64,000 nt of DNA, from the NCBI GenBank assembly GCA_965217585.1, contig OZ244561.1, positions 2,848,001 through 2,912,000 of the forward strand, given 5' to 3'. Position 1 is the stretch's first letter. The number at the start of each line of letters is the position of its first letter. Shown one piece after another: positions 1 through 64,000 of this stretch. Source of the stretch: Candidatus Latescibacterota bacterium. GTDB taxonomy: Bacteria > Latescibacterota > UBA2968 > UBA8231. The position numbers and the translations under genes are program-made. The notes below the pieces were generated by a model, which was not told the DNA's origin, did not search any database, and saw nothing but the letters and a program-made list of their open reading frames with translations.

Positions 1-1674
1 CAAATGGCGGCCTACAAGGGGGAGTTTAGCGTGGAGTTGCAACCCCTGTCGGCTCTGCACACGGATCCCGACGTGACGCAGGGGAAAGGATACGACGGCA
101 TCGCACCGCCGCGCGAGCCCTTAGAAACCTATATCGTCTTAGCCATCGCCGTGCTCCTGCTCGCTGTGGCCGTGGTCAACTACGTCAACTTGGCCACCGC
201 CCGGGCAAGTGCTCGGGGCCTAGAAATCGGGGTGCGCGTCGCCTTGGGAGCCACGCGTCGGCAACTGCCGGTGCAGTTCTGGATGGAGACGATGGTGGTA
301 TGTGGCGTGTCGCTGCTGATCGGCTTGGGTCTCGGCGGGGTCCTGCTGCCGGCGTTCAACTCGGTGTTGGGGCAAGACCTGCGTCTCGACTATACAGACC
401 CCTCCTTCATTATTGGCGGGTTGGTGCTGTTGGTGCTGACTAGTCTGCTGGCCGCCGCCTATCCGGGCTTGGTTATGGCGCGGATCAATCCCAGCGAGGC
501 CGTGCGGGGCACCAGCCTGCTCAGCCGTCGGTCGGTGCTGGGCAGTGCCTTGGTGATGGTGCAGTTTGCCGCCTGCGCTGGGCTGGCGGGTATGAGCTTG
601 GTGATGGCTCGTCAACTGCACCATCTACAATCATTCGATCTGGGCTTTGCACCCGACGATGTGCTGATGCTCAGAATTGACGAGTTGTCGGGGTACGTCA
701 ACAGCACACAGCAGCAGCAGCTCAAGGAGGGGTTGCTCGCCCATAGTGGAATCAAGGCGGTGGCTACGAGTAAGGACCATTTCTTAGAGGCGGAAACGCC
801 GTGGCTGCCAAAGACGACATTGCCCGGTGAGGATCGCACCATCCGGGCGCAATGCTTGCGCGTGGGGCCGCACTTCGTCGAGACGCTCGGCCTCCAACTA
901 GTACAAGGCTCAGATTTGGGGTCGGTCCAAGCGGGCATCTTGGTCAATGAGACCTATGTCGCTCGAGCCGGTTGGGATCAACCCATCGGCCAAGTCGTGC
1001 AGTTTACTAAATATCTAGGCCGTCGTTTGCCCAATAGAGAGGGCCGCGTCGTAGGTGTGCTGAGCGATTACTACTTCTATTCGTTGAAAAGCGGCGTCGA
1101 ACCGGGTGTGTTCTTACCCGACTCCAACATAAGAGATCACGACTTGCTGTTCGTGCGCCTCGATCCGAGGGCCGGCCACGAGGTGATTGAGCACATCGAG
1201 CGCGAGTGGAAAGCCGTCGCCCCAGACGGCGTGCTGTATCTGTCCTGGCTCGAAGACCACTTGGCCGCTTACTACCGAGACGACATAGTCTGGCTGCGGA
1301 TCGTCGGCGGGTCGGCTCTCTTGGCCGTGTTCATCGCGGCGCTGGGAGCCTATGGTCTGACGGCGATCACGGTGTCCCATCAGCGGCGCAACATCGCCTT
1401 CATGCGGACCTTGGGCGCTCAGGGTCGGCATGTGGCCGGCCTGTTGGCGCGGCGGCTGTTGTGGCTGGTGCTGGCGGGGTGCCTGCTGATAGGGCCCTTA
1501 GCACACTTGGGTGTCGAAGAGTGGCTGAGCCAGTTTTCGCAGCGGATAGACGATGGCTGGGTGTTCCTAGGCTTGGGAAGTTTGGCCGCGGCGGCCACGG
1601 CCTGCGCGGGCGTATTGTTGCACACAGTGGCCCTTATGCGGGAACCGCTCACCAAAGGCTTGCAGAGCGAGTAG
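1..1674 (+). CDS. MacB/FtsX-family ABC permease P1 (5'-truncated by window edge)
   Basis: Frame open from position 1. NYVNLATARASARGLEIGVRVALGA coupling motif, TM blocks, second periplasmic domain (ILVNETY...VVGVLSDYYF), C-terminal TM block. Confidence 0.9.
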   Translation, partial: QMAAYKGEFSVELQPLSALHTDPDVTQGKGYDGIAPPREPLETYIVLAIAVLLLAVAVVNYVNLATARASARGLEIGVRVALGATRRQLPVQFWMETMVVCGVSLLIGLGLGGVLLPAFNSVLGQDLRLDYTDPSFIIGGLVLLVLTSLLAAAYPGLVMARINPSEAVRGTSLLSRRSVLGSALVMVQFAACAGLAGMSLVMARQLHHLQSFDLGFAPDDVLMLRIDELSGYVNSTQQQQLKEGLLAHSGIKAVATSKDHFLEAETPWLPKTTLPGEDRTIRAQCLRVGPHFVETLGLQLVQGSDLGSVQAGILVNETYVARAGWDQPIGQVVQFTKYLGRRLPNREGRVVGVLSDYYFYSLKSGVEPGVFLPDSNIRDHDLLFVRLDPRAGHEVIEHIEREWKAVAPDGVLYLSWLEDHLAAYYRDDIVWLRIVGGSALLAVFIAALGAYGLTAITVSHQRRNIAFMRTLGAQGRHVAGLLARRLLWLVLAGCLLIGPLAHLGVEEWLSQFSQRIDDGWVFLGLGSLAAAATACAGVLLHTVALMREPLTKGLQSE

Positions 1675-1732
1675 GAAAGGCCGACAGAGAAGGAATCAAT
1701 GAGGTCATAACAAGACAAGGACGCGATTAGCC

Positions 1733-3085
1733 ATGCCCGCAAATATCCAAGTTTTCTCCAAAAAGCGCGCCACCGCTGCTGAGCCTGACCCCGGCAGCAC
1801 CCGTCCCGGCGGCGGCGTTGGCATGGACCGCAAAATCGAAAAGCCGCGGTTCACGCCCAAGCGCATCGCTATAGGCGCGGCTGTTTTGCTGTTGGGCGGG
1901 CTATTCGGATACGCCCTGCTCGCGGATTTCGGGGTGCGCAAACTGAATGTGGATCGCGACCGGCTGACGATCTCGATGGTCGAGTTCGGCCCGTTTCAGG
2001 AATACATCCCCGTGCGCGGTACGGTGCTGCCGCTGCACACCGTGTACCTCGACGCCCTAGAGAGGGGCCAAGTGGAGCAGGTGTTCGTCGAAGAGGGGGC
2101 CTCCGTGGCCGAGGGCGATCCACTGCTGCGGCTGGCCAACCCCGATCTGGAACTGACCGTCCTGCAACAGGAAGCCGAACTCGAGCGCAGCCGGGAGGCG
2201 TTGCGCTATGGCCGGCTGACCATGGAGCAGGAGTTGCTGCGCTCGCGGAAAGCACTAATGGAGATCGAGTACCAGCTAGCCATCAACAAGCGCAACTTCG
2301 AGCGCTACGAGCGCCTGTCGACGGAAGATTTGACGGCCATTCTGTCTCGGCAGGAGCAGGAGCGGCTGCGCGACGAGTACCAGTACAGCGTCCGCCGCAT
2401 GGCCCTGACCGAGGAGACCCAGACCCAGGACTCGCTGCTGGCGGCGAGCAAGGTGGTGCAGCTCGTCTCGGCGGTGGAGCGCATGGAACGCAATCTGGAA
2501 ATCGTCGGCCGCCGGCTCGACAATCTGACGGTGCGAGCCCCCGTGCCCGGGCAGCTAACCACGCTGAGAGCGGAGGTCGGCGAGAGCAAGGGAACGGGTG
2601 TGCGCCTCGGCCAGATCGACATGATCGACGGCTTCAAGGTGCGCGCCGCCATCGACGAGCACTACATCGACCGCGTGGGCCGGGGGCAGCGCGGCCAGTT
2701 CGACAATGGCGACGAGCCATACAGCTTGGTAATCCGCAAGGTCTATCCAGAGGTAAAGGAGGGCCGTTTTGAGGTTGATCTGATATTTGAGGGAGAAGAA
2801 CCCGAGGGCATCCGGCGCGGCCAGACCCTGCACATCCGCTTGGAGTTGGGCGATCTGGATGAAGCAATGCAAGTGGCGCGGGGCGGGTTCTATCAAGCGA
2901 CCGGAGGCCACTGGGCCTATGTGCTCGACGCTGCTGGCGACCGGGCCACGCGGCGCTCTATCGCACTGGGACGCCAGAATCCCCGGGTGTACGAAGTGCT
3001 GGAGGGGCTTGAGCCGGGTGAGCAGGTGATTACTTCGAGCTACGAGACCTTTGGCGAAGACATGGACATGTTGGTATTGCGCTAG
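1733..3085 (+). CDS. HlyD/MacA-family periplasmic adaptor (membrane fusion protein)
   Basis: Single N-terminal TM, lipoyl-like halves (GQVEQVFVEEGASVAEGDPLLRL; VRAPVPGQL), long coiled coil, C-terminal EVLEGLEPGEQVITS. Alternative start ATG at 1823 (MDRKIEK). Confidence 0.92.
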   Translation: MPANIQVFSKKRATAAEPDPGSTRPGGGVGMDRKIEKPRFTPKRIAIGAAVLLLGGLFGYALLADFGVRKLNVDRDRLTISMVEFGPFQEYIPVRGTVLPLHTVYLDALERGQVEQVFVEEGASVAEGDPLLRLANPDLELTVLQQEAELERSREALRYGRLTMEQELLRSRKALMEIEYQLAINKRNFERYERLSTEDLTAILSRQEQERLRDEYQYSVRRMALTEETQTQDSLLAASKVVQLVSAVERMERNLEIVGRRLDNLTVRAPVPGQLTTLRAEVGESKGTGVRLGQIDMIDGFKVRAAIDEHYIDRVGRGQRGQFDNGDEPYSLVIRKVYPEVKEGRFEVDLIFEGEEPEGIRRGQTLHIRLELGDLDEAMQVARGGFYQATGGHWAYVLDAAGDRATRRSIALGRQNPRVYEVLEGLEPGEQVITSSYETFGEDMDMLVLR

Positions 3086-3112
3086 CAATGCCCTAAACAA
3101 GGAGCAAAAATC

Positions 3113-3847
3113 ATGACCGAACACGCACCGAACACTGAAAACGGCCACGCACCCCTGATCCGTACCGTCGGGCTGTGCAAGCTGTACACGACCGAGGAGG
3201 TGGAGACGACCGCCTTGGACAACGTCAACCTCGAAATCGCCGAAGGCGAATTTGCCGCCATTATGGGGCCGTCGGGCTGCGGCAAGTCAACGCTGCTCAA
3301 TCTGCTCGGCCTGCTCGACAACCCGAGCGAGGGAGAATACTGGCTGCTGGACGAGGAGGTAGCGACCTACTCGGAGCGCCTGCGGGCAAATCTGCGCAAG
3401 GGGACGATCGGCTTTGTCTTTCAGTCGTTCAACCTGATCAACGAATTGACGGTACACGAGAATGTCGAGTTGCCTCTGCTCTACATGGGTATGCCGGCTA
3501 CGGAGCGCAAGCAGCGGGTGCGGTCGATCCTCGACCACATGCAGATCACCCACCGCGAGAAGCACTTTCCGCTCCAGCTTTCCGGCGGCCAGCAGCAGCG
3601 CGTGGCCGTGGCGCGGGCCTTGGTCGCGGAGCCGAAGCTGGTGCTGGCGGATGAGCCGACCGGCAACCTCGACTCGCGTCACGGCGACGAGGTCATGGAG
3701 ATGCTCACCGAGATGAATAAAAACGGCACGACGGTGGTGATGGTGACGCACTCGCCGGCCTACGCCGACTATGCGCACCGGATCATTCACCTGTTTGACG
3801 GCAAGGTCGTGAGCGAGAACATCGAGCGGGACCAGGAAGCGTCGTAA
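3113..3847 (+). CDS. LolD/MacB-type ABC ATPase 1
   Basis: Walker [10 protein letters not shown]-loop FQSFNL, signature LSGGQQQR, Walker [12 protein letters not shown]-loop VTH; RBS AAGGAG upstream. Confidence 0.96.
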
Positions 3848-3872
3848 GCACTACGAGACGAAAGGAACCATC

Positions 3873-6266
3873 ATGCTGGGCAACTACCTGACGACGGCGC
3901 TGCGGCTTCTGTGGCGGGAGCGCGGCTACGCGGCGATCAACATCTTCGGCTTGGCCATCGGCTTTGCCCTGTGTCTGCTGATCGTCCAGTTCTCCGCCTA
4001 TCAACTCGTGATTGGCGACTTCCACGAGAAAAAAGACCGGGTTTACCGCGTGCTGGGACCAAATTTTTGGACACCTGGGTACACGGGAGCACTGCCAATA
4101 CCTCTGGGGCCGGCCCTTGAGGAGCAACTGCCCGAAGTCGAAGAGGCGGTCCGCTTCACTGCGAGTTGGCCGAGTCTGCTCCGGGTCGGGTCCAAGGACG
4201 GGATCTCCGAGAAAGTGCTGACCGCGGAAGCAGGCGTTTTCGACGTGTTTAGCTTGCCGCTCCTGCGCGGCGACCCCAAGACGGCCCTGACGCGCCCCTA
4301 CACCATGGTGCTGACCGAGCCGCTCGCCCGTCGGCTGTTCGGCGAGAGCGATCCCATCGGACAGGTCGTCCGCTACGAAGAAAAATTTGATTGCGAGGTC
4401 ACCGGCATAGTCGGCCAGCCACCCACCAGCTCGTTGCTCCAGTTCTCGGCACTGCTCTCTTTTGCAACAGAGTACAAGGAGACCCCGGGAATGATGGCGT
4501 CTGGTTGGAACGCTTCAGCCTTCACGACCTTCGTGCAGCTAACGCCCGGTGCCGACCCGGCTGCGGTAGCCGGGCGCATCCCCAGTATTGTCGAGGCGAA
4601 CAGGGGGGTATCAGACGCTGATAGGGCCGAGGCGATCACAGGATCGCGAGAGACTGCTTTTTCCTACGCACTGCAACCCTTGAAATCGATCTACTTCGAC
4701 ACCGAGGTGTCCAGCAACATTGGCCCGAGTGGCAATCCCCTCTACTTGACGCTGTGCGCCATCTTAGCAGCCGTGATTCTGACGATCGCCGGGGTCAACT
4801 ACGTGAACTTGGCGACGGCGCGGGCCGGGCGGCGGACTCACGAGATCGGCGTCCGCAAGACCCTCGGCGCACATCGCGGCCAGCTCATTGGCCAGCTCCT
4901 GAGCGAGTCGGTGCTGTTGAGCGCTGGGGCGACCGTGCTGGGCGTTGCCATGGCCGAGGGTGTGATTCTGCTCATACCCGTGATTACGGGATTCGATTTT
5001 GAATTGTCCTTTCTGCGCTGGACCCTCCCGGTCTGCGCCGGGGCTGTGGTGCTGGCGGTGGGGGTCGGGTTGGCCGCGGGTGCGTACCCGGCGTGGGTAG
5101 TGGCGCGCTTTCAGCCGGCGACTGCGGTGCGCGGGGGCCGCGTGGGCGGTGCGCGTCTGCGCCGAGGTTTAGTGGTGGCGCAGTTCACGGTCACCGCGGC
5201 GTTGATGAGCATGACGCTGCTGATATGGCACCAGCTCGATTACGTCCAAAACCTCCTCCGCGAGGACTCGGCCTTGGGGTTCGAGCCAGAACAGGTAGTG
5301 GTGATCAGGAATAGTGCTTTGAGCATAGATCGCGCCCGAACCTTCAAGACGGAGTTGCTTCAAGACAGCCGCATTGCTGCGGTGAGTCTCGCTGCGACAG
5401 TGCCTGGTGAAGGTTCGAGTACGAAGTACGGCGTCAAGCCAGAGGGCGTGGAAGATCAAGTAATGATGAGAACTTATGGCGTGGATGGCGACTTCGTCGA
5501 AATCATGGGCTTGCGCATGGCCGAGGGACGCGATTTTACCGACGAAGCGACCGGCGCAGTTGTCATCAACGAGACCGCGATGCGGATGTTGGAGTGGACC
5601 GAACCGCTGGGCAAGAGGATTGCCGTCGGCGGTCAGGACCTGCGCGTCGTGGGCGTGATTGCGGACTTCCACTTCGACGGTCCGCACCGGAAGGTAGAGC
5701 CCCTGATCATGGTGCCGGTCGCCCACTGGTCGAGCCTCATTATCGTGCGGGTGCAACCCGGTCATCTCGACGCGGCCCTCAAAATGATTGACGCCAAGTG
5801 GGAGGCGGTCGCACCCTACCGCCCCATCCAGCGTCAGCCTCTCGAAGAGGTCTTCGCCGGGCTTTATTTTCAAGAGTTGTTGATAGGACGCGCCCTCACG
5901 GTCTTCCTCGTTTTATCTCTCGTCGTCGCCTCAATAGGACTTTTCGGCATGGCGGCACACGCCGCTCAAGAGCGCACGAAGGAGATCGGCATCCGCAAGG
6001 TGTTCGGCGCTTCCCCCGGCGGCCTCACTGCCATGCTGCTGCGCGACTTTGCCAAGCCCGTTGCCATCGCCTTCCTCCTCAGCGTGCCCATCGCCTATTG
6101 GTTGGCTAACCAATGGCTGCAAGACTTTGCCTATCACGTGGAAGTCGGCGTGGGCCTGTTCTTGGTGTCGGGAGCCCTGTCCTTCGCCATCGCTGGACTG
6201 ACGGTGGGCCATCAGGCGATGCGAGCGGCCCTAACCAATCCGATAGACACGCTGCACACTGAATAA
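3873..6266 (+). CDS. MacB/FtsX-family double-length ABC permease P2 (subfamily A)
   Basis: 797 aa, two periplasmic-domain + TM halves, HEIGVRKTLGA and KEIGIRKVFGA coupling motifs, C-terminal NPIDTLHTE; RBS AAAGGAA. Confidence 0.95.
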   Translation: MLGNYLTTALRLLWRERGYAAINIFGLAIGFALCLLIVQFSAYQLVIGDFHEKKDRVYRVLGPNFWTPGYTGALPIPLGPALEEQLPEVEEAVRFTASWPSLLRVGSKDGISEKVLTAEAGVFDVFSLPLLRGDPKTALTRPYTMVLTEPLARRLFGESDPIGQVVRYEEKFDCEVTGIVGQPPTSSLLQFSALLSFATEYKETPGMMASGWNASAFTTFVQLTPGADPAAVAGRIPSIVEANRGVSDADRAEAITGSRETAFSYALQPLKSIYFDTEVSSNIGPSGNPLYLTLCAILAAVILTIAGVNYVNLATARAGRRTHEIGVRKTLGAHRGQLIGQLLSESVLLSAGATVLGVAMAEGVILLIPVITGFDFELSFLRWTLPVCAGAVVLAVGVGLAAGAYPAWVVARFQPATAVRGGRVGGARLRRGLVVAQFTVTAALMSMTLLIWHQLDYVQNLLREDSALGFEPEQVVVIRNSALSIDRARTFKTELLQDSRIAAVSLAATVPGEGSSTKYGVKPEGVEDQVMMRTYGVDGDFVEIMGLRMAEGRDFTDEATGAVVINETAMRMLEWTEPLGKRIAVGGQDLRVVGVIADFHFDGPHRKVEPLIMVPVAHWSSLIIVRVQPGHLDAALKMIDAKWEAVAPYRPIQRQPLEEVFAGLYFQELLIGRALTVFLVLSLVVASIGLFGMAAHAAQERTKEIGIRKVFGASPGGLTAMLLRDFAKPVAIAFLLSVPIAYWLANQWLQDFAYHVEVGVGLFLVSGALSFAIAGLTVGHQAMRAALTNPIDTLHTE

Positions 6267-6281
6267 CCTAGTCATTTATCC

Positions 6282-6309
6282 GTAGGGGTGGTTCGCGAAC
6301 CGCCCCCAC
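6282..6309. repeat. GTAG-type REP-like palindrome
   Basis: GTAGGGGTGGTTCGCGAACCGCCCCCAC, an imperfect hairpin starting with GTAG in the P2-P3 spacer. Confidence 0.65.
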
Positions 6310-6327
6310 GACGCGAAAGGAACTATC

Positions 6328-8715
6328 ATGCTGGGCAACTATCTGACGACGGCGCTGCGCCTGCTGTGGCGGGAGCGCGGGTACGCGGCGATCAACATCT
6401 TTGGACTGGCCATTGGCTTGGCTCTATGCCTGCTGATCGTCCAGTTCTCCACCTATCAGCTCTCCGTTGGCGACTTCCACGAGAAAAAAGACCGGGTTTT
6501 TCGCGTACTGGGACCAAACTTTCGGATTGCCGAGGACGGAGAAATGGTGAGTGCCGGGCACGGAACAAGTGTGCCAATAGAGTTGGGACCGACCCTCAAA
6601 GAGCAACTGCCCGAAGTCGAGGAGGCGGTTCGCTTCAGTTCGAGGAGGCCGATTCCGCTCCGAGTCGGGGACAAGGACGCGATCTCTGAAGAAGTGCTGA
6701 CGGCGGAAGCCGGCGTTTTCGACGTGTTCAGCTTTCCGCTCCTGCGCGGCGATCCCAAAACGGCTCTGACCCGCCCCTACACCATGGTGCTGACCGAGCC
6801 GTTGGCCCGTCGGCTTTTCGGCGATAGCGATCCCATCGGACAGGTCGTCCGCTACGGCGAAAGATTCGATTGCGAGGTCACTGGTATCGTCGGCCAGCCG
6901 CCCGCTAGCTCGTTGCTCCAGTTCTCGGCGCTGCTCTCCTTTGAGACGGAGTACGAGGAGAGTCGGGCCATGATGGAAACGAGAACCGCTAGGGCCTTCA
7001 TCACCTTCGTGGAGCTAACACCCGGTGCCGACCCGGCTGCGCTAGCCGTGCGCATCCCCAGCTTCGCCGAGAAGATCACGGGGATGCCCGAACCGCCCGG
7101 TTCTTCCTACATGCTACAGCCCCTCGAAGCGATCCGCTTTGATGCGGAAGTGCCCAACAACCTCGGCCCGACTAGCAACCCCATGTACTTGGCGGTGTGC
7201 GCCATCTTAGCCGTGGTAATTCTGACGATCGCCGGCGTCAACTACGTGAACTTGGCGACGGCACGAGCCGGGCAGCGGACGCACGAGATCGGCGTGCGCA
7301 AGACCCTCGGTGCTCATCGCGGCCAGCTCATTGGCCAACTCCTGAGCGAGTCGGTGCTGTTGAGCACTGCGGCGACAGTCTTGGGCACGGTCTTAACAAA
7401 GGGTTTGGTTCTGCTGGTACCCGTGATTACGGGATTCGATATCGAGATACCTTTTCTGGACTGGACGCTCTCGGCCTGCGCCGGGGCTGCAGCGCTGGCG
7501 GTGGGGGTCGGATTGGTCGCAGGCGCGTACCCGGCTTGGGTCGTGGCGCGCTTTCAGCCGACGGTCGCCGTGAGCAGGGGCCGCGTGGGTGGTGCGCGTC
7601 TGCGCCAAGGCTTGGTGGTGGCGCAGTTCACGATTACCGCGGCGTTGATGACGATGACGCTGCTGATATGGCACCAAATCGATTTCATCCAAAACCTCGC
7701 CTTTGAGAACTCCCCCCTAGAGTTTGAGCCGGAACAGGTGGTCGTCGTCCACAACCACGGAATGACCGGGGATGAAGCCCAAGTTTTTAAGACAGAGCTG
7801 CTTCAGGACAGCCGCATCGCCGCGGTGAGTCTCGCTGAGACCGTACCTGGTGCGTTTTCGGAGGTGTCGTACAGTGCCGAGCCAGAGGGAGCCGGGGAAG
7901 TAATGATGAGAGTGTATGGCGTGGATGGCGACTTCGTCGAAATCATGGGCTTGCGCATGGCCCAAGGGCGCACCCTGACCGACGATCCGGCCGATGACCG
8001 AGCTATCGTCATCAACGAGGCCGCTGTGCAGATGCTGGGGTGGGAAGAACCGCTGGGCAAGATGATCTACAACTTCAAAGGCCAAAACTGGCGCGTCGTG
8101 GGCGTGATTGAGGACTTCCACTTCGACGGCCCGCACCGGAAGATACAGCCGCTGCTCATGGGACCGGTCACTGGCTGGGTGGGCGTCATTATCGTGCGGG
8201 TACAGCCCGGGCACCTCGACGAAGCCCTCAAGGTAATCGACGACAAGTGGGCCGCCGTTAAGCCCTACCGCCCCATCAAACGCCAACCCCTCGAAGAGGT
8301 CTCCGCCGGGTTTTACGCACAGGAACTGTTGATAGGACGCGCCCTCACGGTCTTCCTCGTTTTATCGCTCGTCGTCGCCTCGGTAGGGCTTTTCGGCATG
8401 GCGGCACACGCCGCCCAAGAGCGCACCAAAGAGATCGGCATCCGCAAGGTGTTCGGCGCTTCTCCTGGCGGCCTCACCGCCATGCTGCTGCGCGATTTCG
8501 CCAAGCCCGTTGCCATCGCCTTCCTCCTCAGCGTACCGATCGCCTATTGGTTGGCTAACCAGTGGCTGCAAGACTTTGCCTATCACGTGGAAGTCGGCGT
8601 GGGTCTGTTCTTGGTGTCGGGCGCTTTGTCCTTCGCCATCGCCGGGCTGACAGTGGGGCACCAAGCGATGCGAGCGGCGCTGACCAATCCGATAGAAACG
8701 CTGCGCACCGAGTAG
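6328..8715 (+). CDS. ABC permease P3 (subfamily A)
   Basis: 795 aa, same architecture and framework as P2. Confidence 0.95.
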   Translation: MLGNYLTTALRLLWRERGYAAINIFGLAIGLALCLLIVQFSTYQLSVGDFHEKKDRVFRVLGPNFRIAEDGEMVSAGHGTSVPIELGPTLKEQLPEVEEAVRFSSRRPIPLRVGDKDAISEEVLTAEAGVFDVFSFPLLRGDPKTALTRPYTMVLTEPLARRLFGDSDPIGQVVRYGERFDCEVTGIVGQPPASSLLQFSALLSFETEYEESRAMMETRTARAFITFVELTPGADPAALAVRIPSFAEKITGMPEPPGSSYMLQPLEAIRFDAEVPNNLGPTSNPMYLAVCAILAVVILTIAGVNYVNLATARAGQRTHEIGVRKTLGAHRGQLIGQLLSESVLLSTAATVLGTVLTKGLVLLVPVITGFDIEIPFLDWTLSACAGAAALAVGVGLVAGAYPAWVVARFQPTVAVSRGRVGGARLRQGLVVAQFTITAALMTMTLLIWHQIDFIQNLAFENSPLEFEPEQVVVVHNHGMTGDEAQVFKTELLQDSRIAAVSLAETVPGAFSEVSYSAEPEGAGEVMMRVYGVDGDFVEIMGLRMAQGRTLTDDPADDRAIVINEAAVQMLGWEEPLGKMIYNFKGQNWRVVGVIEDFHFDGPHRKIQPLLMGPVTGWVGVIIVRVQPGHLDEALKVIDDKWAAVKPYRPIKRQPLEEVSAGFYAQELLIGRALTVFLVLSLVVASVGLFGMAAHAAQERTKEIGIRKVFGASPGGLTAMLLRDFAKPVAIAFLLSVPIAYWLANQWLQDFAYHVEVGVGLFLVSGALSFAIAGLTVGHQAMRAALTNPIETLRTE

Positions 8716-8747
8716 CGCACACCCATTGCATGAGAGGAGACGCCATT

Positions 8748-10073
8748 ATGAACACTTTCATTTACCAAATGCAACGCGTCCTGATTGTGGTTGCAATGTC
8801 GGCTATGATGGGATATGGTGAGGATTCGAACTCCGAGGGAAGTGCCTCATCGCCCACAATTGAGAAGACGCTCGTCGCACATCCCGGCGAAACGCTGCAA
8901 GTCAACTCTAGGTATGCCTCGCAGACCATCGACTCCCAAGCGGGAAACCAAGTCAGAGTGGTCGTGACTCGCAGTGTCCTTGAGAAGTACGAGCACGACG
9001 CCGATCGCATTCTCCGGGAACACAAGGTCGAAATCTCGCGCCACGATCACGGTATCACCATTTACACCGATGTGGATGACTCCGTCTTGGAGCGATGGCA
9101 AGCCGATTATAAGACCGTTCCTCCGCTGCGCGTTCACGTAAAAGCACTGGTGCCAAAGCAGGGTTACGACGTAAATGCGACGACGACGTTTGGCAGTCAG
9201 GACATCCAGAACATCAATGGATCGGTCAATGCCCAAGCCCGCCAAGACGCAATTATCATTAACGCCCTCGGCGACGTTCAGGTACGCTCAATTTTCGGTG
9301 GCCTGACCATACGCGATGTCGCCGGTAGCGTCTTGCGCGCCGAGGCCCGTGGAAAGGTCGATATCAAGCACGTAAAAGGTTCCCACGTCAACGCTGCGTC
9401 GAGTTTTGGCTCTTTGGTACTGGATGACATTGCCGGTTTCGCCAATGTCAGTGCCCGTGGGGATGTGAACATCAGCAATGTAGGCGGCGACCTCGAAGTG
9501 TCGTCGAGCTTCGGCGGCGTGACCATACGCGATGTTGTCGGTAGAGTTTTGCGCGCCGAGGCCCGTGGAAAAGTTGATATCAAGCACGTAAAAGGTTCCC
9601 ACGTCAACGCTGCGTCGAGTTTTGGCTCTTTAGTACTGGATGACATTGCCGGTTTCGCCAATGTCAGTGCCCGTGGGGATGTGAACATCAGCAATGTAGG
9701 CGGCGACCTCGAAGTGTCGTCGAGCTTCGGCGGCGTGACCATACGCGATGTCGCTGGTAGTGTCTTGCACGCCAAGGCCCGCGAAAAGGTCGATATCAAG
9801 ACGGTGCGACGCGACATCTTAGACGCGCGTTCCAGCTTTGGGGGCCTTGTACTTGATGATGTTACTGGTGTCGCCTACGCACATGCGCGTCAAGCCATCA
9901 CAGTCAGCAATGTAGGCGGCGACCTCTCAGCATCCTCTAGCTTCGGCAGCGTGACAATTCATCATGTCGGTGGTTCCGTGCGCGCTGAGGCCCGGGGTGA
10001 TATTGAGCTGAAGGATGTAGCAAAAGAGGCGAGCATCCATTCGTCATTTGGCAAGGTCCGCCGGGTGGAGTAG
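8748..10073 (+). CDS. DUF4097-like (putative adhesin / beta-strand repeat) exported protein 1
   Basis: ATG at 8748 after GAGGAG; the tracked ORF start 8562 overlaps P3. Signal-like N-terminus, many SSFG/xIxNVGGDL beta-repeat units; paralogue of 14923-16149. Confidence 0.75.
   Translation: MNTFIYQMQRVLIVVAMSAMMGYGEDSNSEGSASSPTIEKTLVAHPGETLQVNSRYASQTIDSQAGNQVRVVVTRSVLEKYEHDADRILREHKVEISRHDHGITIYTDVDDSVLERWQADYKTVPPLRVHVKALVPKQGYDVNATTTFGSQDIQNINGSVNAQARQDAIIINALGDVQVRSIFGGLTIRDVAGSVLRAEARGKVDIKHVKGSHVNAASSFGSLVLDDIAGFANVSARGDVNISNVGGDLEVSSSFGGVTIRDVVGRVLRAEARGKVDIKHVKGSHVNAASSFGSLVLDDIAGFANVSARGDVNISNVGGDLEVSSSFGGVTIRDVAGSVLHAKAREKVDIKTVRRDILDARSSFGGLVLDDVTGVAYAHARQAITVSNVGGDLSASSSFGSVTIHHVGGSVRAEARGDIELKDVAKEASIHSSFGKVRRVE
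9304..9800 (+). repeat. In-frame 216-bp tandem repeat (about 2.3 copies)
   Basis: TGACCATACGCGATGT starts at 9304, 9520 and 9736; 72-aa unit TIRDV...SSSFGGV. Confidence 0.92.
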
Positions 10074-10098
10074 GGGCACCCACAAGGGACGCCCCTAC
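10070..10098. repeat. GTAG-type REP-like palindrome overlapping the stop codon
   Basis: GTAGGGGC-ACCCACAAGGGAC-GCCCCTAC; identical copy at 16146-16174. Confidence 0.7.
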
Positions 10099-10157
10099 GG
10101 AAACGAATTCGTTGATACAAATGGTTTGAAACCTGCTTCGACGCGAAAGGAACTATC

Positions 10158-12509
10158 ATGCTGGGTAACTATCTGACGACGTCGCTGCGCCTTTTGTGGC
10201 GGGAGCGCGGTTATGCGGCGATCAACATCTTCGGCTTGGCGGTCGGTTTTGCTCTATGCCTGCTGGTCATCCAGCTCGCTGCCTATCAGCTCTCGGTTGG
10301 CGATTTCCACGAGAAAAAAGACCGGGTTTTCCGCGTGATGGGGCCAATCAGTCATCCAAGAATTCATACTACGTCCGGGTACACCTCAAGTATGCCAGTA
10401 CCGCTTGGACCGACCCTCAAGGAGCAATTGCCCGAAGTCGAGGAGGCGGTCCGCTTTAGCTGGAATTATCCGCGTCTGCTGCGGGTCGGGGACAAGGAGG
10501 GAATATATGAAAAGGTTGGTGGGGTGGAAGCTGGCGTTTTCGACATGTTTAGCTTGCCACTCCTGCGCGGCGATCCCAAGACGGCCTTGGCGCGTCCCCA
10601 CACCTTAGTGCTGACCGAGCCGTTGGCCCGCCGGCTCTTTGGCGAAAGCGATCCCATTGGACAGGTCGTCCGGGTCAATGAGGAGTTCGATTGCGAGGTT
10701 ACTGGCATCGTCGGCCAGCCGCCCTCCAATTCATTGCTCCAGTTCTCGGCGCTGCTTTCGCTCGCCACAGAGTCAATGGCAGCGTATGGCTGGGGCTTTT
10801 CAGGCTTCTCAGTCTTCGTGCAGCTAACGCCCGGTGCCGACCCTGCTGCGGTAGCTGCGCGCATTGCCGACATCGTCAAGGAAGCTAAGGGGTTGCCCGA
10901 AGCGTCCGATTCCTACGCGCTGCAACCCCTGAAAGCGATTTACTTCGACACGGAGGCACCTAACCACTTTGGCCCGAGGGGCAACACCATGCACCTCGCT
11001 CTGTGCGCCATCTTGGCGGTGGTGATCCTGACAATCGCCGGTTTCAACTATGTGAACTTGGCGACGGCGCGGGCGGGGCGACGAATTCACGAGATCGGTG
11101 TGCGCAAGGCCCTCGGCGCTCATCGCGGCCAGCTCATGCGCCAACTTTTGAGCGAGTCGGTACTGTTGAGCACTGCGGCGACGGTGCTAGGCGCAGCCTT
11201 AACAGAGGTCTTGACTCCGCTTATACCCGTCATTGCGGGAGCCAATTTCGAGTTGCCTCAGTTGCACTGGACGATCTCGACCTACGCTGGGGCTACGGCC
11301 TTGGCGGTGGGGGTTGGACTGATCGCGGGCGCGTACCCGGCTTGGGTCGTGGCGCGCTTTCAGCCGGCGACCGTAGCGCAGGGGGGGCGCATGGGCGGTG
11401 TGCGCCTGCGTCGGGGTTTGGTGGTGGCGCAGTTCACGGTTACGGCGGCGTTGATGACGCTGACGCTGCTGATATGGCACCAAGTCGATTACTTCCAAAA
11501 CCTCCTCCGCGAGGACTCCATCTTGGGGGCAAAGCCGGAACAGGTTGTGGTGATCGAGAACCGCAGTCTGACCGAGGATCAGGCTCGTGCCTTCAAGACG
11601 GAGCTGCTTCAGGACAGCCGCATCGCCGCGGTGAGTATCTCTAATACAATACCTGGTGGGGGTTCGGGAATGGTGTTTCTGAGCGGGGAAGAGCAAATGA
11701 AGATAAATGTGTATAAAGCAGATAGCGACTTCGTCGAAATCATGGGCTTGCGCATGGCCCAAGGACGCGCCTTGACCGACGAACCGGCCGATGCCGACGC
11801 GGTCGTCATCAACGAGACCGCCGCACGGATAATGGGATTGGAGGAACCACTGGGCAAGACGATCAGCGCCTCTAGGGGAGACTCGCGCGTCGTGGGCGTG
11901 ATCAAGGACTTCCACTTCCACGGCCCGCGAAGTAAGATAGAGCCGCTGGTTATACTGCAGGGCGATGAAAGAGGGGGCGTCATTCTCGTGAGGGTGCAAC
12001 CCGGGCATCTCGACGCAGCCCTCAAAGTGATCGACGACCAGTGGGCCGCCGTTGAGCCCCACCGCCCCATCCAGCGCAATTCCCTCGAAGAAGTCACCGC
12101 CAGCCTCTACTCCCAAGACCTGATGGTGGGGCGCGCACTCTCGCTCTTCCTCTTTTTAGCTATCGCCGTCGCCTCGGTGGGACTTTTCGGCATGGCCGCG
12201 CACGCCGCCCATGAGCGCACGAAAGAAATCGGCATCCGCAAGGTGTTCGGCGCTTCTCCCGGCGGCCTCACCGCTATGATGATGCGCGACTTCGCCAAAC
12301 CCATTGCCATCGCTTTCCTGCTCAGCGTGCCGATCGCCTACGGGTTGGCCAACCACTGGTTACAGGAGTTTGCCTATCGCGTGGAAATCGGCGTGGGCCT
12401 GTTCTTGGTGTCGGGCGCTTTGTCTTTCGCCATCGCCGGGCTGACGGTGGGTCACCAAGCGATGCGAGCGGCGCTGACCAATCCGATAGAAACGCTGCGG
12501 GCTGAGTAG
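10158..12509 (+). CDS. ABC permease P4 (subfamily A)
   Basis: 783 aa, same framework as P2. Confidence 0.95.
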   Translation: MLGNYLTTSLRLLWRERGYAAINIFGLAVGFALCLLVIQLAAYQLSVGDFHEKKDRVFRVMGPISHPRIHTTSGYTSSMPVPLGPTLKEQLPEVEEAVRFSWNYPRLLRVGDKEGIYEKVGGVEAGVFDMFSLPLLRGDPKTALARPHTLVLTEPLARRLFGESDPIGQVVRVNEEFDCEVTGIVGQPPSNSLLQFSALLSLATESMAAYGWGFSGFSVFVQLTPGADPAAVAARIADIVKEAKGLPEASDSYALQPLKAIYFDTEAPNHFGPRGNTMHLALCAILAVVILTIAGFNYVNLATARAGRRIHEIGVRKALGAHRGQLMRQLLSESVLLSTAATVLGAALTEVLTPLIPVIAGANFELPQLHWTISTYAGATALAVGVGLIAGAYPAWVVARFQPATVAQGGRMGGVRLRRGLVVAQFTVTAALMTLTLLIWHQVDYFQNLLREDSILGAKPEQVVVIENRSLTEDQARAFKTELLQDSRIAAVSISNTIPGGGSGMVFLSGEEQMKINVYKADSDFVEIMGLRMAQGRALTDEPADADAVVINETAARIMGLEEPLGKTISASRGDSRVVGVIKDFHFHGPRSKIEPLVILQGDERGGVILVRVQPGHLDAALKVIDDQWAAVEPHRPIQRNSLEEVTASLYSQDLMVGRALSLFLFLAIAVASVGLFGMAAHAAHERTKEIGIRKVFGASPGGLTAMMMRDFAKPIAIAFLLSVPIAYGLANHWLQEFAYRVEIGVGLFLVSGALSFAIAGLTVGHQAMRAALTNPIETLRAE

Positions 12510-12528
12510 CGACGCGGAAGGAACTATC

Positions 12529-14889
12529 ATGCTGGGCAATTATCTGACGACGGCGCTACGCCTCCTGTGGCGGGAGCGCAGCTATACGGCGATCAACATC
12601 TTCGGTCTGGCGGTCGGCTTTGCCCTGTGCCTGCTGATCATCCAACTCGCCGACTATCAGCTCGCCGTTGGCGATTTCCACGAGAAAAAAGACCGGGTTT
12701 ACCGCGTGCTGGGGCCAAAGTTTTTGCAGACACCTGGGTACTCGGCAACGTTGCTGATACCGCTGGGGCCGACCCTCAAGGAGCAATTGCCCGAAGTCGA
12801 GGAGGCGGTCCGCTTCAGCGGGCGTGTGCCGCGTCTGCTGCGGGTCGGGGCCAAGGACGGGATCTCCGAAGAAATGCTGACCGCGGAAGCCGGCGTTTTC
12901 GACATGTTCAGCTTTCCGCTCTTGCGCGGCGACCCGAAGACGGCCCTGACGCGCCCCTACACCATAGTGCTGACCGAGCCGTTGGCCCGTCGGCTGTTCG
13001 GAGATAACGATCCCATCGGACAGGTCGTCCGCTACGACGAAAGATTTGATTGCGAGATCACCGGCATCGTCGGTCAGCCACCCTCCAGTTCATTGCTCCA
13101 GTTCTCGGCGCTGCTCTCCTTTGCCACGGAGTACAAGGAGAATCGGGAAATGATGGAGTCGAAGGGTACGAGTGCCTTCAGGACCTTTGTGCAGTTAACG
13201 CCCGGTGCCGACCCTGCTGCGGTAGCCGCGCGCATTCCCGGCATTATCGAGGCGACGGGGATGTCGTCGGATGCTGCCGGGCCCTATGCACTGCAACCTC
13301 TGAAATCGGTTTACTTCGACACGGAGGTGTCCAGCTACCTCGGCCCGAGGGGCAATCCCTTCTACTTGACGCTGTGCGCCATTTTAGCGGCGGTGGTCCT
13401 GACAATCGCCGGGGTCAACTACGTGAATTTGGCGACGGCGCGGGCGGGGCACCGGATTCACGAAATCGGCGTGCGCAAGGCCCTTGGCGCTCACCGCGGC
13501 CAGCTTATGCGCCAGCTTTTGAGCGAGTCGATGCTGCTGAGCGTTGGGGCGACGGTGCTAGGCGCTGTCTTAACAGAGGTCTTGATTCTGCTCATACCCG
13601 TCATTACGGGGTCCGATTTCCAGTTGCCTTACTTGCACTGGACGATCTGGACCTGCGCTGGGGTTGTGGCGCTGGCGGTGGGGGTCGGACTGGCTGCGGG
13701 TATGTACCCGGCGTGGGTCGTGGCGCGCTTTCAGCCGGCGACTGCGGTGCGCGGGGGCCGCGTGGGTGGTGCGCTTCTGCGTCGAGGCTTAGTAGTGGCG
13801 CAGTTTACGGTCACGGCGGCGTTGATGACGATGACGCTGCTGATATGGCACCAACTCGATTACTTCCAAAACCTCTTCCGCGAGAACTCGACCCTAGGGT
13901 TCGAGCCGGAACAGGTAGTGGTGATCAGAAATCTCGCTTTAACCATGGATCAAGCTCGAGTCTTTAAGACGGAGCTTCTTCGGGACAGCCGCATCACCGC
14001 AGTGAGTCTCTCTGAGACAGTACCTGGTGGGTGGTCGCGGGGGATGTACGGTTTCAGGCCGGAGGGCGTGGAAGAGCAAATAAAGGTGAGAGTGTATGAA
14101 GTAGATGGCGATTTCGTCGAAATCATGGGATTGCGCATGAGCGAGGGACGCGACCTAAATGACGAAGCGACCGGCGAAATTGTCATCAACGAGGCCGCCG
14201 CGCGGATGTTAGGGCGGACCGAGCCGCTGGATGAGATGATCAACTTCAAGGGCCAGCGGCGCATCGTCGGCGTGATTGAGGACTTCCACTTCGACGGTCC
14301 GCACAGCAAGATAGAGCCACTGTTCATGGTACCATTTAGTCCATGGCACTGGGCGGGCGTCATTATCGTGCGGGTGCAACCTGGGCATCTCGACGCGGCT
14401 CTCAAAGTGATCGACGACAAGTGGGCCGCCGCCGCGCCCTATCACCCCATCCTGCGCAATCCTCTCGAAGAAGTCTTCGCCAGACTCTATTCCGAGGAGC
14501 TGCTGATGGGACGCGCGCTCACGCTCTTTCTCTTTTTAGCCATCGCCGTCGCCTCGGTGGGACTTTTCGGCATGGCCGCACACGCCGCCCATGAGCGCAC
14601 GAAGGAAATCGGCATCCGCAAGGTGTTCGGCGCTTCTCCTGGCGGCCTCACCGCCATGCTGCTGCGCGACTTCGCCAAACCCGTTGCCATCGCCTTCCTG
14701 CTCAGCGTGCCCATCGCCTACTGGTTGGCTAACCAGTGGTTGCAAGACTTTGCCTATCGCGCGGAAATCGGCGCGGGTCTGTTCCTGTTGTCGGGTGCTT
14801 TGTCCTTCGCCATCGCTGGACTGACGGTGGGGCACCAAGCGATGCGGGCGGCGCTGACTAATCCGATAGAAACGCTGCGCACCGAGTAG
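12529..14889 (+). CDS. ABC permease P5 (subfamily A)
   Basis: 786 aa, same framework as P2. Confidence 0.95.
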   Translation: MLGNYLTTALRLLWRERSYTAINIFGLAVGFALCLLIIQLADYQLAVGDFHEKKDRVYRVLGPKFLQTPGYSATLLIPLGPTLKEQLPEVEEAVRFSGRVPRLLRVGAKDGISEEMLTAEAGVFDMFSFPLLRGDPKTALTRPYTIVLTEPLARRLFGDNDPIGQVVRYDERFDCEITGIVGQPPSSSLLQFSALLSFATEYKENREMMESKGTSAFRTFVQLTPGADPAAVAARIPGIIEATGMSSDAAGPYALQPLKSVYFDTEVSSYLGPRGNPFYLTLCAILAAVVLTIAGVNYVNLATARAGHRIHEIGVRKALGAHRGQLMRQLLSESMLLSVGATVLGAVLTEVLILLIPVITGSDFQLPYLHWTIWTCAGVVALAVGVGLAAGMYPAWVVARFQPATAVRGGRVGGALLRRGLVVAQFTVTAALMTMTLLIWHQLDYFQNLFRENSTLGFEPEQVVVIRNLALTMDQARVFKTELLRDSRITAVSLSETVPGGWSRGMYGFRPEGVEEQIKVRVYEVDGDFVEIMGLRMSEGRDLNDEATGEIVINEAAARMLGRTEPLDEMINFKGQRRIVGVIEDFHFDGPHSKIEPLFMVPFSPWHWAGVIIVRVQPGHLDAALKVIDDKWAAAAPYHPILRNPLEEVFARLYSEELLMGRALTLFLFLAIAVASVGLFGMAAHAAHERTKEIGIRKVFGASPGGLTAMLLRDFAKPVAIAFLLSVPIAYWLANQWLQDFAYRAEIGAGLFLLSGALSFAIAGLTVGHQAMRAALTNPIETLRTE

Positions 14890-14922
14890 CTAGCACACCC
14901 ATTTCGTGAGAGGAGACGCATT

Positions 14923-16149
14923 ATGAACACTTTCATTTACCAAGTGCAACGCGTCCTGATTATGGTCGCGATGTCGGCTATGATGGGATATGGTGAGGAT
15001 CTGAACCCCGAGGGAGATGCCTCATCGCCTACAATTGAGAAGACGCTCGTCGCCCATCCCGGCGAAACGCTGCAAGTCAACTCTAGGTATGCCTCGCAGA
15101 CAATCGACTCCCAAGCGGGGAACCAAGTCAGCGTGGTAGTAACCCGCAGTGTCCTTGAGCAATACAAGCACGACGCCAATCGCATCCTCAATGAACACAA
15201 AGTCGAAATCTCGAGCCCCGACCAAGGTATCACCATTTACACCCACGTGGATGACTCCGTCTTGGAGCGATGGCAATCCGATTATGACACTGCTTCTCCG
15301 CTGCGCGTTCACGTGAAAGTGCTGGTGCCAAAGCAGGGTTACGATGTAGTTGCGAGGACGATGTTTGGCAGTCAGGACATCCAGAACATCGATGGTTCAG
15401 TCCATGCAAGTGCCCGTAAGGACATAACTATCAATAATGTAGACGGCGACCTCGACATATCGTCGAGCTATGGTGGCCTGACTATACGCAATGTCACCGG
15501 TGATGGCGTCTTGCGGGCCTCGGCGCGCAAAACGGTCGATATCAGACACGTAAAAGGCCCCCACGTCAACGCTCGGTCGAGTTATGGCTCTCTGACGCTG
15601 GATGACATTGACGGTTCAGTCCATACAAGTGCCCGTAAGGACATCAATATCAGCAATGTAGACGGCGATCTTAACGTATCGTCGAGCTATGGTGGCCTGA
15701 CCATAAGCAACGTCGCTGGTAATGACAATTCAGTCCATGCAAGTGCCCGTAAGGACATCAATATCAGCAATATAGACGGCGACCTCGACATGTCGTCGAG
15801 CTATGGTGGCCTGACTATACGCAATGTCGCTGGTAGCGTTTTGCGCGCCGAGGCTCGCAAAACGGTCGATATCAAGGCGGTGCGACGCGACATCTTCGAC
15901 GCGCGTTCCAGCTATGGTGGCCTTGTACTTGATGATGTTAGTGGTGCCGCCCACGCACATGCGCGCAAAGCTATCACAGTCAGCAATGTAGGCGGCGACC
16001 TCTCGGCTTACTCTAGCTTCGGCAGCGTGACAATTCATCATGTTGGTGGTTCCGTGCGCGCTGAAGCCCGGGGTGATATTGAGCTGAAGGATGTAGCAAA
16101 AGAGGCGAGCATCAGGTCGTCATTTGGCAAGGTCCGCCGGGTGCAGTAG
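14923..16149 (+). CDS. DUF4097-like beta-strand repeat exported protein 2
   Basis: 408 aa, GAGGAG RBS; N- and C-termini close to 8748-10073; SSSYGGLTI repeat units. Confidence 0.75.
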   Translation: MNTFIYQVQRVLIMVAMSAMMGYGEDLNPEGDASSPTIEKTLVAHPGETLQVNSRYASQTIDSQAGNQVSVVVTRSVLEQYKHDANRILNEHKVEISSPDQGITIYTHVDDSVLERWQSDYDTASPLRVHVKVLVPKQGYDVVARTMFGSQDIQNIDGSVHASARKDITINNVDGDLDISSSYGGLTIRNVTGDGVLRASARKTVDIRHVKGPHVNARSSYGSLTLDDIDGSVHTSARKDINISNVDGDLNVSSSYGGLTISNVAGNDNSVHASARKDINISNIDGDLDMSSSYGGLTIRNVAGSVLRAEARKTVDIKAVRRDIFDARSSYGGLVLDDVSGAAHAHARKAITVSNVGGDLSAYSSFGSVTIHHVGGSVRAEARGDIELKDVAKEASIRSSFGKVRRVQ

Positions 16150-16174
16150 GGGCACCCACAAGGGACGCCCCTAC
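16146..16174. repeat. GTAG-type REP-like palindrome overlapping the stop codon
   Basis: Identical to 10070-10098. Confidence 0.7.
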
Positions 16175-16233
16175 GGAAACGAATTCGTTGATACAAATGG
16201 TTTGAAACCTGCTACGACGCGAAAGGAACTATC

Positions 16234-18558
16234 ATGCTGGGTAACTATCTGACGACGACGCTGCGTCTTCTGTGGCGGGAGCGCGGCTACGCGGCGATCA
16301 ACATCTTCGGTCTGGCGGTCGGCTTTTGCCTGTGTCTGCTGACCGTCCAGCTCGCCGCCTATCAGCTCTCGGTTGGCGACTTCCACGAGAAAAAAGACCG
16401 GGTTTTCCGCGTGTTGGTATCAGACACGCAGAATACCGAGTACACAGCGGGGGTACGAATACCACTGGGGCCGACCCTCAAGGAGCAATTGCCCGAAGTC
16501 GAGGAGGCGGTACGCTTTGGCTGGACTTTTCTTAGTCCGCTTCGGGTCGGGGACAAGGACGGAATATATGAAGAGGTTAGTCAGGTGGAGACTGGCGTTT
16601 TCGACATGTTTAGCTTGCCGCTTCTGCACGGTGACCCCAAGACGGCTTTGTCGCGCCCCTACACCATAGTGCTGACTGAGCCATTGGCCCGTCGGCTCTT
16701 CGGCGAGAGCGATCCCATCGGACAGGTCGTCCACGCCGGGACGTTCGATTACGAGGTTACCGGCATCGTCGGCCAGCCGCCCGCCAACTCGCTGCTCCAG
16801 TTCTCGGCGCTGACCTCCTTCGCCACGAATTACATAATAAATCAGAGCTTGATGGAGTCTGGTTGGGACGTTTCAAGCTTTACGACCTTCGTGCAGCTAA
16901 CGCCTGATGCTGACGCGGCTGCGGTAGTCGCGCACATTTCCGACACCGTCAAGGAGGCCACGGGGTTGACCGATTCCTACGCGCTACAGCCGCTGAAATC
17001 GATCTACTTCGACACGGAGGTGCTCAGCACCATTGGCCCGAGGGGCAACCCCGTGTACCTCGCTCTGTGTGCCATCTTAGCGGTGATAATCCTGACGATC
17101 GCCGGGGTCAACTACGTGAATTTGGCGACGGCGCGGGCGGGGCGACGGATTCACGAGATCGGCGTGCGCAAGGCCCTCGGCGCTCATCGCGGCCAGCTTA
17201 TTGGCCAACTTCTGAGCGAGTCGGTGCTGTTGAGTACTGCGGCGACGGTGCTGGGCGTTGCCATGGCAGAGATTATGATTCTGCTCCTACCCGCGATTGT
17301 GGGATTCGATTTTGAATGGTCATCCCTGCGCTGGACGATCTCGACTTACGCCGGGGCTGTGGTGCTGGCGGTGGGGGTTGGACTGGTCGCAGGTGCGTAC
17401 CCGGCGTGGGTCGTGGCGCGCTTTCAGCCGACGGCTGCGGTGCGCGAAGGCCGCGTAGGCGGTGTACTCCTGCGTCGGGGTTTGGTGGTGACGCAGTTCA
17501 CGGCCACTACGGCGTTGCTGACGATGACGCTGCTGATATGGCACCAGATTGATTACATCCAAGACCGCTTCCGCGAGAACTCCATCTTGGGAGCGGAGCC
17601 GGAACAGGTTGTCGTCGTCCAGAACCGCGGTTTGACCGTGGATCAGGCTCAAGCCTTCAAGACAGAGCTGCTTCAGGACAGCCACATCGCCGCGGTGAGT
17701 CTCTCTATGACAGTACCGGGTGAGGGTTCGGGAGCGTCGAGTTTTACAGCGGAAGGGCAAAGGATAAACAAGTATCAAGTAGATGGCGACTTCGTCGAAA
17801 TCATGGGCTTGCGCATGATCCAGGGACGCGCCCTGACCGACGAACCGGCCGACGCCTATGCGGTCGTCATCAACGAGGCCACCGCGAGGATAATGGGGCC
17901 AGGCAAGACGATCCCCCCTTGGGGGGTAGAAAAGCGCGTCGTGGGCGTGATCGAGGACTTTCACTTCTACGGTCCGCGCCATGAGATAGAGCCACTGGTC
18001 ATGGAACAGGTCGCTGGATGGGTCGGCGTTATTATCGTGCGGGTGCGCCCCGGCCATCTCGACGCAGCTCTCAAAGTGATTGACGACAAGTGGGCCGCCG
18101 TCGCGCCCTACAACCTCATCCAGCGCAACTCCCTCGAAGAGGTCACCACCAAACTCTACTCCGAGGACCTGATGATGGGCCGCGCACTCGCGGTCTTTCT
18201 CTTTTTAGCCATCGCCGTCGCCTCGGTAGGACTCTTCGGCATGGCCGCGCACGCCGCCCATGAGCGCACCAAGGAAATCGGCATCCGCAAGGTGTTCGGC
18301 GCTTCTCCCGGCGGTCTCACCGCTATGATGCTGCGGGACTTTGCCAAACCCGTTGCCATCGCCTTCCTGCTCAGCGTGCCCATCGCCTACGGCTTGGCCA
18401 CCCACTGGCTACAGGAGTTTGCCTATCGCGTGGAAATCGGCGTGGGCCTGTTCTTGGTGTCGGGAGCCTTGTCCTTCGTCATTGCCGGGCTGACGGTGGG
18501 CCACCAAGCGATGCGAGCGGCCCTGACCAATCCGATAGAAACGCTGCGCACTGAATGA
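16234..18558 (+). CDS. ABC permease P6 (subfamily A)
   Basis: 774 aa, same framework as P2. Confidence 0.95.
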   Translation: MLGNYLTTTLRLLWRERGYAAINIFGLAVGFCLCLLTVQLAAYQLSVGDFHEKKDRVFRVLVSDTQNTEYTAGVRIPLGPTLKEQLPEVEEAVRFGWTFLSPLRVGDKDGIYEEVSQVETGVFDMFSLPLLHGDPKTALSRPYTIVLTEPLARRLFGESDPIGQVVHAGTFDYEVTGIVGQPPANSLLQFSALTSFATNYIINQSLMESGWDVSSFTTFVQLTPDADAAAVVAHISDTVKEATGLTDSYALQPLKSIYFDTEVLSTIGPRGNPVYLALCAILAVIILTIAGVNYVNLATARAGRRIHEIGVRKALGAHRGQLIGQLLSESVLLSTAATVLGVAMAEIMILLLPAIVGFDFEWSSLRWTISTYAGAVVLAVGVGLVAGAYPAWVVARFQPTAAVREGRVGGVLLRRGLVVTQFTATTALLTMTLLIWHQIDYIQDRFRENSILGAEPEQVVVVQNRGLTVDQAQAFKTELLQDSHIAAVSLSMTVPGEGSGASSFTAEGQRINKYQVDGDFVEIMGLRMIQGRALTDEPADAYAVVINEATARIMGPGKTIPPWGVEKRVVGVIEDFHFYGPRHEIEPLVMEQVAGWVGVIIVRVRPGHLDAALKVIDDKWAAVAPYNLIQRNSLEEVTTKLYSEDLMMGRALAVFLFLAIAVASVGLFGMAAHAAHERTKEIGIRKVFGASPGGLTAMMLRDFAKPVAIAFLLSVPIAYGLATHWLQEFAYRVEIGVGLFLVSGALSFVIAGLTVGHQAMRAALTNPIETLRTE

Positions 18559-18605
18559 CCAAGACGCGGAAGCACATCGTGATCGAGATGCACGACATGG
18601 AGAAG
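18559..18605 (+). pseudogene. Scar of the leader and first 9 codons of ABC ATPase 2
   Basis: CCAAGACGCGGAAGCACATC-GTG ATC GAG ATG CAC GAC ATG GAG AAG (VIEMHDMEK) matches 24692-24738 CCAAGACGTGGAGACACATC-ATG ATC GAA ATG CAT GAC ATC GAA AAG (MIEMHDIEK). Confidence 0.85.
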
Positions 18606-18634
18606 ATGCTCACTACGAAACGAAAGGAACGATC

Positions 18635-20968
18635 ATGCTGGGTAATTACCTGACGACGGCGCTGCGGCTTCTGTGGCGGGAGCGCGGCTATGCGGCGATC
18701 AACATTTTCGGTCTGGCGGTCGGCTTTTGCCTATGCTTGCTGGTCGTCCAACTCGCCGCCTATCAGCTTTCTGTTGGCGACTTTCACGAGAAAAAAGACC
18801 GGGTATTCCGCGTGTTGGTATCAGACACGCAGAATACCGAGTACACGGCGGGGGTACGAATACCACTGGGGCCAACCCTCAAGGAGCAATTGCCCGAAGT
18901 CGAGGAGGCGGTCCGCTTTAGCCCGGGTTGGCCGGTTCTGCTTCGGGTCGGAGACGAGGACGGAAGATATGAAAAGGTTAGTGAGGCGGAAGCCGGCGTT
19001 TTCGACATGTTTAGCTTGCCGCTCCTACGCGGCGACCCGAAGACGGCCTTGGCGCGCCCTTACACCATGGTGCTGACCGAGCCGTTGGCCCGTCGACTCT
19101 TCGGCGAGAGCGATCCCATCGGACAGGTCGTCCACGTCGAGAAGCTCGATTACGAGGTTACCGGCATCGTCGGCCAGTTGCCCGCCAACTCGCTGCTCCA
19201 GTTCTCGGCGCTGCGTTCGCTTTCCACCGCCACAAACCCAATGTTGGCGTCTGGTTGGAACGCTTCAGGCTTCAGGACCTTCGTGCAGCTAACGCCCGGT
19301 GCCGACGCGGCTGCGGTAGCCGCGCGCATTTCCGGCATCGTCAAGGAGGTTAGGGGGTTGCCCGAAGCGCCCGGTTCCTACGCGCTACAGCCGCTGAAAT
19401 CGATCTACTTCGACACCGAAGTGCCCAACAGCGTCGGCCCAAAAGGCAATCCCGTGTACCTCGCTGTGTGCGCCATTTTAGCGGTGGTGATCCTGACAAT
19501 CGCCGGGGTCAACTATGTGAACTTGGCGACGGCACGGGCCGGGCGACGGATTCGCGAAATCGGCGTGCGCAAGGCCCTCGGTGCTCATCGCGGCCAGCTC
19601 ATGCGCCAACTTTTGAGCGAGTCACTACTGTTGAGTACTGCGGCGACGGTGCTAGGCGTTGCCATGGCAGAGGTTATGGTTCTGCTCCTACCTGCGATGG
19701 TGGGATTCGATTTTGAATGGTCATCCCTGCGCTGGACGATCTCGACCTACGCTGGGGCTGCGGTGCTGGCGATAGGGGTCGGACTGGCTGCGGGCGCGTA
19801 CCCGGCTTGGGTCGTGGCGCGTTTTCAGCCGACGGCTGCCGTGCGCGGGGGCCGCGTGGGCGGTGTACTCCTGCGTCGGGGTTTGGTGGTGACGCAGTTC
19901 ACGGCCACTACGGCGTTGCTGACGATGACACTGCTGATGTGGCACCAACTCGATTACATCCAAGACCTTCTCCGCGAAGACTCCATCTTGGGGTCGAAGC
20001 CGGAACAGGTTGTCGTCGTCGAGAACCGCGGTCTGACCATGGATCAGGCTCGAGCCTTCAAGACGGAGTTGCTTCAGGACAGTCGCATCGCCGCAGTGAG
20101 TCTCTCTACGACAGTACGTGGTCAGGGTTTCGGAATGACTTCGAGAGGGGAAGATCAAATAGAGATAAATGTGTATCAAGCAGATAGCGACTTCGTCGAA
20201 ATCATGGGCTTGCGCATGGCCCAAGGACGCGCCCTGACCGACGAACCGGCCGACGCCCGAGCGGTCGTCATCAACGAGACCGCCGCGAGGATAATGGAAT
20301 GGGCGGAGCCGCTGGGCGAGACGATCGCCGTCCAAGGAGGAAAGCGCGTCGTCGGCGTGATTGAGGACTTCCACTTCCACGGCCCGCGCCATGAGATAGA
20401 GCCACTGATTATAGAACAGGTCGCTGGATGGGCGGGCGTCATTCTCGTGCGAGTGCGCCCCGGCCATCTCGACGCAGCCCTCAAAGTGATCGACGACAAG
20501 TGGGCCGCGGTCGCGCCCTACCGCCCCATTCAGCGCAATTCCCTCGAAGAGGTCACCACCAAACTCTACTCCGAGGACCTGATGGTGGGCCGTGCACTCA
20601 CTCTCTTTCTCTTCTTAGCCATCGCCGTCGCCTCGGTAGGACTCTTCGGCATGGCCGCACACGCCGCCCATGAGCGCACCAAGGAGATCGGCATCCGCAA
20701 GGTGTTCGGTGCTTCTCCCGGCGGTCTCACCGCTATGCTGATGCGGGACTTCGCCAAACCCGTTTCCATTGCCTTCCTGCTCAGCGTGCCGATCGCCTAT
20801 GGGCTGGCCACCCACTGGCTACAGGAGTTTGTCTATCGCGTGGAAATCGGCGCGGGCCTGTTCTTGGTGTCGGGCGCTCTGTCCTTCGTCATCGCCGGGC
20901 TGACGGTGGGGCACCAAGCGATGCGAGCGGCCCTGACCAATCCGATAGAAACGCTGCGCACTGAGTAG
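18635..20968 (+). CDS. ABC permease P7 (subfamily A)
   Basis: 777 aa, same framework as P2. Confidence 0.95.
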   Translation: MLGNYLTTALRLLWRERGYAAINIFGLAVGFCLCLLVVQLAAYQLSVGDFHEKKDRVFRVLVSDTQNTEYTAGVRIPLGPTLKEQLPEVEEAVRFSPGWPVLLRVGDEDGRYEKVSEAEAGVFDMFSLPLLRGDPKTALARPYTMVLTEPLARRLFGESDPIGQVVHVEKLDYEVTGIVGQLPANSLLQFSALRSLSTATNPMLASGWNASGFRTFVQLTPGADAAAVAARISGIVKEVRGLPEAPGSYALQPLKSIYFDTEVPNSVGPKGNPVYLAVCAILAVVILTIAGVNYVNLATARAGRRIREIGVRKALGAHRGQLMRQLLSESLLLSTAATVLGVAMAEVMVLLLPAMVGFDFEWSSLRWTISTYAGAAVLAIGVGLAAGAYPAWVVARFQPTAAVRGGRVGGVLLRRGLVVTQFTATTALLTMTLLMWHQLDYIQDLLREDSILGSKPEQVVVVENRGLTMDQARAFKTELLQDSRIAAVSLSTTVRGQGFGMTSRGEDQIEINVYQADSDFVEIMGLRMAQGRALTDEPADARAVVINETAARIMEWAEPLGETIAVQGGKRVVGVIEDFHFHGPRHEIEPLIIEQVAGWAGVILVRVRPGHLDAALKVIDDKWAAVAPYRPIQRNSLEEVTTKLYSEDLMVGRALTLFLFLAIAVASVGLFGMAAHAAHERTKEIGIRKVFGASPGGLTAMLMRDFAKPVSIAFLLSVPIAYGLATHWLQEFVYRVEIGAGLFLVSGALSFVIAGLTVGHQAMRAALTNPIETLRTE

Positions 20969-21035
20969 CAACACCGGCTTCGTCGGGAGACTTCCAATGC
21001 CGCCCGCCGTGGGCGTTTGCTGAAAGGAAATACCA

Positions 21036-22289
21036 ATGAATAGATCATTCGCAGTAGCGGCCGTGTTCTTGCTGGCGTCGCATCCATTATGGGCCGAGGA
21101 GAAGCGGGGCCTTTGGGACAGCAAGAGATATTCGGGATGGGAGCAAAAGTGGGGTGTGGGCGATTCGCATTTATACCAATACCAAGACGACGTAAATCCC
21201 TTGGTGCGGTACAACCGGGTGGAGGGTTTGCTGGTGGGTGCTCGGGTGCCGCGCTCCTACCGCGACTGCGAGGGCATGGCCCCCTATGGGGAATTGGCCT
21301 ATAGCTTTGGCAACCGCGCATGGCACTACCAAGCCGGCACCCAAGTATTCACGTTCCAAGCCTGCCACCGCGATAACCCTCACTTCGCCAGCTTGGGGGC
21401 CGAGTTGCACGATCTGACCGCCACGCAGGACAACTATCTAGTGCCCGAGGAGGTGAACTCGGTGTATGCGGCGCTGTTCCGGCGCGACCTGCGCGATTAC
21501 TACCGCCGTGTCGGCTGGAGCGTCTATGCGGGGCAGAACTTAGCCGGCGTAGTGCAGCTTACCGGGCGCTTGGCTCACGACGAATTCTTCAACTTGGAGA
21601 ACGCAGTCCATTGGATCTTGCTGGGCAACCGCTTGGCCCGCGATCAGTTCCGCGCCAATCCGGCGATAGACGAGGGCACGGCGGTCCGGTTGCAAGCCGA
21701 GGTACAGCTCGACACCCGGTCCAACGGAGACCAGCGGCAGGGGTGGCTGGTCAATGCCTTGGCCGAACGCGCCGGCGACTTGGGCGGCGAATTCGCCTTC
21801 CGGCGCTATCTAATAGATCTCCGCCGCTACCAGCTCATCGCCCGTGGCACCCAGATAGACTTGCGGCTCCGTCTTGGACGGGGAGATGGGGGTGTGGGGC
21901 GGTGTATAGGAGACGGCGATACATGCCCGTCTCAAGGGGGTTTGCCGCGGCAGTACTTGTTCGATCTGGGGGGCTATTCGACGCTGCGGGGGTATTCGTA
22001 CAAGGCATTTACCGGAGACCGGATGATTCTCCTCAATGCCGAATACTGGATTGCCCCGGACCACTCCGACGGATGGCGCGCTGGCGTCCTCTTTGATGTG
22101 GGTTCCGCTTGGTTTGCCCGGCCAGAGGACGCCGCAAAGATCGCGGACGGGGAATCGCTCGACACTGACTTAAAGGCCAGCCTCGGTTTTGGGATAGGCG
22201 ACGACGAGTGCCAATTCGAGTTGGCCAAGCCCTTTGGGCAACGCGACGCCGATTGGCACTATGCGATCCGGTTCAGCGAGACGTTCTAG
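21036..22289 (+). CDS. Omp85/BamA-TamA-like outer-membrane beta-barrel without obvious POTRA domains
   Basis: Signal peptide (MNRSFAVAAVFLLASHPLWA), amphipathic strands, LGGYSTLRGY (VRGF/Y-like loop 6 motif), FDVG, terminal Phe. Confidence 0.75.
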   Translation: MNRSFAVAAVFLLASHPLWAEEKRGLWDSKRYSGWEQKWGVGDSHLYQYQDDVNPLVRYNRVEGLLVGARVPRSYRDCEGMAPYGELAYSFGNRAWHYQAGTQVFTFQACHRDNPHFASLGAELHDLTATQDNYLVPEEVNSVYAALFRRDLRDYYRRVGWSVYAGQNLAGVVQLTGRLAHDEFFNLENAVHWILLGNRLARDQFRANPAIDEGTAVRLQAEVQLDTRSNGDQRQGWLVNALAERAGDLGGEFAFRRYLIDLRRYQLIARGTQIDLRLRLGRGDGGVGRCIGDGDTCPSQGGLPRQYLFDLGGYSTLRGYSYKAFTGDRMILLNAEYWIAPDHSDGWRAGVLFDVGSAWFARPEDAAKIADGESLDTDLKASLGFGIGDDECQFELAKPFGQRDADWHYAIRFSETF

Positions 22290-22321
22290 GGACCCTCACT
22301 ACGAGACGAGAGGAATTATCC

Positions 22322-24691
22322 ATGCTGAGCAATTACCTGACGACGGCGCTGCGGCTTTTGTGGCGAGAGCGTGGCTACGCGGCGATCAACATCTTCGGTT
22401 TGGCCGTCGGCTTTTGCCTGTGCCTGTTGATCGTCCAATTCGCCGCCTATCAGCTCTCGGTTGGCGACTTTCACGAGAAAAAGGACCGGGTTTACCGCGT
22501 GCTCGAGAAAGAAGATCGGATCGATCACCTGCTAGCCAGTTGGGAATGGTCCGAGTACTCGGCAAGTATGCCGATACCGCTGGGGCCGACCCTTGAGGAG
22601 CAATTGCCCGAAGTCGAGGAAGCGGTCCGCTTCAGACCGGGGGGGGAGCCGAGGCTGCTTCGGGTCGGGGACAAGGACGGAGTATCTGAAAAGGTTATTT
22701 GGACGGAAGCCAGCGTTTTCGACGTGTTTAGCTTCCAGCTTCTACGCGGCGACCCCAAGACGGCTCTAACGCGCCCCTACACCATGGTGCTGACCGAGCC
22801 GTTGGCCCGTCGGCTCTTTGGCGAGAGCGATCCCATCGGACAGGTCGTTCGGGTCAATGAGGAGTTCGATTGCGAGGTTACCGGCATCGTCGGCCAGCCG
22901 CCCTCCAGTTCATTGATTCAGTTCTCGGCGCTGCTCTCCTTTGCCACAGAGTACACGGTGAATCGGACAAAGGTGTCGTCTAGCTGGATCTTCGTGCAAC
23001 TAACGCCCGGTGCCGACCCTGCTGCGGTAGCTGCACGCATCCCTAGCATCTTCGAGGAGGCTTGGTTGTCCGGTTCCTACGCGCTGCAACCCCTGAAATC
23101 GATCTACTTCGACACGGAGTTGGGCAACTTCCTTGGCCCAAGGGGCAACCCCCTCTATTTGACGCTAGGCACCATTTTAGCGGCAGTGGTCTTGATGATC
23201 GCCGGCGTCAACTACGTGAACTTGGCGACGGCACGGGCGGGGCGACGGATTCACGAGATCGGCGTGCGCAAGGCCCTCGGCGCTCATCGCGGCCAGCTCA
23301 TGCGCCAATTTCTGAGCGAGTCGGTGCTGTTGAGCGCTGCGGCGACCGTGCTGGGCGCGGTCTTAACAGAGGTCTTGAGTCTGCTCCTGCCCGTCATTGC
23401 GGGATCCGGTTTCGAGTTGCCTCAGTTGCGCTGGACGAGTTCGACCTACGCCGGGGCGGCGGCGCTGGCGGTAGGGGTTGGACTGGTCGCGGGTGCCTAT
23501 CCGGCTTGGGTCGTGGCGCGCTTTCAGCCGACGGTCGCGGTGCGCGGAGGGCGCGTAGGCGGTGGGCGCTTGCGTCAGGGTTTGGTAGTGGCGCAGTTCA
23601 CGGTTACGGCGGCGCTGCTGACGGTGACGCTGCTGATGTGGCACCAAGTTGATTACATCCAAAATCTCCTCCGCAAGGACTCTGTCTTGGGGTTGGAGTC
23701 GGAACAGGTTGTCGTCGTCCATAATAACAACAGCGTCCTGACCGTAGATCAGGCTCGAGCCTTCAAGACAGAACTTCTTCAGGACAGCCGCATCGCCGCG
23801 GTAAGCCTTTCTACGTCAGTACCTGGTGAGGATTCGAGATTAGGGAATTCGTTCGAGGGAGAGGGAGTGGAAGGGGAAACAGAGATGAACGTGTTTGAAG
23901 CGGATGGCGACTTCGTCGAAATCCTAGGATTGCGCATGGTCCAAGGACGCGCCCTGACCGACGAACCGGCCGACGACCGAGCGGTTGTCATCAACGAGAC
24001 CACCGCGAAGCAGATGGGATGGGCGGAGCCGCTGGGCAAGACGCTCTCCAACTACTGGGGAGACTTGCGCGTCGTGGGCGTGGTTGAAGACTTCCACTTC
24101 GACGGTCCGCGCTATGAGGTAGAGCCACTGGTCATAGCACAGGTCGATGACTGGGTGGAAGTCATTCTCGTGCAGGTGCAACCCGGCCATCTCGACGCAG
24201 CCCTCAAAGTGATTGACGACAAGTGGGCTGCCGTCTCGCCCCATCACCCCATCCAGCGCAACTCCCTCCAAGAGGTCGTCGCCCATCTCTATTCCGAGGA
24301 TCTGCTGATGGGCCGTGCACTCACGCTCTTTCTCTTTTTAGCCATCGCCGTCGCCTCGGTGGGACTCTTCGGCATGGCGGCGTACGCCGCCAATGAGCGC
24401 ACGAAAGAGATCGGCATCCGCAAGGTGTTCGGCGCTTCTCCCGGCGGCCTCACCGCCATGCTGCTACGCGACTTCGCCAAGCCCGTTGCCATCGCCTTCC
24501 TCCTCAGCGTGCCCATCGCCTACGGCTTGGCCACCCACTGGCTACAGGAGTTTGTCTATCGCGTGGAAATCGGCGTGGGCCTGTTCCTGCTGTCGGGAGC
24601 CTTGTCCTTCGCCATTGCCGGGTTGACGGTGGGCCACCAAGCGATGCGAGCGGCCCTGACCAATCCAATAGAAACGCTGCGCACTGAATAA
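22322..24691 (+). CDS. ABC permease P8 (subfamily A)
   Basis: Start reassigned to ATG 22322 (MLSNYLTTALRLL) after GAGGAA; same framework as P2. Confidence 0.95.
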   Translation: MLSNYLTTALRLLWRERGYAAINIFGLAVGFCLCLLIVQFAAYQLSVGDFHEKKDRVYRVLEKEDRIDHLLASWEWSEYSASMPIPLGPTLEEQLPEVEEAVRFRPGGEPRLLRVGDKDGVSEKVIWTEASVFDVFSFQLLRGDPKTALTRPYTMVLTEPLARRLFGESDPIGQVVRVNEEFDCEVTGIVGQPPSSSLIQFSALLSFATEYTVNRTKVSSSWIFVQLTPGADPAAVAARIPSIFEEAWLSGSYALQPLKSIYFDTELGNFLGPRGNPLYLTLGTILAAVVLMIAGVNYVNLATARAGRRIHEIGVRKALGAHRGQLMRQFLSESVLLSAAATVLGAVLTEVLSLLLPVIAGSGFELPQLRWTSSTYAGAAALAVGVGLVAGAYPAWVVARFQPTVAVRGGRVGGGRLRQGLVVAQFTVTAALLTVTLLMWHQVDYIQNLLRKDSVLGLESEQVVVVHNNNSVLTVDQARAFKTELLQDSRIAAVSLSTSVPGEDSRLGNSFEGEGVEGETEMNVFEADGDFVEILGLRMVQGRALTDEPADDRAVVINETTAKQMGWAEPLGKTLSNYWGDLRVVGVVEDFHFDGPRYEVEPLVIAQVDDWVEVILVQVQPGHLDAALKVIDDKWAAVSPHHPIQRNSLQEVVAHLYSEDLLMGRALTLFLFLAIAVASVGLFGMAAYAANERTKEIGIRKVFGASPGGLTAMLLRDFAKPVAIAFLLSVPIAYGLATHWLQEFVYRVEIGVGLFLLSGALSFAIAGLTVGHQAMRAALTNPIETLRTE

Positions 24692-24711
24692 CCAAGACGT
24701 GGAGACACATC

Positions 24712-25386
24712 ATGATCGAAATGCATGACATCGAAAAGTACCACCAATCCGGTCCTCGCAAGACCTACGTGCTGCGCTACGTACACCTGAACGTCGCCGA
24801 GGGCGAGTTCGTGTCGATTATGGGGCCGAGCGGCGCGGGCAAATCGACGCTTTTGCACATCATGGGGATGCTCGATGAGCCGACGGCTGGGTCGTATCAC
24901 TTTCTCGGCGAAGAGGTGGGCGGAATGGGGGAGAAGGAACGCACCGAGATCCATCGGGGGCACATTGGTTTTGTCTTTCAAGCCTATCACCTGATTGACG
25001 AGCAGACGGTGTACGAAAACTTGGAGATGCCGCTGCTCTACCAAAAGGTGAAGGGTTCCGAGCGCAAGGCGCGGGTGAGCGAGTTGCTCGACCGCTTCCA
25101 GATGGTGGCCAAAAAGGACCTGTTCCCGCACCAGCTTTCCGGCGGCGAGCAACAGCGCGTCGGCGTGGCGCGCGCTTTGATCGGCCAGCCGACGCTGATT
25201 CTCGCCGACGAGCCTACGGGCAACCTCAACTCCAAGCAGGGAGAAGAGGTGATGGACATGCTGCGGGAGTTGAACGGCGAGGGCACGACGATTGTGCAGG
25301 TGACGCACTCGGAGAAGAACGCTGGTTACGGTAGCCGGGTGGTGCATCTGTTGGACGGCAAGATAGAGCAAGAGGGAAGGTACTAA
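24712..25386 (+). CDS. LolD/MacB-type ABC ATPase 2
   Basis: Walker [36 protein letters not shown]. Confidence 0.96.
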
Positions 25387-25591
25387 CTGATGTTACGCAG
25401 CCCCTGCCTTCTCAGGGCAGGCTCTTATGCCACGTCTGCCGCTTGCGGCCTGTGGCCCCGTCGCCCGCCGTCATTCCCGCGCACGCGGGAATCCAGCCTA
25501 ACGCACTAGCCTCAAAAGGGCATCTCTGGATGCCTGCTTTCGCAGGCATGACACTGGGGCCGCGGCGGCTTTACACAGTGCCTAACATCAG
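25387..25591. mobile_element. MITE-like element (205 bp) carrying an inverted REP pair
   Basis: TIRs CTGATGTTACGCA / TGCCTAACATCAG (12/13 complementary); flanking direct repeat GTACTAA at 25380-25386 and 25592-25598; internal CGTCATTCCCGCGCACGCGGGAATCCAG (25469-25496) and CTGGATGCCTGCTTTCGCAGGCATGAC (25526-25552). Confidence 0.75.
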
Positions 25592-25619
25592 GTACTAACC
25601 AGGAAGGAAGGTACTAACC

Positions 25620-27977
25620 ATGCTACTCAATAACCTGATCGTTGCTTGGCGCAATCTGCGCCGCTATCGGATGTACACCGCGATCAACATGGGTGGGCTG
25701 GCCACGGCCTTTGCGGTGGCCATCTTCGTCGGCCTGTACGTGCATAGTGCGCTGACGTGGGACCGCTTCCACGCCAAAGGTGAGCAGATCTACCAGGTCT
25801 GCATGATATGGTCGGCCGCATCATCGGAAAGGGCCCATACGTCGGTGCCGGGAGGCCTCGGTCCGGAGATGGTAGCCACACTCCCCTCTGTGCTGCGCTC
25901 GGTGCGTACGGAAGATGAGTCCGGACTGCTGAGCTACGGGGGGCAAGAGACCAAGGCGACGGGACGGTTCGCCGACCCCGGATTCTTCGAGTTGTTCAGC
26001 TTCCCGCTGATCGCGGGCGATCCGGGCACGACCCTCGACGAGCCGAACTCGATTGTGCTATCGAGGCGGCTGGCGCAGCGGCTGTTCGGCGACGCCGACC
26101 CCATGGGCCAGACCCTGCTGCTGGGGGGCCGTGGTATCAGCGGATACTTCGTCGTCACCGGGGTCGCCGCCGACGTGCCGTACGAGTCCAGCCTGAAGTT
26201 CGACTGGGTGATCCCCTTCGCCCACCGGGAAGCCCAGACTGCGTGGGCCGGCGATTTCAAGGCTGGCCCAGGCGAGACCTACCTACAGATCGCCGATGCC
26301 GCGGGCGTGGAGTCGGCCTTGGCCTTTGATCTGGAACGGTACATGGAGGTGGAGGAGGGTGCTAGGCTCGTTATCGTGCCGCTGTTCGACAAGCGGCTGC
26401 ACCCCCAACTCAGCGGAGGGAGGGGGATGATGGCGGCACTCTACACCTTCGGATTCGTCGCCGGCCTCGTGCTGCTGCTGGCGTGTATCAACTACGCCAA
26501 TCTGGCCGCGGGCATGTCGCTAACGAGGGCGCACGAAGTGGGTGTGCGCAAGGTGGTTGGTGCTGGACGGGGACAGCTAATGCGCCAGTACTTTGCCGAG
26601 TCTCTGCTACTCAGCTTCGCCGCCCTAGCGCTCGCCGTGCTGCTGACGGAGGTCTTGCTACCGGGCCTGAATCGTCTGATGACGTTGCCCGGAGAGTTCG
26701 AACTGCGCCTCGACCTACAGTACACGCCGTGGACGGTGGTGGCCCTAGCTGGGTTCGGCGTGGTCATGGGGCTGGTGGCGGGCGCGTACCCGGCGCTGGT
26801 GCAGTCGCGGATGCAGCCGGTCGAGATTATGCAGGACAGGCTCCAGGTGCGAGGCCGCGCCGGCCGCATCCTAGTAGTCGTGCAGTTTGTGGCCTCCACG
26901 GTGTTCCTGACCACGGCCCTCGTTGTGGACCGGCAGGTCGATCATTGGGAGTCCCTAGAGCAGGGCTACGACTCGCGGCTCGTGGTCTGCATCCCGACGT
27001 TTGCGGGCTCCTCGAAAGGGGAAGGCGTGGACAAGTCGCAGCGCTTCCTCGAGATCTTCCGCCGGGAGGTCCTCCCACTTTCAGGCGTGCTCGCCGTGTC
27101 CGGCTCCAGCGAATTCCCCGACAGAGTCAGTGACTTTCGCTTCGACGACCATGAACGGCCGGAGGTCTCGCTGATTGAGGTTGATCCATACTTCCTGCGT
27201 ACCCTCGGCTTGGAACTGGTCGAGGGTGAGGACTTTCCCCCGGACCTGCTGGCCAGTGGTCGCGTAGCACTCGTCAACCAGCAGCTAGCGGCCACGCTGG
27301 AGGGACCGGTCGTCGGCTCCTACCTCGAAGGCGGGTACCGGCCGCGGATTATTGGCGTGGTCTCCGACTTCCAGCACGATGATCCCAGTTCCAGAGGCTT
27401 CGTGCCGGAACTCGTGCTCAGCGTCCTACCGGATCGTCCCATTGAGACGGTGCTGGTGCGGGTGCGACCCGAAGGGGTGCCCGAGACCCTCGCTGAGCTA
27501 CGCGAGGCTTGGGACCGGCTGTCGCCTAGGGTGCCCTTTAGTTATCGCTTCCTCGACGACCATATCGCCGAGCGCTTCTTTATCCGCGCCATCACCATTA
27601 GCCTGCTGCGCTGGGTGACCGGGTTTCTTGTGCTAATCGCCTGTCTCGGCGTCTTCGGCATGGCCTCCCTCGCCGTCAGCCGACGCACCAAGGAGGTGGC
27701 CGTGCGCAAGGTTCTCGGTGCCTCGACAGCGAGCGTGGCCGTGCTGCTGTCGTCGCAGTCCACGCGGCTCGTGCTGATCGCCGTGGTCATCGCCATGCCC
27801 CTGACCTACCGGCTCTCGGAGATGTTACTCCGCAGTGAGGTGGACCGCATTGAGCTCGACCTGCTCAGCTACTCGGCTGGCGGCCTGATCGCCCTGGGAC
27901 TGACTTGGCTGGTGTCGGGTTATCACGCGATTCGAGCGGCGACGGCGAATCCGGTGGACTCGCTGCGCAGCGAGTAG
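25620..27977 (+). CDS. ABC permease P9 (subfamily B)
   Basis: 785 aa; NYANL...HEVGVRKVVGA and KEVAVRKVLGA motifs, C-terminal NPVDSLRSE. Confidence 0.95.
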   Translation: MLLNNLIVAWRNLRRYRMYTAINMGGLATAFAVAIFVGLYVHSALTWDRFHAKGEQIYQVCMIWSAASSERAHTSVPGGLGPEMVATLPSVLRSVRTEDESGLLSYGGQETKATGRFADPGFFELFSFPLIAGDPGTTLDEPNSIVLSRRLAQRLFGDADPMGQTLLLGGRGISGYFVVTGVAADVPYESSLKFDWVIPFAHREAQTAWAGDFKAGPGETYLQIADAAGVESALAFDLERYMEVEEGARLVIVPLFDKRLHPQLSGGRGMMAALYTFGFVAGLVLLLACINYANLAAGMSLTRAHEVGVRKVVGAGRGQLMRQYFAESLLLSFAALALAVLLTEVLLPGLNRLMTLPGEFELRLDLQYTPWTVVALAGFGVVMGLVAGAYPALVQSRMQPVEIMQDRLQVRGRAGRILVVVQFVASTVFLTTALVVDRQVDHWESLEQGYDSRLVVCIPTFAGSSKGEGVDKSQRFLEIFRREVLPLSGVLAVSGSSEFPDRVSDFRFDDHERPEVSLIEVDPYFLRTLGLELVEGEDFPPDLLASGRVALVNQQLAATLEGPVVGSYLEGGYRPRIIGVVSDFQHDDPSSRGFVPELVLSVLPDRPIETVLVRVRPEGVPETLAELREAWDRLSPRVPFSYRFLDDHIAERFFIRAITISLLRWVTGFLVLIACLGVFGMASLAVSRRTKEVAVRKVLGASTASVAVLLSSQSTRLVLIAVVIAMPLTYRLSEMLLRSEVDRIELDLLSYSAGGLIALGLTWLVSGYHAIRAATANPVDSLRSE

Positions 27978-28041
27978 AGACTAATGATCGTTATTGCCCT
28001 ACAAATCGCATCGATTTAACGCGAGAAGGAAGGTACTAGCC

Positions 28042-30375
28042 ATGCTACGCAATAACCTGATCGTTGCTTGGCGCAATTTGCGCCGCTATCGGATGTACAC
28101 CGCGATCAACGTGGGTGGGCTGGCCGCGGCCTTTGTGGTGGCCATCTTCGTCGGCCTGTACGTGTATAGGGCGCTGACGTGGGACCGCTTCCACGCCAAG
28201 GGCGAGCAGATCTACCAAGTCTGCATGACACATCCGGCCGGGAAAGGGCGGGCCCATACGTCGACGCCGGGAGACCTCGGCCCGGAGATGGTCGCCACAC
28301 TCCCCGCTGTGCTGCGCTCAGTGCGTACGGACGATACGTCCGGGCTGTTGAGCTACGGGGATCAAGTGACCGAGGCGAGGGGACGGTTCGCCGACCCTAA
28401 CTTCTTTGATCTGTTTAGCTTCCCGCTGATCGCGGGCGATCCGGGCACGGCCCTTGACGGGCCGAACTCGATCGTGCTGTCGAGGCGGCTGGCGCAGCGG
28501 CTGTTCGGCTCCGCCGACCCCATGGGCCAGACCCTGCAGTTAGGGGACCGCGGTATCAGCGGAGACTTCGTCGTCTCCGGGATCGCCGCCGACGTGCCGT
28601 ACGAATCCAGCCTGAAGTTCGACTGGGTGATCCCCTTCGTCCAGCGGGAAATCCAGACTGGGGGGCGCGGCGCAGGCGAGACCTACTTACAGATCGCCGA
28701 TGCTGCGGGCGTGGAATCTGCCTTGGCCTTCGATCCGGACCGGTACTGGGAGGATTCTCAACTCGTCATCGTGCCGCTGTTCGACAAGCGGCTACACCCC
28801 CAACTCAGCAGAGGGAGGGGGATGAAGAGCGCGCTCTACAGCTACGGATTCGTCGCCTGCCTCGTGCTGCTGCTAGCGTGCATCAACTACGCCAACTTGG
28901 CCGCGGGCATGTCGCTGATTAGGGCGCACGAAGTGGGTGTGCGCAAGGTGGTCGGTGCCGGACGGGGACAGCTAATGCGCCAGTACTTCGCCGAGTCCCT
29001 GCTGCTCAGCTTCGCCGCCCTAGCGCTCGCCGTGCTGCTGACGGAGACCTTGCTGCCGGGCCTGAATCGTCTGCTGACGTTGCCCGGAGCGTTTGAACAG
29101 CAGCGCCTCGACCTGCAGTACACGCCGTGGACGGTGATGGCCTTGGCCGGATTCGGCGTGGTCATGGGGCTCGTGGCGGGCGCGTACCCGGCGCTGGTGC
29201 AGTCGCGGATGCAGCCGGTCGAGATTATGCAAGACAGACTCCAGGTGCGAAGCCGTGCCAGCCGCATCTTAGTAGTCGTTCAGTTCGTGGCCTCCACGGT
29301 GTTCCTGACCACGGCTCTCGTCATGGATCGGCAGGTTGATCATTGGGAGTCCCTAGATCAGGGCTACGACCCGCAGCTCGTGGTCTGTATCCCGACGTTT
29401 GCGGGCTCCTCGAAAGAGGAAGGCGTGCATGAGTCGCAGCGCTTCCTTGAGATTTTCCGCCAGGAGGTGCTCCCGCTTCCGGGTGTGCTCGCCGTGTCCG
29501 GCTCCAGAGGCTTCCCCGACAAAGTCAGTGACTTTCGCTTCGACGACCGGGAACGGCCGGAGGCCTCGCTGATGGAGGTCGATCCGTACTTCCTGCGCAC
29601 TCTTGGCCTGGAGCTGGTCGAGGGTGAGGACTTCCCCCCGGACCTGCTAGCCAGCGGTCGTGTAGCGCTCGTCAACCAGCATCTAGCGGCCACGCTGGAG
29701 GGACCGGTCGTTGGCTCCTACCTCGAAGGCAGGCACCGGCCGCAGATTATTGGCGTGGTCTCCGACTTCCAGCACGATGATCCCAGCTCTAGGGGCTTCG
29801 TGCCGGAACTCGTGCTCAGCGTCCGACCGGAGTATCGCATTGCGACGGTGCTGGTGCGGGTGCGACCCGAGGGGGTGCCCGAGACACTCGCCGAGCTGCG
29901 CGAGGCTTGGGAACGGCTGTCGCCTGGGGTGCCCTTTACTTATCGCTTTCTCGAAGACCATATCGCCGAGCGCTTCTTTTATCACGCCAGCATCATTAGC
30001 CGGCTGCGCTGGGCGACCGGGTTCCTTGTGCTAATCGCCTGTCTTGGCGTCTTCGGCATGGCCTCCCTCGCCATTAGCCGACGCACCAAGGAGGTGGCCG
30101 TGCGCAAGGTTCTCGGTGCCTCGACGGCGAGCGTGGCCGTGCTGCTATCGTCGCAGTCCACGCGGCTCGTGCTGATCGCCGTGGTCATCGCCATGCCCCT
30201 GACCTACCGGCTCTCGGAGATGTTACTCCGCAGTGAGGTGGACCGCATTGAGCTCGACCTGCTCAGCTACTCGGCTGGTGGCCTGATCGCCCTGGGACTG
30301 ACTTGGCTGGTGTCGGGATATCACGCGGTTCGAGCGGCGCTGGCGAATCCGGTGGACTCGCTGCGCAGCGAGTAG
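28042..30375 (+). CDS. ABC permease P10 (subfamily B)
   Basis: Start reassigned to ATG 28042 after GAAGGAAGG; close paralogue of P9. Confidence 0.95.
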   Translation: MLRNNLIVAWRNLRRYRMYTAINVGGLAAAFVVAIFVGLYVYRALTWDRFHAKGEQIYQVCMTHPAGKGRAHTSTPGDLGPEMVATLPAVLRSVRTDDTSGLLSYGDQVTEARGRFADPNFFDLFSFPLIAGDPGTALDGPNSIVLSRRLAQRLFGSADPMGQTLQLGDRGISGDFVVSGIAADVPYESSLKFDWVIPFVQREIQTGGRGAGETYLQIADAAGVESALAFDPDRYWEDSQLVIVPLFDKRLHPQLSRGRGMKSALYSYGFVACLVLLLACINYANLAAGMSLIRAHEVGVRKVVGAGRGQLMRQYFAESLLLSFAALALAVLLTETLLPGLNRLLTLPGAFEQQRLDLQYTPWTVMALAGFGVVMGLVAGAYPALVQSRMQPVEIMQDRLQVRSRASRILVVVQFVASTVFLTTALVMDRQVDHWESLDQGYDPQLVVCIPTFAGSSKEEGVHESQRFLEIFRQEVLPLPGVLAVSGSRGFPDKVSDFRFDDRERPEASLMEVDPYFLRTLGLELVEGEDFPPDLLASGRVALVNQHLAATLEGPVVGSYLEGRHRPQIIGVVSDFQHDDPSSRGFVPELVLSVRPEYRIATVLVRVRPEGVPETLAELREAWERLSPGVPFTYRFLEDHIAERFFYHASIISRLRWATGFLVLIACLGVFGMASLAISRRTKEVAVRKVLGASTASVAVLLSSQSTRLVLIAVVIAMPLTYRLSEMLLRSEVDRIELDLLSYSAGGLIALGLTWLVSGYHAVRAALANPVDSLRSE

Positions 30376-30439
30376 AGACTAATGATCGTTATTTCCCTAC
30401 GAGTCGTATCGATTTAGAGCGAGAAAGAAAATAGAAACC

Positions 30440-32926
30440 ATGCTACGCAATAACCTGACCATCGCTTGGCGCAATTTGATGCGCCACCGTCTGCATACGG
30501 TCATCAACCTCGCCGGGCTGAGCCTAGGTATAGCATTTTGCCTGCTCGCTTGGCGCTTTGCTTCTCAGGAGTGGTCGTTTGATCGCTTCCACAGCAAAGC
30601 GGACCGGATCTATCGCGTTTGCCTCGAGATCATGAGTCCAGAGGGGCAAATGCACACGGCCGACGCGATTGAATTTGCTTTCGCGCCTGAGTTGGAGGCC
30701 CTCTCTCCGCATGTGGAGCGCACGGTACGCCTCAACGCAGCGGAAGGGAGTGCCAGAGATGACCGCGTCGTGCGCACGACCTTTGCGGGTAGCTCGTCCG
30801 ACGAAGAATTCTTGCTCGTCGATCCGGCGTTTTTCGAGGTCTTCGACTTTCCGCTCCTGCTAGGAGACGTCTCCACGGCGTTGGCCGAGCGCAACTCCGT
30901 CGTCCTGAGCTATGAAATGGCTCAACGCCTATTCGGCGACGCCGATCCGCTGGGACAGCACTTGACGATCGCTTCGATGAAAGGGTCTGGTGTCGAGGAC
31001 TTTACCATCACTGGGGTGACCGCGCCGGTTCCGCGCACATCGTCGATTCAGTTCAACATGCTGCTACCGTTTGAGAACACGGAGTTCCTCTTCCGCGAGT
31101 CCTCGGATGCGTGGGAAGGTTCGTGCAATGCCTACGTCCTGCTCGCGCCCGGCGCGGACCCGGCCGACGTAGCACCGGCCTTCGTACAGATCGCGCAGAT
31201 CCTGCTTCAACACTGGGGAGATAAAGCTCCAAAAGGCCTTCCGGAGGATTTCTCTCCGTATCGGTTGCAGCCGCTGACTGATCTGCGCTCGGATACCGGC
31301 CTACTGAGCTTGTACGGGCACGGCGTGGTAGAGCCGAGAGATCCGTATATCTCGTACGTGCTTGTCAGCATGGCCTTGGCGGTCTTGTTAATGGGGAGCA
31401 TCAACTTCGTCAACTTGGCCATTGGCCGGGCCTCGCTGCGGATGGCGGAGGTCGGCGTGCGCAAGACGGTGGGTGCCGGACATGGCCAGTTGATGCGCCA
31501 GTTCATCGTCGAGGCGGCGGTACTCTCTGTTCTCGGGTTGGGTGCTGGGTGTGCCTTGGCAGAGCTGCTACTGCCAGCGTTCAATGCCATCTTCTCGCAG
31601 GAGCTTTCGCTTGGTCTGAGTGAGCCGAGTATGCTGGGTGCATTAGTGGTGTTGCTGCTGCTCGTCAGCCTAGGTGCCGGTTGGTATCCGGCGCTTGTGC
31701 TCTCCCGTCTGACGCCCCTGAGTGCGATTCGGCGCAGCGTGTCCATGACCGGAATCACTCGGCTTAGTCGTGTACTCGTGGGTGTGCAGTTGGCCATTTC
31801 TGTAGGATTGATCACCTGCACGCTGGTCATGTATCACCAGTTAGAGCACTTAATGACTCGGCACGGGTTCGATCAGGGGCGCATCATCGCGGTGAATACG
31901 GACCCTGTCAGCGGTATGGATGATCTGAATCTCCTTGTGGAGACCTTTCTGCAGCACAGTCGCCTCGCCTCGATCACCCTGCTGGATGAAGATTATGAAG
32001 ATTTCTGGCACCCTTTTCGGCATTGGAGGAAATACCAGGTAATGACCGAGAGCAACCGGGGAGCGGAGGTCTTCCCTTACGAGGTGGATCACAACTTTGC
32101 AGAGACCATGAACTTGGAGCTGATACATGGACGGGACTTCTCGCTGGCCCAAGGAGACAAGGATAATCTTGTGTTGATCTCCGAGAGCACGGCGACGCAG
32201 TTGGGACTCATCGACCCACTCGATCAGAAGATCGATATCGTCCGCATATCGAGTGAGGGGCCCGAGCCGATACATCGCAGGGTCGGGACTGGAGCGCGCA
32301 TCATCGGCGTAGTCAAGGACTTCACCTTCGAGTCAGGGTACGAGGATGTTCCCTTGGGTCTGCTGCTGCTCAATCCCGACCACGGTACTGCCGATCTCAT
32401 GTTCGTCCGCGTGAAGCCGGGAGACCCGCAGGAGGCCGTCCAGTACATGCAGGAGACGTGGAGCAGCATCGTTGACTATGCCGACTTCGAGTTCTCCTTC
32501 CTACAGCAGAATTTGGAGGCGGCCTACCGCGACGAGCTGCGCTGGCGTCGGCTCATCACCTGGGCTGCGATCGGCGCGGTGTTTATCTCCGCCCTTGGGG
32601 CCTTTGCGCTCACTGCCCTCGCTGCGGGTCGCCGCACCAAGGAAATCGGCATCCGCAAAGCCCTTGGTGCCAGTGTCTTCGGCCTTACCACGCTGATGGC
32701 CCGCGAGTTTGCCTGTCTCGCCCTGATCGGCTCGCTCGTGGCGTGGCCTCTGTCTTGGTGGTGGATGCGCGATTGGCTGAACGGCTTTGCCTTCCGCATT
32801 GATCTGGAGGCGTGGCACTTTGCCGCTGGCGCTGCGATTGCGCTCGTCGCGGTTTTGATTAGCTCCGGCCATCAGGCCTATAAGGCCGCTAAGGGAGACC
32901 CGGTAGAAGCGCTGCGCTACGAGTAG
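30440..32926 (+). CDS. ABC permease P11 (subfamily C)
   Basis: 828 aa; NFVNL...EVGVRKTVGA and KEIGIRKALGA motifs, DPVEALRYE end. Confidence 0.95.
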   Translation: MLRNNLTIAWRNLMRHRLHTVINLAGLSLGIAFCLLAWRFASQEWSFDRFHSKADRIYRVCLEIMSPEGQMHTADAIEFAFAPELEALSPHVERTVRLNAAEGSARDDRVVRTTFAGSSSDEEFLLVDPAFFEVFDFPLLLGDVSTALAERNSVVLSYEMAQRLFGDADPLGQHLTIASMKGSGVEDFTITGVTAPVPRTSSIQFNMLLPFENTEFLFRESSDAWEGSCNAYVLLAPGADPADVAPAFVQIAQILLQHWGDKAPKGLPEDFSPYRLQPLTDLRSDTGLLSLYGHGVVEPRDPYISYVLVSMALAVLLMGSINFVNLAIGRASLRMAEVGVRKTVGAGHGQLMRQFIVEAAVLSVLGLGAGCALAELLLPAFNAIFSQELSLGLSEPSMLGALVVLLLLVSLGAGWYPALVLSRLTPLSAIRRSVSMTGITRLSRVLVGVQLAISVGLITCTLVMYHQLEHLMTRHGFDQGRIIAVNTDPVSGMDDLNLLVETFLQHSRLASITLLDEDYEDFWHPFRHWRKYQVMTESNRGAEVFPYEVDHNFAETMNLELIHGRDFSLAQGDKDNLVLISESTATQLGLIDPLDQKIDIVRISSEGPEPIHRRVGTGARIIGVVKDFTFESGYEDVPLGLLLLNPDHGTADLMFVRVKPGDPQEAVQYMQETWSSIVDYADFEFSFLQQNLEAAYRDELRWRRLITWAAIGAVFISALGAFALTALAAGRRTKEIGIRKALGASVFGLTTLMAREFACLALIGSLVAWPLSWWWMRDWLNGFAFRIDLEAWHFAAGAAIALVAVLISSGHQAYKAAKGDPVEALRYE

Positions 32927-32977
32927 AGGGATTCCCTATAAGTCGCACCGATTTGAGTGAGAAGGAAGGTACTAATC

Positions 32978-35476
32978 ATGCTACGCAATAATCTGATCAT
33001 CGCTTGGCGCAATTTGATGCGCCACCGCCTGCACACGGTCATCAACCTCGCCGGGCTGAGCCTAGGCATGGCGTTCTGTCTGCTCGCTTGGCGCTTTGCC
33101 TCTCAGGAGTGGTCGTTTGATCGCTTCCACAGCAAAGGGGACCGGGTCTATCGCGTTTATGTCGAGGCCATGGACCCAGAGGAGGGGTTAGTGCGCTACG
33201 CCGACGTGATTGATTTTGCTTTCGCGCCCGAGCTGGAGGCCCTCTCACCGCAGGTGGAGCGCACGGTGCGCCTCAGCGCGGCGAGAGGGAACGACATAGA
33301 TGACCGCGTCGTGCGGACGACCTTCGCGGGCAACTCGGCCGATGAGGAATTCCTCCTCGTCGATCCCGCGTTTTTCGAGGTCTTTGACTTCCCGCTCCTG
33401 CTAGGGAACGCCGCCACGGCGCTGGCCGAGCGCAATTCCGTCGTCTTGAGCTACGAAATGGCTCAACGCCTGTTCGGGGACGCCGATCCGCTGGGCCAGA
33501 GTCTGAGGTTAACCTCGCTGGCCACGTCCGATGTCGAGGACTTCACCATCACCGGAGTGGCGGCACCAGTTCCGCGCACGTCGTCGATTCAGTTCAACAT
33601 GCTGCTGCCGTTCGACAACACGGAGTTACTCTACCACCGTTCCCCGGATGAGTGGGAAGGCACGTGCAACGCATACGTCCTACTCGCGTCCGATGCAGAC
33701 CCGGCTGACGTAGCGCCGGCCTTCGTGCAACTCACGCGGGCCATAGCTCAAAGGGATGGAGGGGAGATCCCGGAAGACCTCCCGGAGGATTTCTCTTGGT
33801 TTCGGTTGCAGCCGCTGGCCGACCTGCGCTCGGATACCAGCTTGATGTCATTTAAGGACGGACACGGCGTGGTGGAGCCGAGGGATCCGTACGTCTCGTA
33901 TGTACTCGTCAGTATGGCCTTGGCAGTCTTGTTGATGGGATGTATCAACTTCGTCAATCTGGCCATTGGCCGGGCCTCGCTGAGGGCAGCGGAGGTCGGT
34001 GTGCGCAAGGCGGCGGGTGCTGGACGCGGGCAGTTGATGCGTCAGTTCATCGGCGAGGCGGTGGTGCTGTCTGTTGTCGGGTTGGGTGCCGGATGTGCGT
34101 TGGCGGCGCTGCTACTGCCGGCGTTCAACGCCACCTTCTCGCAAGAGCTGTCGCTTGGTCTGAGCGAGCCGGGTATGCTGGGTGCATTGGGGGCGTTGTT
34201 GTTGCTGGTCAGTTTGGGAGCGGGTTGGTATCCGGCGTTCGTGCTATCCCGTCTGGATCCTTTGAGCGCGATTCGGCGCAACGTGTCTATGTCCGGGATC
34301 GCTCGATTTAGCCGCGTGCTCGTGGGTGTGCAGTTGGCCATTTCCGTGGGGTTGATCACTTGTACGCTGGTCATGTATCACCAACTAGAGCACGTCATGG
34401 CCCGCGACTTGGGGCTCGACCAAGAGCGCGTCATAGCGGTACATACGAATGCTCTCTACGACTTGAAGCCCGATCATCCCGAACTCGTGGAGGCTTTCCT
34501 CCGCCATAGTCGGGTCGCCTCGGTTACCATGGTGGACAACAACTTCCTGCAAGACACTCGTTGGTCCGACTACCGCGCTAAGACCGAGAACGGCCGGGAG
34601 ACAAAAGTCCGTCTTTACACGGTAGATCACAACTTCGTGGAGACCATGAACTTGGAACTGATAGCTGGACGGGACTTCTCGCTGGCGCAGGGCGACAAGA
34701 ATAACCTCGCTCTGATCTCCGAGAGCGCGGCGACACAACTCGTACTCGTCGACCCGATTGGTGAGATGATCGAAGTTGGGCGGATGTCGAGCAGATCGGG
34801 GTTCAGGCCGGTGTTTGGGGCGCGGGATGGGGCACGCATCATCGGTGTAGTCGAGGACTTCACCTTCGAGTCAGGGTACGAAGACGTCCCCCCGGGCCTG
34901 CTGTTGCTCAATCCCGCCTTGGGACCAGGTCACTACGAAGCCAATCTCATGCTCGTGCGCGTGAAGCCAGGAGATATGCAAGAGGTCGTCCAGCATATGC
35001 AAGAGTCATGGGACAGCATCGTTGATTACGCTGACTTCGAGTTCTCCTTCCTGCAGCAGGACTTGGAAGCGGCTTACCGCGACGAGTTGCGCTGGCGTCG
35101 GCTCATCACGTGGGCTGCGGTCGGCGCGGTGTTTATCTCCGCCCTTGGGGCCTTTGCGCTCACCGCCCTCGCCGCCGGTCGCCGCACCAAGGAGATCGGC
35201 ATCCGCAAAGCCCTTGGTTCCAGCGTCCTCGGCCTCACCACGCTGATCACCCGCGAGTTTGCCTGTCTCGCCCTGATTGGCTCGGCGGTGGCGTGGCCTC
35301 TGTCTTGGTGGTGGATGCGCGATTGGCTGAACGGCTTTGCCTTCCGCATCGATCTGGCGGCGTGGCATTTTGCCGCTGGCGCTGCGATTGCGCTCGTCGC
35401 GGTTCTGATTAGCTCCGGCCATCAGGCGTACAAGGCCGCTAAGGCCGATCCAGTAGAAGCGCTGCGCTACGAATGA
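32978..35476 (+). CDS. ABC permease P12 (subfamily C)
   Basis: Start reassigned to ATG 32978 after GAAGGAAGG; close paralogue of P11. Confidence 0.95.
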   Translation: MLRNNLIIAWRNLMRHRLHTVINLAGLSLGMAFCLLAWRFASQEWSFDRFHSKGDRVYRVYVEAMDPEEGLVRYADVIDFAFAPELEALSPQVERTVRLSAARGNDIDDRVVRTTFAGNSADEEFLLVDPAFFEVFDFPLLLGNAATALAERNSVVLSYEMAQRLFGDADPLGQSLRLTSLATSDVEDFTITGVAAPVPRTSSIQFNMLLPFDNTELLYHRSPDEWEGTCNAYVLLASDADPADVAPAFVQLTRAIAQRDGGEIPEDLPEDFSWFRLQPLADLRSDTSLMSFKDGHGVVEPRDPYVSYVLVSMALAVLLMGCINFVNLAIGRASLRAAEVGVRKAAGAGRGQLMRQFIGEAVVLSVVGLGAGCALAALLLPAFNATFSQELSLGLSEPGMLGALGALLLLVSLGAGWYPAFVLSRLDPLSAIRRNVSMSGIARFSRVLVGVQLAISVGLITCTLVMYHQLEHVMARDLGLDQERVIAVHTNALYDLKPDHPELVEAFLRHSRVASVTMVDNNFLQDTRWSDYRAKTENGRETKVRLYTVDHNFVETMNLELIAGRDFSLAQGDKNNLALISESAATQLVLVDPIGEMIEVGRMSSRSGFRPVFGARDGARIIGVVEDFTFESGYEDVPPGLLLLNPALGPGHYEANLMLVRVKPGDMQEVVQHMQESWDSIVDYADFEFSFLQQDLEAAYRDELRWRRLITWAAVGAVFISALGAFALTALAAGRRTKEIGIRKALGSSVLGLTTLITREFACLALIGSAVAWPLSWWWMRDWLNGFAFRIDLAAWHFAAGAAIALVAVLISSGHQAYKAAKADPVEALRYE

Positions 35477-35513
35477 GTCCACGCAGCGTGGATGTCTTCG
35501 CTAGGAGTAGATC

Positions 35514-37889
35514 ATGTTCAAGAGCTACCTGCACATCGCCGCCCGCCATCTGACTCGCCACCGGATCTACGCGCTGACCAATGTCGGCGGCTTAGCGGTT
35601 GGGCTCGCGGGCTGTATGCTCATGGCCTTATGGGTGCTCGGCCAACTGGAGACCGACCGGTTTCACGAGCACGGCGAGCGCATCTACCGAGTTGTCTCCC
35701 AGGGTGAGAAAGCTACCCGCTTGACGACGCCTGCCGTCCTCGGCACCAGCCTTCAGCGCGAGGCGACCGAGGTGGAAGCTGTAGGGCGCTTGCTGAGTGT
35801 GGACAACCCAGTGCCGCTCGTCAGCCACGGAGAGAAGCGTTTCTACGAGGATGCCTTTCTCTTCGCCGACCCGGAGATTCTGAAGGTTTTTACCCTGCCC
35901 TTGGTTGCTGGCGACGCCGCCACTGCGCTCGACCAGCCTTTTGCCGTCCTCCTCTCCGAGTCTGCGGCGCGCAAGCTGTTCGGCGACGCCGATCCCATGG
36001 GGCAAGTCATCCGCTTCAAGGATTATCTCGACCTGAAGGTGACCGGGATTCTGCGCGACCTGCCCGAGCAGTCGCACCTGCGGATTGAGTTCCTCGCCTC
36101 CTTTGCCACGGTGGAACGCTGGCTGGGGTCTAGCGCGGTGAGCGACTGGCGGCGCAGCATGTACCGCACGTATCTGCTGCTGCGTCCCGGCGTTGAGCAG
36201 CATTCGTTGAGCGGTCTGCTCGACCAACTGCGGCAAGAACACTTCGGCGTTGACGATCGCGGCCACTGGGAGCTACAGGCGCTTCACCGGATTCACCTTT
36301 ATTCGCGGGAGGATTTGGGCATCTCAGGGGGTGGAGATATCCGCGAGGTGATCATCTTGGCGACGGTCGCGTGCTTGGTCCTGCTCGTCGCCTGCCTCAA
36401 CTACGCCAATCTGGGGACCGCTTTGGCCGCACAGCGAGTGCGCGAGATTGGGCTGCGGCTGTCGATGGGCGCTGGTCGCAGCCAACTGGCGCGGCAGTTC
36501 TTGATCGAATCAGCCGTGGTGACCTCCTTGGCCTTTGCTATCGCCGTGGCCTTGGCGGACACGTTGGCTCCACACGTGACGCGCTTCGGCGGGACGGAGA
36601 TTGCCCTGGCGTACTCCGATCCGAAGGTGTTGGCCCTGATGGCGTCGATCTTTCTCTTGGCGGTGGTCTTGTCGGGGGGATACCCCGCCTTTTGCCTCGC
36701 CCGGATCGCGCCGGTGCGGGCTTTGGAAGGTAGTGGTACCGTCGGCAGCAGAAGGGGTCGCCTAGGTATGGTGACGGCGCAGTTCGTCGTCTCCGTGGGA
36801 CTGCTCTGCGCAACGGCGATCGCTCAGCAGCAATTGGCTTTTATCGAGAACGCGGAACTTGGTATCGAGACTGAGCAGGTCTTGGTGGTGCCGATCCGCA
36901 GCCAGCCGATGCGGGGCGACCCGCAGGCGGTGAAGGCGCGGTTGGGCCAGCTACCGGAGATCACCTCGGTGAGCGCAGCCGCGTTGTTGCCGGCAGGGCC
37001 GGTGGGCAAAAGCAGCATCCAGCCGCATCGGGCGGAGGCAGATCCCGTGAGCGTCGATCTGCTGTGGGTCGATGCCGGAGCGACGGAAACGCTCGGCATG
37101 ACCCTAGCAGCAGGAGAGGGGTTCACTGAGAACATGGAGCCGCGCAACGGGTACTTTGTCCTCTCGCAGGCGGCGGTGCAGGCGCTGGGATGGGAGTCTG
37201 CGGAGGCTGCCATTGGCCGGACTTTGGCGATCGGGCAAGCCGGGGGCACAGGCGTCTCCCCTGAGGGCACTGTCGTCGGCGTGGTTGAGGACTTCCACTC
37301 AGGATCTCTGCGGCGCGGCATCCAACCGGTCGTCATGCAGCTATGGCCGTGGAACAACTACCTGCTCATTCGCTTCCGCGCCCATTCCCTACAGCACGTC
37401 GTGCAGCAAGTCGAAGCGGTGATGGCAGAGTTAGATCCCGTCCACCCCTTTGAGTATTCCCTGCTCGACGACCGCTTTGCCGCCATGTACCGAAAGGATG
37501 AAAGGCTGGGGACGCTGTTTGCCGGCTTCGGCGGGCTGGCCCTGCTCGTCGCCTGCGTGGGGATGTTCGGCCTCGCTTCCTTTGCCGCGCAGCGCCGGCG
37601 CATGGAGTTCGGAGTGCGCAAGGCATTGGGTGCTACCGGAGTAGAGATCGGTCGCCTCCTCGCCGGAGAGCTTACGCGTTTGGTGCTGGTGGCCAGCTTG
37701 CTCGCCTGCCCGATCGCCTACTTTGGCATGGCTGCGTGGGTGGAGCAGTTCAGCGAGCGCGCCGAGGTCGGTGCTGCTTCGTTCGTCGTGGCGGTTGCAG
37801 CCGCGTTGGTCGCCGCTTGGGTGAGCGTCGCGTACCATGCCATCAGGACGAGTCGGATCGATCCAGTGGAAGCGCTGCGCTATGAGTAG
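35514..37889 (+). CDS. ABC permease P13 (singleton)
   Basis: 791 aa, same architecture; RBS AGGAG. Confidence 0.95.
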   Translation: MFKSYLHIAARHLTRHRIYALTNVGGLAVGLAGCMLMALWVLGQLETDRFHEHGERIYRVVSQGEKATRLTTPAVLGTSLQREATEVEAVGRLLSVDNPVPLVSHGEKRFYEDAFLFADPEILKVFTLPLVAGDAATALDQPFAVLLSESAARKLFGDADPMGQVIRFKDYLDLKVTGILRDLPEQSHLRIEFLASFATVERWLGSSAVSDWRRSMYRTYLLLRPGVEQHSLSGLLDQLRQEHFGVDDRGHWELQALHRIHLYSREDLGISGGGDIREVIILATVACLVLLVACLNYANLGTALAAQRVREIGLRLSMGAGRSQLARQFLIESAVVTSLAFAIAVALADTLAPHVTRFGGTEIALAYSDPKVLALMASIFLLAVVLSGGYPAFCLARIAPVRALEGSGTVGSRRGRLGMVTAQFVVSVGLLCATAIAQQQLAFIENAELGIETEQVLVVPIRSQPMRGDPQAVKARLGQLPEITSVSAAALLPAGPVGKSSIQPHRAEADPVSVDLLWVDAGATETLGMTLAAGEGFTENMEPRNGYFVLSQAAVQALGWESAEAAIGRTLAIGQAGGTGVSPEGTVVGVVEDFHSGSLRRGIQPVVMQLWPWNNYLLIRFRAHSLQHVVQQVEAVMAELDPVHPFEYSLLDDRFAAMYRKDERLGTLFAGFGGLALLVACVGMFGLASFAAQRRRMEFGVRKALGATGVEIGRLLAGELTRLVLVASLLACPIAYFGMAAWVEQFSERAEVGAASFVVAVAAALVAAWVSVAYHAIRTSRIDPVEALRYE

Positions 37890-37964
37890 TCAATGGAAGA
37901 ACGAACGTATACTGCGAGTTACTAACAGTCCTGAACACTCAACGAGAATATGGGGAATCACACT

Positions 37965-40364
37965 ATGTGGAAGAGCAATCTGATTATTGCCCTGCGCGTA
38001 TTGGGGCGCAACAAGACGATTTCGCTGATCAACATCGTCGGCCTGTCTGCGGCCTTTGCCGTGGCGGTTCTGTGTCTGCTGTTCGTGCGCCACGAGACCT
38101 CCTTCGACGCTTGGCACGAAAAAGGGGACCGGATCTTCGCCATCTATGTTGAGCTTCTAGAGCCCGACCCCGGTTCCTCTCCCAAGCGTTCCACGATGAT
38201 AGGTTACCGTCTGCGCGAGGACGTGCGCGCTAAAGTCACCGGCATCCGCGAATTGGTTTCTATGAAGTTGGGATACAGCAAAGTCTCGTATGGCGATGCG
38301 ACCTTTGACGAGTCCTTCCTCGCTGTCGATCCGGCCTTCCTGACTATGTTCACCTTGCCGCTGGCTGCGGGCGATGCGGCGACGGCCCTCGACGATCCCC
38401 AGAACGTTGTTCTCGCCCATGAGACGGCGCAGAAGTACTTCGGCCCGAATGTGCCAGCCCATGCCATGCTGGGCAAGCACATCCGGTTGCACACTGTCGA
38501 GCGGGACTACTCGACGTCACCACCGCAGGAGACACCCATTGAGGTGGAACGCACCATTGCGGGTGTGCTGGCCCCGCTGCCGGGGCCTTCTATTTTGCGT
38601 CTAAAAGTACTCGTGCCCGCGGTAACGGCCGAGGCGCTGTACTTCAGGGGCGTAGAGGGACTTTTTGTTGAACTCGAAGAGGGCGTAGAGCATACCGAAG
38701 TGGAAACGCGGCTGGAGCCCCTGGTCTCGCGGGACCGACTGAAGTTGCAACCTTTTGCGGGCGCTCACATAGGACCTGAGATAGCGGGACCCGCCGACTT
38801 TGGTTATGGCACGGTCAAGCATATCTATCTGCTGGCGGGGCTGGCCGCGCTCGTGCTGCTGATCGCTGCTATCAACTTCGTCAATCTCGCCATGAGCCGC
38901 GCTATGACGCGGACTTTGGAGGTTGGGATGCGCAAGGCGATCGGCGCGACGCGCCACCAGCTTTCCAACCAGTTCCTCGCCGAAGCCATCGTGGTGAGTC
39001 TAATCGCCATCGTCGTTGGCATGGGCCTTGCCGAAGTCGCGCTGCCGACGTTTAACGCGGTCGTGCATCAGCAGCTGGAGATCGAGTGGTTGTCGGTCGA
39101 GACGGGGATAGGTGCCTTAGCCCTTGCCTTGGTGGTCGGCGTACTGTCGGGCTTGTACCCGGCCCAAGTGGTTGCGCGGCTCCATCCCGTCCGGGCACTG
39201 TCCCGCAAGACGCCTCAGCCGGGTCGCGGTTGGCTCGGTCGCGGTCTGATTGTCGTGCAGTTTGCTCTGTCAGCCGTTCTCGTCGTCGTAACGATCACTA
39301 TGGTGCGACAGCTCGATTTTATGCGCACCAAGGATTTGGGCTTCGACGGCGACCGGGTCGTGCTGGTTGCCCACAAAGGCGATCTCAATCCTTTGCAGAT
39401 TGAGCGTCTCGCCGACGAGATCAATTCTCGACCGGGACTTTTACAAGGAGTCACGGGTGCCTGGCCAGCACCCGGCTTTGGTGGCTTCTCCCCCATGCCA
39501 ATCCGGTCCGATGAGAAAGTGCTCCGCGCCAAGCCCTTCTACGTAAGTCCAAACTTCCTAAGCGTCATGGGTATCGAGATCCTCTCCGGGCAGGGCTTCG
39601 ATCCCAATCTGCCGCATGGCGTCCTGCTCAACGAGACTGCTGCACACTTCTTCGGCCCTGAAGACCTAATTGGTCGCACCTTGACAGGCCCTGGTGACGA
39701 GCCGATAACGGTGATCGGCATAGTCAAGGATTTCCACTTCGTGGATATGCGCCATACCGTAGGACCGGCTTTTCTGACGACGAGCCCGCTTATATCCAAG
39801 CCCAAATCCAGGCAGACAGACCAGTTCAAGTACACCCTATTCCGGCTCGACCGCGCCGACCTGCCCGCGGCAGTTGAAGAGGTAAAGGCGCTGTGGAAGC
39901 GGGTTTTGCCGGAATACGAATTATGGGGCGTGCGCTTCCTCGACGAGTCCTTTGCCTCGAGATACTGGGAAGAGCAGCGCATCGGTCTTGTCATGCGATG
40001 GATGAGCGCCGTCGCCATTGCGATCTCCTGCATGGGGCTTTTCGGCTTGGTCGCCTTAGCGGCGGTGCGGCGCACCAAGGAAATTGGCATCCGCAAGGTA
40101 TTGGGCGCTACGACCGGCAGCGTGCTGCTGTTGATGTCGCGCGAATTCGGCTGGCTGGTGGTGGTGGCCAATGTCATTGCCTGGCCTGTGGCCTATTTCG
40201 TCTTGAACCGCTGGCTCGCGTTCTACGCCTATCGCATTGACATTGGCTTGGGTTGGTTTGTGTTGGCAGGCGTGGGCGTTCTCGCGGTCGCGCTGGCCAC
40301 CGTCAGCAGCCAGACGTGGCTGGCGGCGCGGACCAATCCGGCGGATGCGTTGAGATACGAGTAG
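37965..40364 (+). CDS. ABC permease P14 (subfamily D)
   Basis: Start taken at ATG 37965 (MWKSNL), shared with P17; same architecture. Confidence 0.93.
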   Translation: MWKSNLIIALRVLGRNKTISLINIVGLSAAFAVAVLCLLFVRHETSFDAWHEKGDRIFAIYVELLEPDPGSSPKRSTMIGYRLREDVRAKVTGIRELVSMKLGYSKVSYGDATFDESFLAVDPAFLTMFTLPLAAGDAATALDDPQNVVLAHETAQKYFGPNVPAHAMLGKHIRLHTVERDYSTSPPQETPIEVERTIAGVLAPLPGPSILRLKVLVPAVTAEALYFRGVEGLFVELEEGVEHTEVETRLEPLVSRDRLKLQPFAGAHIGPEIAGPADFGYGTVKHIYLLAGLAALVLLIAAINFVNLAMSRAMTRTLEVGMRKAIGATRHQLSNQFLAEAIVVSLIAIVVGMGLAEVALPTFNAVVHQQLEIEWLSVETGIGALALALVVGVLSGLYPAQVVARLHPVRALSRKTPQPGRGWLGRGLIVVQFALSAVLVVVTITMVRQLDFMRTKDLGFDGDRVVLVAHKGDLNPLQIERLADEINSRPGLLQGVTGAWPAPGFGGFSPMPIRSDEKVLRAKPFYVSPNFLSVMGIEILSGQGFDPNLPHGVLLNETAAHFFGPEDLIGRTLTGPGDEPITVIGIVKDFHFVDMRHTVGPAFLTTSPLISKPKSRQTDQFKYTLFRLDRADLPAAVEEVKALWKRVLPEYELWGVRFLDESFASRYWEEQRIGLVMRWMSAVAIAISCMGLFGLVALAAVRRTKEIGIRKVLGATTGSVLLLMSREFGWLVVVANVIAWPVAYFVLNRWLAFYAYRIDIGLGWFVLAGVGVLAVALATVSSQTWLAARTNPADALRYE

Positions 40365-40413
40365 GGGGAGAGAGAGCAAGTAGAAGCAGACCCCGAAGCC
40401 GAAAGGGAATGGG

Positions 40414-42822
40414 ATGCTAAGAAACCTAATTATCACGGCTGGACGCAATCTCGTCCGGCACAAGGCGTATGCGCTGCTGAACGTCGTTGGGCTGACGATT
40501 GGCATCTCGGGTTGTCTGCTCGTCCTGCTCTTCGTGCGATTGGAGTTTTCGAGAGGAACCGCGTATCCCAAGACGGATCGCATCTACCGCGTGATCTCGT
40601 GGACGCTCAACAACGACAATGAGCGTCGGTACAATCGTGGATCGGACGGCCTAGTCGGTCCTGCCATGTTGGAGAGGTTGCCAGAGGTCGAAGGGTTTGT
40701 GCGCTCTCAAGCACATTGGCCTGTGCGCGTGTGGTGGGGGGACGCAGTAACCGGGGACCATCAGATCGCGATCGTGGATACGTCTTTTCTTGAGACCTTT
40801 GATGTGGAACTGATTTCCGGCGACCGCCGTACTGCGCTGTCGGCACCGAACGGTGTCGTTCTCGCCGAACGTGCGGCAAAGGTCATTTTCGGCGATCGGG
40901 ATCCAATGGGGCAAACCCTGACGGTGGATCATCGGCAAGTTCGCGGGGAGTACACGGTTACGGGAATAGCTAAAGACCCACGCTGGACCGTTTACGCCCT
41001 CAACTTCAATCTGATCACGGCCCAGCGCCCACAAGCAGCGGCGTGGGACCGCGTGCTCATGAGCGGACCCTGGCGGCCCATCCAGACGTTTGTCTTGCTC
41101 CGGGAAGATGCCAACGTCGAGCGCCTGTCTTCTATGCTGGGCGCACTGAACGTTCAAGTGAACGGGGAAGAATGGGACGGGAAGGCGGGATACGCGCTGC
41201 AGCCGCTGAAACGGATTCATCTGTATGGTCAGCAAGACTATCCCGGCATTGCTGCTTTCGGCAACATTCAGACGGTGTATGTGCTGTCCGGCATTGCGCT
41301 GTTCGTTCTGTTGATTGCCGGCGTCAACTTCGTGAATCTGACGACCGCGCAGTTCGCGCAGCGAACCAAAGAGGTTGGCGTCCGGAAAGTGGTCGGGGCT
41401 GGGCGCTTGTCGCTGGTCTCCCAGTTCCTGAGTGAGTCGATTCTACTGACGCTCGGGGCTGGGCTGCTCTCCGTGCTGGTCGCATGGCTTGCGCTACCGG
41501 CTTTTAACAGCTACGTGGCCAGGCGTCTCACGCTCGACGGCGACGTGTCGCTGTGGCTGATGTACGGATCCCTAATCCTAGCGGTTGGTGTGCTCGCCGG
41601 TCTCTACCCAGCGGTTGTCATGACGCGGCTGCGACCGACGCACGCCCTCTTCGGCGCGAGGGCTACGGGAGGTGCCCCTTGGCTAAGGAGATTCTTGGTC
41701 ACCTTTCAGTTCGCGATCTCGGTGGCGCTGATCACGTCAGCGCTTGTTCTGCGCGATCAGGTGCACTACTTGCTGTCCAAGGACACCGGGCTCGATCGCA
41801 GTCACGTCCTGTGGATACCGATCATCGATAAAAATCCAACGCTTGCCGGCCGCAAGGATGAGATCAGGCGTGCCTTCAGGCAAAACCCGAATGTGCTCGG
41901 GTCTGCGTTTTCGTCGATTCTTCCGGTATATAAGTGGCCGGTAAAGGTGATTCCAGAAGGGGCTTCCGAGGCGTGGACGATGCTGGATGTCCATGTGGAC
42001 GAAGATTTTGTCGAGCTGATGGGAATCGAGCTGATCGCGGGCCGGAACTTCTCGCGGGATAGGCCCAGCGATGCTAGCGAGGCATTCTTGCTCAACGAAA
42101 CCGCAGTCCGGCATTTGGGTTGGGAGATCGGCGGCACTGAGCCGGAGAGAGACGCCCTCGGCAAGGCATTCTACTGGCCCGATCTGAAGCGGCAGGGTTA
42201 CATCGTGGGTATTGTCAAAGACTTCCACATCGGGACGCTGCGAGACCCGACCGAGCCGGCCTTCCTCGCGATTCAGCGCGAGAGAGAATTCAGTCTGCTG
42301 GTCAAGATCCGCCCCGAGCGCATGCGCGAGACGATAGACTTCCTCGGGGAGACATGGCGGTCGTTTGCACCCGCCAAGCCGTTCCAGTATCGGTTTCTGG
42401 ACGATGCCGTTGAATACCTTCACCGAGAAGAGATCCGTCTGAGCAACGTTGCGACGAGCTTCGTCGTGCTCGCCATGCTTCTCGCCTGTCTCGGCTTGTT
42501 CTCACTGGTCTCATTTTCAGCGGAGCAGCGGACTAAGGAGATTGCGATTCGGAAAGTGGCCGGGGCAACTAGCGGAAACCTCTTCGCACTGCTGACGCGC
42601 GGTTTCCTGCAGCCGGTGCTGCTCGCCTGTCTGATTGGCTGGCCTATTGCCTATGTCTTGATGGATAGATGGCTGTCGGACTATGCGCACCGGATCGATC
42701 TCGATGCCGTGCCGTTCTTGATGGGCGGCATCGGAGTAATGGTCGCCGCCTTGGTGACGGTCGGGTACCGGACCTTGAAGGCAGCCGGGGCCAATCCAGT
42801 CGAAGCATTGAGAAACGAGTAG
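40414..42822 (+). CDS. ABC permease P15 (singleton)
   Basis: 802 aa, same architecture, NPVEALRNE end. Confidence 0.95.
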   Translation: MLRNLIITAGRNLVRHKAYALLNVVGLTIGISGCLLVLLFVRLEFSRGTAYPKTDRIYRVISWTLNNDNERRYNRGSDGLVGPAMLERLPEVEGFVRSQAHWPVRVWWGDAVTGDHQIAIVDTSFLETFDVELISGDRRTALSAPNGVVLAERAAKVIFGDRDPMGQTLTVDHRQVRGEYTVTGIAKDPRWTVYALNFNLITAQRPQAAAWDRVLMSGPWRPIQTFVLLREDANVERLSSMLGALNVQVNGEEWDGKAGYALQPLKRIHLYGQQDYPGIAAFGNIQTVYVLSGIALFVLLIAGVNFVNLTTAQFAQRTKEVGVRKVVGAGRLSLVSQFLSESILLTLGAGLLSVLVAWLALPAFNSYVARRLTLDGDVSLWLMYGSLILAVGVLAGLYPAVVMTRLRPTHALFGARATGGAPWLRRFLVTFQFAISVALITSALVLRDQVHYLLSKDTGLDRSHVLWIPIIDKNPTLAGRKDEIRRAFRQNPNVLGSAFSSILPVYKWPVKVIPEGASEAWTMLDVHVDEDFVELMGIELIAGRNFSRDRPSDASEAFLLNETAVRHLGWEIGGTEPERDALGKAFYWPDLKRQGYIVGIVKDFHIGTLRDPTEPAFLAIQREREFSLLVKIRPERMRETIDFLGETWRSFAPAKPFQYRFLDDAVEYLHREEIRLSNVATSFVVLAMLLACLGLFSLVSFSAEQRTKEIAIRKVAGATSGNLFALLTRGFLQPVLLACLIGWPIAYVLMDRWLSDYAHRIDLDAVPFLMGGIGVMVAALVTVGYRTLKAAGANPVEALRNE

Positions 42823-42841
42823 CGCGCGGAGTCAGGGCACC

Positions 42842-42905
42842 GCGTGGGTGAGTGTCGCCTACCACGCCATCAGGAGGAGCCGGATCGATCCGGTGGGAGT
42901 AGTCA
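42842..42905 (+). pseudogene. 3'-end remnant of a deleted P13-like permease
   Basis: Reads AWVSVAYHAIRRSRIDPV against P13 AWVSVAYHAIRTSRIDPV (from 37815); differences are mostly synonymous. Confidence 0.85.
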
Positions 42906-42910
42906 TGTTC

Positions 42911-43076
42911 CTACGTACACGACAGTAGAAGCGGTATGAGATGCTTCGCTTCGCTCAGCATGACAGATGCTATCACTCTGTTCGCCGGTCATGCTGAGCG
43001 AAGCGAAGCGGAGTCGAAGCATCTTATACCTAGATGCTTATGCGTAACGTCCATTGGATGACTTTCGTGTAGTAAG
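42911..43076. mobile_element. MITE-like element (166 bp) carrying a long REP-type hairpin
   Basis: 9-bp direct repeat GTCATGTTC at 42902-42910 and 43077-43085; imperfect 16-bp TIRs (12/16); internal inverted pair 42933-42964 / 42988-43030 (GTCATGCTGAGCGAAGCGAAGC core). Confidence 0.65.
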
Positions 43077-43113
43077 GTCATGTTCAAACGCAACTAAATG
43101 AAGGAGATTCAGG

Positions 43114-45555
43114 ATGCTGCGCAGTTACGTCGTAATCGCACTGCGGAACCTGCTGCGCGACAAGGTGGTGACCGGCATCAACATCGTGGGTTTGTCCGTC
43201 GCCATCGCAGTCAGCGCCATCCTTGGCATTGGCGTGCACGGCATGCTGACCGCGGATTGGAACCTCCGCGAGGATGACCGCCTCTTCCGCGTGGTGACGC
43301 GCGAGATTAGCGCTGCGGGTCACGTACAGCGCTCGGCTTGGCAGCGCGAGGATCTCGCGGCGGCGCTCGCGGAGACGTTTCCCGAGATCGCCAGCACCAC
43401 GCGCGTCATCAAGACGAGTATCCTAATGACGGTCGGCGAGCGCCATCTCGAACACGGGGTGGTCGAAGTTGATCCCCCGTTCCTGCGGATGTTCCACTAC
43501 CCCCTCACGGCCGGTGACCCCGCCACGGTGCTGAATGGCCTCGATCAGGTCGTCATTTCCAAGCGACTGGCCGAGCGGATGTTTGGGGATGAATTCAGAG
43601 ACTACCCAGCGCTCATCGGCCAGCAGATCGTCTTGCACGGCAACGAGGGTCCCGAGGCATACACCATCTCCGGCGTCTTTGCCGATCTGCCGAAAGAGCG
43701 GAGCTTGGATTTTGACGCGGCGGTCCGTTTTGAGAACCGAACCAAGTATGGCATGGTCAGTTACTGGGGCGCTACGGCTTCTACATACATCGCGCTTCAC
43801 CCTCTTGCCGAGCGGAAGGCGCTCGAAGCGAAGCTCCCGGAGTTCTCCCGCGAGTTCATCGCCCCGGTCTGGGAACGCTACAAAGGCGTTCGCTGGCAGG
43901 ACGATCCAAATGCCTTCCAACTAGAACTCCAAGACGCGCGGACGATCTACTTCGACTCGCAGGCCCAGACCTATTATGGCTATGAAAACTTCGTGCCCAT
44001 CGAGGGAATCCTCGCCCTCGTCGCCCTGATCGGAGTCATTCTGACCGTCGCCTGCCTCAACTTCACGACCCTCGCCGTAGCGGGTTCCATCGGCCGGAGC
44101 GCGGAAGTGGGCGTCCGCAAGGCGCTCGGTGCTAACAAGGCACAAATCGCCCTGCAGTTTTTGGGAGAGGGCGTCCTGCTGGCCTTTTTCTCCCTGATCG
44201 CCGGACTGGTCCTCGTGCAGTTGGGGCTGCCCGCCTTTAACGCGTACTATGGACTTGACGCTTGGTCCGGGCTAGCGCTCCACGACTTGGGGGCCTCGAT
44301 TATCGTCGGCGGAGGCGTCTTGTTGGTGGTGCTGATCGGCATCGCGGCGGGAAGCTATCCGGCCCTAATCGCGGCGCGCATGCAGCCTGCGTCTGTCGTC
44401 GGCGGGGTGTCGCTGTGGCGCAGAAGTAGGGTGACGAGCGCACTCCTGACCTTGCAGTACGGCATGGCGGTCCTCCTGATCTTCTGCACCATCGCGATTT
44501 TTCAGCAGTTGGCCTACATCCAGTCGCGCGACCTTGGATACGCGGCTGAGCAGGTCGTCGTTGTCAAGCTACGCGGTGCGGACCCGACGCGGCTTGGCGA
44601 ACGCTTCAAGGAGGCAACTCTTTCCCAGTCGGGCGTCGCTGGTGTAGCCCTGTTGCAGCGCGAGTTTCCGACTAGCACCAACACCAATTACATCAGGCGG
44701 CCGGACGGGGAGCGTATTACAGTGCATCAGTTTGCCGTTGACCCCGACTTCTTTACGACACTCGGCATTGGCCTCGTATCCGGTCGCTCCTTTGCGGCTG
44801 GACGGCTGGCAGACCGGACGGAAAGTGTCGTCGTCAACCAGAGTCTCGCGGACGCCTTCGGCTGGGGGGAAAATGCCGTTGGGGAATTCCTACCGGAGTA
44901 CGGGGGCTACGGGGTGAGCAAAACGCCTACCGTCATCGGCGTCACACCGGACTTCCACTTCCGCTCTCTTAGGGAGCCGATCAAACCCGCCGTGTTTCAC
45001 TATGGGCCGGCAGTGTCCTTTGAGCGAGCACTGGTGCGGCTGAATACACGCGAGGTTGACGACTCTCTCGCGGGCCTAGAGCAGCTATGGGAAAAGGTGG
45101 CACCCGAACAACCCTTTGAGTACGAGTTCCTCGACCAGACTTTTGCCCGTCAGTACGAGGATGACAAGGAAATCAGCCGCACCGTTACCCTTGCATCCGT
45201 CGTCGCCATTCTCATCGCCTGCATGGGCTTGTTCGGCCACGCGACCATCGTCCTGCAGCGGCGCACCAAGGAGATCGGCGTCCGCAAAGTACTCGGCGCT
45301 ACGGTGGCAGAGATCCTCGCTCTCTTGTCGCGCGACGTGACGAAAATGGTCGCCTTGGCCTGCCTGTTAGCGTTTCCGCTGGCCCACTTCTTGGTAGGCC
45401 AATGGTTGTCGCAATACGCCTATCAGTTCGGCTTGGGGCTGACGACCTATCTCCTCTGCGGGACGATCGCTTTTGCGATTGCACTGGGCACGGTGGCGTA
45501 CATAGGCGTCCGCGCCGCGCGTGAGAATCCCGTCAATGCGCTGCGCTATGAGTAG
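43114..45555 (+). CDS. ABC permease P16 (singleton)
   Basis: 813 aa, same architecture; RBS AAGGAG. Confidence 0.95.
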   Translation: MLRSYVVIALRNLLRDKVVTGINIVGLSVAIAVSAILGIGVHGMLTADWNLREDDRLFRVVTREISAAGHVQRSAWQREDLAAALAETFPEIASTTRVIKTSILMTVGERHLEHGVVEVDPPFLRMFHYPLTAGDPATVLNGLDQVVISKRLAERMFGDEFRDYPALIGQQIVLHGNEGPEAYTISGVFADLPKERSLDFDAAVRFENRTKYGMVSYWGATASTYIALHPLAERKALEAKLPEFSREFIAPVWERYKGVRWQDDPNAFQLELQDARTIYFDSQAQTYYGYENFVPIEGILALVALIGVILTVACLNFTTLAVAGSIGRSAEVGVRKALGANKAQIALQFLGEGVLLAFFSLIAGLVLVQLGLPAFNAYYGLDAWSGLALHDLGASIIVGGGVLLVVLIGIAAGSYPALIAARMQPASVVGGVSLWRRSRVTSALLTLQYGMAVLLIFCTIAIFQQLAYIQSRDLGYAAEQVVVVKLRGADPTRLGERFKEATLSQSGVAGVALLQREFPTSTNTNYIRRPDGERITVHQFAVDPDFFTTLGIGLVSGRSFAAGRLADRTESVVVNQSLADAFGWGENAVGEFLPEYGGYGVSKTPTVIGVTPDFHFRSLREPIKPAVFHYGPAVSFERALVRLNTREVDDSLAGLEQLWEKVAPEQPFEYEFLDQTFARQYEDDKEISRTVTLASVVAILIACMGLFGHATIVLQRRTKEIGVRKVLGATVAEILALLSRDVTKMVALACLLAFPLAHFLVGQWLSQYAYQFGLGLTTYLLCGTIAFAIALGTVAYIGVRAARENPVNALRYE

Positions 45556-45633
45556 TAATGCTTGAGAGCTAACGGTGCACCGCGAGTTGCTAACTGTCCT
45601 CAAACACTCAACGAGAATGCGAGAAATCACACT

Positions 45634-48027
45634 ATGTGGAAGAGCAACCTGATCATTGCCCTGCGCGTATTGGGGCGCAACAAGACGATCTCGCTGATCA
45701 ACATCATCGGCCTGTCCGTGGCCTTTGCCGTGGCGGTCCTGTGTCTGCTGTTCGTGCGCCACGAGACCTCCTTTGACGCTTGGCACGAAAAAGGGGATCG
45801 AATATTCGCCATCTATTATGACCATCCAGAGCCCGAACCCGGTGCTGCCTTCAACCGTTACACCAGGATACGTGACGATGAGCGCGAGGCTGTGCGCACC
45901 AAAGTCGCCGGTATCCGCGAATCGGTTTCCATGAAGTTGGGATACGGCAAAGTCTCGTACGGTGATGCGACCTTTGACGAGGCCTTCCTCGCTGTCGATC
46001 CGGCCTTCCTGACTATGTTCACCTTGCCGCTGGCTGCGGGCGATGCGGCGACGGCCCTCGACGATCCCCTGAGCGTTGTTCTCGCCCATGAGACGGCGCA
46101 GAAGTACTTCGGCCCCGATGTGCCAGCCCACGCCATGCTAGGCGAGCGCATCCGGCTGCACACCGTCGAGAAGGACTACTCGACATCGCCACCGCAGGAG
46201 ACACCCATCGAGGTAGAGCACACCGTTGCGGGCGTGCTGGCACCCCTGCCGGGGCCTTCTATTTTGCGTCTAAAGGTACTCGTGCCTGAGGTAACGGCCG
46301 AGGCTCTGCACTTCAGGGGTCTAGACGGACTTTTTATTGAACTCGAAGAGGGCGTGGAGCCTGCCGAAGTGGAAACGCGGCTGGAGCCCCTGGCCTCGCG
46401 GGACCGACCGAAGTTGCAGCCATTTGCAGGCGCTCACTTAGGACCTAGTATAACGGGACCCGCTGACTTTGGTTATGGCACGGTCGAGCATATCTATCTG
46501 CTGGCGGGGCTGGCCGCGCTGGTCTTGCTGATCGCTGCCATCAACTTCGTCAACCTCGCCATGAGCCGCGCCATGACGCGGACCTTGGAAGTCGGGGTGC
46601 GCAAGGCGATCGGCGCGACGCGCCACCAGCTTTCCAACCAATTCCTCGCCGAAGCAATCGTGGTGAGCCTAATCGCCATCGTCGTTGGCATGGGCCTCGC
46701 CGAAGTCCTGCTGCCGACATTTAACGAGGTCGCGAATCAGCAGTTAGAGATCGAGTGGCTGTCGGTCGAGACGGGGATAGGTGCCTTAGCCCTTGCCTTG
46801 ATGGTCGGCGTACTCTCGGGCCTGTATCCGGCCCAAGTGATTGCGCGGCTCCATCCCGTCCGGGCACTGTCCCGCAAGACGCCTCAGCCGGGTCGCGGTT
46901 GGCTCGGTCGCGGTCTGATTGTCGTGCAGTTTGCCCTGTCGGCCGTCCTCGTCGTTGTGACGATCACTATGGCGCGACAGCTCGACTTTATGCGCACCAA
47001 GGATTTGGGCTTCGATGGGGACCAAGTCGCGCTGGTTCTCCACAAAGGCGATCTCAATGCTTTGCAGATTGAGCGCCTCGCCGGCGAGATCAATTCCCGA
47101 CCGGGACTCGTACAAGGAGTCACCGGTGCCTGGTCAGCACCCGGCACCGGCGGCTTTCCCCCCATGCCAATCCGGTCCGATGAGAAAGTGCTCCACGCCA
47201 AGCCCTTCTACGTGAGTCCAAACTTCCTGAGCGTCATGGGCATTGAGGTCCTCTCCGGGCAGGGCTTCGATCCGAATCGGCCGCACGGCGTCCTGCTCAA
47301 CGAGACCGCTGCACACTTCTTCGGCCCTGAAGACCTAATCGGCCGCACCTTGACAGGCCTTGGTGACGAGCCGATGACGGTGATCGGCGTAGTCAAGGAT
47401 TTCCACTTCAATACCATGCATCATTCCATAGGACCGGCTCTTCTGACGACGCGTCCGCTTATATCCAAGCCCAAATTGCGAGACCGGTTCACGAACACCC
47501 TAGTCCGGCTCGACCGCGCCGACCTGCCCGCGGCGGTCGAAGAAGTAAAGGCGCTGTGGAAGCGGGTTATGCCGGGATACGAATTATACCGCGTGAAATT
47601 CCTCGACGAGAGATTTGCAGCGGAATACTGGGAAGAGCAGCGCGTCAGCCTTGTCATGAGATGGATGAGTGCCGTCGCCATTGTGATCTCTTGCATGGGG
47701 CTTTTTGGCTTGGTCGCTTTGGCGGCCGTGCGGCGCACCAAGGAAATTGGCATCCGCAAGGTATTGGGAGCTACGACTAGCAGCGTGCTGCTGTTGATGT
47801 CGCGCGAATTCGGCTGGCTGGTGGTGGTGGCCAACGTCATTGCCTGGCCTGTGGCTTATTTCGTGTTGAATCGCTGGCTCGCGTTCTACGCCTATCGCAT
47901 CGACATTGGCTTGGGTTGGTTTGTGTTGGCGGGCGTGGGCGTTCTCGCGGTCGCGTTGGCCACTGTCAGCAGCCAGACGTGGCTGGCGGCGCGGGCCAAT
48001 CCGGCGGATGCGTTGAGATACGAGTAG
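45634..48027 (+). CDS. ABC permease P17 (subfamily D)
   Basis: Start reassigned to ATG 45634 (MWKSNL); close paralogue of P14. Confidence 0.93.
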   Translation: MWKSNLIIALRVLGRNKTISLINIIGLSVAFAVAVLCLLFVRHETSFDAWHEKGDRIFAIYYDHPEPEPGAAFNRYTRIRDDEREAVRTKVAGIRESVSMKLGYGKVSYGDATFDEAFLAVDPAFLTMFTLPLAAGDAATALDDPLSVVLAHETAQKYFGPDVPAHAMLGERIRLHTVEKDYSTSPPQETPIEVEHTVAGVLAPLPGPSILRLKVLVPEVTAEALHFRGLDGLFIELEEGVEPAEVETRLEPLASRDRPKLQPFAGAHLGPSITGPADFGYGTVEHIYLLAGLAALVLLIAAINFVNLAMSRAMTRTLEVGVRKAIGATRHQLSNQFLAEAIVVSLIAIVVGMGLAEVLLPTFNEVANQQLEIEWLSVETGIGALALALMVGVLSGLYPAQVIARLHPVRALSRKTPQPGRGWLGRGLIVVQFALSAVLVVVTITMARQLDFMRTKDLGFDGDQVALVLHKGDLNALQIERLAGEINSRPGLVQGVTGAWSAPGTGGFPPMPIRSDEKVLHAKPFYVSPNFLSVMGIEVLSGQGFDPNRPHGVLLNETAAHFFGPEDLIGRTLTGLGDEPMTVIGVVKDFHFNTMHHSIGPALLTTRPLISKPKLRDRFTNTLVRLDRADLPAAVEEVKALWKRVMPGYELYRVKFLDERFAAEYWEEQRVSLVMRWMSAVAIVISCMGLFGLVALAAVRRTKEIGIRKVLGATTSSVLLLMSREFGWLVVVANVIAWPVAYFVLNRWLAFYAYRIDIGLGWFVLAGVGVLAVALATVSSQTWLAARANPADALRYE

Positions 48028-48064
48028 TGCGCGGAATCTACCGCCATTCGGTCTAACTCTATAA

Positions 48065-48147
48065 CTGACGTTACGCATAGGTTCGGTATAAGTGGCCAGT
48101 GGCCAGGTTTGTGGTAGGGGCGGCCGGTCGCCCCTACGTAACGTCAT
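48065..48147. mobile_element. MITE-like element (83 bp) with a GTAG REP
   Basis: TIRs CTGACGTTACGCA / TACGTAACGTCAT; 7-bp direct repeat TCTATAA at 48058-48064 and 48148-48154; internal GTAGGGGCGGCCGGTCGCCCCTAC at 48114-48137. Confidence 0.72.
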
Positions 48148-48200
48148 TCTATAAGTTGGAGGGCCGATGGCTCCGAGTAATTGATGAAAGGAGGGCCGCA

Positions 48201-50456
48201 ATGGTACCCTCGCAGCTCCAGTCGGCCGTTGTTGCTTCGGCCCTTGCCACTTCCGCGGCGCTTGCCGAAGAAAACGTAGTTTACTGGGTCTCGGCACCGG
48301 TTCAGCCCGGAGAGACCGTGATGATGTGCGGCTTTTTCCCGCAGCCCGACGCCGTGGAAATTGCGGTGGAGCGCCTTGCAGACCGAGATCCCGACAAGCC
48401 TTCCGAGCAGCCGTGGCAGCCGTGGCAGCCCCCCGAGGGTAAGATGCCCGGAACCGTCAAACCACTCCAGACGAGTGAGACCGCCCTGATGTTCGAGCTG
48501 CCCGAGCACGGCACACCCGGCGTGTATTACTACGCTGTGCACTCGGATGCGACCGACGTGAGCTTCGGGCGTCTCAACGCGCCGGTGCCTTGGTGGACGC
48601 TCGGCGACGTCGTCGCTACCGACACCCCTTTTGGCAAATGGCGCTTGGAGGACGGTGCCGCTTATGCTGGCGGCAGGCTGCGCATCATCGGGCGCTGCCT
48701 GAAGCTGGGGGAGAAAGAGCCAACCGTGGCCCTCCGATCCGAGGACGGGCGCGTGACGCTGCTACAACCAGAAAAAGCGGAGCCTTTCTCGCTCGCAGCG
48801 ATGGTGCCGGAAGGGCTGGCCCCAGGCCGCTATGAGCTGTTTGTGCACAATGGGTACGGCGGGCAGCACGCTTGGAGCGAACCGCTCGACATTGCGGTCC
48901 TGCACCGGGAGGAAGAAAAGGACCAGTCCCTGATAGAGGCGGCTGATTTCGGGGCGGAGGGGGACGATGAGCAGGACGACACCGGTGCGATTCAGTCGGC
49001 GCTGAAGGAGGCGGGCGAGCGCGGCGGGGGCGTCGTGCTGGTACCGCGGGGACGCTTTGTCGTCAGCGAGAAGCTGGTAATTCCGCCGCATGTCACGCTT
49101 CGCGGAGCAGGGCGCGAGCTGACCGCCCTCTGCATGGCGGATACTGACGATCCGCCCGACGCCTGGATCGAAGGCTCCCACCACTTCGCCATTGAGGACC
49201 TCACCTTCTACTGCAACCACCACTACCACGTCATCTCCAACAACACCGCAGCAGCCGTCCACACTCCGGCTGCTCCCATAGAGGACCCAGAGACCGCTGG
49301 CCACGTGCGCCTTACTCGGGTGCGCGTGCGGGCCGACTCGTTCAGGGGGCACCTGTCGCCGGACAAGCAGGAGGAGCGCGCCCGCACCCCCGGGCCGCGC
49401 GACACCATCCGCCTGAGCGGCCCCGACATCCGCATAACGGACTGCGACGTGTACGGCTCCGAGCGCTCCATCTACCTCCACTACGTGGTCGGGGCTATAG
49501 TGGAGAACAACATCTTCTACAACGGGCGCTCGGGCTGGATGAACTTCAACGGCTGTGAGAACATCGTCTTCGAGGGCAACCGCATCGTCGGTGCCGACCT
49601 GATGTCCACCGGTGGGGGATACGCGTGCTTTACCCGAGGAGTCTCCCGCAATATCTACACCGCCCACAATAGCTATGAGAACATGAACGGCTGGGACCGG
49701 GAGGCGTTCACCTCCGACGCCGGCGGCGGGGCGTACTTCGGTCCCGTGGCCGCGGTCGAGGGGGGCTGGATCTTGCTGGCAGGTGACCCGAAGTGGCAGC
49801 ACCGGCATTGGACCAACACCCTCGTCGCCGTCATTGCCGGGCGGGGGCGCGGCCAGTACCGGTTCGTGAAGTCGTGGGACGGGAGGCGGGTGCAGCTAGA
49901 TCGGCCGTTCGACGTTCCGCTGGACGAGACCTCGCGGGTCACGGTCACCATGACGCACCGGCGCTACATCTTCTACAACAACGAAACCCGCGACGCCGGC
50001 ATCGCCATCCAGTTCTACGGCACGGCCACCGAACACATCGTGGCCAATAACCGCAGTTGGCGCACCGACGGGTACCGCGCGTACGGTTTCTCCTACACGG
50101 GAGGAGTCCAGCCCAACCTCTATCTGCAGTTCCTCGGCAACGAGATCCGCGAGGGCAACTGCTACCGCTTCGCCGACCCCTTGGTCTATCCGGCGCGCCT
50201 GAGCGTGGAAGGCACCCTGCCGAGCCTGCACTTTGGCTCCGTCCTGCGCAACAATCACCTCCACAACAATGCGCAGATCGAGGTGGGCGTGGGTGCGGAC
50301 AGCGATGGAGCAACGGAGAACGTGGTGGTCGAGGGCAACACGGTTGAGAACTCCGATCTCGGGATACTCGTGGACGCAGGATGCCGGAACGTGCTGCTGC
50401 GACGGAACCAGACCGAGGGCTGTCTCGTGCCGCTGCTGGACAACCGGGCGCGGTAG
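48201..50456 (+). CDS. Exported right-handed beta-helix (pectate lyase 3-like) glycoside hydrolase/lyase with N-terminal Ig-like region
   Basis: ATG 48201 after AAGGAGG; signal-like N-terminus; ADFGAEGDDEQDDTGAIQSAL...GGGVVLVPRGRF motif; Asn-ladder repeats (NNIFYN, NVVVEGNTVEN). Confidence 0.8.
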   Translation: MVPSQLQSAVVASALATSAALAEENVVYWVSAPVQPGETVMMCGFFPQPDAVEIAVERLADRDPDKPSEQPWQPWQPPEGKMPGTVKPLQTSETALMFELPEHGTPGVYYYAVHSDATDVSFGRLNAPVPWWTLGDVVATDTPFGKWRLEDGAAYAGGRLRIIGRCLKLGEKEPTVALRSEDGRVTLLQPEKAEPFSLAAMVPEGLAPGRYELFVHNGYGGQHAWSEPLDIAVLHREEEKDQSLIEAADFGAEGDDEQDDTGAIQSALKEAGERGGGVVLVPRGRFVVSEKLVIPPHVTLRGAGRELTALCMADTDDPPDAWIEGSHHFAIEDLTFYCNHHYHVISNNTAAAVHTPAAPIEDPETAGHVRLTRVRVRADSFRGHLSPDKQEERARTPGPRDTIRLSGPDIRITDCDVYGSERSIYLHYVVGAIVENNIFYNGRSGWMNFNGCENIVFEGNRIVGADLMSTGGGYACFTRGVSRNIYTAHNSYENMNGWDREAFTSDAGGGAYFGPVAAVEGGWILLAGDPKWQHRHWTNTLVAVIAGRGRGQYRFVKSWDGRRVQLDRPFDVPLDETSRVTVTMTHRRYIFYNNETRDAGIAIQFYGTATEHIVANNRSWRTDGYRAYGFSYTGGVQPNLYLQFLGNEIREGNCYRFADPLVYPARLSVEGTLPSLHFGSVLRNNHLHNNAQIEVGVGADSDGATENVVVEGNTVENSDLGILVDAGCRNVLLRRNQTEGCLVPLLDNRAR

Positions 50457-50574
50457 AAGAGAATTTCGAGGTGTGGAGACGTTATCATAATGCAGCCCTC
50501 ACCTAGGACTTTTCCCGCCGCGTCGGTTTATTTTTTGCGTTCCTTTGAAGGCCCTGTAGTCCTGCCGCCCGGAC

Positions 50575-51696
50575 TCATCCCCCTCCCAGAGCCCGCCCCA
50601 GGAAATCCACCGCGCGCGGGATGGCACCTCCCAGCGTTAAGATCTGGTGTCCGCCTCCCTCGTAGATGAACGCCTCGAATTCGGGGGGCTCACGTCCCAG
50701 CGCTTCCATGGCTCGGATCAGGGAATGGGCCTGGCTGACGGAAACGGTTCCATCAGCGTCGCCGTGGTGGAGCTGGACCGCGGGCAGGTCCTCGGCGAAC
50801 AGGACCGAGGAGCGGCGCACCAGCTCGAGGCGAACTTCTGCGAGATTGACTTCACCTCTCATGTAGGGCTGGATGAAGGTGGAATCGATGTGGGCGACCC
50901 CAGGCAGGTCGCGCGGAAAGCCCATGGCCGCGTCCCGCGCAATCTCCCGGACCCAGTCGTCGAAGAAGTCGGTGGGCCCGAAGAGGGCCACAATGTTCTC
51001 GATGCGCTCGTCGCGGATCCCGGCCAGCAGGGCGACGCCTGCTCCTCGGCTGCCGCCGACGATGCTCAGGCCTTCGATCCTCGCCTGCGGCGTCAGCTCC
51101 AATGCAACGTTGAGGAGCGCCAGGGCGTCGTCCACGTCGTAGTCCCAGTGACCGCCTGGGCCCGTCGAAACCCACTTTCGGTCCTCGTACTCGAGCGGTT
51201 CGCTGCGAAAGGACGGGATCACGTAGACGAAACTGTCGCGCAGTTCGCCGAGGGCGTAGATCACGATGTCGATGTCATCCACCTCGACGCCGCTGTCGCC
51301 CCCGTGCAGGTACATCAGGATGGGCAAGCTGCCCAAAGCCGCGGAGTCGGGGGCGAGGATCGCTCCGTAGTGGAGTACCTCCCCCATCCTGTGGGACACG
51401 ATGCGCAGGGTTGCCGGGGTTTCGTCCAGCGGATACGACTCGGTGAGTTCGATGGTCGCCTCAGCCGCGGAAATGTCGCGCCGGGCCCAGTCGGCGCGGA
51501 CGGCCTCCACCTCGGCCGCGGTCGGAGGCGCGAAGAGGTCGTCGAGTTTGGCCTCCAGGTCGATCGCGTCGGCAACGGGCTCCACCGGATCGCCGGCCTG
51601 ATCGCATCCCGCCAGCAGCCCAAGCAGCAGCACAGCCGACAATAGCCCCCGCACGCATCGACGCCAGAGGGGCACGCACGCTCCCACCCTTCGCAA
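50575..51696 (-). CDS. Lipoprotein alpha/beta hydrolase (S9 peptidase/esterase-like)
   Basis: Lipobox LLAG-C, HGG oxyanion motif, GGSRG nucleophile elbow, HGDADGTV, GGGH. Start uncertain (TTG 51696 or GTG 51675). Confidence 0.8.
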   Translation of the reverse strand: MRRVGACVPLWRRCVRGLLSAVLLLGLLAGCDQAGDPVEPVADAIDLEAKLDDLFAPPTAAEVEAVRADWARRDISAAEATIELTESYPLDETPATLRIVSHRMGEVLHYGAILAPDSAALGSLPILMYLHGGDSGVEVDDIDIVIYALGELRDSFVYVIPSFRSEPLEYEDRKWVSTGPGGHWDYDVDDALALLNVALELTPQARIEGLSIVGGSRGAGVALLAGIRDERIENIVALFGPTDFFDDWVREIARDAAMGFPRDLPGVAHIDSTFIQPYMRGEVNLAEVRLELVRRSSVLFAEDLPAVQLHHGDADGTVSVSQAHSLIRAMEALGREPPEFEAFIYEGGGHQILTLGGAIPRAVDFLGRALGGG

Positions 51697-51845
51697 TGCA
51701 CCATCCTCTGCGGAACGGGCGTTCCGATCGCCTGCCGAGCGCACCGGGTCCGGGGTGCGTCGAATGTCCAGACCACCTGTCTTCAAGAGCGACTCCTGAG
51801 TTCCCGCCCTGATATAACCTGCCCTAAGCACCCTAATATAAGCCC

Positions 51846-51929
51846 GTTGCGCCCTTCGTGTTCCGGGTTGAACCGGATACGGGCCGGAACACGAAGGGCG
51901 CAACCAGACCGTACTGGGAGTCCTGTCGA
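51846..51929. repeat. About 82-bp dispersed repeat, copy 1, containing a perfect 21-bp hairpin
   Basis: Arms 51846-51866 and 51884-51904; second copy at 56828-56910. Confidence 0.9.
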
Positions 51930-52049
51930 AGGACCCGCCAGGGACCATGAGGAGTTTGGCCTGACCCTGGTCTGGGCTGAGCGCCTTGACAGAGAATCCC
52001 CAAAAGACCTTTTATTCGGGAGTGACCTACCTCGCGCGAAGGAGGAGTG

Positions 52050-53126
52050 ATGGGAAAACTGGAACGGAACGGGCGCGTCATCGTCGCGGAAGGGGGGAGT
52101 TGCCCCTCCCTGGAGCGCCTGAGCAACGGCGACCTGCTGGTGGCCTATCGAGACGACACCCACAGCAAGATGTGCGTGAGCGTGACGCGCTCCACCGACT
52201 GCGGCCGGACGTGGCGCAAGGAGCACACCTTCGCCTACGGTGCCTCGGCGGAGCGAGCGGACGAAGAGTTCTACGGCCATCACGGCATGGCGCAACTCGC
52301 CGACGGCACCATCCTGCTGCCCTACAACGTGTACGGAACCAGCTACAGCGGCATCTACAACCGCACCGTGTGCGTGCGCAAGTCGGTGGATCAGGGGGCC
52401 ACCTGGTCGGAGCCGATCGCGGTGATTCCCGGCTCGGGCCCGGCTGCCGGCTGGGCGTCGGCGGTTTCCTACGGCAAGATCCTCACCCTCCACGACGGCA
52501 CCGTGATCCTGCCGATCATCGGCCGCCACGGGTTCCTGACCTCCAGCGATGGCGGCGAGACTTGGGAGCGCTACGTCACGGCCGCCTGTGATCGCTACTC
52601 GGGCGACGAAGCCGACTTTCTGCAGCTCCCGAGCGGCCGCATTCTGTGCGTGAACCGCGATCCCTCCAACACCCACGGGCACGGGGTCGGACCGCTGTTC
52701 TGCAACTGGAGTGACGACAACGGCACCACCTGGAGCAGCCACGAAATGGTGGGCTGGTCCGACCCGCGCTACGGCCACTCCCCGGCGCTGTTTCTCACCA
52801 AGACCGGCACTGTAGTCTGCGGCTACCGGCACGTGGCCGAGATGGACCACCTGCACATCGGCAGCGTGGCGTTCTGTTACGTCAAGGAGGAGGGGCTGGA
52901 TTGGAGCGGCGAAACCCACATTTATGGTGGCCCCATGTACCTCTCGTTCCTGATGCGGTTCGAAGCCATGGGGCAGGGCTACCCCAGCTTCGCCTACGCC
53001 GCCGACGAGCGCATCTTGGTGGTGCACCACAACCAGCCGCCGCCGGCGGTCGGGGAGCGCGACATCGAGGGCGTGTTCTACGTGGAGCGGGACGAGGAGC
53101 CCGCTTGGCGCGGCGACGTGGGCTAA
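52050..53126 (+). CDS. BNR/Asp-box repeat (sialidase-like) beta-propeller protein
   Basis: Four SxDxGxTW boxes (STDCGRTW, SVDQGATW, SSDGGETW, SDDNGTTW); RBS AAGGAGGAG. Confidence 0.85.
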   Translation: MGKLERNGRVIVAEGGSCPSLERLSNGDLLVAYRDDTHSKMCVSVTRSTDCGRTWRKEHTFAYGASAERADEEFYGHHGMAQLADGTILLPYNVYGTSYSGIYNRTVCVRKSVDQGATWSEPIAVIPGSGPAAGWASAVSYGKILTLHDGTVILPIIGRHGFLTSSDGGETWERYVTAACDRYSGDEADFLQLPSGRILCVNRDPSNTHGHGVGPLFCNWSDDNGTTWSSHEMVGWSDPRYGHSPALFLTKTGTVVCGYRHVAEMDHLHIGSVAFCYVKEEGLDWSGETHIYGGPMYLSFLMRFEAMGQGYPSFAYAADERILVVHHNQPPPAVGERDIEGVFYVERDEEPAWRGDVG

Positions 53127-53140
53127 GAAGGACTCTTACT

Positions 53141-54088
53141 ATGGCAAGTCAATTTCTCATAGATGGTGACCTGTTCGTCGAAGTGGTAGACAACAACGAC
53201 GGAGGAGGTTTTCCTCAGAAACGGGTTGATGAACTCTCCCAAGCGAACAGGAAAGGGCGTTTTGACAACATCGCCTTCCCTTTTGAACGGGCGAACGGTT
53301 ACAACGGTGTGCGCCAACTCTACAGCCGACGCGGCCCACAGGAGAACATTTTCCGGTCATCTTGGGCAAGTAGCCTCAATTTTGAGTTCATCTATGACCG
53401 GTCCGGCAGGTCAATGATTCCCCGTTGGCTTGGCGGCAAACTCGGAACTCCGCCAACGCCAAGCCAACTCACTCGGCTTGATGACAACTCGGTCCAATTG
53501 ACGACCGCTATCCCCGAACCCCATCGCATTGAGGTCAGCACGACCTTTACCCTCGTTCCACCGCATTACATTGATTTGGAAACCACATGCGTTGCCCATC
53601 CCGACGCTTTCGAGGGGGATTGGCTAGGGCTATTCTGGGCGAGTTATATCCACAACCCCGAAGACAAGACCACCTACTTCCTCGGCCGTCCAGACGAAAA
53701 TAGCCCCGAACAATGGATTGAATCGCTAATGGAACAACCACTGAACGCGCGTGTCTTTGCGAGTGAAGCCGATACGCTAGTCCAGGATGAACCCAATCCA
53801 GATGGTGGCTTGTTCCACAACATCCGCCCCATCCGATATGTCCATCCGTTCTTTTACGGATGCTGGCGCAATATGATGTTCGAACTGATGTTCAAGAGCA
53901 CCGATTCCCTTCGATTCGCGATTCAGCCAACAGGCGGCGGACTGACAAATCCAGCGTGGGACTTTGCCATCCTCATAAAGAATTGCCAACCGTTGACCCA
54001 CTATACCTTCAGTGCCCGTGTGGTCTTCAAGCCATTTGTGAGCCGTGAAGACGCATGGGAAGAGTATCAGAACTGGGTGGCCGATTAG
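53141..54088 (+). CDS. Hypothetical protein, possibly a galactose-mutarotase-like beta-sandwich
   Basis: ATG 53141 after AAGGA, 14 bp after the preceding stop; aromatic- and beta-rich sequence. The fold is a guess. Confidence 0.65.
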   Translation: MASQFLIDGDLFVEVVDNNDGGGFPQKRVDELSQANRKGRFDNIAFPFERANGYNGVRQLYSRRGPQENIFRSSWASSLNFEFIYDRSGRSMIPRWLGGKLGTPPTPSQLTRLDDNSVQLTTAIPEPHRIEVSTTFTLVPPHYIDLETTCVAHPDAFEGDWLGLFWASYIHNPEDKTTYFLGRPDENSPEQWIESLMEQPLNARVFASEADTLVQDEPNPDGGLFHNIRPIRYVHPFFYGCWRNMMFELMFKSTDSLRFAIQPTGGGLTNPAWDFAILIKNCQPLTHYTFSARVVFKPFVSREDAWEEYQNWVAD

Positions 54089-54133
54089 CCCCTTAACAAT
54101 CGGGAATTATATACAATAGTGCCCAAACACTAA

Positions 54134-54172
54134 AACGGCCTAGCTCTCACTCAGAGCTAGGCCGTTCATTTT
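54134..54172. terminator. Intrinsic terminator, probably bidirectional
   Basis: 14-bp perfect stem AACGGCCTAGCTCT / AGAGCTAGGCCGTT between convergent genes, with A and T runs flanking. Confidence 0.75.
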
Positions 54173-54397
54173 CTGAATAGTTATTTATTTAGCCCCGACC
54201 CTATCGGGTTTTGGGTATAGGTCTTCCCCACAGTATCGGCGCTTCTTGGTCCCCAGCTCTAGCGCCGCGGCACAGAATATGCCGGACCAGATAGGCCGCC
54301 GGAGTAAGGCTGAAGGCTGTTATAAGCCTCCGGCGGCAAAGTATTCCCATCGCCCTTTCTCTACAATAAGTTATACCAGAAAAGGAGGAGATTAATC

Positions 54398-54751
54398 TTA
54401 ACATGTATACAACACAGCATTTCCTATATTAACACGAAGCAATTTCCTCAACATATTTGACACATCACGGATGCCTTGGTCAATGTTGCGAGCTTGGCGA
54501 CAAAAATCCGGATCAACGGTACAAACGACAATCCCAAAGTGATTGCAGTCTTCTTTATGCAGAGCTATAAAGTCTTTGCGATTGAGGGTAAGAACGGCCC
54601 GGCCCTGCGTGCGTGCGAAACACAGAACATCTTCATCATCTAAACCTTGATTACCTACTTCTTGAGTAGTCAATACATCGTATCCAAACCCGCGAAGCCC
54701 ATTAACTACCGGTAACGGAAAATTCTCATTAGAGTACAGTCTTCTTACCAT
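54398..54751 (-). CDS. DUF5615-like PIN-domain toxin
   Basis: RLYSNENFP...GYDVLT...DDEDVL...GRAVLTLNRKDF pattern; directly downstream of a DUF433 gene. Confidence 0.82.
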   Translation of the reverse strand: MVRRLYSNENFPLPVVNGLRGFGYDVLTTQEVGNQGLDDEDVLCFARTQGRAVLTLNRKDFIALHKEDCNHFGIVVCTVDPDFCRQARNIDQGIRDVSNMLRKLLRVNIGNAVLYTC

Positions 54752-54755
54752 GTGC

Positions 54756-55064
54756 TTAAGCCGATTCGTTATCAGCAATCTGCTGGTCGATCTCTGTCTG
54801 GTTGTATCGGTAATAATTCAAAGCATTTTTTAGGTCTCTCTCCTCCAAAGTAGGAAATGCAGATAGCAGTTCCTTTTCGTCGATGCCTAGTTTATGGTAC
54901 TGCACCAAAACCCAAATCGGAATCCGGCTGCCCTCGATGCAGGCCGCTCCCCCACAGACACCAGGAGTTTTATGAATCCCGAGATACGTATAGGAGTAAA
55001 TAGAATCCGGAAAAGAAGAAAGTGAATCTAAAAAATCGCTCGAAACATGAGAAGATACCATCAC
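54756..55064 (-). CDS. DUF433 antitoxin-like protein
   Basis: TPGVCGGAACIEGSRIPIWVLV...LLSAFPTL...ALNYY signature. Confidence 0.85.
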   Translation of the reverse strand: MMVSSHVSSDFLDSLSSFPDSIYSYTYLGIHKTPGVCGGAACIEGSRIPIWVLVQYHKLGIDEKELLSAFPTLEERDLKNALNYYRYNQTEIDQQIADNESA

Positions 55065-55330
55065 GAATTCTCCCTCCTTAATTCATCAGGAGTTTTAGAG
55101 ACAAATACCGCCAGTTGGCTCCTAACGTTATACATTGGATTGCCGTCAGTATCCCAATGATCGTCAAGGCGGACCACCTGTAAGATGGACGGCTTGACTC
55201 TTAGAATTGTCCCATCCTCAAGATGAACCTCAAAAGAAGCAAAAGAATCCGACCCAACCAAGGCGGTTACATTAATCTCTGTCCCCTCTAATTTCCCAAA
55301 CGCACTCTGTATCGTTACTTTCTTGGCCAT
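55061..55330 (-). CDS. Small hypothetical protein translationally coupled to DUF433
   Basis: ATG 55330 after GAGGAG; 89 aa; GTGA stop/start overlap at 55061-55064. Confidence 0.7.
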   Translation of the reverse strand: MAKKVTIQSAFGKLEGTEINVTALVGSDSFASFEVHLEDGTILRVKPSILQVVRLDDHWDTDGNPMYNVRSQLAVFVSKTPDELRRENS

Positions 55331-55633
55331 AGTATGTCTCCTCTTACACGTCATTTGTTCCCCGACCCAGTCACGGATCATTATAGCTATTGTACCACAA
55401 AAGCATCTTGTCAACAACTGTCTAGACAGCCTACGACTATTTGAATACCTACCGTCCAACCGAATACTTACGACATAGCTAGAAGGTGCCACCTAGGCGG
55501 CACCTTCCCAATGATAGATCCTCGTAACCCTCAAGAAGATCAAAGAGTTATGAAATATTGGGCACTATTGTATATAATTCCCTAACAATACCCGCAATCG
55601 CTCCAAGGTGCCGGTTGCGCGTTGTACTCGGAC

Positions 55634-56641
55634 CTACCGCATTTCCGCCAGCGAGACCGTCCTGTGTTCCCTGGCCGAAACCGAGACGGCTGCGGCAATT
55701 TCGACATCCAGCAGGGCATCTGCTGGAGGATTGCGGGCCTCGCGGCGGCTCTCTATGGCATCGAGGAAGGCGGCTGCCTGCCGGACAAGCGGAGACGGCT
55801 CGTTCGCAAAAGCGCGAACCTCGGAACGGCCCCGATGAAAAACGGTAATGGAATCCTTGCCGGGCGGGCTGTCGGCATTGGGCAGGATTCCGCCCTCGGC
55901 GCAGACAAATCGCGGCTGTGGGTCGGGCATGCCCTCCGGGCCGATATAACTGGCCGTGGCCGCAGCGAAGGCACCGTTTTCAAATCCGATCAGGGCCCCG
56001 CATGTCTCCTCCACTACGTGACCGGGAGCCGTATTTCGCATCCGATTGGCCATCGCGGACACGGTGGTCGGCCTGCCGAGAATCCAGCGGACGGCATTGA
56101 GATAGCAGTAACTCATGTGGGTCAGCGGCATCCCCCCACTCGCCTCCTGGTCATAGTACCACCCGTCCGGGTCCGGGTTCCACAGGGCCATGGTCACGGC
56201 CATCACCGGCACCCCCAGTTCCCTTCCCGCCACCAAGCGCCGGATCTCCTCCCAGGCAGGGTCGTAACGGCGCTGGAACCCGGCCTCCACAATCCGACTG
56301 TTCCGGGCCGCCATTTCTACGATCTGGTGCCCATTTTCCATACTCGAAGCTAGACATCCGCCCACGAGGAGGTCGTAACCGGCATCCAATGCCCAAATGG
56401 AGACCTCATCCTGAACGCGATGCGGAACCTCGATTAGGATCGCGTCCGGTCCGGCCTCCCCCAATCGGCGAAAGTCATCGCAGAAAACGTCGCACCCCAA
56501 CTCAGCCGCGCAGCTTGCAGCACGCTGTGTGCGCCGGGCGGCGACGCCGCAGATTTCCGCACGGCCGGTGTCCAGCAACGCCCTGCCCCGCGCCTGGGCC
56601 ATGTTTCCGGCTCCCACAATCGCTATTCGCTGTTTCGGCAT
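55634..56641 (-). CDS. Gfo/Idh/MocA-family oxidoreductase
   Basis: Rossmann IAIVGAGNMA, PHRVQ, GFQRRYDP, SGGMPLTH; RBS GGGAG. Confidence 0.88.
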   Translation of the reverse strand: MPKQRIAIVGAGNMAQARGRALLDTGRAEICGVAARRTQRAASCAAELGCDVFCDDFRRLGEAGPDAILIEVPHRVQDEVSIWALDAGYDLLVGGCLASSMENGHQIVEMAARNSRIVEAGFQRRYDPAWEEIRRLVAGRELGVPVMAVTMALWNPDPDGWYYDQEASGGMPLTHMSYCYLNAVRWILGRPTTVSAMANRMRNTAPGHVVEETCGALIGFENGAFAAATASYIGPEGMPDPQPRFVCAEGGILPNADSPPGKDSITVFHRGRSEVRAFANEPSPLVRQAAAFLDAIESRREARNPPADALLDVEIAAAVSVSAREHRTVSLAEMR

Positions 56642-56671
56642 TGTGCTAGCGCTCCCGTTTTTGAGTTTAAT
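56553..56671. repeat. About 120-bp direct repeat, copy 1 (oxidoreductase RBS and first 30 codons)
   Basis: Matches 60314-60433 with about 9 differences by manual alignment. Confidence 0.92.
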
Positions 56672-56827
56672 TCCCGCCGCAGCGAATCCTTGCCGTCGAC
56701 GCTTATGCCCATTTCGATCCTCAATCGGTTCGTTTAAGGCGAAACCGGTACTGGGTCTCTTTCATCGGCAGCCGGAAGGGGTGCGTTGATTGCTAACGGT
56801 TTTCTTAATCTCATAAAATATGAAAAG

Positions 56828-56910
56828 TGCGCCCTTCGTGTTCCGGATTGAACCTGATACGGGCCGCAACCGTGCCCGCCGCAACCAGACCGTACTGGGA
56901 GTCCTGTCGA
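56828..56910. repeat. About 83-bp dispersed repeat, copy 2
   Basis: Matches 51848-51929 except in the right hairpin arm. Confidence 0.9.
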
Positions 56911-56995
56911 CATGATCGGTTTCATACAATATATGTAGTTGACAACTGACTGAAAATCATTTAATTAATGATGGAAGGTCGGTTGCAAACTGGTT

Positions 56996-58171
56996 ATGAT
57001 CATGTTGTTCACGTATCGTACTCTAGACAATGAAGAGAAGCGGGTAGAAGAAGCTACGGCTCGCCTACGAGCCGACCTGCGTCACTACGTCGCTACGGAG
57101 CCGCGCCGCTGGACGGGCTTGTTAGCCCGTATGACCCGGGCCCGCGCCCTTGCCGGATCCAATAGCATAGAAGGCATCAATGTGTCCGATGATGACGCCA
57201 TCGCCGCGATTGACCGTGAAGATCCCGCCAACACTGACCGTGACACATGGCAGGCTGTCGTCGGCTACCGCGAAGCAATGGACTACATCCTCCAGCGCCG
57301 CAAGAGCCCGTCCTTCATGATCACCGAGGATGTGCTCTTGGCCGTCCATTTCATGATCTGCCAGTCAGACTTGCAAGCAAATCCGGGTCAGTACCGCCCC
57401 GGGTGGGTCGGTGTACGAAACACCAGAACCGGTGAATTGGTCCACGAGGGAGTGGATCGCGACCAATTGGAGCCCCTCATCCACGAGCTTCTAGACTACG
57501 TGAACAACGAGCAAGTCGATTCGGTCTTCCCGCGCGCTGCCATGACACACCTGAACTTGGCGATGCTGCATCCATTTACGGATGGTAACGGGCGGACTGC
57601 CAGATGTATCCACACTGCGGTATTGGCCAGTGACGGGATCGTCGCGCCAACATTCTCTTCAATTGAAGAGTACATCGGCCACAATCAACAAAAATATTAC
57701 GACGTATTAGCGGAGGTCGGAGGGGGTGCATGGCAACCAGCGCGCGACGCTAAGCCGTGGATTCGCTTCTGCTTAACTGGTCACTATATGCAAGCGCAAA
57801 CACTGCTCCGTCGGATGCGAGAATTGGAAAGGCTTTATGCAGAGCTCTCGGATTTGGTAATTGCCAACGGACTACCCGACCGCACGGCTTTGGCCCTCAT
57901 TCAGGCTGCCTTTGGCGGTAGAGTGCGAAACTCGTCCTATCGGGTAAGCGCGGATGTGTCCAAGAATCTCGCTAGCCGTGATCTGAAGGTGCTCGTGGAT
58001 ACAGGACTTCTAGTTCCCGCGGGAGAACGGCGTGGACGGTTCTACATTGCGGCCCCCATTGTGGCGGAAATTCATCAGAAGTTGCGGCTTCCCAAGAAGG
58101 TTGACGATCCTTTTGCCGAGGGCGGGCTGGCTCACGCTCCGCAGCAGAGCCTATTCCCGGAGATCACCTGA
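56996..58171 (+). CDS. Fic-family protein (class II-like) with C-terminal HTH
   Basis: Canonical HPFTDGNGRTAR; N-terminal inhibitory-type SNSIEG; C-terminal wHTH-like ASRDLKVLVDTGLL. Confidence 0.92.
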   Translation: MIMLFTYRTLDNEEKRVEEATARLRADLRHYVATEPRRWTGLLARMTRARALAGSNSIEGINVSDDDAIAAIDREDPANTDRDTWQAVVGYREAMDYILQRRKSPSFMITEDVLLAVHFMICQSDLQANPGQYRPGWVGVRNTRTGELVHEGVDRDQLEPLIHELLDYVNNEQVDSVFPRAAMTHLNLAMLHPFTDGNGRTARCIHTAVLASDGIVAPTFSSIEEYIGHNQQKYYDVLAEVGGGAWQPARDAKPWIRFCLTGHYMQAQTLLRRMRELERLYAELSDLVIANGLPDRTALALIQAAFGGRVRNSSYRVSADVSKNLASRDLKVLVDTGLLVPAGERRGRFYIAAPIVAEIHQKLRLPKKVDDPFAEGGLAHAPQQSLFPEIT

Positions 58172-58442
58172 CTTCGAACCCCCGGGGTGATCCGCTTGTT
58201 GCGGCTAGACTCACGACGGACTTGGCAGTTCGCTTGATATCCCGGGTTCTCCCGGGGTCCGGCAACTCTCCCGACATGGCGTGTTCCGGCACCCGGGGTC
58301 GGTTCGGCGGCAGGCCGGAACTCGCACTTGACCGGTGCAAGGAGGCAGCCACAGCTTGGTGCCAGAGGCACGGCGCTGGCTGCGCAAACTGGTCAAAATG
58401 CTCCAAGAATAACCCACAACCCCCACCGGAGGTTGAATATCC

Positions 58443-58889
58443 ATGGACTTGCAATCCATCCTAGATATTGTGCAGGAATTAAGGAATTGGACTCCAATCT
58501 TGATAAAGGAGAAGGGAGATAACGCAGCTGAGGAAGGGGACAAACGGGGAAAATACCCGGAGCTACTGAATGAACTTGAGGAGCACCTGCAGCCCCTGCA
58601 GCGCCTATTTACCCTTCAACAAGAGAATCTGTCCCTCCTGAGTGAAATCCGAGAGCTTCGTGAAAGAATATCCCAATATGAACGACAGGAAAGGAACCGA
58701 AGCGAATACGAAGAGAAGCAGATTGGCAAGGGTATGGTTGTTATAAAAAAGGGAACGGATAGTCCTTGGTTCTGCCTATCATGCTATGATAAAGATGTTC
58801 GTGCAATCCTCAATGAGCTTCCGGTTAGTTTTCGTCGCTTCGCTACCCATACCTGCTCAACCTGCCAGACGCATTACCAGCTCGAATAA
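58443..58889 (+). CDS. Coiled-coil plus C-terminal zinc-ribbon hypothetical protein
   Basis: GGAGG RBS; heptad-rich centre; CLSC...CSTC. Confidence 0.72.
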   Translation: MDLQSILDIVQELRNWTPILIKEKGDNAAEEGDKRGKYPELLNELEEHLQPLQRLFTLQQENLSLLSEIRELRERISQYERQERNRSEYEEKQIGKGMVVIKKGTDSPWFCLSCYDKDVRAILNELPVSFRRFATHTCSTCQTHYQLE

Positions 58890-59086
58890 AACCTCGGGGG
58901 AATTACACCCCACAGAAGCACAGGCTGACTGAGAAAGATCCACCCGCCAAGCGAAGAACCCCGGAATATTTTCTATACGTTGACCATCGATACGTTGCTA
59001 CCGCTGCTTTTGGGTGCAACGGGCGTATCCCTTCTCCGCGACGACGCGTAAGAGAGTGATAGGAAAACGATTGGAGACGCATCTTA

Positions 59087-60313
59087 ATGTATCCGTTTGG
59101 AGACAATGACTTCTATTTAGTATCTCGTCATATTATTGACAAGATAACGGCAGAGATACAGTCGCTTGAGAACGACTACGTTTTGAAGGCTTCTCCTATT
59201 GAACTGGAACAATACTACGTTGAGAAGACAAGGATAGATCCATTAGTCCTCAATGTGGAAAATCGATATATCAAGGATCAAACGGGCGTTCATATTGATG
59301 TGAGTCATGATATTCGAAGGGCTATTTTTCCTAGTCAGAGAGCAGTTATTAAGGGAACGAGACTTGACATTGCCATTCCCTTTGAAGGCTATCCTGGCCT
59401 TTGGAAAATCCGGGCGTCTGCATTTAGTGTAAGTGGTTATCCTGAGATTGATATCCGTGGAAACGAGGTAATCTTTGGCGTTAGTTTTCCCGACGACTCT
59501 GCGGATCAGGAAAGTCTTCGATCTGAAATCGAACGAGGGATAGATTCGCTCTCGAACGCCGTTGGTAATCTCAAGACAGAAGTGGACAGTCACAATAATT
59601 CGGCTCCTAAAAAAATTCGGCAAGTTCTCGCAAGAAAAAGGGAACTTGCACAGTCGGTAGTAGGTGCCGTCGCGTCTCTAGGGATTCCAATGAAGAGAAG
59701 TGAGACTCAGCCCATCTTCAATATCCCTACTAAGCGACGGCAGACACCGATAAAGCGTCCTACAGTTGCGACAGGTAAGTATGAACCGGAACCAACCCTT
59801 GATGAGGAAGAATACAAACACATTTTAGAAATACTGAGAAGCATGGCGCTTGTCATCGAGCGCAACCCATCTTCCTTTGCGTCTCTTAACGAAGAAGCAA
59901 TAAGGGATCATTTTCTTCTTCAACTCAATGGTCATTATGAAGGTGGTGCTACCGGAGAAACATTCAACGCTGAAGGAAAGACGGACATACTCATTAGAGC
60001 GGACAATAGAAATGTATTCATTGGAGAATGTAAATTCTGGCGTGGTCCAGCATCCTTCAATCAGGCAATTGATCAACTCTTAGGCTATCTGACATGGCGT
60101 GATTCCAAGTGTGCTTTGTTAATTTTTAATAAAACAAAAGACCTGAATGCCGTTCGTATGAAGTCGCACGAGGTAATGGAGACGAGATCTGAATATCGCA
60201 GAACAGTGTTTAGAGACGAATCTGGCGACTCTCGGTATGTTCTCGTAAAGGACTCTGACCCTGGACGCGAGATTACCGTAACAGTCCAGGTGTATGATGT
60301 GCCAAGCCCGTAA
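59087..60313 (+). CDS. Protein with C-terminal PD-(D/E)XK nuclease-like domain
   Basis: E...GETFNAEGKTDILI...ECKFW...QLLGY pattern; AT-rich; GGAG RBS. Confidence 0.75.
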   Translation: MYPFGDNDFYLVSRHIIDKITAEIQSLENDYVLKASPIELEQYYVEKTRIDPLVLNVENRYIKDQTGVHIDVSHDIRRAIFPSQRAVIKGTRLDIAIPFEGYPGLWKIRASAFSVSGYPEIDIRGNEVIFGVSFPDDSADQESLRSEIERGIDSLSNAVGNLKTEVDSHNNSAPKKIRQVLARKRELAQSVVGAVASLGIPMKRSETQPIFNIPTKRRQTPIKRPTVATGKYEPEPTLDEEEYKHILEILRSMALVIERNPSSFASLNEEAIRDHFLLQLNGHYEGGATGETFNAEGKTDILIRADNRNVFIGECKFWRGPASFNQAIDQLLGYLTWRDSKCALLIFNKTKDLNAVRMKSHEVMETRSEYRRTVFRDESGDSRYVLVKDSDPGREITVTVQVYDVPSP

Positions 60314-60433
60314 ATTTCCGCCCGCCCGGTGTCCAGCAACGCCCGGCCCCGTGCCCGGGCCATGTTCCCGGCTCCCACAATCGCTATTCGCTGTTTCGGC
60401 ATTGTGCTGCCGCTCCCGTTCTTTGAGTTTAAT
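60314..60433 (-). pseudogene. Orphan 5' fragment of the Gfo/Idh/MocA gene (repeat copy 2)
   Basis: RBS plus MPKQRIAIVGAGNMARARGRALLDTGRAEI starting at 60402; homology stops at the stop codon of the convergent gene. Confidence 0.88.
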
Positions 60434-60557
60434 CGCCCCGGATTTGCCGGAGGCTCCATTTCTTGAGAAACTTGGAGCTATGTCAAAACAAAATAGATAT
60501 TCCCCAGAAGTTTGCGAGCGTGATAATGCGCTGGCCGAGGCCATCATCGGGTTGTAT
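60429..60557 (+). mobile_element. Internally deleted IS3-family remnant
   Basis: Left-end-like TTAATCGCCCCGGATTTGCCGGAG, OrfA-like start MSKQNRYSPEVCER (60480) fused directly to the OrfB catalytic-Glu region DNALAEAIIGLY. Confidence 0.8.
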
Positions 60558-60571
60558 ACCAGGAGGAGAGC

Positions 60572-61552
60572 ATGGAATACGTCAAGTTCGGCCGTTCCGG
60601 CCTGAAGGTGTCGCGCCTGGCCTACGGCCTGGGCCTGCGCGGACAGGAGGACGCCAGCGAGGCCGAGCGCGCCATCGAGCGGGCCGTCGAGTTGGGGATC
60701 AACTTCATCGACTGCGCCAACATCTACGGTTTCGGGGACGTGTACGAGACCCGCGGCACGTCGGAGCAGGTCCTATCGCGCGTCCTCAGGCGGCACCGCG
60801 ACGACCTCGTGGTCACCTCGAAGGTGGCCAGCCGCGTCGGCGACGGGCCCAACGATGCCGGTCTGTCGCGCTATCACATCCTGCGGGAGATCGACCGCAC
60901 CTTGGCCCGCCTCGAGACGGATCACATCGACGTCTACATCCTGCACATGTACGACGATGAGACCCCCCTCGAGGAGACGCTGCGCGCCCTAGACGACGTG
61001 GTGCGCGCCGGCAAGACACGTTACGTGGGCGTCTCCAACTTCCAGGTCTGGCAGGTGCTCAAGGCGCTGTGGACGCAGGACCGCCTCGGGCTCGATCCCC
61101 TGCTCTGCATCCAGAACCCCTACAACCTCCTCAACCGAGAACTGGAGCGTGAGATGTGGCCGGCGCAGCGCGACCAAGGCTTTGGGGTCATGACCTACAG
61201 CCCCCTGGGCGTGGGCCTGCTCTCCGGCGCGTATACCCCCGGAGAGCCGCCGCCGGACGGCACCCTGTACGCCTCCCGGCGCGCTGGCGACCTAGAGCAG
61301 GACCTCAACGAGGCGGTGCGCCGGACCCTGGAGATCTTGCGGCAGATCGCCGACGCCCACGGTCGCACCGTGGCGCAGACGGCGATCAACTGGGTGCTCT
61401 CTCACCCCGAGGTGACGGCGGCCATCACCGGCGGCGATACGGCCGCCCACATGGAGGAGAACGCCGGCGCGGTGGGCTGGTCGATCACCGCGGAGGACCG
61501 GGCCCGTCTCGACGAGGCCTCGGCCGGCCAGGATCGCGTCCTAGACGTCTGA
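60572..61552 (+). CDS. Aldo/keto reductase
   Basis: GRSGLKVSRL, GINFIDCANIY, TSK, DVYILH, GKTRYVGVSN, YSPLGVGLL; RBS AGGAGGAG. Confidence 0.95.
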   Translation: MEYVKFGRSGLKVSRLAYGLGLRGQEDASEAERAIERAVELGINFIDCANIYGFGDVYETRGTSEQVLSRVLRRHRDDLVVTSKVASRVGDGPNDAGLSRYHILREIDRTLARLETDHIDVYILHMYDDETPLEETLRALDDVVRAGKTRYVGVSNFQVWQVLKALWTQDRLGLDPLLCIQNPYNLLNRELEREMWPAQRDQGFGVMTYSPLGVGLLSGAYTPGEPPPDGTLYASRRAGDLEQDLNEAVRRTLEILRQIADAHGRTVAQTAINWVLSHPEVTAAITGGDTAAHMEENAGAVGWSITAEDRARLDEASAGQDRVLDV

Positions 61553-61672
61553 CCGCCGCCCTCGCGGCGCAGAAGGAAGCCGAGCCGGAGGAGGCCAATA
61601 GGGCGCTCAACAAAGTGATGCGCTAAGGCTTGGAAATTGCGGCGCTGCGACACCCCTGGGAAGGAGAGAAGG

Positions 61673-61699
61673 CGGGGCTCGGGTGTCCCGTTTTTTTTT
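61673..61699 (+). terminator. Intrinsic terminator
   Basis: GC stem CGGGGC/GTCCCG followed by 9 T. Confidence 0.7.
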
Positions 61700-61841
61700 G
61701 CCCAAATGCGAACCTTTTGCCCGTCGGTTTCTTCTTGTAGAGTGAAGGAGGTGCAGCCGTGGATAGAACATCAGCGCCACGGAAAGAAAGGAGTTGGGCG
61801 CTTCCCCGTCGCCTAAAGACGAGTCCCCAGTGCCGGATTGT

Positions 61842-63179
61842 ATGGACAGCGAAGCCGACCTGGTGCGCCGGTGCCAGATGGGTGATGGCACGGCCTTTGC
61901 CCCGCTCCTGCGCCCGTACGAATACGCCCTGGCCGCGCTGATCCGCTACCGGATCGGCCACCCGCAGCACGCCGAAGATGTATTGCAGGAGGCGCTGGTG
62001 CAGGCTTGGACGCGGATCGGCGCGCTTAGAGAACCAGACAAGATCGGCCCTTGGCTGATGCAGATCGGTCGCAACCAATGCCGCGATTTCTTCAAGGCGG
62101 CACAGCGGCGTGAAAAGCCCACCGAGGGCGCGGTGCTGGCGCGGGCCGTCGATAGCGACTTACTGCGGCAGCATCGACGGCAGCTCCAGCGGGACGAAGC
62201 GGCCCAGGCGTTGGAGCAGGTGCCGCAGCCCCAGCAGCAGGTCGCCCGCCTGCACTACCTGGAGGGCTTGAGCATCGCCGAAATAGCCGCCCGCGGCCAA
62301 TGGCCCCAAGGCTCGGTCAAACGACATTTGTTCCAGGCGCGCCTGCACATGCGCCAGAGCATGGAAATCACCGCCCGCGGAAGGAGGCCCGAAATGCGGA
62401 CCCAATTACCCAAAGACCAAAAGGACGGACAGTCCTTCCCCCAGCAGCGGCCCGAAATCGCCGTCCGCGAACTGGACGGGGTGCCCTTTGCGGTCGAATG
62501 CCCCGAGTTGCGCTGGTGGCTGGTGGTGCCGCGTTTGGGCGAGGAAGCAATCCAAGGCACGTACAAAGCGCCCGACTGGCGCTTGGATTGCGTTGCCCGC
62601 ATGCGGGTGGCGCGCCCGGCCGAGGTGCACGGCTTGGAAGGCGTGGAAGTCGAGGTCGAGGAATGGGACGGGGACGTTGAAGGCTGGCGCGATGCCGGCT
62701 GGTCCATGTGCGCCCGGGAGAATGGGGAGGAGATCCAGTATCTGGCGGTCATTGAGCAGCAGGAGGAGGGGATCTCGATCAACACGTATCTAAGTCAGGG
62801 TTTCACCGGGGCCTTCGGGTGTATGAAGCGCCGCATTGAGGACACTGGACGACATGTGCGCCAGCCGGACGGCTCGTGGAAACAGGCCCACAGCGCTGAC
62901 AATCTCGATGCCAGCGGTGCCGGGATGTACGAGGTGCGCATCGGCGATAAAGTCTTCACCTGTCTGCGGGTGCTGCAACTCGAAGGCCTGGTCACCGAAG
63001 AGGACGCGCCCATCGACGAGGCATACATCACCGCCGAGGGCCACACTGTGCTAATCCGAGACTATGCCCACGACTGCTTTGACAATATCGACCTGGACCG
63101 CTCCCATGCCCTAGTAATCGACGGGCAGACGCTGTACCACTGGACGGACCGGGTGACCGGGGCGGGATTGGGGCTTTGA
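61842..63179 (+). CDS. ECF sigma-70 factor with a C-terminal extension of about 260 aa
   Basis: Region 2 HAEDVLQEALVQAW...PWLMQIGRNQCRD; region 4 LHYLEGLSIAEIA...GSVKRHLFQAR. Start uncertain (61794-61842). Confidence 0.88.
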   Translation: MDSEADLVRRCQMGDGTAFAPLLRPYEYALAALIRYRIGHPQHAEDVLQEALVQAWTRIGALREPDKIGPWLMQIGRNQCRDFFKAAQRREKPTEGAVLARAVDSDLLRQHRRQLQRDEAAQALEQVPQPQQQVARLHYLEGLSIAEIAARGQWPQGSVKRHLFQARLHMRQSMEITARGRRPEMRTQLPKDQKDGQSFPQQRPEIAVRELDGVPFAVECPELRWWLVVPRLGEEAIQGTYKAPDWRLDCVARMRVARPAEVHGLEGVEVEVEEWDGDVEGWRDAGWSMCARENGEEIQYLAVIEQQEEGISINTYLSQGFTGAFGCMKRRIEDTGRHVRQPDGSWKQAHSADNLDASGAGMYEVRIGDKVFTCLRVLQLEGLVTEEDAPIDEAYITAEGHTVLIRDYAHDCFDNIDLDRSHALVIDGQTLYHWTDRVTGAGLGL

Positions 63180-63383
63180 GGGTTACTTCTATAGCAAGGA
63201 GAAAGCTCTCTGATGATTAGGAGCGCTTTCCCGAGCCCCCAGTCTCGACCGATGCGGACACTGCGGAGGACCGAACGACGGCAAGTTTGATTGACCCCGA
63301 CATCGCCTAGGTAAACATCGACGCAAAGCCCCTTGTCGTCACCCGCTACAAATTAAACGCTATCTTCTGAATGCAAGCCCAGT

Positions 63384-64000
63384 CTAGAGCGCACTATTGT
63401 TCTTCTTTGCCGTCTTCTCAACAGGCAATCGGGGACGCAGATCAAGGAGGTGAACCTTTAGTGCTACCATACCACCCATCATATCCTCCACGCGTTTGGC
63501 TTCATCACGGAGGAGCGACATCAACTCTGTTAGACCGATGAGGGTTCCATTGTCCGGGTGTTTCCACTTCTGATCTCTCGCCAGTGTTACCAACAGGCAT
63601 CCTGACCTGCTGGTCTCGGCCGCCATGTATTTCGTGACCAGTTGATCATGGATCGTGTCGCGCAAGTCGCGGGCAGACCGGCTATTGGCCCGGCTATTGG
63701 CGAGCTTGAGTTCGATGATCGCTTCGTGCTCGGACACGACAGAACGCAGACGAATATCCGTTTCCTTTTCGTCTGCCGTAACGGCCTCCTGGTCCACCTT
63801 GTAAAGGCCATTTGCTGCATGGCGCAGTTCCCTCGCGATCTCGCGGCGCATGACCTTCTCGTCGGTGATCCCCGCCCAGGCATCCCTAGGCGACACGTCG
63901 CTTCGCAAGAGTTCATTAAGGTCAAGCAGACGATCGCTCATAATGGCGAACATCGCTTCGTTTGTTGAAGCAGGTGCTTCGCCTGTTTTGTCGAGCGCAA
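63384..64000 (-). CDS. C-terminal PD-(D/E)XK nuclease-like domain of a larger protein (5'-truncated by window edge)
   Basis: Frame open to the window end; E...DEKETDIRL...IELK...QLVTKY pattern. Confidence 0.7.
   Translation of the reverse strand, partial: ALDKTGEAPASTNEAMFAIMSDRLLDLNELLRSDVSPRDAWAGITDEKVMRREIARELRHAANGLYKVDQEAVTADEKETDIRLRSVVSEHEAIIELKLANSRANSRSARDLRDTIHDQLVTKYMAAETSRSGCLLVTLARDQKWKHPDNGTLIGLTELMSLLRDEAKRVEDMMGGMVALKVHLLDLRPRLPVEKTAKKNNSAL

Follow-up and report, generated by a model that had tools for sequence, protein, structure and literature searches.

The locus described here is best read, with modest confidence, as encoding one MacAB-like (type VII ABC) envelope pump 'chassis' together with 17 alternative permease 'heads'. 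The array is a large example of a widespread gene layout that has already been reported in the ADOP cluster of Psychroflexus (PMC3914696). It begins 848 nt ahead of the window, the 64,000-nucleotide stretch of DNA that was analyzed and from whose first letter positions are counted, in the genome of an uncultured host, assembled as one 7.32-Mb contig, whose relatives carry the label Latescibacterota. ORF and domain scans of the window recover 17 co-oriented, uninterrupted permease genes on the plus strand, each with MacB_PCD and two FtsX stretches and 16 of them whole (774-839 aa), in agreement with the count given in an earlier note on this DNA; the single adaptor gene, the two ATPase genes, the short spacers and the grouping into subfamilies A (seven copies), B, C and D (two copies each) and four singletons described there were likewise recovered. 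The remaining permease, P01, is cut by the window edge and is a whole 840-aa ORF in the genome, with its true start likely 14 codons downstream of the ORF start. Intergenic junctions, taken from ORF calls with five starts shifted to a conserved N-terminal motif, measure 19-84 nt in 20 of 22 cases and 233 and 291 nt in the other two.

All genes of the array lie on the plus strand. The singleton permease P01 (-848..1674, with 1..1674 in the window), assigned from domain matches and the complete genomic ORF, is followed by the periplasmic adaptor (MFP; 1733..3085, HlyD_3 1.5e-11) and the ATPase Na (NBD1; 3113..3847, ABC_tran). The subfamily A block comes next, with P02 (3873..6266), P03 (6328..8715), P04 (10158..12509), P05 (12529..14889), P06 (16234..18558), P07 (18635..20968) and P08, whose ORF runs from 22208 and whose start at 22322 is taken from the N-terminal motif (22322..24691). 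The second ATPase, Nb (NBD2; 24712..25386, ABC_tran), and a 233-nt gap with REP-like palindromes (25387..25619, no strand) separate this block from subfamily B (P09, 25620..27977; P10, 27994..30375), subfamily C (P11, 30440..32926; P12, 32957..35476), the singleton P13 (35514..37889), the subfamily D permease P14 (37950..40364) and the singleton P15 (40414..42822). A 291-nt gap with a long palindrome (42823..43113, no strand) precedes the singleton P16 (43114..45555) and the second subfamily D copy, P17 (45562..48027). P02 to P17 were assigned from domain matches and the identity matrix, P02 also from an AF2 model.

All 17 permeases match MacB_PCD and FtsX over the Pfam cut-offs, with two FtsX stretches in every copy and two MacB_PCD stretches in 16 (P15 has one). 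In the identity matrix the subfamily A copies are 71-85% identical, the B pair 88%, the C pair 79% and the D pair, which is non-adjacent (copies 14 and 17), 88%, with 26-34% identity between groups. Repeat spacings resolve the subfamily A block into three ~6.1-kb units of permease, permease and X gene plus one additional copy. The AF2 model of P02 (pLDDT 88.6) contains 8 TM helices with both permease halves visible; its coupling helices span residues 322-330 and 702-710, its periplasmic domains residues 46-288 and 465-656. Its top fold matches are YbbP, MacB, LolCDE and BceAB, the best over the full length being YbbP (9ge6_A, E 2e-20, sequence identity 14%). Each permease is one polypeptide mimicking the MacB dimer, in which 8 TM helices are combined with a pair of coupling helices and a pair of periplasmic domains. 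The second coupling helix of P01 is degenerate relative to the family consensus, and this permease may not couple normally, which counts against the chassis reading.

Whole-gene dN/dS between paralog pairs is 0.26-0.38, even for the youngest pairs (dS 0.19-0.51); the periplasmic domains give 0.28-0.54, and TM6-8 give 0.05-0.15, in seven of eight pairs. The permease copies are under purifying selection, with the fastest divergence in the periplasmic domains. Between lineages, identity is 0.44-0.54 in the coupling helices and 0.11-0.24 in the periplasmic segments; this pattern favours a shared motor, but because conserved coupling helices and variable periplasmic parts are generic to the FtsX family, it is no proof of a shared partner. 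The periplasmic domains, the most variable parts, are also required to bind the single adaptor, a point that stands against the chassis reading.

The host genome holds 18 such permeases versus ~8 MacB/LolD/FtsE-like ATPase genes and two related adaptors, so that sharing of ATPases is forced by arithmetic. The host ATPases outside the array mostly adjoin single-length permeases of their own, and the 18th permease copy, also outside the array, is a true orphan. In 10 other genomes Na and Nb number 0-2 copies each and permeases 0 to 25 matches; across all genomes surveyed the ranges are 0-3 per genome for each ATPase and 0 to over 25 for permeases. Genome G049 has one Na and one Nb alongside at least 17 scattered permeases, and G046 has two Na and one Nb alongside ~14. 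The earlier note had proposed that the permeases plug into a shared motor and adaptor, and had named a dedicated ATPase and adaptor elsewhere for each permease as a contrary case. These counts contradict the latter and lend good support to the sharing part of the proposal; the two ATPases are not equivalent motors.

The adaptor combines a single TM segment at the N-terminus with ~125 aa of coiled coil, matches HlyD_3 and RND_mfp, and has DarC as its top NCBIfam match (153 bits, under the 450 cut-off). Na carries canonical Walker A/B, LSGGQ, H-loop and D-loop (GNLDS) motifs. The catalytic motifs of Nb are canonical as well, with the D-loop Asp replaced (GNLNS); this Asp is lost in nine of nine Nb sequences and kept in nine of nine Na sequences. 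Na and Nb are ancient paralogs whose order within the operon is fixed. Of 101 genomes sampled from the phylum, 54 carry Na and 34 carry Nb, each present in 1-3 copies; Na is found in 32 of the 34 Nb carriers, and 22 of the 54 Na carriers are without Nb. A bolder proposal is that Na and Nb form an obligate heterodimeric ATPase and that this ATPase, the adaptor, a TolC duct and a kinase which lacks a sensor and reads pump activity constitute a universal chassis swapping up to 17 or more fused permeases on demand. This proposal is tentative and rather doubtful; an obligate Na/Nb heterodimer, if true, would have no precedent in the MacB/type VII class. Arguing for the heterodimer are the grouping of Nb as a single clade across phyla, the loss of its Asp, the single-permease operons with both ATPases and the presence of Na in nearly all Nb carriers. 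Against it stand the Na carriers without Nb and the coupling-helix consensus, which shows no difference between Na-only and Na+Nb genomes.

Window -902..-887, ~80 nt ahead of the first permease, contains TGGCATATATCTTGCT, a promoter site of the sigma-54 type. Farther upstream, both on the minus strand, are a divergent sigma-54 response regulator (-3194..-1803; domains Sigma54_activat and HTH_8) and a kinase gene with a PAS domain (-4539..-3184); a Phd/VapC pair separates both from the array. The sole membrane segment of the kinase is one hydrophobic stretch of ~45-55 aa near the N-terminus (a two-helix hairpin), with no periplasmic domain, and a rough hydropathy scan finds the same lone stretch in nearly all of 50 kinase orthologs. 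A sigma-54 site with at most one mismatch lies close to the start of the MFP gene in 46 of 76 loci, versus 0.016 expected per 550 nt. The 233- and 291-nt gaps could house promoters of another type. Neither this two-component switch nor the X genes figured in the earlier note, which also made no mention of the layout being common and already reported.

For a single chassis with alternative heads, the kinase/activator pair would turn on one long operon, with a single 49-kb transcript assumed. Any one permease would dock two ATPase subunits on its coupling helices, Na and Nb pairing as a heterodimer or as alternative homodimers, while its periplasmic face would receive a hexamer of the adaptor; the pump would be completed by a TolC-like duct from another locus. 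ATP-driven mechanotransmission would then expel substrate, or extract it, from either the periplasm or the outer leaflet. Substrate choice would rest with the fast-evolving periplasmic domains, and the array would therefore widen the range of compounds handled, perhaps envelope-active peptides, lipids or metabolites. Out to 95 kb from the array no TolC-like gene is present, and 9-10 OEP genes are found elsewhere in the genome. The neighbourhood offers no clue to substrate: the ORFs scanned in the window and flank include no visible biosynthetic genes, a further point against the chassis reading.

Comparison of related genomes, as the earlier note had suggested, finds that the cassette recurs while its permease number varies widely. 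It is spread over many phyla of the FCB group, its permeases numbering from 0 to over 25, and permease matches in relatives overall range from 0 to 27. Most of 79 loci, drawn from Latescibacterota, Ignavibacteria, Aminicenantes, Balneolales and others, show the order kinase and response regulator on the minus strand, then MFP, Na and permeases; the full array layout comprises the divergent response regulator and kinase, sigma-54 promoter, MFP, Na, permeases, Nb and further permeases. Seven distant loci finish with Nb (or a truncated ATPase ORF) and then a TolC-like (OEP) gene. Gene order bears on an alternative in which the array makes two separate pumps with only the adaptor in common, a Na homodimer driving the subfamily A block and a Nb homodimer driving the nine post-Nb permeases. 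Na does stand before block A and Nb before the rest, in an order that recurs in the genus; all catalytic motifs are kept in both ATPases, and Na works alone in many genomes, the 22 carriers without Nb. Two pumps are nonetheless unlikely. In a genus of the same class (g5), Nb is found in 0 of 10 genomes, with no Nb-level match in the five genomes where every candidate was scored, yet its permeases group with the host's post-Nb clades (supports 0.95 for B+P16+D, 0.999 for P01+C and 0.999 for P15), so that those clades need no Nb. In addition, loci L011 and L023 keep Na with zero permeases between Na and Nb, and L054, L057 and L077, compact MFP-Na-P-Nb-TolC cassettes, retain the two ATPases although just one permease lies in cis.

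Three non-permease genes lie within the subfamily A block. X1 (8748..10073, plus strand) encodes a secreted, DUF4097-like protein of beta-solenoid repeats and has an internal tandem repeat of 216 nt, and X2 (14923..16149, plus strand) is its paralog. The top fold matches of the X2 model (AF2 pLDDT 89.7) are 'putative adhesin' structures (E ~3e-4); only 27 homologs of X2 were found, two of them with PF13349, and 25 of the 27 X1/X2 homologs are at least 44% identical and come from the same lineage. X3 (21036..22289, plus strand) is an Omp85-family outer-membrane barrel (Omp85 3.7e-9) with a signal peptide and without POTRA domains; its Atlas score is 0.98 to Omp85 clusters of 380-441 aa, and a paralog is present elsewhere in the host genome. 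Such genes raise the possibility, an improbable one, of envelope-building machines rather than efflux, in which the permeases would extract a lipid, lipoprotein or similar cargo for a periplasmic or outer-membrane partner, as in LolCDE-LolA or YbbAP-TesA, and partners could include X1, X2 and X3. The nearest full-length solved fold is that of YbbP, which is reported to work with a periplasmic hydrolase (PMC12646458); block A of several congeneric genomes contains X1, X2 and X3, all of them secreted; for Borrelia, export through an Omp85 barrel beside a MacB-like system has been proposed (PMC13078400); and the Psychroflexus cluster is reported to contain a thioesterase gene (PMC3914696). However, X1 and X2 are confined to close relatives and absent from the cassette in other phyla, no GDSL/TesA-like family occurs among the 33 window ORFs scanned, and the long-coiled-coil HlyD-type adaptor, with the operon-end TolC-like gene of the seven distant cassettes, suggests a duct-forming pump.

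It is quite unlikely that most copies are redundant products of fast duplication and loss, with one or few used and their number without adaptive meaning. Copy number does swing among close relatives, with 0-13 permease matches in 24 genomes of the genus versus 19 in the host, orthologs of P08, P13 and P16 are fragments in genomes G001 and G010, and one weak variant joint in a single public run would delete a 6075-nt permease-permease-X unit. On the other hand, all 17 copies are intact, dN/dS stays low even in the youngest pairs, several permease lineages are old, being common in the tree to another family of the class, and the Psychroflexus paralogs are reported to be highly translated (PMC3914696). 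It is extremely improbable that the assembly fused strain variants of a far shorter locus into a chimera, another contrary case in the earlier note. Public short-read contigs do fragment heavily here (longest piece on the stretch 520 nt), and a few alternative joints appear, but paralog dS is at least 0.19. Among the top 20 by size of 52 repeat families, 300-nt segments are 68-91% identical between copies (a nucleotide difference of at least 9%) and never near-identical. Orthologs of individual paralogs, 84-94% identical to them, sit at corresponding positions in two further genomes of the genus, and in genome G022 the separate orthologs of distinct paralogs keep their order. The host genome is one contig, and public contigs from four runs of three studies, too short to span genes, cover 30 of 30 bins of 3800-23799 at >=95% identity.

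ADOP permeases are termed 'orphans' when no ABC ATPase gene is fused or adjacent. All 17 permeases match TIGR03434 (ADOP) at 1e-61 to 1e-87 (208-293 bits), far under the curated 622.3-bit cut-off; the ADOP scan that the earlier note proposed thus matches every copy and brings none to that score. Like ADOPs, including those of Psychroflexus, they are ~800 aa long and have MacB_PCD and FtsX each in two halves. In Psychroflexus torquis, the ADOP cluster of 42 kb and ten paralogs (PMC3914696) likewise has many diverged, co-oriented paralogs beside other transporter genes and an adjoining toxin-antitoxin pair. Unlike ADOPs, the array permeases are not orphans, since the array also encodes an adaptor and two ATPases, and the host's relatives are labelled Latescibacterota, not Acidobacteria. 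E. coli YbbAP-TesA (PDB 9ge6/9ge7) also has a fused pseudo-dimeric permease with two Porter/Sabre periplasmic domains and two coupling helices, served by an ATPase that is a separate protein; as described in PMC12646458, YbbP differs in its 10 TM helices with a linking pair, versus 8 in the present model, and is driven by a YbbA homodimer from a single gene with no adaptor. The MacB-type fold and Pfam domains, the HlyD-type adaptor with a coiled-coil hairpin and a candidate duct gene located elsewhere, as in E. coli, recall MacAB-TolC, and related cassettes have the duct gene in the operon. MacB is, however, a homodimer with a fused ATPase, whereas the array has fused-dimer permeases with free ATPases, 17 alternative permeases and probable sigma-54 control. 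The DarBCD darobactin exporter (NF038008, NF038010, NF038007) supplies the top named models after ADOP for the adaptor and both ATPases and has the same parts list of double-length permease, adaptor and ATPase, with all scores under cut-off (DarB 35-86 versus 700, DarD 242-270 versus 375, DarC as given above); the array differs in its many permeases and two ATPases, and no peptide biosynthesis genes were seen nearby. BceAB-BceRS, which serves antimicrobial-peptide sensing and detoxification in Firmicutes, similarly sets a type VII ABC permease beside a hairpin-only kinase, and BceAB is among the fold matches of the P02 model. BceB has 10 TM helices and one extracellular domain, in contrast to 8 and two periplasmic domains here, and the Bce-type regulator is OmpR-type, whereas the array has a sigma-54 NtrC-type activator and a kinase with an added PAS domain.

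The array comprises 17 plus-strand ORFs of approximately 775–840 codons, the number of co-oriented permease genes given in the earlier note, and each encodes a MacB_PCD domain and two FtsX stretches by Pfam scan. One adaptor and two ATPase genes had also been proposed, and Pfam identifies these as a HlyD-type adaptor (MFP, 1733–3085) and the ABC ATPases Na (3113–3847) and Nb (24712–25386). We lean slightly towards a shared-chassis pump, in which one adaptor and ATPase set would serve many fused permeases. All 17 copies are uninterrupted, as had been claimed, and the array is fully intact; the first permease, P01, starts 848 nt upstream of the window and is complete in the genome. A pairwise identity matrix recovers exactly the subfamilies first proposed, namely A (P02–P08, seven copies, 71–85% identity), B (P09 and P10, 88%), C (P11 and P12, 79%), and D (P14 and P17, 88%), together with the four singletons P01, P13, P15, and P16, with between-group identities of 26–34%. 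The short spacers hold for 20 of 22 junctions (19–84 nt) but not for two gaps at 25387–25619 (233 nt) and 42823–43113 (291 nt), the only long gaps of the array, which contain GC-rich REP-like palindromes. These palindromic gaps may reflect insertion of repeat elements or may act in attenuation or transcript processing. The earlier note did not list three genes of block A, designated X1, X2, and X3; the block consists of a permease-permease-X unit of about 6.1 kb present three times, plus one further permease.

The source genome is a single 7.32-Mb contig, 94.6% complete with 6.9% "contamination" as judged by marker genes. A chimeric assembly of strain variants is very unlikely, because the youngest paralog pairs have dS values of 0.19–0.51, the most alike 300-nt segments between A copies are 68–91% identical (20 of 52 repeat families), single paralogs have collinear orthologs of 84–94% identity in two further complete genomes of this genus, and public contigs (four runs, three studies) cover 30 of 30 bins of 3800–23799 at 95% or more, although contigs on this stretch, at 520 nt or less, show presence and cannot confirm gene order. 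Variant joints in these contigs have short sides of 20–54 nt, except for a skip of one 216-nt repeat unit.

All 17 permeases match the duplicated permease family ADOP (TIGR03434) at 208–293 bits, well below its cut-off of 622 bits. An AF2 model of P02 (75-row alignment; pLDDT 88.6, pTM 0.84) contains eight transmembrane (TM) helices, two periplasmic domains, and short coupling helices at residues 322–330 and 702–710. The top Foldseek match over the full length is YbbP of E. coli (E 2e-20, 14% identity), followed by MacB, a pneumococcal homolog, LolCDE, and BceAB. YbbP is described as having 10 TM helices and as binding one TesA and two molecules of a single ATPase (PMC12646458); in contrast, the array permeases are modeled as a direct 4+4 TM fusion. 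The MacB-family topologies listed in one passage of a review do not include an eight-TM double form (PMC5985334). P01 (1–1674 of the window) is the longest branch of the family, and the otherwise near-invariant E, G, R, and K residues are missing from its second coupling helix. It lies between promoter and adaptor, a slot that is empty in most relatives.

The permeases of the source genome do not form one clade in a FastTree phylogeny of 75 permeases. Subfamilies B and D and P16 group with two copies from g5, a genus of the same class (support 0.95), P01 and C group with another g5 copy (0.999), and P15 with yet another (0.999); subfamily A forms a compact clade (1.0) whose sister group is not well supported. 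The g5 loci L049, L051, and L063 are labeled Gemmatimonadota yet, by matching coordinates, are placed in the same class as the source genome in the genome collection, so that the sources conflict. Overall dN/dS is 0.26–0.38, with values of 0.28–0.54 in the periplasmic domains and 0.05–0.15 in TM6–8 for seven of eight pairs. Region-wise dN/dS does not exceed 1, save in codons 1–45 of P09/P10, a stretch with very low dS and an uncertain start. Between lineages, identity is highest at the N-terminal helix and both coupling helices (0.39–0.54) and lowest in the periplasmic segments (0.11–0.24). This conservation pattern fits different "heads" on a common base and is also generic for the family.

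A search with the window's adaptor returned 79 loci. The nearest (adaptor identity 78–95%) are labeled Candidatus Latescibacterota, while those at 45–54% are labeled Ignavibacteria, Aminicenantes, KSB1, Marinimicrobia/Fidelibacterota, Rhodothermales/Balneolaceae/Gracilimonas, and others. Most of the 79 share one order, with kinase and activator genes on the minus strand, divergent from adaptor, ATPase, and permeases. A TolC-like gene (OEP) is terminal in seven loci, arranged as MFP-Na-Nb-OEP in L035, L046, and L066 and as MFP-Na-P-Nb-OEP, with a single permease, in L054, L057, and L077; the OEP-ended locus L036 has a truncated ORF as its second ATPase. TolC-like genes in the source genome number 9–10, none of them within 95 kb of the array. 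The closest relative (adaptor 95% identical) carries five intact permeases and one fragment, and two further relatives' genomes, G022 and G010, carry 12 array permeases and about seven plus fragments, respectively, with flanking genes common to all three. Such variation is birth-and-death evolution at a fixed site.

Across phyla, the Nb-type ATPases group as a single clade, separate from Na. Orthologs of Na are 66–70% identical to the window's Na and those of Nb 63–67% identical to the window's Nb, and Na shares 51% identity with Nb. Walker A and B, signature, and H-loop motifs are intact in both; the D-loop Asp is present in nine of nine Na and replaced in nine of nine Nb sequences. In a phylum sample of 101 genomes, 54 yielded Na and 34 yielded Nb among the 28–29 candidates scored in each; 32 of these 34 also hold Na, the other two being 89%-complete fragmented assemblies, and Na occurs alone in 22 genomes. 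A Na/Nb heterodimer would be an attractive arrangement, given that compact operons pair both ATPases with one permease, that the D-loops differ, and that Nb is nearly always accompanied by Na. It would not be universal, since Na-only genomes exist, and the coupling-helix consensus is identical in Na-only and Na+Nb genomes and thus gives it no support. Separate motors for the two blocks are disfavored, because L011 and L023 have Na though zero permeases lie between Na and Nb and because the permease clades that follow Nb occur in g5 genomes, which lack Nb; the latter finding rejects Nb as the dedicated motor of those clades. Most genomes of another genus, g2, have two Nb-level matches of about 400 and 365 bits in different places, and the second may be a third ATPase paralog.

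The source genome has 18 double permeases, the 17 of the array and one true orphan, along with two related adaptors and about eight ATPases of MacB/LolD/FtsE-like type. The other adaptor belongs to a second cluster (genome 2197913–2204822), which also encodes one ATPase, no more and no less similar to Na than Nb is, and four consecutive single-length MacB-type permeases. In its locus (L097 8433–17193; genome 776433–785193), the orphan permease is preceded by two BlaR1-type M56 sensors (ExbD-like and Ig-like domains) and a thioredoxin-like protein, with genes for an adaptor and a TolC-like protein 10 kb upstream in the opposite orientation. Ten further genomes reached through the loci have one Na-level and one Nb-level ATPase (seven genomes), two Na and one Nb (one genome), or Na only (two genomes), with 0 to 25 double-permease matches; in one of them at least 17 full-length permeases are dispersed over many contigs, and a second has about 14. 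With P02 as query, same-genus relatives yield 0–13 matches vs. 19 in the source genome, and another family of the class yields 9–27 among the matches listed.

Divergent upstream genes encode a sigma-54 NtrC-type response regulator and a 451-aa histidine kinase. The only hydrophobic part of the kinase is an N-terminal stretch of about 45–50 aa, comprising two helices and a loop of about seven residues, and a rough hydropathy scan finds a single such stretch in nearly all of 50 orthologs. A sigma-54 promoter match, TGGCATATATCTTGCT, lies approximately 80 nt upstream of the probable P01 start, and 46 of 76 loci have a site with at most one mismatch close to the start of the adaptor gene (expected 0.016 per 550 nt). 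Inside the array there are no sigma-54 sites at one mismatch or fewer and 25 at two or fewer vs. 29.9 expected, and terminators and sigma-70 promoters in 40000–52000 are not above shuffles. A Phd-family antitoxin and PIN/VapC-like toxin pair is encoded on the minus strand between the activator and P01 (L001 11249–12023, window -1751 to -977), with a PIN gene at the same spot in G022 and G010.

Direct observations comprise the components, with their copy numbers and conservation, and the promoter match; we infer a pump that would assemble from these parts, be expressed as a single transcript, and be active in efflux of whatever substrates it may have. A sensor-less kinase and the sigma-54 activator would switch on the operon, each fused permease would bind two ATPase subunits and the adaptor, and a TolC-like duct encoded elsewhere would complete the pump, with the periplasmic domains choosing what is expelled or extracted. 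If the shared-chassis model is true, the range of expelled compounds or envelope molecules could be widened in modular fashion, without duplication of the whole pump.

Among the paralog families of Acidobacteriota, Bacteroidota, and relatives that lack an explanation, the double-length MacB-type "orphan" permeases are some of the largest. To our knowledge they have been reported since 2009–2014 without any functional test, and our literature search found no paper on ADOP-type permease function, a sigma-54 multi-permease cassette, or paired ATPases. The locus is a clean extreme case, with 17 copies, one adaptor, two ATPases, and a recognizable sigma-54 switch, and comparison reduces the system to a small conserved core of kinase, activator, adaptor, Na, Nb, and TolC that is open to study in cultured carriers such as Gracilimonas; Rhodohalobacter also appears among the loci returned. 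A 42-kb cluster described in 2014 from Psychroflexus torquis holds ten ADOP paralogs with other transporter genes, an addiction module, and a thioesterase, and is highly translated, its function being given as unknown (PMC3914696). The array likewise has an addiction module beside it, here the Phd/VapC-like pair, and is a large, intact example of an already known, unexplained gene layout rather than a new principle.

Of the non-permease genes in block A, X1 (8748–10073) and X2 (14923–16149) encode paralogous secreted beta-solenoid repeat proteins, and X3 (21036–22289) an Omp85-family barrel without POTRA domains. X1 and X2 have no Pfam or NCBIfam match above cut-offs; the AF2 model of their fold (pLDDT 89.7) is nearest to "putative adhesin" structures (E about 3e-4). 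Only 27 homologs (248–441 aa) were found among 5.8 billion proteins, two of them carrying DUF4097. X1 contains a tandem repeat of 216 nt (72 aa) in about three copies (9294–9955), and contigs of two public runs have a repeat one unit shorter (joint 9416->9633). Directly after the last permease, on the same strand, lies a gene for a pectate-lyase-fold (beta-helix) protein of 785 aa (48099–50456), whose 93% ortholog in G022 is located about 7 kb past the array. Further downstream, a stretch of low GC content (54000–60400; 0.49 vs. about 0.60) encodes a Gfo/Idh/MocA oxidoreductase, a Fic-domain protein, and a 408-aa ORF without a family, and this segment may have been acquired.

Follow-up and report, generated by a model that had tools for sequence, protein, structure and literature searches.

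Type VII ABC transporters work by mechanotransmission and offer substrates no path through the membrane. Among those described, MacAB-TolC combines a fold with Porter and Sabre periplasmic subdomains with an HlyD-type adaptor, and its substrates are thought to be captured from the periplasm; MacB itself forms homodimers of 4-TM units to which the ATPase is fused (PMC5985334). In E. coli YbbAP (9ge6), the excerpted account presents an internally pseudo-symmetric single chain with two Porter-plus-Sabre periplasmic domains, a separate ATPase that is bound via two coupling helices, and 10 TM helices, of which TM5-6 link the halves; this system works with TesA and has no adaptor (PMC12646458). BceAB-type peptide-antibiotic transporters of the Firmicutes, in the available part of their description, pair a conserved TM part (10 TM helices) with one poorly conserved Porter-plus-Sabre extracellular domain, which reportedly sets the substrate spectrum and whose binding site is predicted to lie beneath the connecting strands, where Porter and Sabre meet; they are coupled to a BceRS kinase (PMC12484072). 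The DarBCD darobactin exporter (NF038008/NF038010/NF038007) unites a fused double permease with an HlyD-type adaptor and a separate ATPase. Finally, ADOP permeases are called 'orphan' since no ATPase gene lies alongside them. They comprise about 800 aa with two MacB_PCD plus FtsX halves per chain (TIGR03434) and form large tandem paralogue clusters adjoining other transporter genes, one of which, in the extract seen of its report, spans 42 kb and holds ten paralogues in Psychroflexus torquis (PMC3914696). The family of duplicated MacB/FtsX-type permeases is very large, with 17,984 representatives of sequence clusters matched at E<=1e-30. Our literature searches found almost no functional work on them and none on positive selection in the MacB periplasmic domain.

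Here, we describe an operon-like array of 17 permeases in a window of 64,000 nucleotides, the whole stretch of DNA that was analysed, from a Latescibacterota-labelled lineage. Seven of them, subfamily A, lie in tandem within positions 3873-24691. Like ADOP, the first copy (A1) aligns end to end with the family model, but it reaches only 264.3 bits (257-259 for two other permeases of the array) against a curated cut-off of 622.3; unlike ADOP, the array is no orphan, as two ATPase genes and an adaptor are present in an arrangement that is kept in 15 other genomes, and its lineage differs. Dar names are the best or near-best NCBIfam matches for permease, adaptor and ATPase, yet all scores stay far under the equivalog cut-offs: 70.9 bits versus 700 for the permease (DarB, NF038008), 153 versus 450 for the adaptor, whose top match is DarC-like, and 269.7 versus 375 for ATPase 1 with the DarD-like model. 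DarBCD moreover has one permease, whereas this array has seven of subfamily A. The A permeases differ from MacB in having both halves on one chain and an unfused ATPase, and from YbbP in that the A1 model has eight TM helices, with an identity of only 14%. The predicted BceAB binding site falls in the same region as the fast-evolving candidate sites of A1 described below, although a tandem expansion this large is not described in the accessible text on the BceAB type (PMC12484072).

Layout of the array and its conservation in the genus

The A slot and its flanking genes all lie on the same strand:

1733..3085, + strand: HlyD-type periplasmic adaptor (membrane fusion protein; Pfam HlyD_3/HlyD_D23)
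3113..3847, + strand: ABC ATPase 1, MacB/LolD/DarD-like (PF00005, E=5.5e-35)
3873..6266, + strand: permease A1, 797 aa (two MacB_PCD and two FtsX domains by Pfam; AlphaFold2 model)
6328..8715, + strand: permease A2, 795 aa (ORF, paralogue alignment)
8748..10073, + strand: interleaved repeat protein 1 (441 aa; 64% identity with repeat protein 2)
10158..12509, + strand: permease A3, 783 aa (ORF, paralogue alignment)
12529..14889, + strand: permease A4, 786 aa (ORF, paralogue alignment)
14923..16149, + strand: interleaved repeat protein 2, 408 aa, relatives of which lie within the slot elsewhere in the genus
16234..18558, + strand: permease A5, 774 aa (ORF, paralogue alignment)
18635..20968, + strand: permease A6, 777 aa (ORF, paralogue alignment)
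21036..22289, + strand: interleaved Omp85-superfamily outer-membrane protein, 417 aa (PF01103, E=3.7e-9)
22322..24691, + strand: permease A7, 789 aa from ATG 22322 (ORF open from GTG 22208)
24712..25386, + strand: ABC ATPase 2, which closes the A slot (PF00005)

The start of A7 is most likely ATG 22322 (MLSNYL...) rather than GTG 22208, because a GGAA-type motif precedes it as in the other six copies. Repeat protein 2, a paralogue of repeat protein 1, matched no family in Pfam and NCBIfam searches. ATPase 1 ends 25 nt before A1, and gaps of 19-84 nt separate the genes at 14 consecutive same-strand junctions from the first permease through ATPase 2, which is followed by 233 nt before the next permease. 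A sequence scan found neither terminator-like sites nor sigma-70 promoters in the intergenic gaps of the array, and matches to the sigma-54 consensus were overall no more numerous than in shuffled sequence, one of them being a promoter candidate by its position alone. Two RNA libraries contain short pieces of 95-99+% likeness (nine contigs in X16, eight in X20) that fall on parts of A1, A2, A3, A5, A6, the gene for repeat protein 2 and the Omp85-like gene; library X17 contributed just two pieces of ~31 nt each, and X18 yielded no contig on the array. Because such libraries can contain DNA, these pieces are at most a weak hint of transcription, and the stretches they do not cover are uninformative.

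Subfamily A is held by 16 of the 31 genomes of the genus, with one to seven permeases each, and the order of adaptor, ATPase 1, one to seven A copies and ATPase 2 recurs in the 15 other genomes. ATPase 2 sits directly 3′ of the last A copy in all 15 (90-99% identical), the adaptor precedes the slot in 13 (86-95% identical; the two misses are contig ends) and ATPase 1 is likewise found in 13 (88-98% identical). Copies of the Omp85-like gene, 91% identical, lie inside the slot in three of these genomes (G010, G022 and G044). Orthologues of A1, A2, A3, A4, A6 and A7 occur in other species.

Permease fold and the placing of constant and variable segments

The seven permeases are 774-797 aa long and 71-85% identical, and each consists of two units of a MacB periplasmic domain plus an FtsX 4-TM bundle. 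In A1, Pfam recognises both the MacB-type Porter-plus-Sabre domain (PF12704, E=4.4e-41) and the FtsX bundle (PF02687, E=1.9e-24) in two stretches each, and a profile search matched the periplasmic domain of 3is6 (E=1.9e-30). The AlphaFold2 model of A1 (pLDDT 91, pTM 0.88) has eight long TM helices at residues 17-46, 289-320, 335-372, 385-411, 427-463, 666-700, 715-749 and 760-786, giving the order TM1, periplasmic domain 1, TM2-4, TM5, periplasmic domain 2 and TM6-8. By Foldseek, its nearest fold is YbbAP 9ge6 (E=3e-20), followed by MacB and LolCDE. FtsX bundles, Porter-plus-Sabre domains and MacB-type ATPase genes, the last linked by adjacency only, thus all agree with the type VII (MacB/FtsX) superfamily.

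The preliminary description had pictured a constant framework with variable periplasmic loops, and this picture holds. All conserved blocks that it quoted are present (EQLPEVEEAVRF, LTEPLARRLFG, DFVEI[M/L]GLRM and KEIGIRKVFGASPGGLTAM), as are the variable strings: there are six distinct loops after EKKDRVxRV among the seven copies, A5 and A6 sharing one, and seven after AVRF. The variable loops are indel-rich, their lengths differing among copies by up to 11 residues. Eight variable patches were delimited in A1, and all of their 141 residues fall within the two periplasmic domains (Pfam MacB_PCD and AlphaFold2 limits), their structural placing being given by the secondary-structure order and pLDDT of the model only:

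4053..4097, + strand: patch L1, residues 61-75, length-variable Porter beta1-to-alpha1 loop of domain 1; omega 0.79
4155..4178, + strand: patch L2, residues 95-102, Porter-to-Sabre junction of domain 1; omega 1.40, not significant; candidate sites 97-101
4461..4526, + strand: patch L3, residues 197-218, Sabre-to-Porter junction of domain 1; omega significantly under 1 (0.62)
4575..4664, + strand: patch L4, residues 235-264, Porter alpha2/beta4 insertion of domain 1; omega 0.73
5304..5330, + strand: patch L5, residues 478-486, Porter beta1'-to-alpha1' loop of domain 2; omega 0.50; candidate site 485
5394..5477, + strand: residues 508-535, end of Porter beta2' and, in domain 2, the first hairpin of Sabre (patch L6); omega of the patch 1.29, not significant
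5577..5642, + strand: patch L7, residues 569-590, within Sabre of domain 2; omega significantly under 1 (0.54)
5703..5738, + strand: patch L8, residues 611-622, Sabre-to-Porter junction of domain 2; omega 1.06
5976..6035, + strand: invariant block TKEIGIRKVFGASPGGLTAM, residues 702-721, a short helix that joins TM6 to TM7 on the cytoplasmic side; pN 0.000 versus pS 0.261 over 21 pairs

Patch L4 has the lowest pLDDT of domain 1. The patches take pseudo-symmetric positions in the two domains, namely at the beta1-alpha1 loop and at both junctions of Porter with Sabre. At the opposite extreme, the TKEIGIRKVFGASPGGLTAM block forms a helix at 702-710 in the A1 model and may be read as a coupling helix for the ATPase, by analogy with what the available text reports for YbbP (PMC12646458).

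Over 20-codon windows and all 21 pairs of copies, the proportion of non-synonymous differences varies sharply, from 0.000 to 0.477 (0.00-0.10 in conserved blocks), while the synonymous proportion stays at 0.22-0.50. Since synonymous divergence does not dip in the constant blocks, these are explained by purifying selection and not by gene conversion. It is accordingly highly improbable that conversion among the tandem copies keeps the framework identical while the loops escape it, even though such concerted evolution would fit the strong conflict among segment trees (in the AU test, each of five partitions rejects the trees of the others at p<=6e-4) and mosaics such as the C-terminus of A4, which resembles A1/A2 whereas that of its G044 orthologue does not. 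With a pS of 0.22-0.34, the invariant blocks do not fall below other stretches, exact nucleotide runs shared by two copies reach at most 71 nt, 150-nt windows of at least 96% identity occur in one pair only, and no recent conversion tracts were detected among the seven copies. In trees of the periplasmic domains, moreover, copies group by orthologue group and not by genome.

Selection on patches, framework and single sites

Rates were estimated from a codon set of 34 sequences, from which a contig-truncated copy (G006:C119, 716 aa), a 285-aa fragment (G020:C575), a broken copy in two pieces with two TAG codons (G013) and eight loci of other genomes at 62-68% identity (L044-L050, L052) had been left out. 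Across the eight patches, omega ranges from 0.50 to 1.40 and is nowhere significantly above 1: the two patches exceeding 1.2 have p=0.17 and p=0.11, and four of the eight (L3, 0.62; L5, 0.50; L7, 0.54; L4, 0.73) lie significantly or nearly significantly below 1. The preliminary description, which saw diversifying selection in the loops, had itself named a dN/dS at or below 1, together with variable residues scattered over the outer surface, as evidence to the contrary, and for the loops as units the first of these two is the outcome.

Among the window's own paralogues, dN/dS is 0.90 in patches and 0.28 in the framework, the former being biased upward because the patch columns were picked as variable among these same seven genes. 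Within nine orthologue groups the values are 0.57 and 0.17 (NG86). A branch-class maximum-likelihood fit gave patches an omega of 1.00 on duplication and deep branches versus 0.69 within orthologues (LRT 7.47, p=0.006), with 0.24 versus 0.18 for the framework. Purifying selection is widespread, as beta is below alpha at p<0.05 in 347 of 843 codon columns. Across 116 distant homologues, variability is 3.12 bits in the patches, 2.01 elsewhere in the periplasmic domains and 1.63 in TM and cytoplasmic parts, so that the same positions are the most variable in the family at large.

Taken together, patch omegas that never significantly exceed 1, a deep-branch value of exactly 1.00 and family-wide variability at the same positions are what would be seen if the patches simply drifted and gathered indels as unconstrained surface on redundant copies. 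We hold this reading of pure relaxed constraint to be doubtful, though by no means far-fetched. It is at odds with the patch omegas within orthologue groups, which are significantly under that of the deep branches, and with the long paralogue-specific loops that are nearly unchanged between species: the loops after EKKDRVxRV are almost the same across species for A2, A3, A5/A6 and A7, patch L1 is kept within orthologue groups, and loops in general are near-identical there. Such conservation within lineages would follow if every copy had come to serve a particular range of substrates or partners.

Pure relaxed constraint would also require an artefactual origin, be it recombination, multi-nucleotide changes, dS variation or residual misalignment, for the one class of codons that appears to exceed neutrality. 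An M1a/M2a-type test detected a small site class with omega ~2.3 that comprises ~9% of the codons in the N-half of domain 2 (LRT 46.2, 9.4% of sites; 35.0 with gap-free columns) and is weaker in that of domain 1 (LRT 30.3; 12.1 with gap-free columns); the same test found no such class in the periplasmic C-halves and TM regions. The test used our own approximate codon-model code (MG94xHKY, F3x4, fixed partition trees, grid/EM fit, constant dS). Recombination is known to inflate positive-selection tests of this type, and null simulations reached a maximum LRT of 4.58 in 18 replicates without recombination and of 13.5 in 30 mosaic-tree replicates with heavy recombination. The gap-free signal of domain 1 hence lies inside the mosaic-null range, which, like the strong phylogenetic conflict, suits an artefact, while that of domain 2 is far over both nulls. 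The sites of this class are placed around the Porter-to-Sabre junction hairpin; in residues 508-535 of A1 the candidates are 508, 516, 518, 520 and 531 (posterior 0.94-1.00 for omega 2.3), and 516, 518 and 520 alternate on one beta-strand of the model, a further point against drift. Outside this stretch the candidate residues are 64, 65, 67, 68, 73, 97-101 and 485. A FEL-like test with site-specific dS is less favourable: beta exceeds alpha at p<0.05 in no more than 19 of the 843 columns, and not one of these passes Bonferroni correction (lowest p 0.0005), again as relaxed constraint would have it. The proposed diversifying selection is retained, tentatively, for a small class of sites in the periplasmic N-halves and not for the loops as such, and the codon-level check bears out the sharp variation of pN over an even pS without delivering any individual site after multiple-test correction.

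These rates also bear on the comparison with antibodies made in the preliminary description, which we abandon. Pervasive and ongoing diversification of all loops, lining a ligand cavity between the periplasmic domains, could account for the restriction of patches to these domains, for their pseudo-symmetry, for the existence of the omega ~2.3 class and for the fact that several candidate sites vary inside orthologue groups too. This arms race is nonetheless improbable, given that half of the patches tend to omega below 1, that its showpiece, L1, has an omega of 0.79 and is conserved among orthologues, and that the omega > 1 class makes up only ~5% of periplasmic codons. No generator of variation was seen either, as the 28 scanned ORFs, all above a size limit of 150-200 aa, include no reverse-transcriptase or hypermutation machinery. 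Programmed hypervariation as such was rejected on the lack of a reverse-transcriptase family among these ORFs, the length-variable loops and the near-identity of loops among orthologues.

Probable origin of subfamily A and a possible role of its permeases as exchangeable heads

The seven copies thus look like the product of ordinary divergence of duplicated transporter genes plus a few fast-evolving sites, rather than of antibody-like hypervariation. Subfamily A is probably a birth-and-death expansion of one permease within a tripartite ABC efflux operon of type VII that is itself conserved. All copies are fused double permeases with eight TM helices and two Porter-plus-Sabre domains, and they presumably dock on the same partners: on the cytoplasmic side two molecules of the ATPase encoded next to them, on the periplasmic side the HlyD-type adaptor. 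The blocks kept invariant by purifying selection, among them the TM bundles, the coupling helices and portions of Porter and Sabre, would then be the parts that are bound to stay compatible with these shared partners together with the mechanotransmission core. The variable patches, by comparison, would be the surface elements on which the fold places the weakest constraint; most of their divergence may have arisen between paralogues at a roughly neutral rate and been conserved later in each orthologue lineage. A small subset of sites appears still to outpace synonymous change, chiefly in domain 2 at the Sabre hairpin that directly follows Porter beta2, and their substitution pattern makes them the foremost candidates for a surface that determines specificity.

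A bolder and rather unlikely extension, which we put forward tentatively, is that of a cassette slot between the two ATPase genes, in which one to seven alternative permease 'heads' would serve one shared efflux motor made up of adaptor and ATPase, and different species would keep different types. The junction hairpin of each periplasmic domain, with residues alternating on one strand face, would then be a recurrently selected specificity determinant, driven by changing antimicrobial peptides or other periplasm-acting compounds. Were the loops mere unconstrained surface instead, the constant/variable pattern would be a default of the fold and not the sign of an arms race. In either case, the locus constitutes a natural experiment, with seven to seventeen heads beside one adaptor and two ATPases and with orthologues in 15 other genomes, and about a dozen residues around the Porter/Sabre junction offer themselves as testable candidate specificity determinants. 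If the cassette slot is real, the array would amount to a modular, evolvable efflux repertoire whose logic resembles that of ECF transporters, in which a shared module takes exchangeable S components.

Layout of the permease array

The window belongs to a 7.3-Mb single-contig genome, in which a same-strand gene array starts a short way upstream of the window, continues to 48027 and comprises the following features, in order.

Upstream end of the array, before the adaptor; array strand; first array permease
1733-3085; array strand; HlyD-type adaptor
3113-3847; array strand; ABC ATPase 1
3873-24691; array strand; seven subfamily A permeases (A1-A7), with two paralogous repeat proteins and an Omp85-like gene among them
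8748-10073; between A permeases; repeat-rich protein 1 (441 aa)
14923-16149; between A permeases; repeat-rich protein 2 (408 aa)
21036-22289; inside the permease slot; Omp85-superfamily outer-membrane protein gene
24712-25386; array strand; ABC ATPase 2
25620-48027; after ATPase 2; nine further double permeases (30-36% identity to A1)

Counting the one upstream of the adaptor, 17 permeases are consecutive in the array. From the first permease through ATPase 2, all 14 intergenic gaps measure 19-84 nt; between ATPase 2 and the following permease the gap is 233 nt. A terminator scan found no terminator-like site in any array intergenic gap. From the small gaps and the lack of such sites, we infer that the stretch is a single operon. 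The ORF following the last permease (48099-50456) encodes a pectate-lyase-like beta-helix protein rather than a permease.

The two repeat-rich proteins share 64% identity and have no family match in Pfam or NCBIfam. Relatives within the A slot of other genomes of the genus reach 88-90% identity in G022 and G020, 69% in G006 and ~24% in five others, while the Omp85-like gene has 91% identical copies in the same slot of G010, G022 and G044.

Several observations concern the surroundings. Divergent from the array, just upstream of the window, lie genes for a histidine kinase and a sigma-54-dependent response regulator (locus L054:11461-14197, minus strand). A -24/-12-like match (L054:15098-15112, plus strand) precedes the first permease start by ~40 nt, with one mismatch to the consensus and with match counts overall not above those of shuffles. 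Elsewhere in this locus, a TonB-dependent receptor seems divided between two ORFs, one for the Plug and another for the beta-barrel (L054:5843-7581); either a frameshift or an assembly error could explain this. Two RNA-labelled public libraries (X16 and X20), of a kind that may contain DNA, yield short contigs that match the array at 95-99+% (4576-5718, 7029-7182, 11653-11814, 15223-15915, 18219-18323, 20629-20733, 21206-21373). Finally, two 2-kb bins within 54001-60000 have a G+C content of 0.49 versus ~0.60 elsewhere and may be acquired DNA; a Fic/DOC-family gene (56996-58171) lies in this stretch.

Constant blocks and variable loops

Each A protein contains two MacB_PCD and two FtsX stretches. 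An AlphaFold2 model of A1 built on 124 sequences (pLDDT 91.1, pTM 0.88) predicts eight long TM helices and two alpha/beta periplasmic domains, with E. coli YbbAP as the best structural match, followed by MacB, LolCDE and BceAB. By sequence score, the proteins are relatives rather than members of ADOP (264 bits, below the curated cut-off of 622) and DarB (71 bits, below 700). Among the best 150 family representatives, about a quarter have an N-terminal extension of 70-100 residues ahead of the permease.

All invariant blocks and loops quoted in the preliminary description were found in the seven proteins, and the patches are periplasmic as it held, with 141 of 141 A1 patch residues inside the two periplasmic domains. 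Pairwise, the seven copies share 71-85% protein identity, with dS of 0.25-0.54 and whole-gene dN/dS of 0.29-0.47. In 20-codon windows, pN ranges from 0.000 at TKEIGIRKVFGASPGGLTAM to 0.477 at the loop after EKKDRVxRV while pS stays at 0.22-0.50 throughout, and thus the constant blocks are conserved only at the protein level. This pS along the genes, together with a longest exact nucleotide run of 71 nt between any two copies, also rules out gene conversion as the keeper of the framework. Across 116 distant homologues, the patches are the highest-entropy positions (3.12 bits, versus 2.01 for other periplasmic positions and 1.63 for TM/cytoplasmic ones); high variability at these sites therefore characterises the whole fold family rather than this array.

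Using definitions from a MacB review (PMC5985334) and the DSSP string of the A1 model, the patches were assigned to Porter and Sabre. Judged from secondary-structure order only, L1/L5, L2/L6 and L3/L8 appear to occupy equivalent places in both domains.

Table. Predicted location (from secondary-structure order in the A1 model) and ML omega of the eight variable patches (L1-L4, domain 1; L5-L8, domain 2).
Patch; predicted location; omega
L1; beta1-alpha1 loop of Porter; 0.79
L2; Porter-to-Sabre junction with first Sabre hairpin; 1.40 (not significantly above 1)
L3; Sabre-to-Porter junction; 0.62 (significantly below 1)
L4; insertion preceding last Porter strand; 0.73
L5; beta1-alpha1 loop of Porter; 0.50 (significantly below 1)
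L6; Porter-to-Sabre junction with first Sabre hairpin; 1.29 (not significantly above 1)
L7; Sabre segment; 0.54 (significantly below 1)
L8; Sabre-to-Porter junction; 1.06 (not significantly above 1)

Selection on the patches

All selection tests were run with custom scripts. Each of five alignment partitions rejects both the whole-gene tree and the trees of the remaining four (AU p<=6e-4), and partition-specific trees were therefore used. By the Nei-Gojobori method, dN/dS between the window's paralogues is 0.90 in patches and 0.28 in the framework; within nine orthologue groups, it is 0.57 (range 0.41-0.79) and 0.17. Branch-class ML likewise gave a patch omega of 1.00 on duplication and deep branches versus 0.69 on within-orthologue branches (p=0.006), with framework values of 0.24 and 0.18.

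The preliminary description had proposed diversifying selection on the loops, acting on a ligand-binding cavity. At the patch level this did not hold, as none of the eight omegas is significantly above 1. Site by site, a FEL-like grid test with site-specific dS found purifying selection in 347 of 843 columns (p<0.05) and beta>alpha in 19 (five at p<0.01), none of which survives multiple-test correction since the minimum p is 0.0005. M1a/M2a-like mixtures fitted with constant dS gave an omega>1 class: absent from TM/cytoplasmic columns and the C-terminal halves of both periplasmic domains, it appears in the N-terminal half of domain 2 (LRT 46.2, omega 2.3, 9.4% of sites; LRT 35.0 on gap-free columns) and of domain 1 (LRT 30.3; 12.1 on gap-free columns). 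Null simulations passed through the same pipeline gave LRTs of at most 4.58 without recombination (18 replicates) and 13.5 in mosaics of 105 codons built from three conflicting trees (30 replicates); therefore, the domain 2 signal is hard to dismiss and that of domain 1 is not secure.

In A1 numbering, candidate sites are 485, 508, 516, 518, 520, 531 and one column absent from A1 in domain 2, and 64, 65, 67, 68, 73 and 97-101 in domain 1. Residues 516, 518 and 520 alternate on one strand of the model. In BceAB-type relatives, according to one study (PMC12484072), the extracellular domain reportedly sets the substrate spectrum, and a site is predicted beneath the connecting strands, between Sabre and Porter. 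By analogy, the Porter/Sabre junction region is a plausible specificity or partner surface.

Orthology and evolution of the slot

Subfamily A is present in 16 of the genus's 31 genomes, this one counted (E<=1e-200). From the other 15, 27 additional full-length CDS were taken (six from G022, four from G044, two each from five genomes, one from each remaining genome); four incomplete or broken copies and eight more divergent loci were left out. A second copy in G013 (G013:C1:390895-393238, within locus L020) is broken in two, and the search reported two TAG codons in frame.

In the ML tree, A1, A2, A3, A4, A6 and A7 each group with orthologues of other species; the duplications are therefore older than those speciations. 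Loops that look hypervariable when the seven copies are compared hardly change inside orthologue groups, e.g. those of 20-24 residues in A2, A3 and A7. The order of adaptor, ATPase 1, one to seven A copies and ATPase 2 is seen in every genome whose contig extends far enough: ATPase 2 is at the slot in 15 of 15 genomes, and the adaptor and ATPase 1 in 13 of 15, the two misses being contig ends. Identity across genomes is 86-99% for the flanking genes, and the A copies match A1 at 68-91%. The cassette type retained differs between single-copy genomes, which fits birth-and-death evolution in one slot.

The constant/variable pattern is real, and as expected for a recently expanded transporter family. 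Shared partners and mechanics would keep the permease core. The surface loops diverged at a roughly neutral rate after duplication and then settled; recurrent positive selection may act on a few localised sites. The 'antibody-like' label overstates the case. Tandem clusters of such permeases have already been published, one being a set of ten ADOP paralogues from Psychroflexus torquis (PMC3914696). The new elements are the clean slot of variable copy number bracketed by two conserved ATPase genes, the paralogue-specific loops conserved at the orthologue level, and the junction-hairpin candidate sites.
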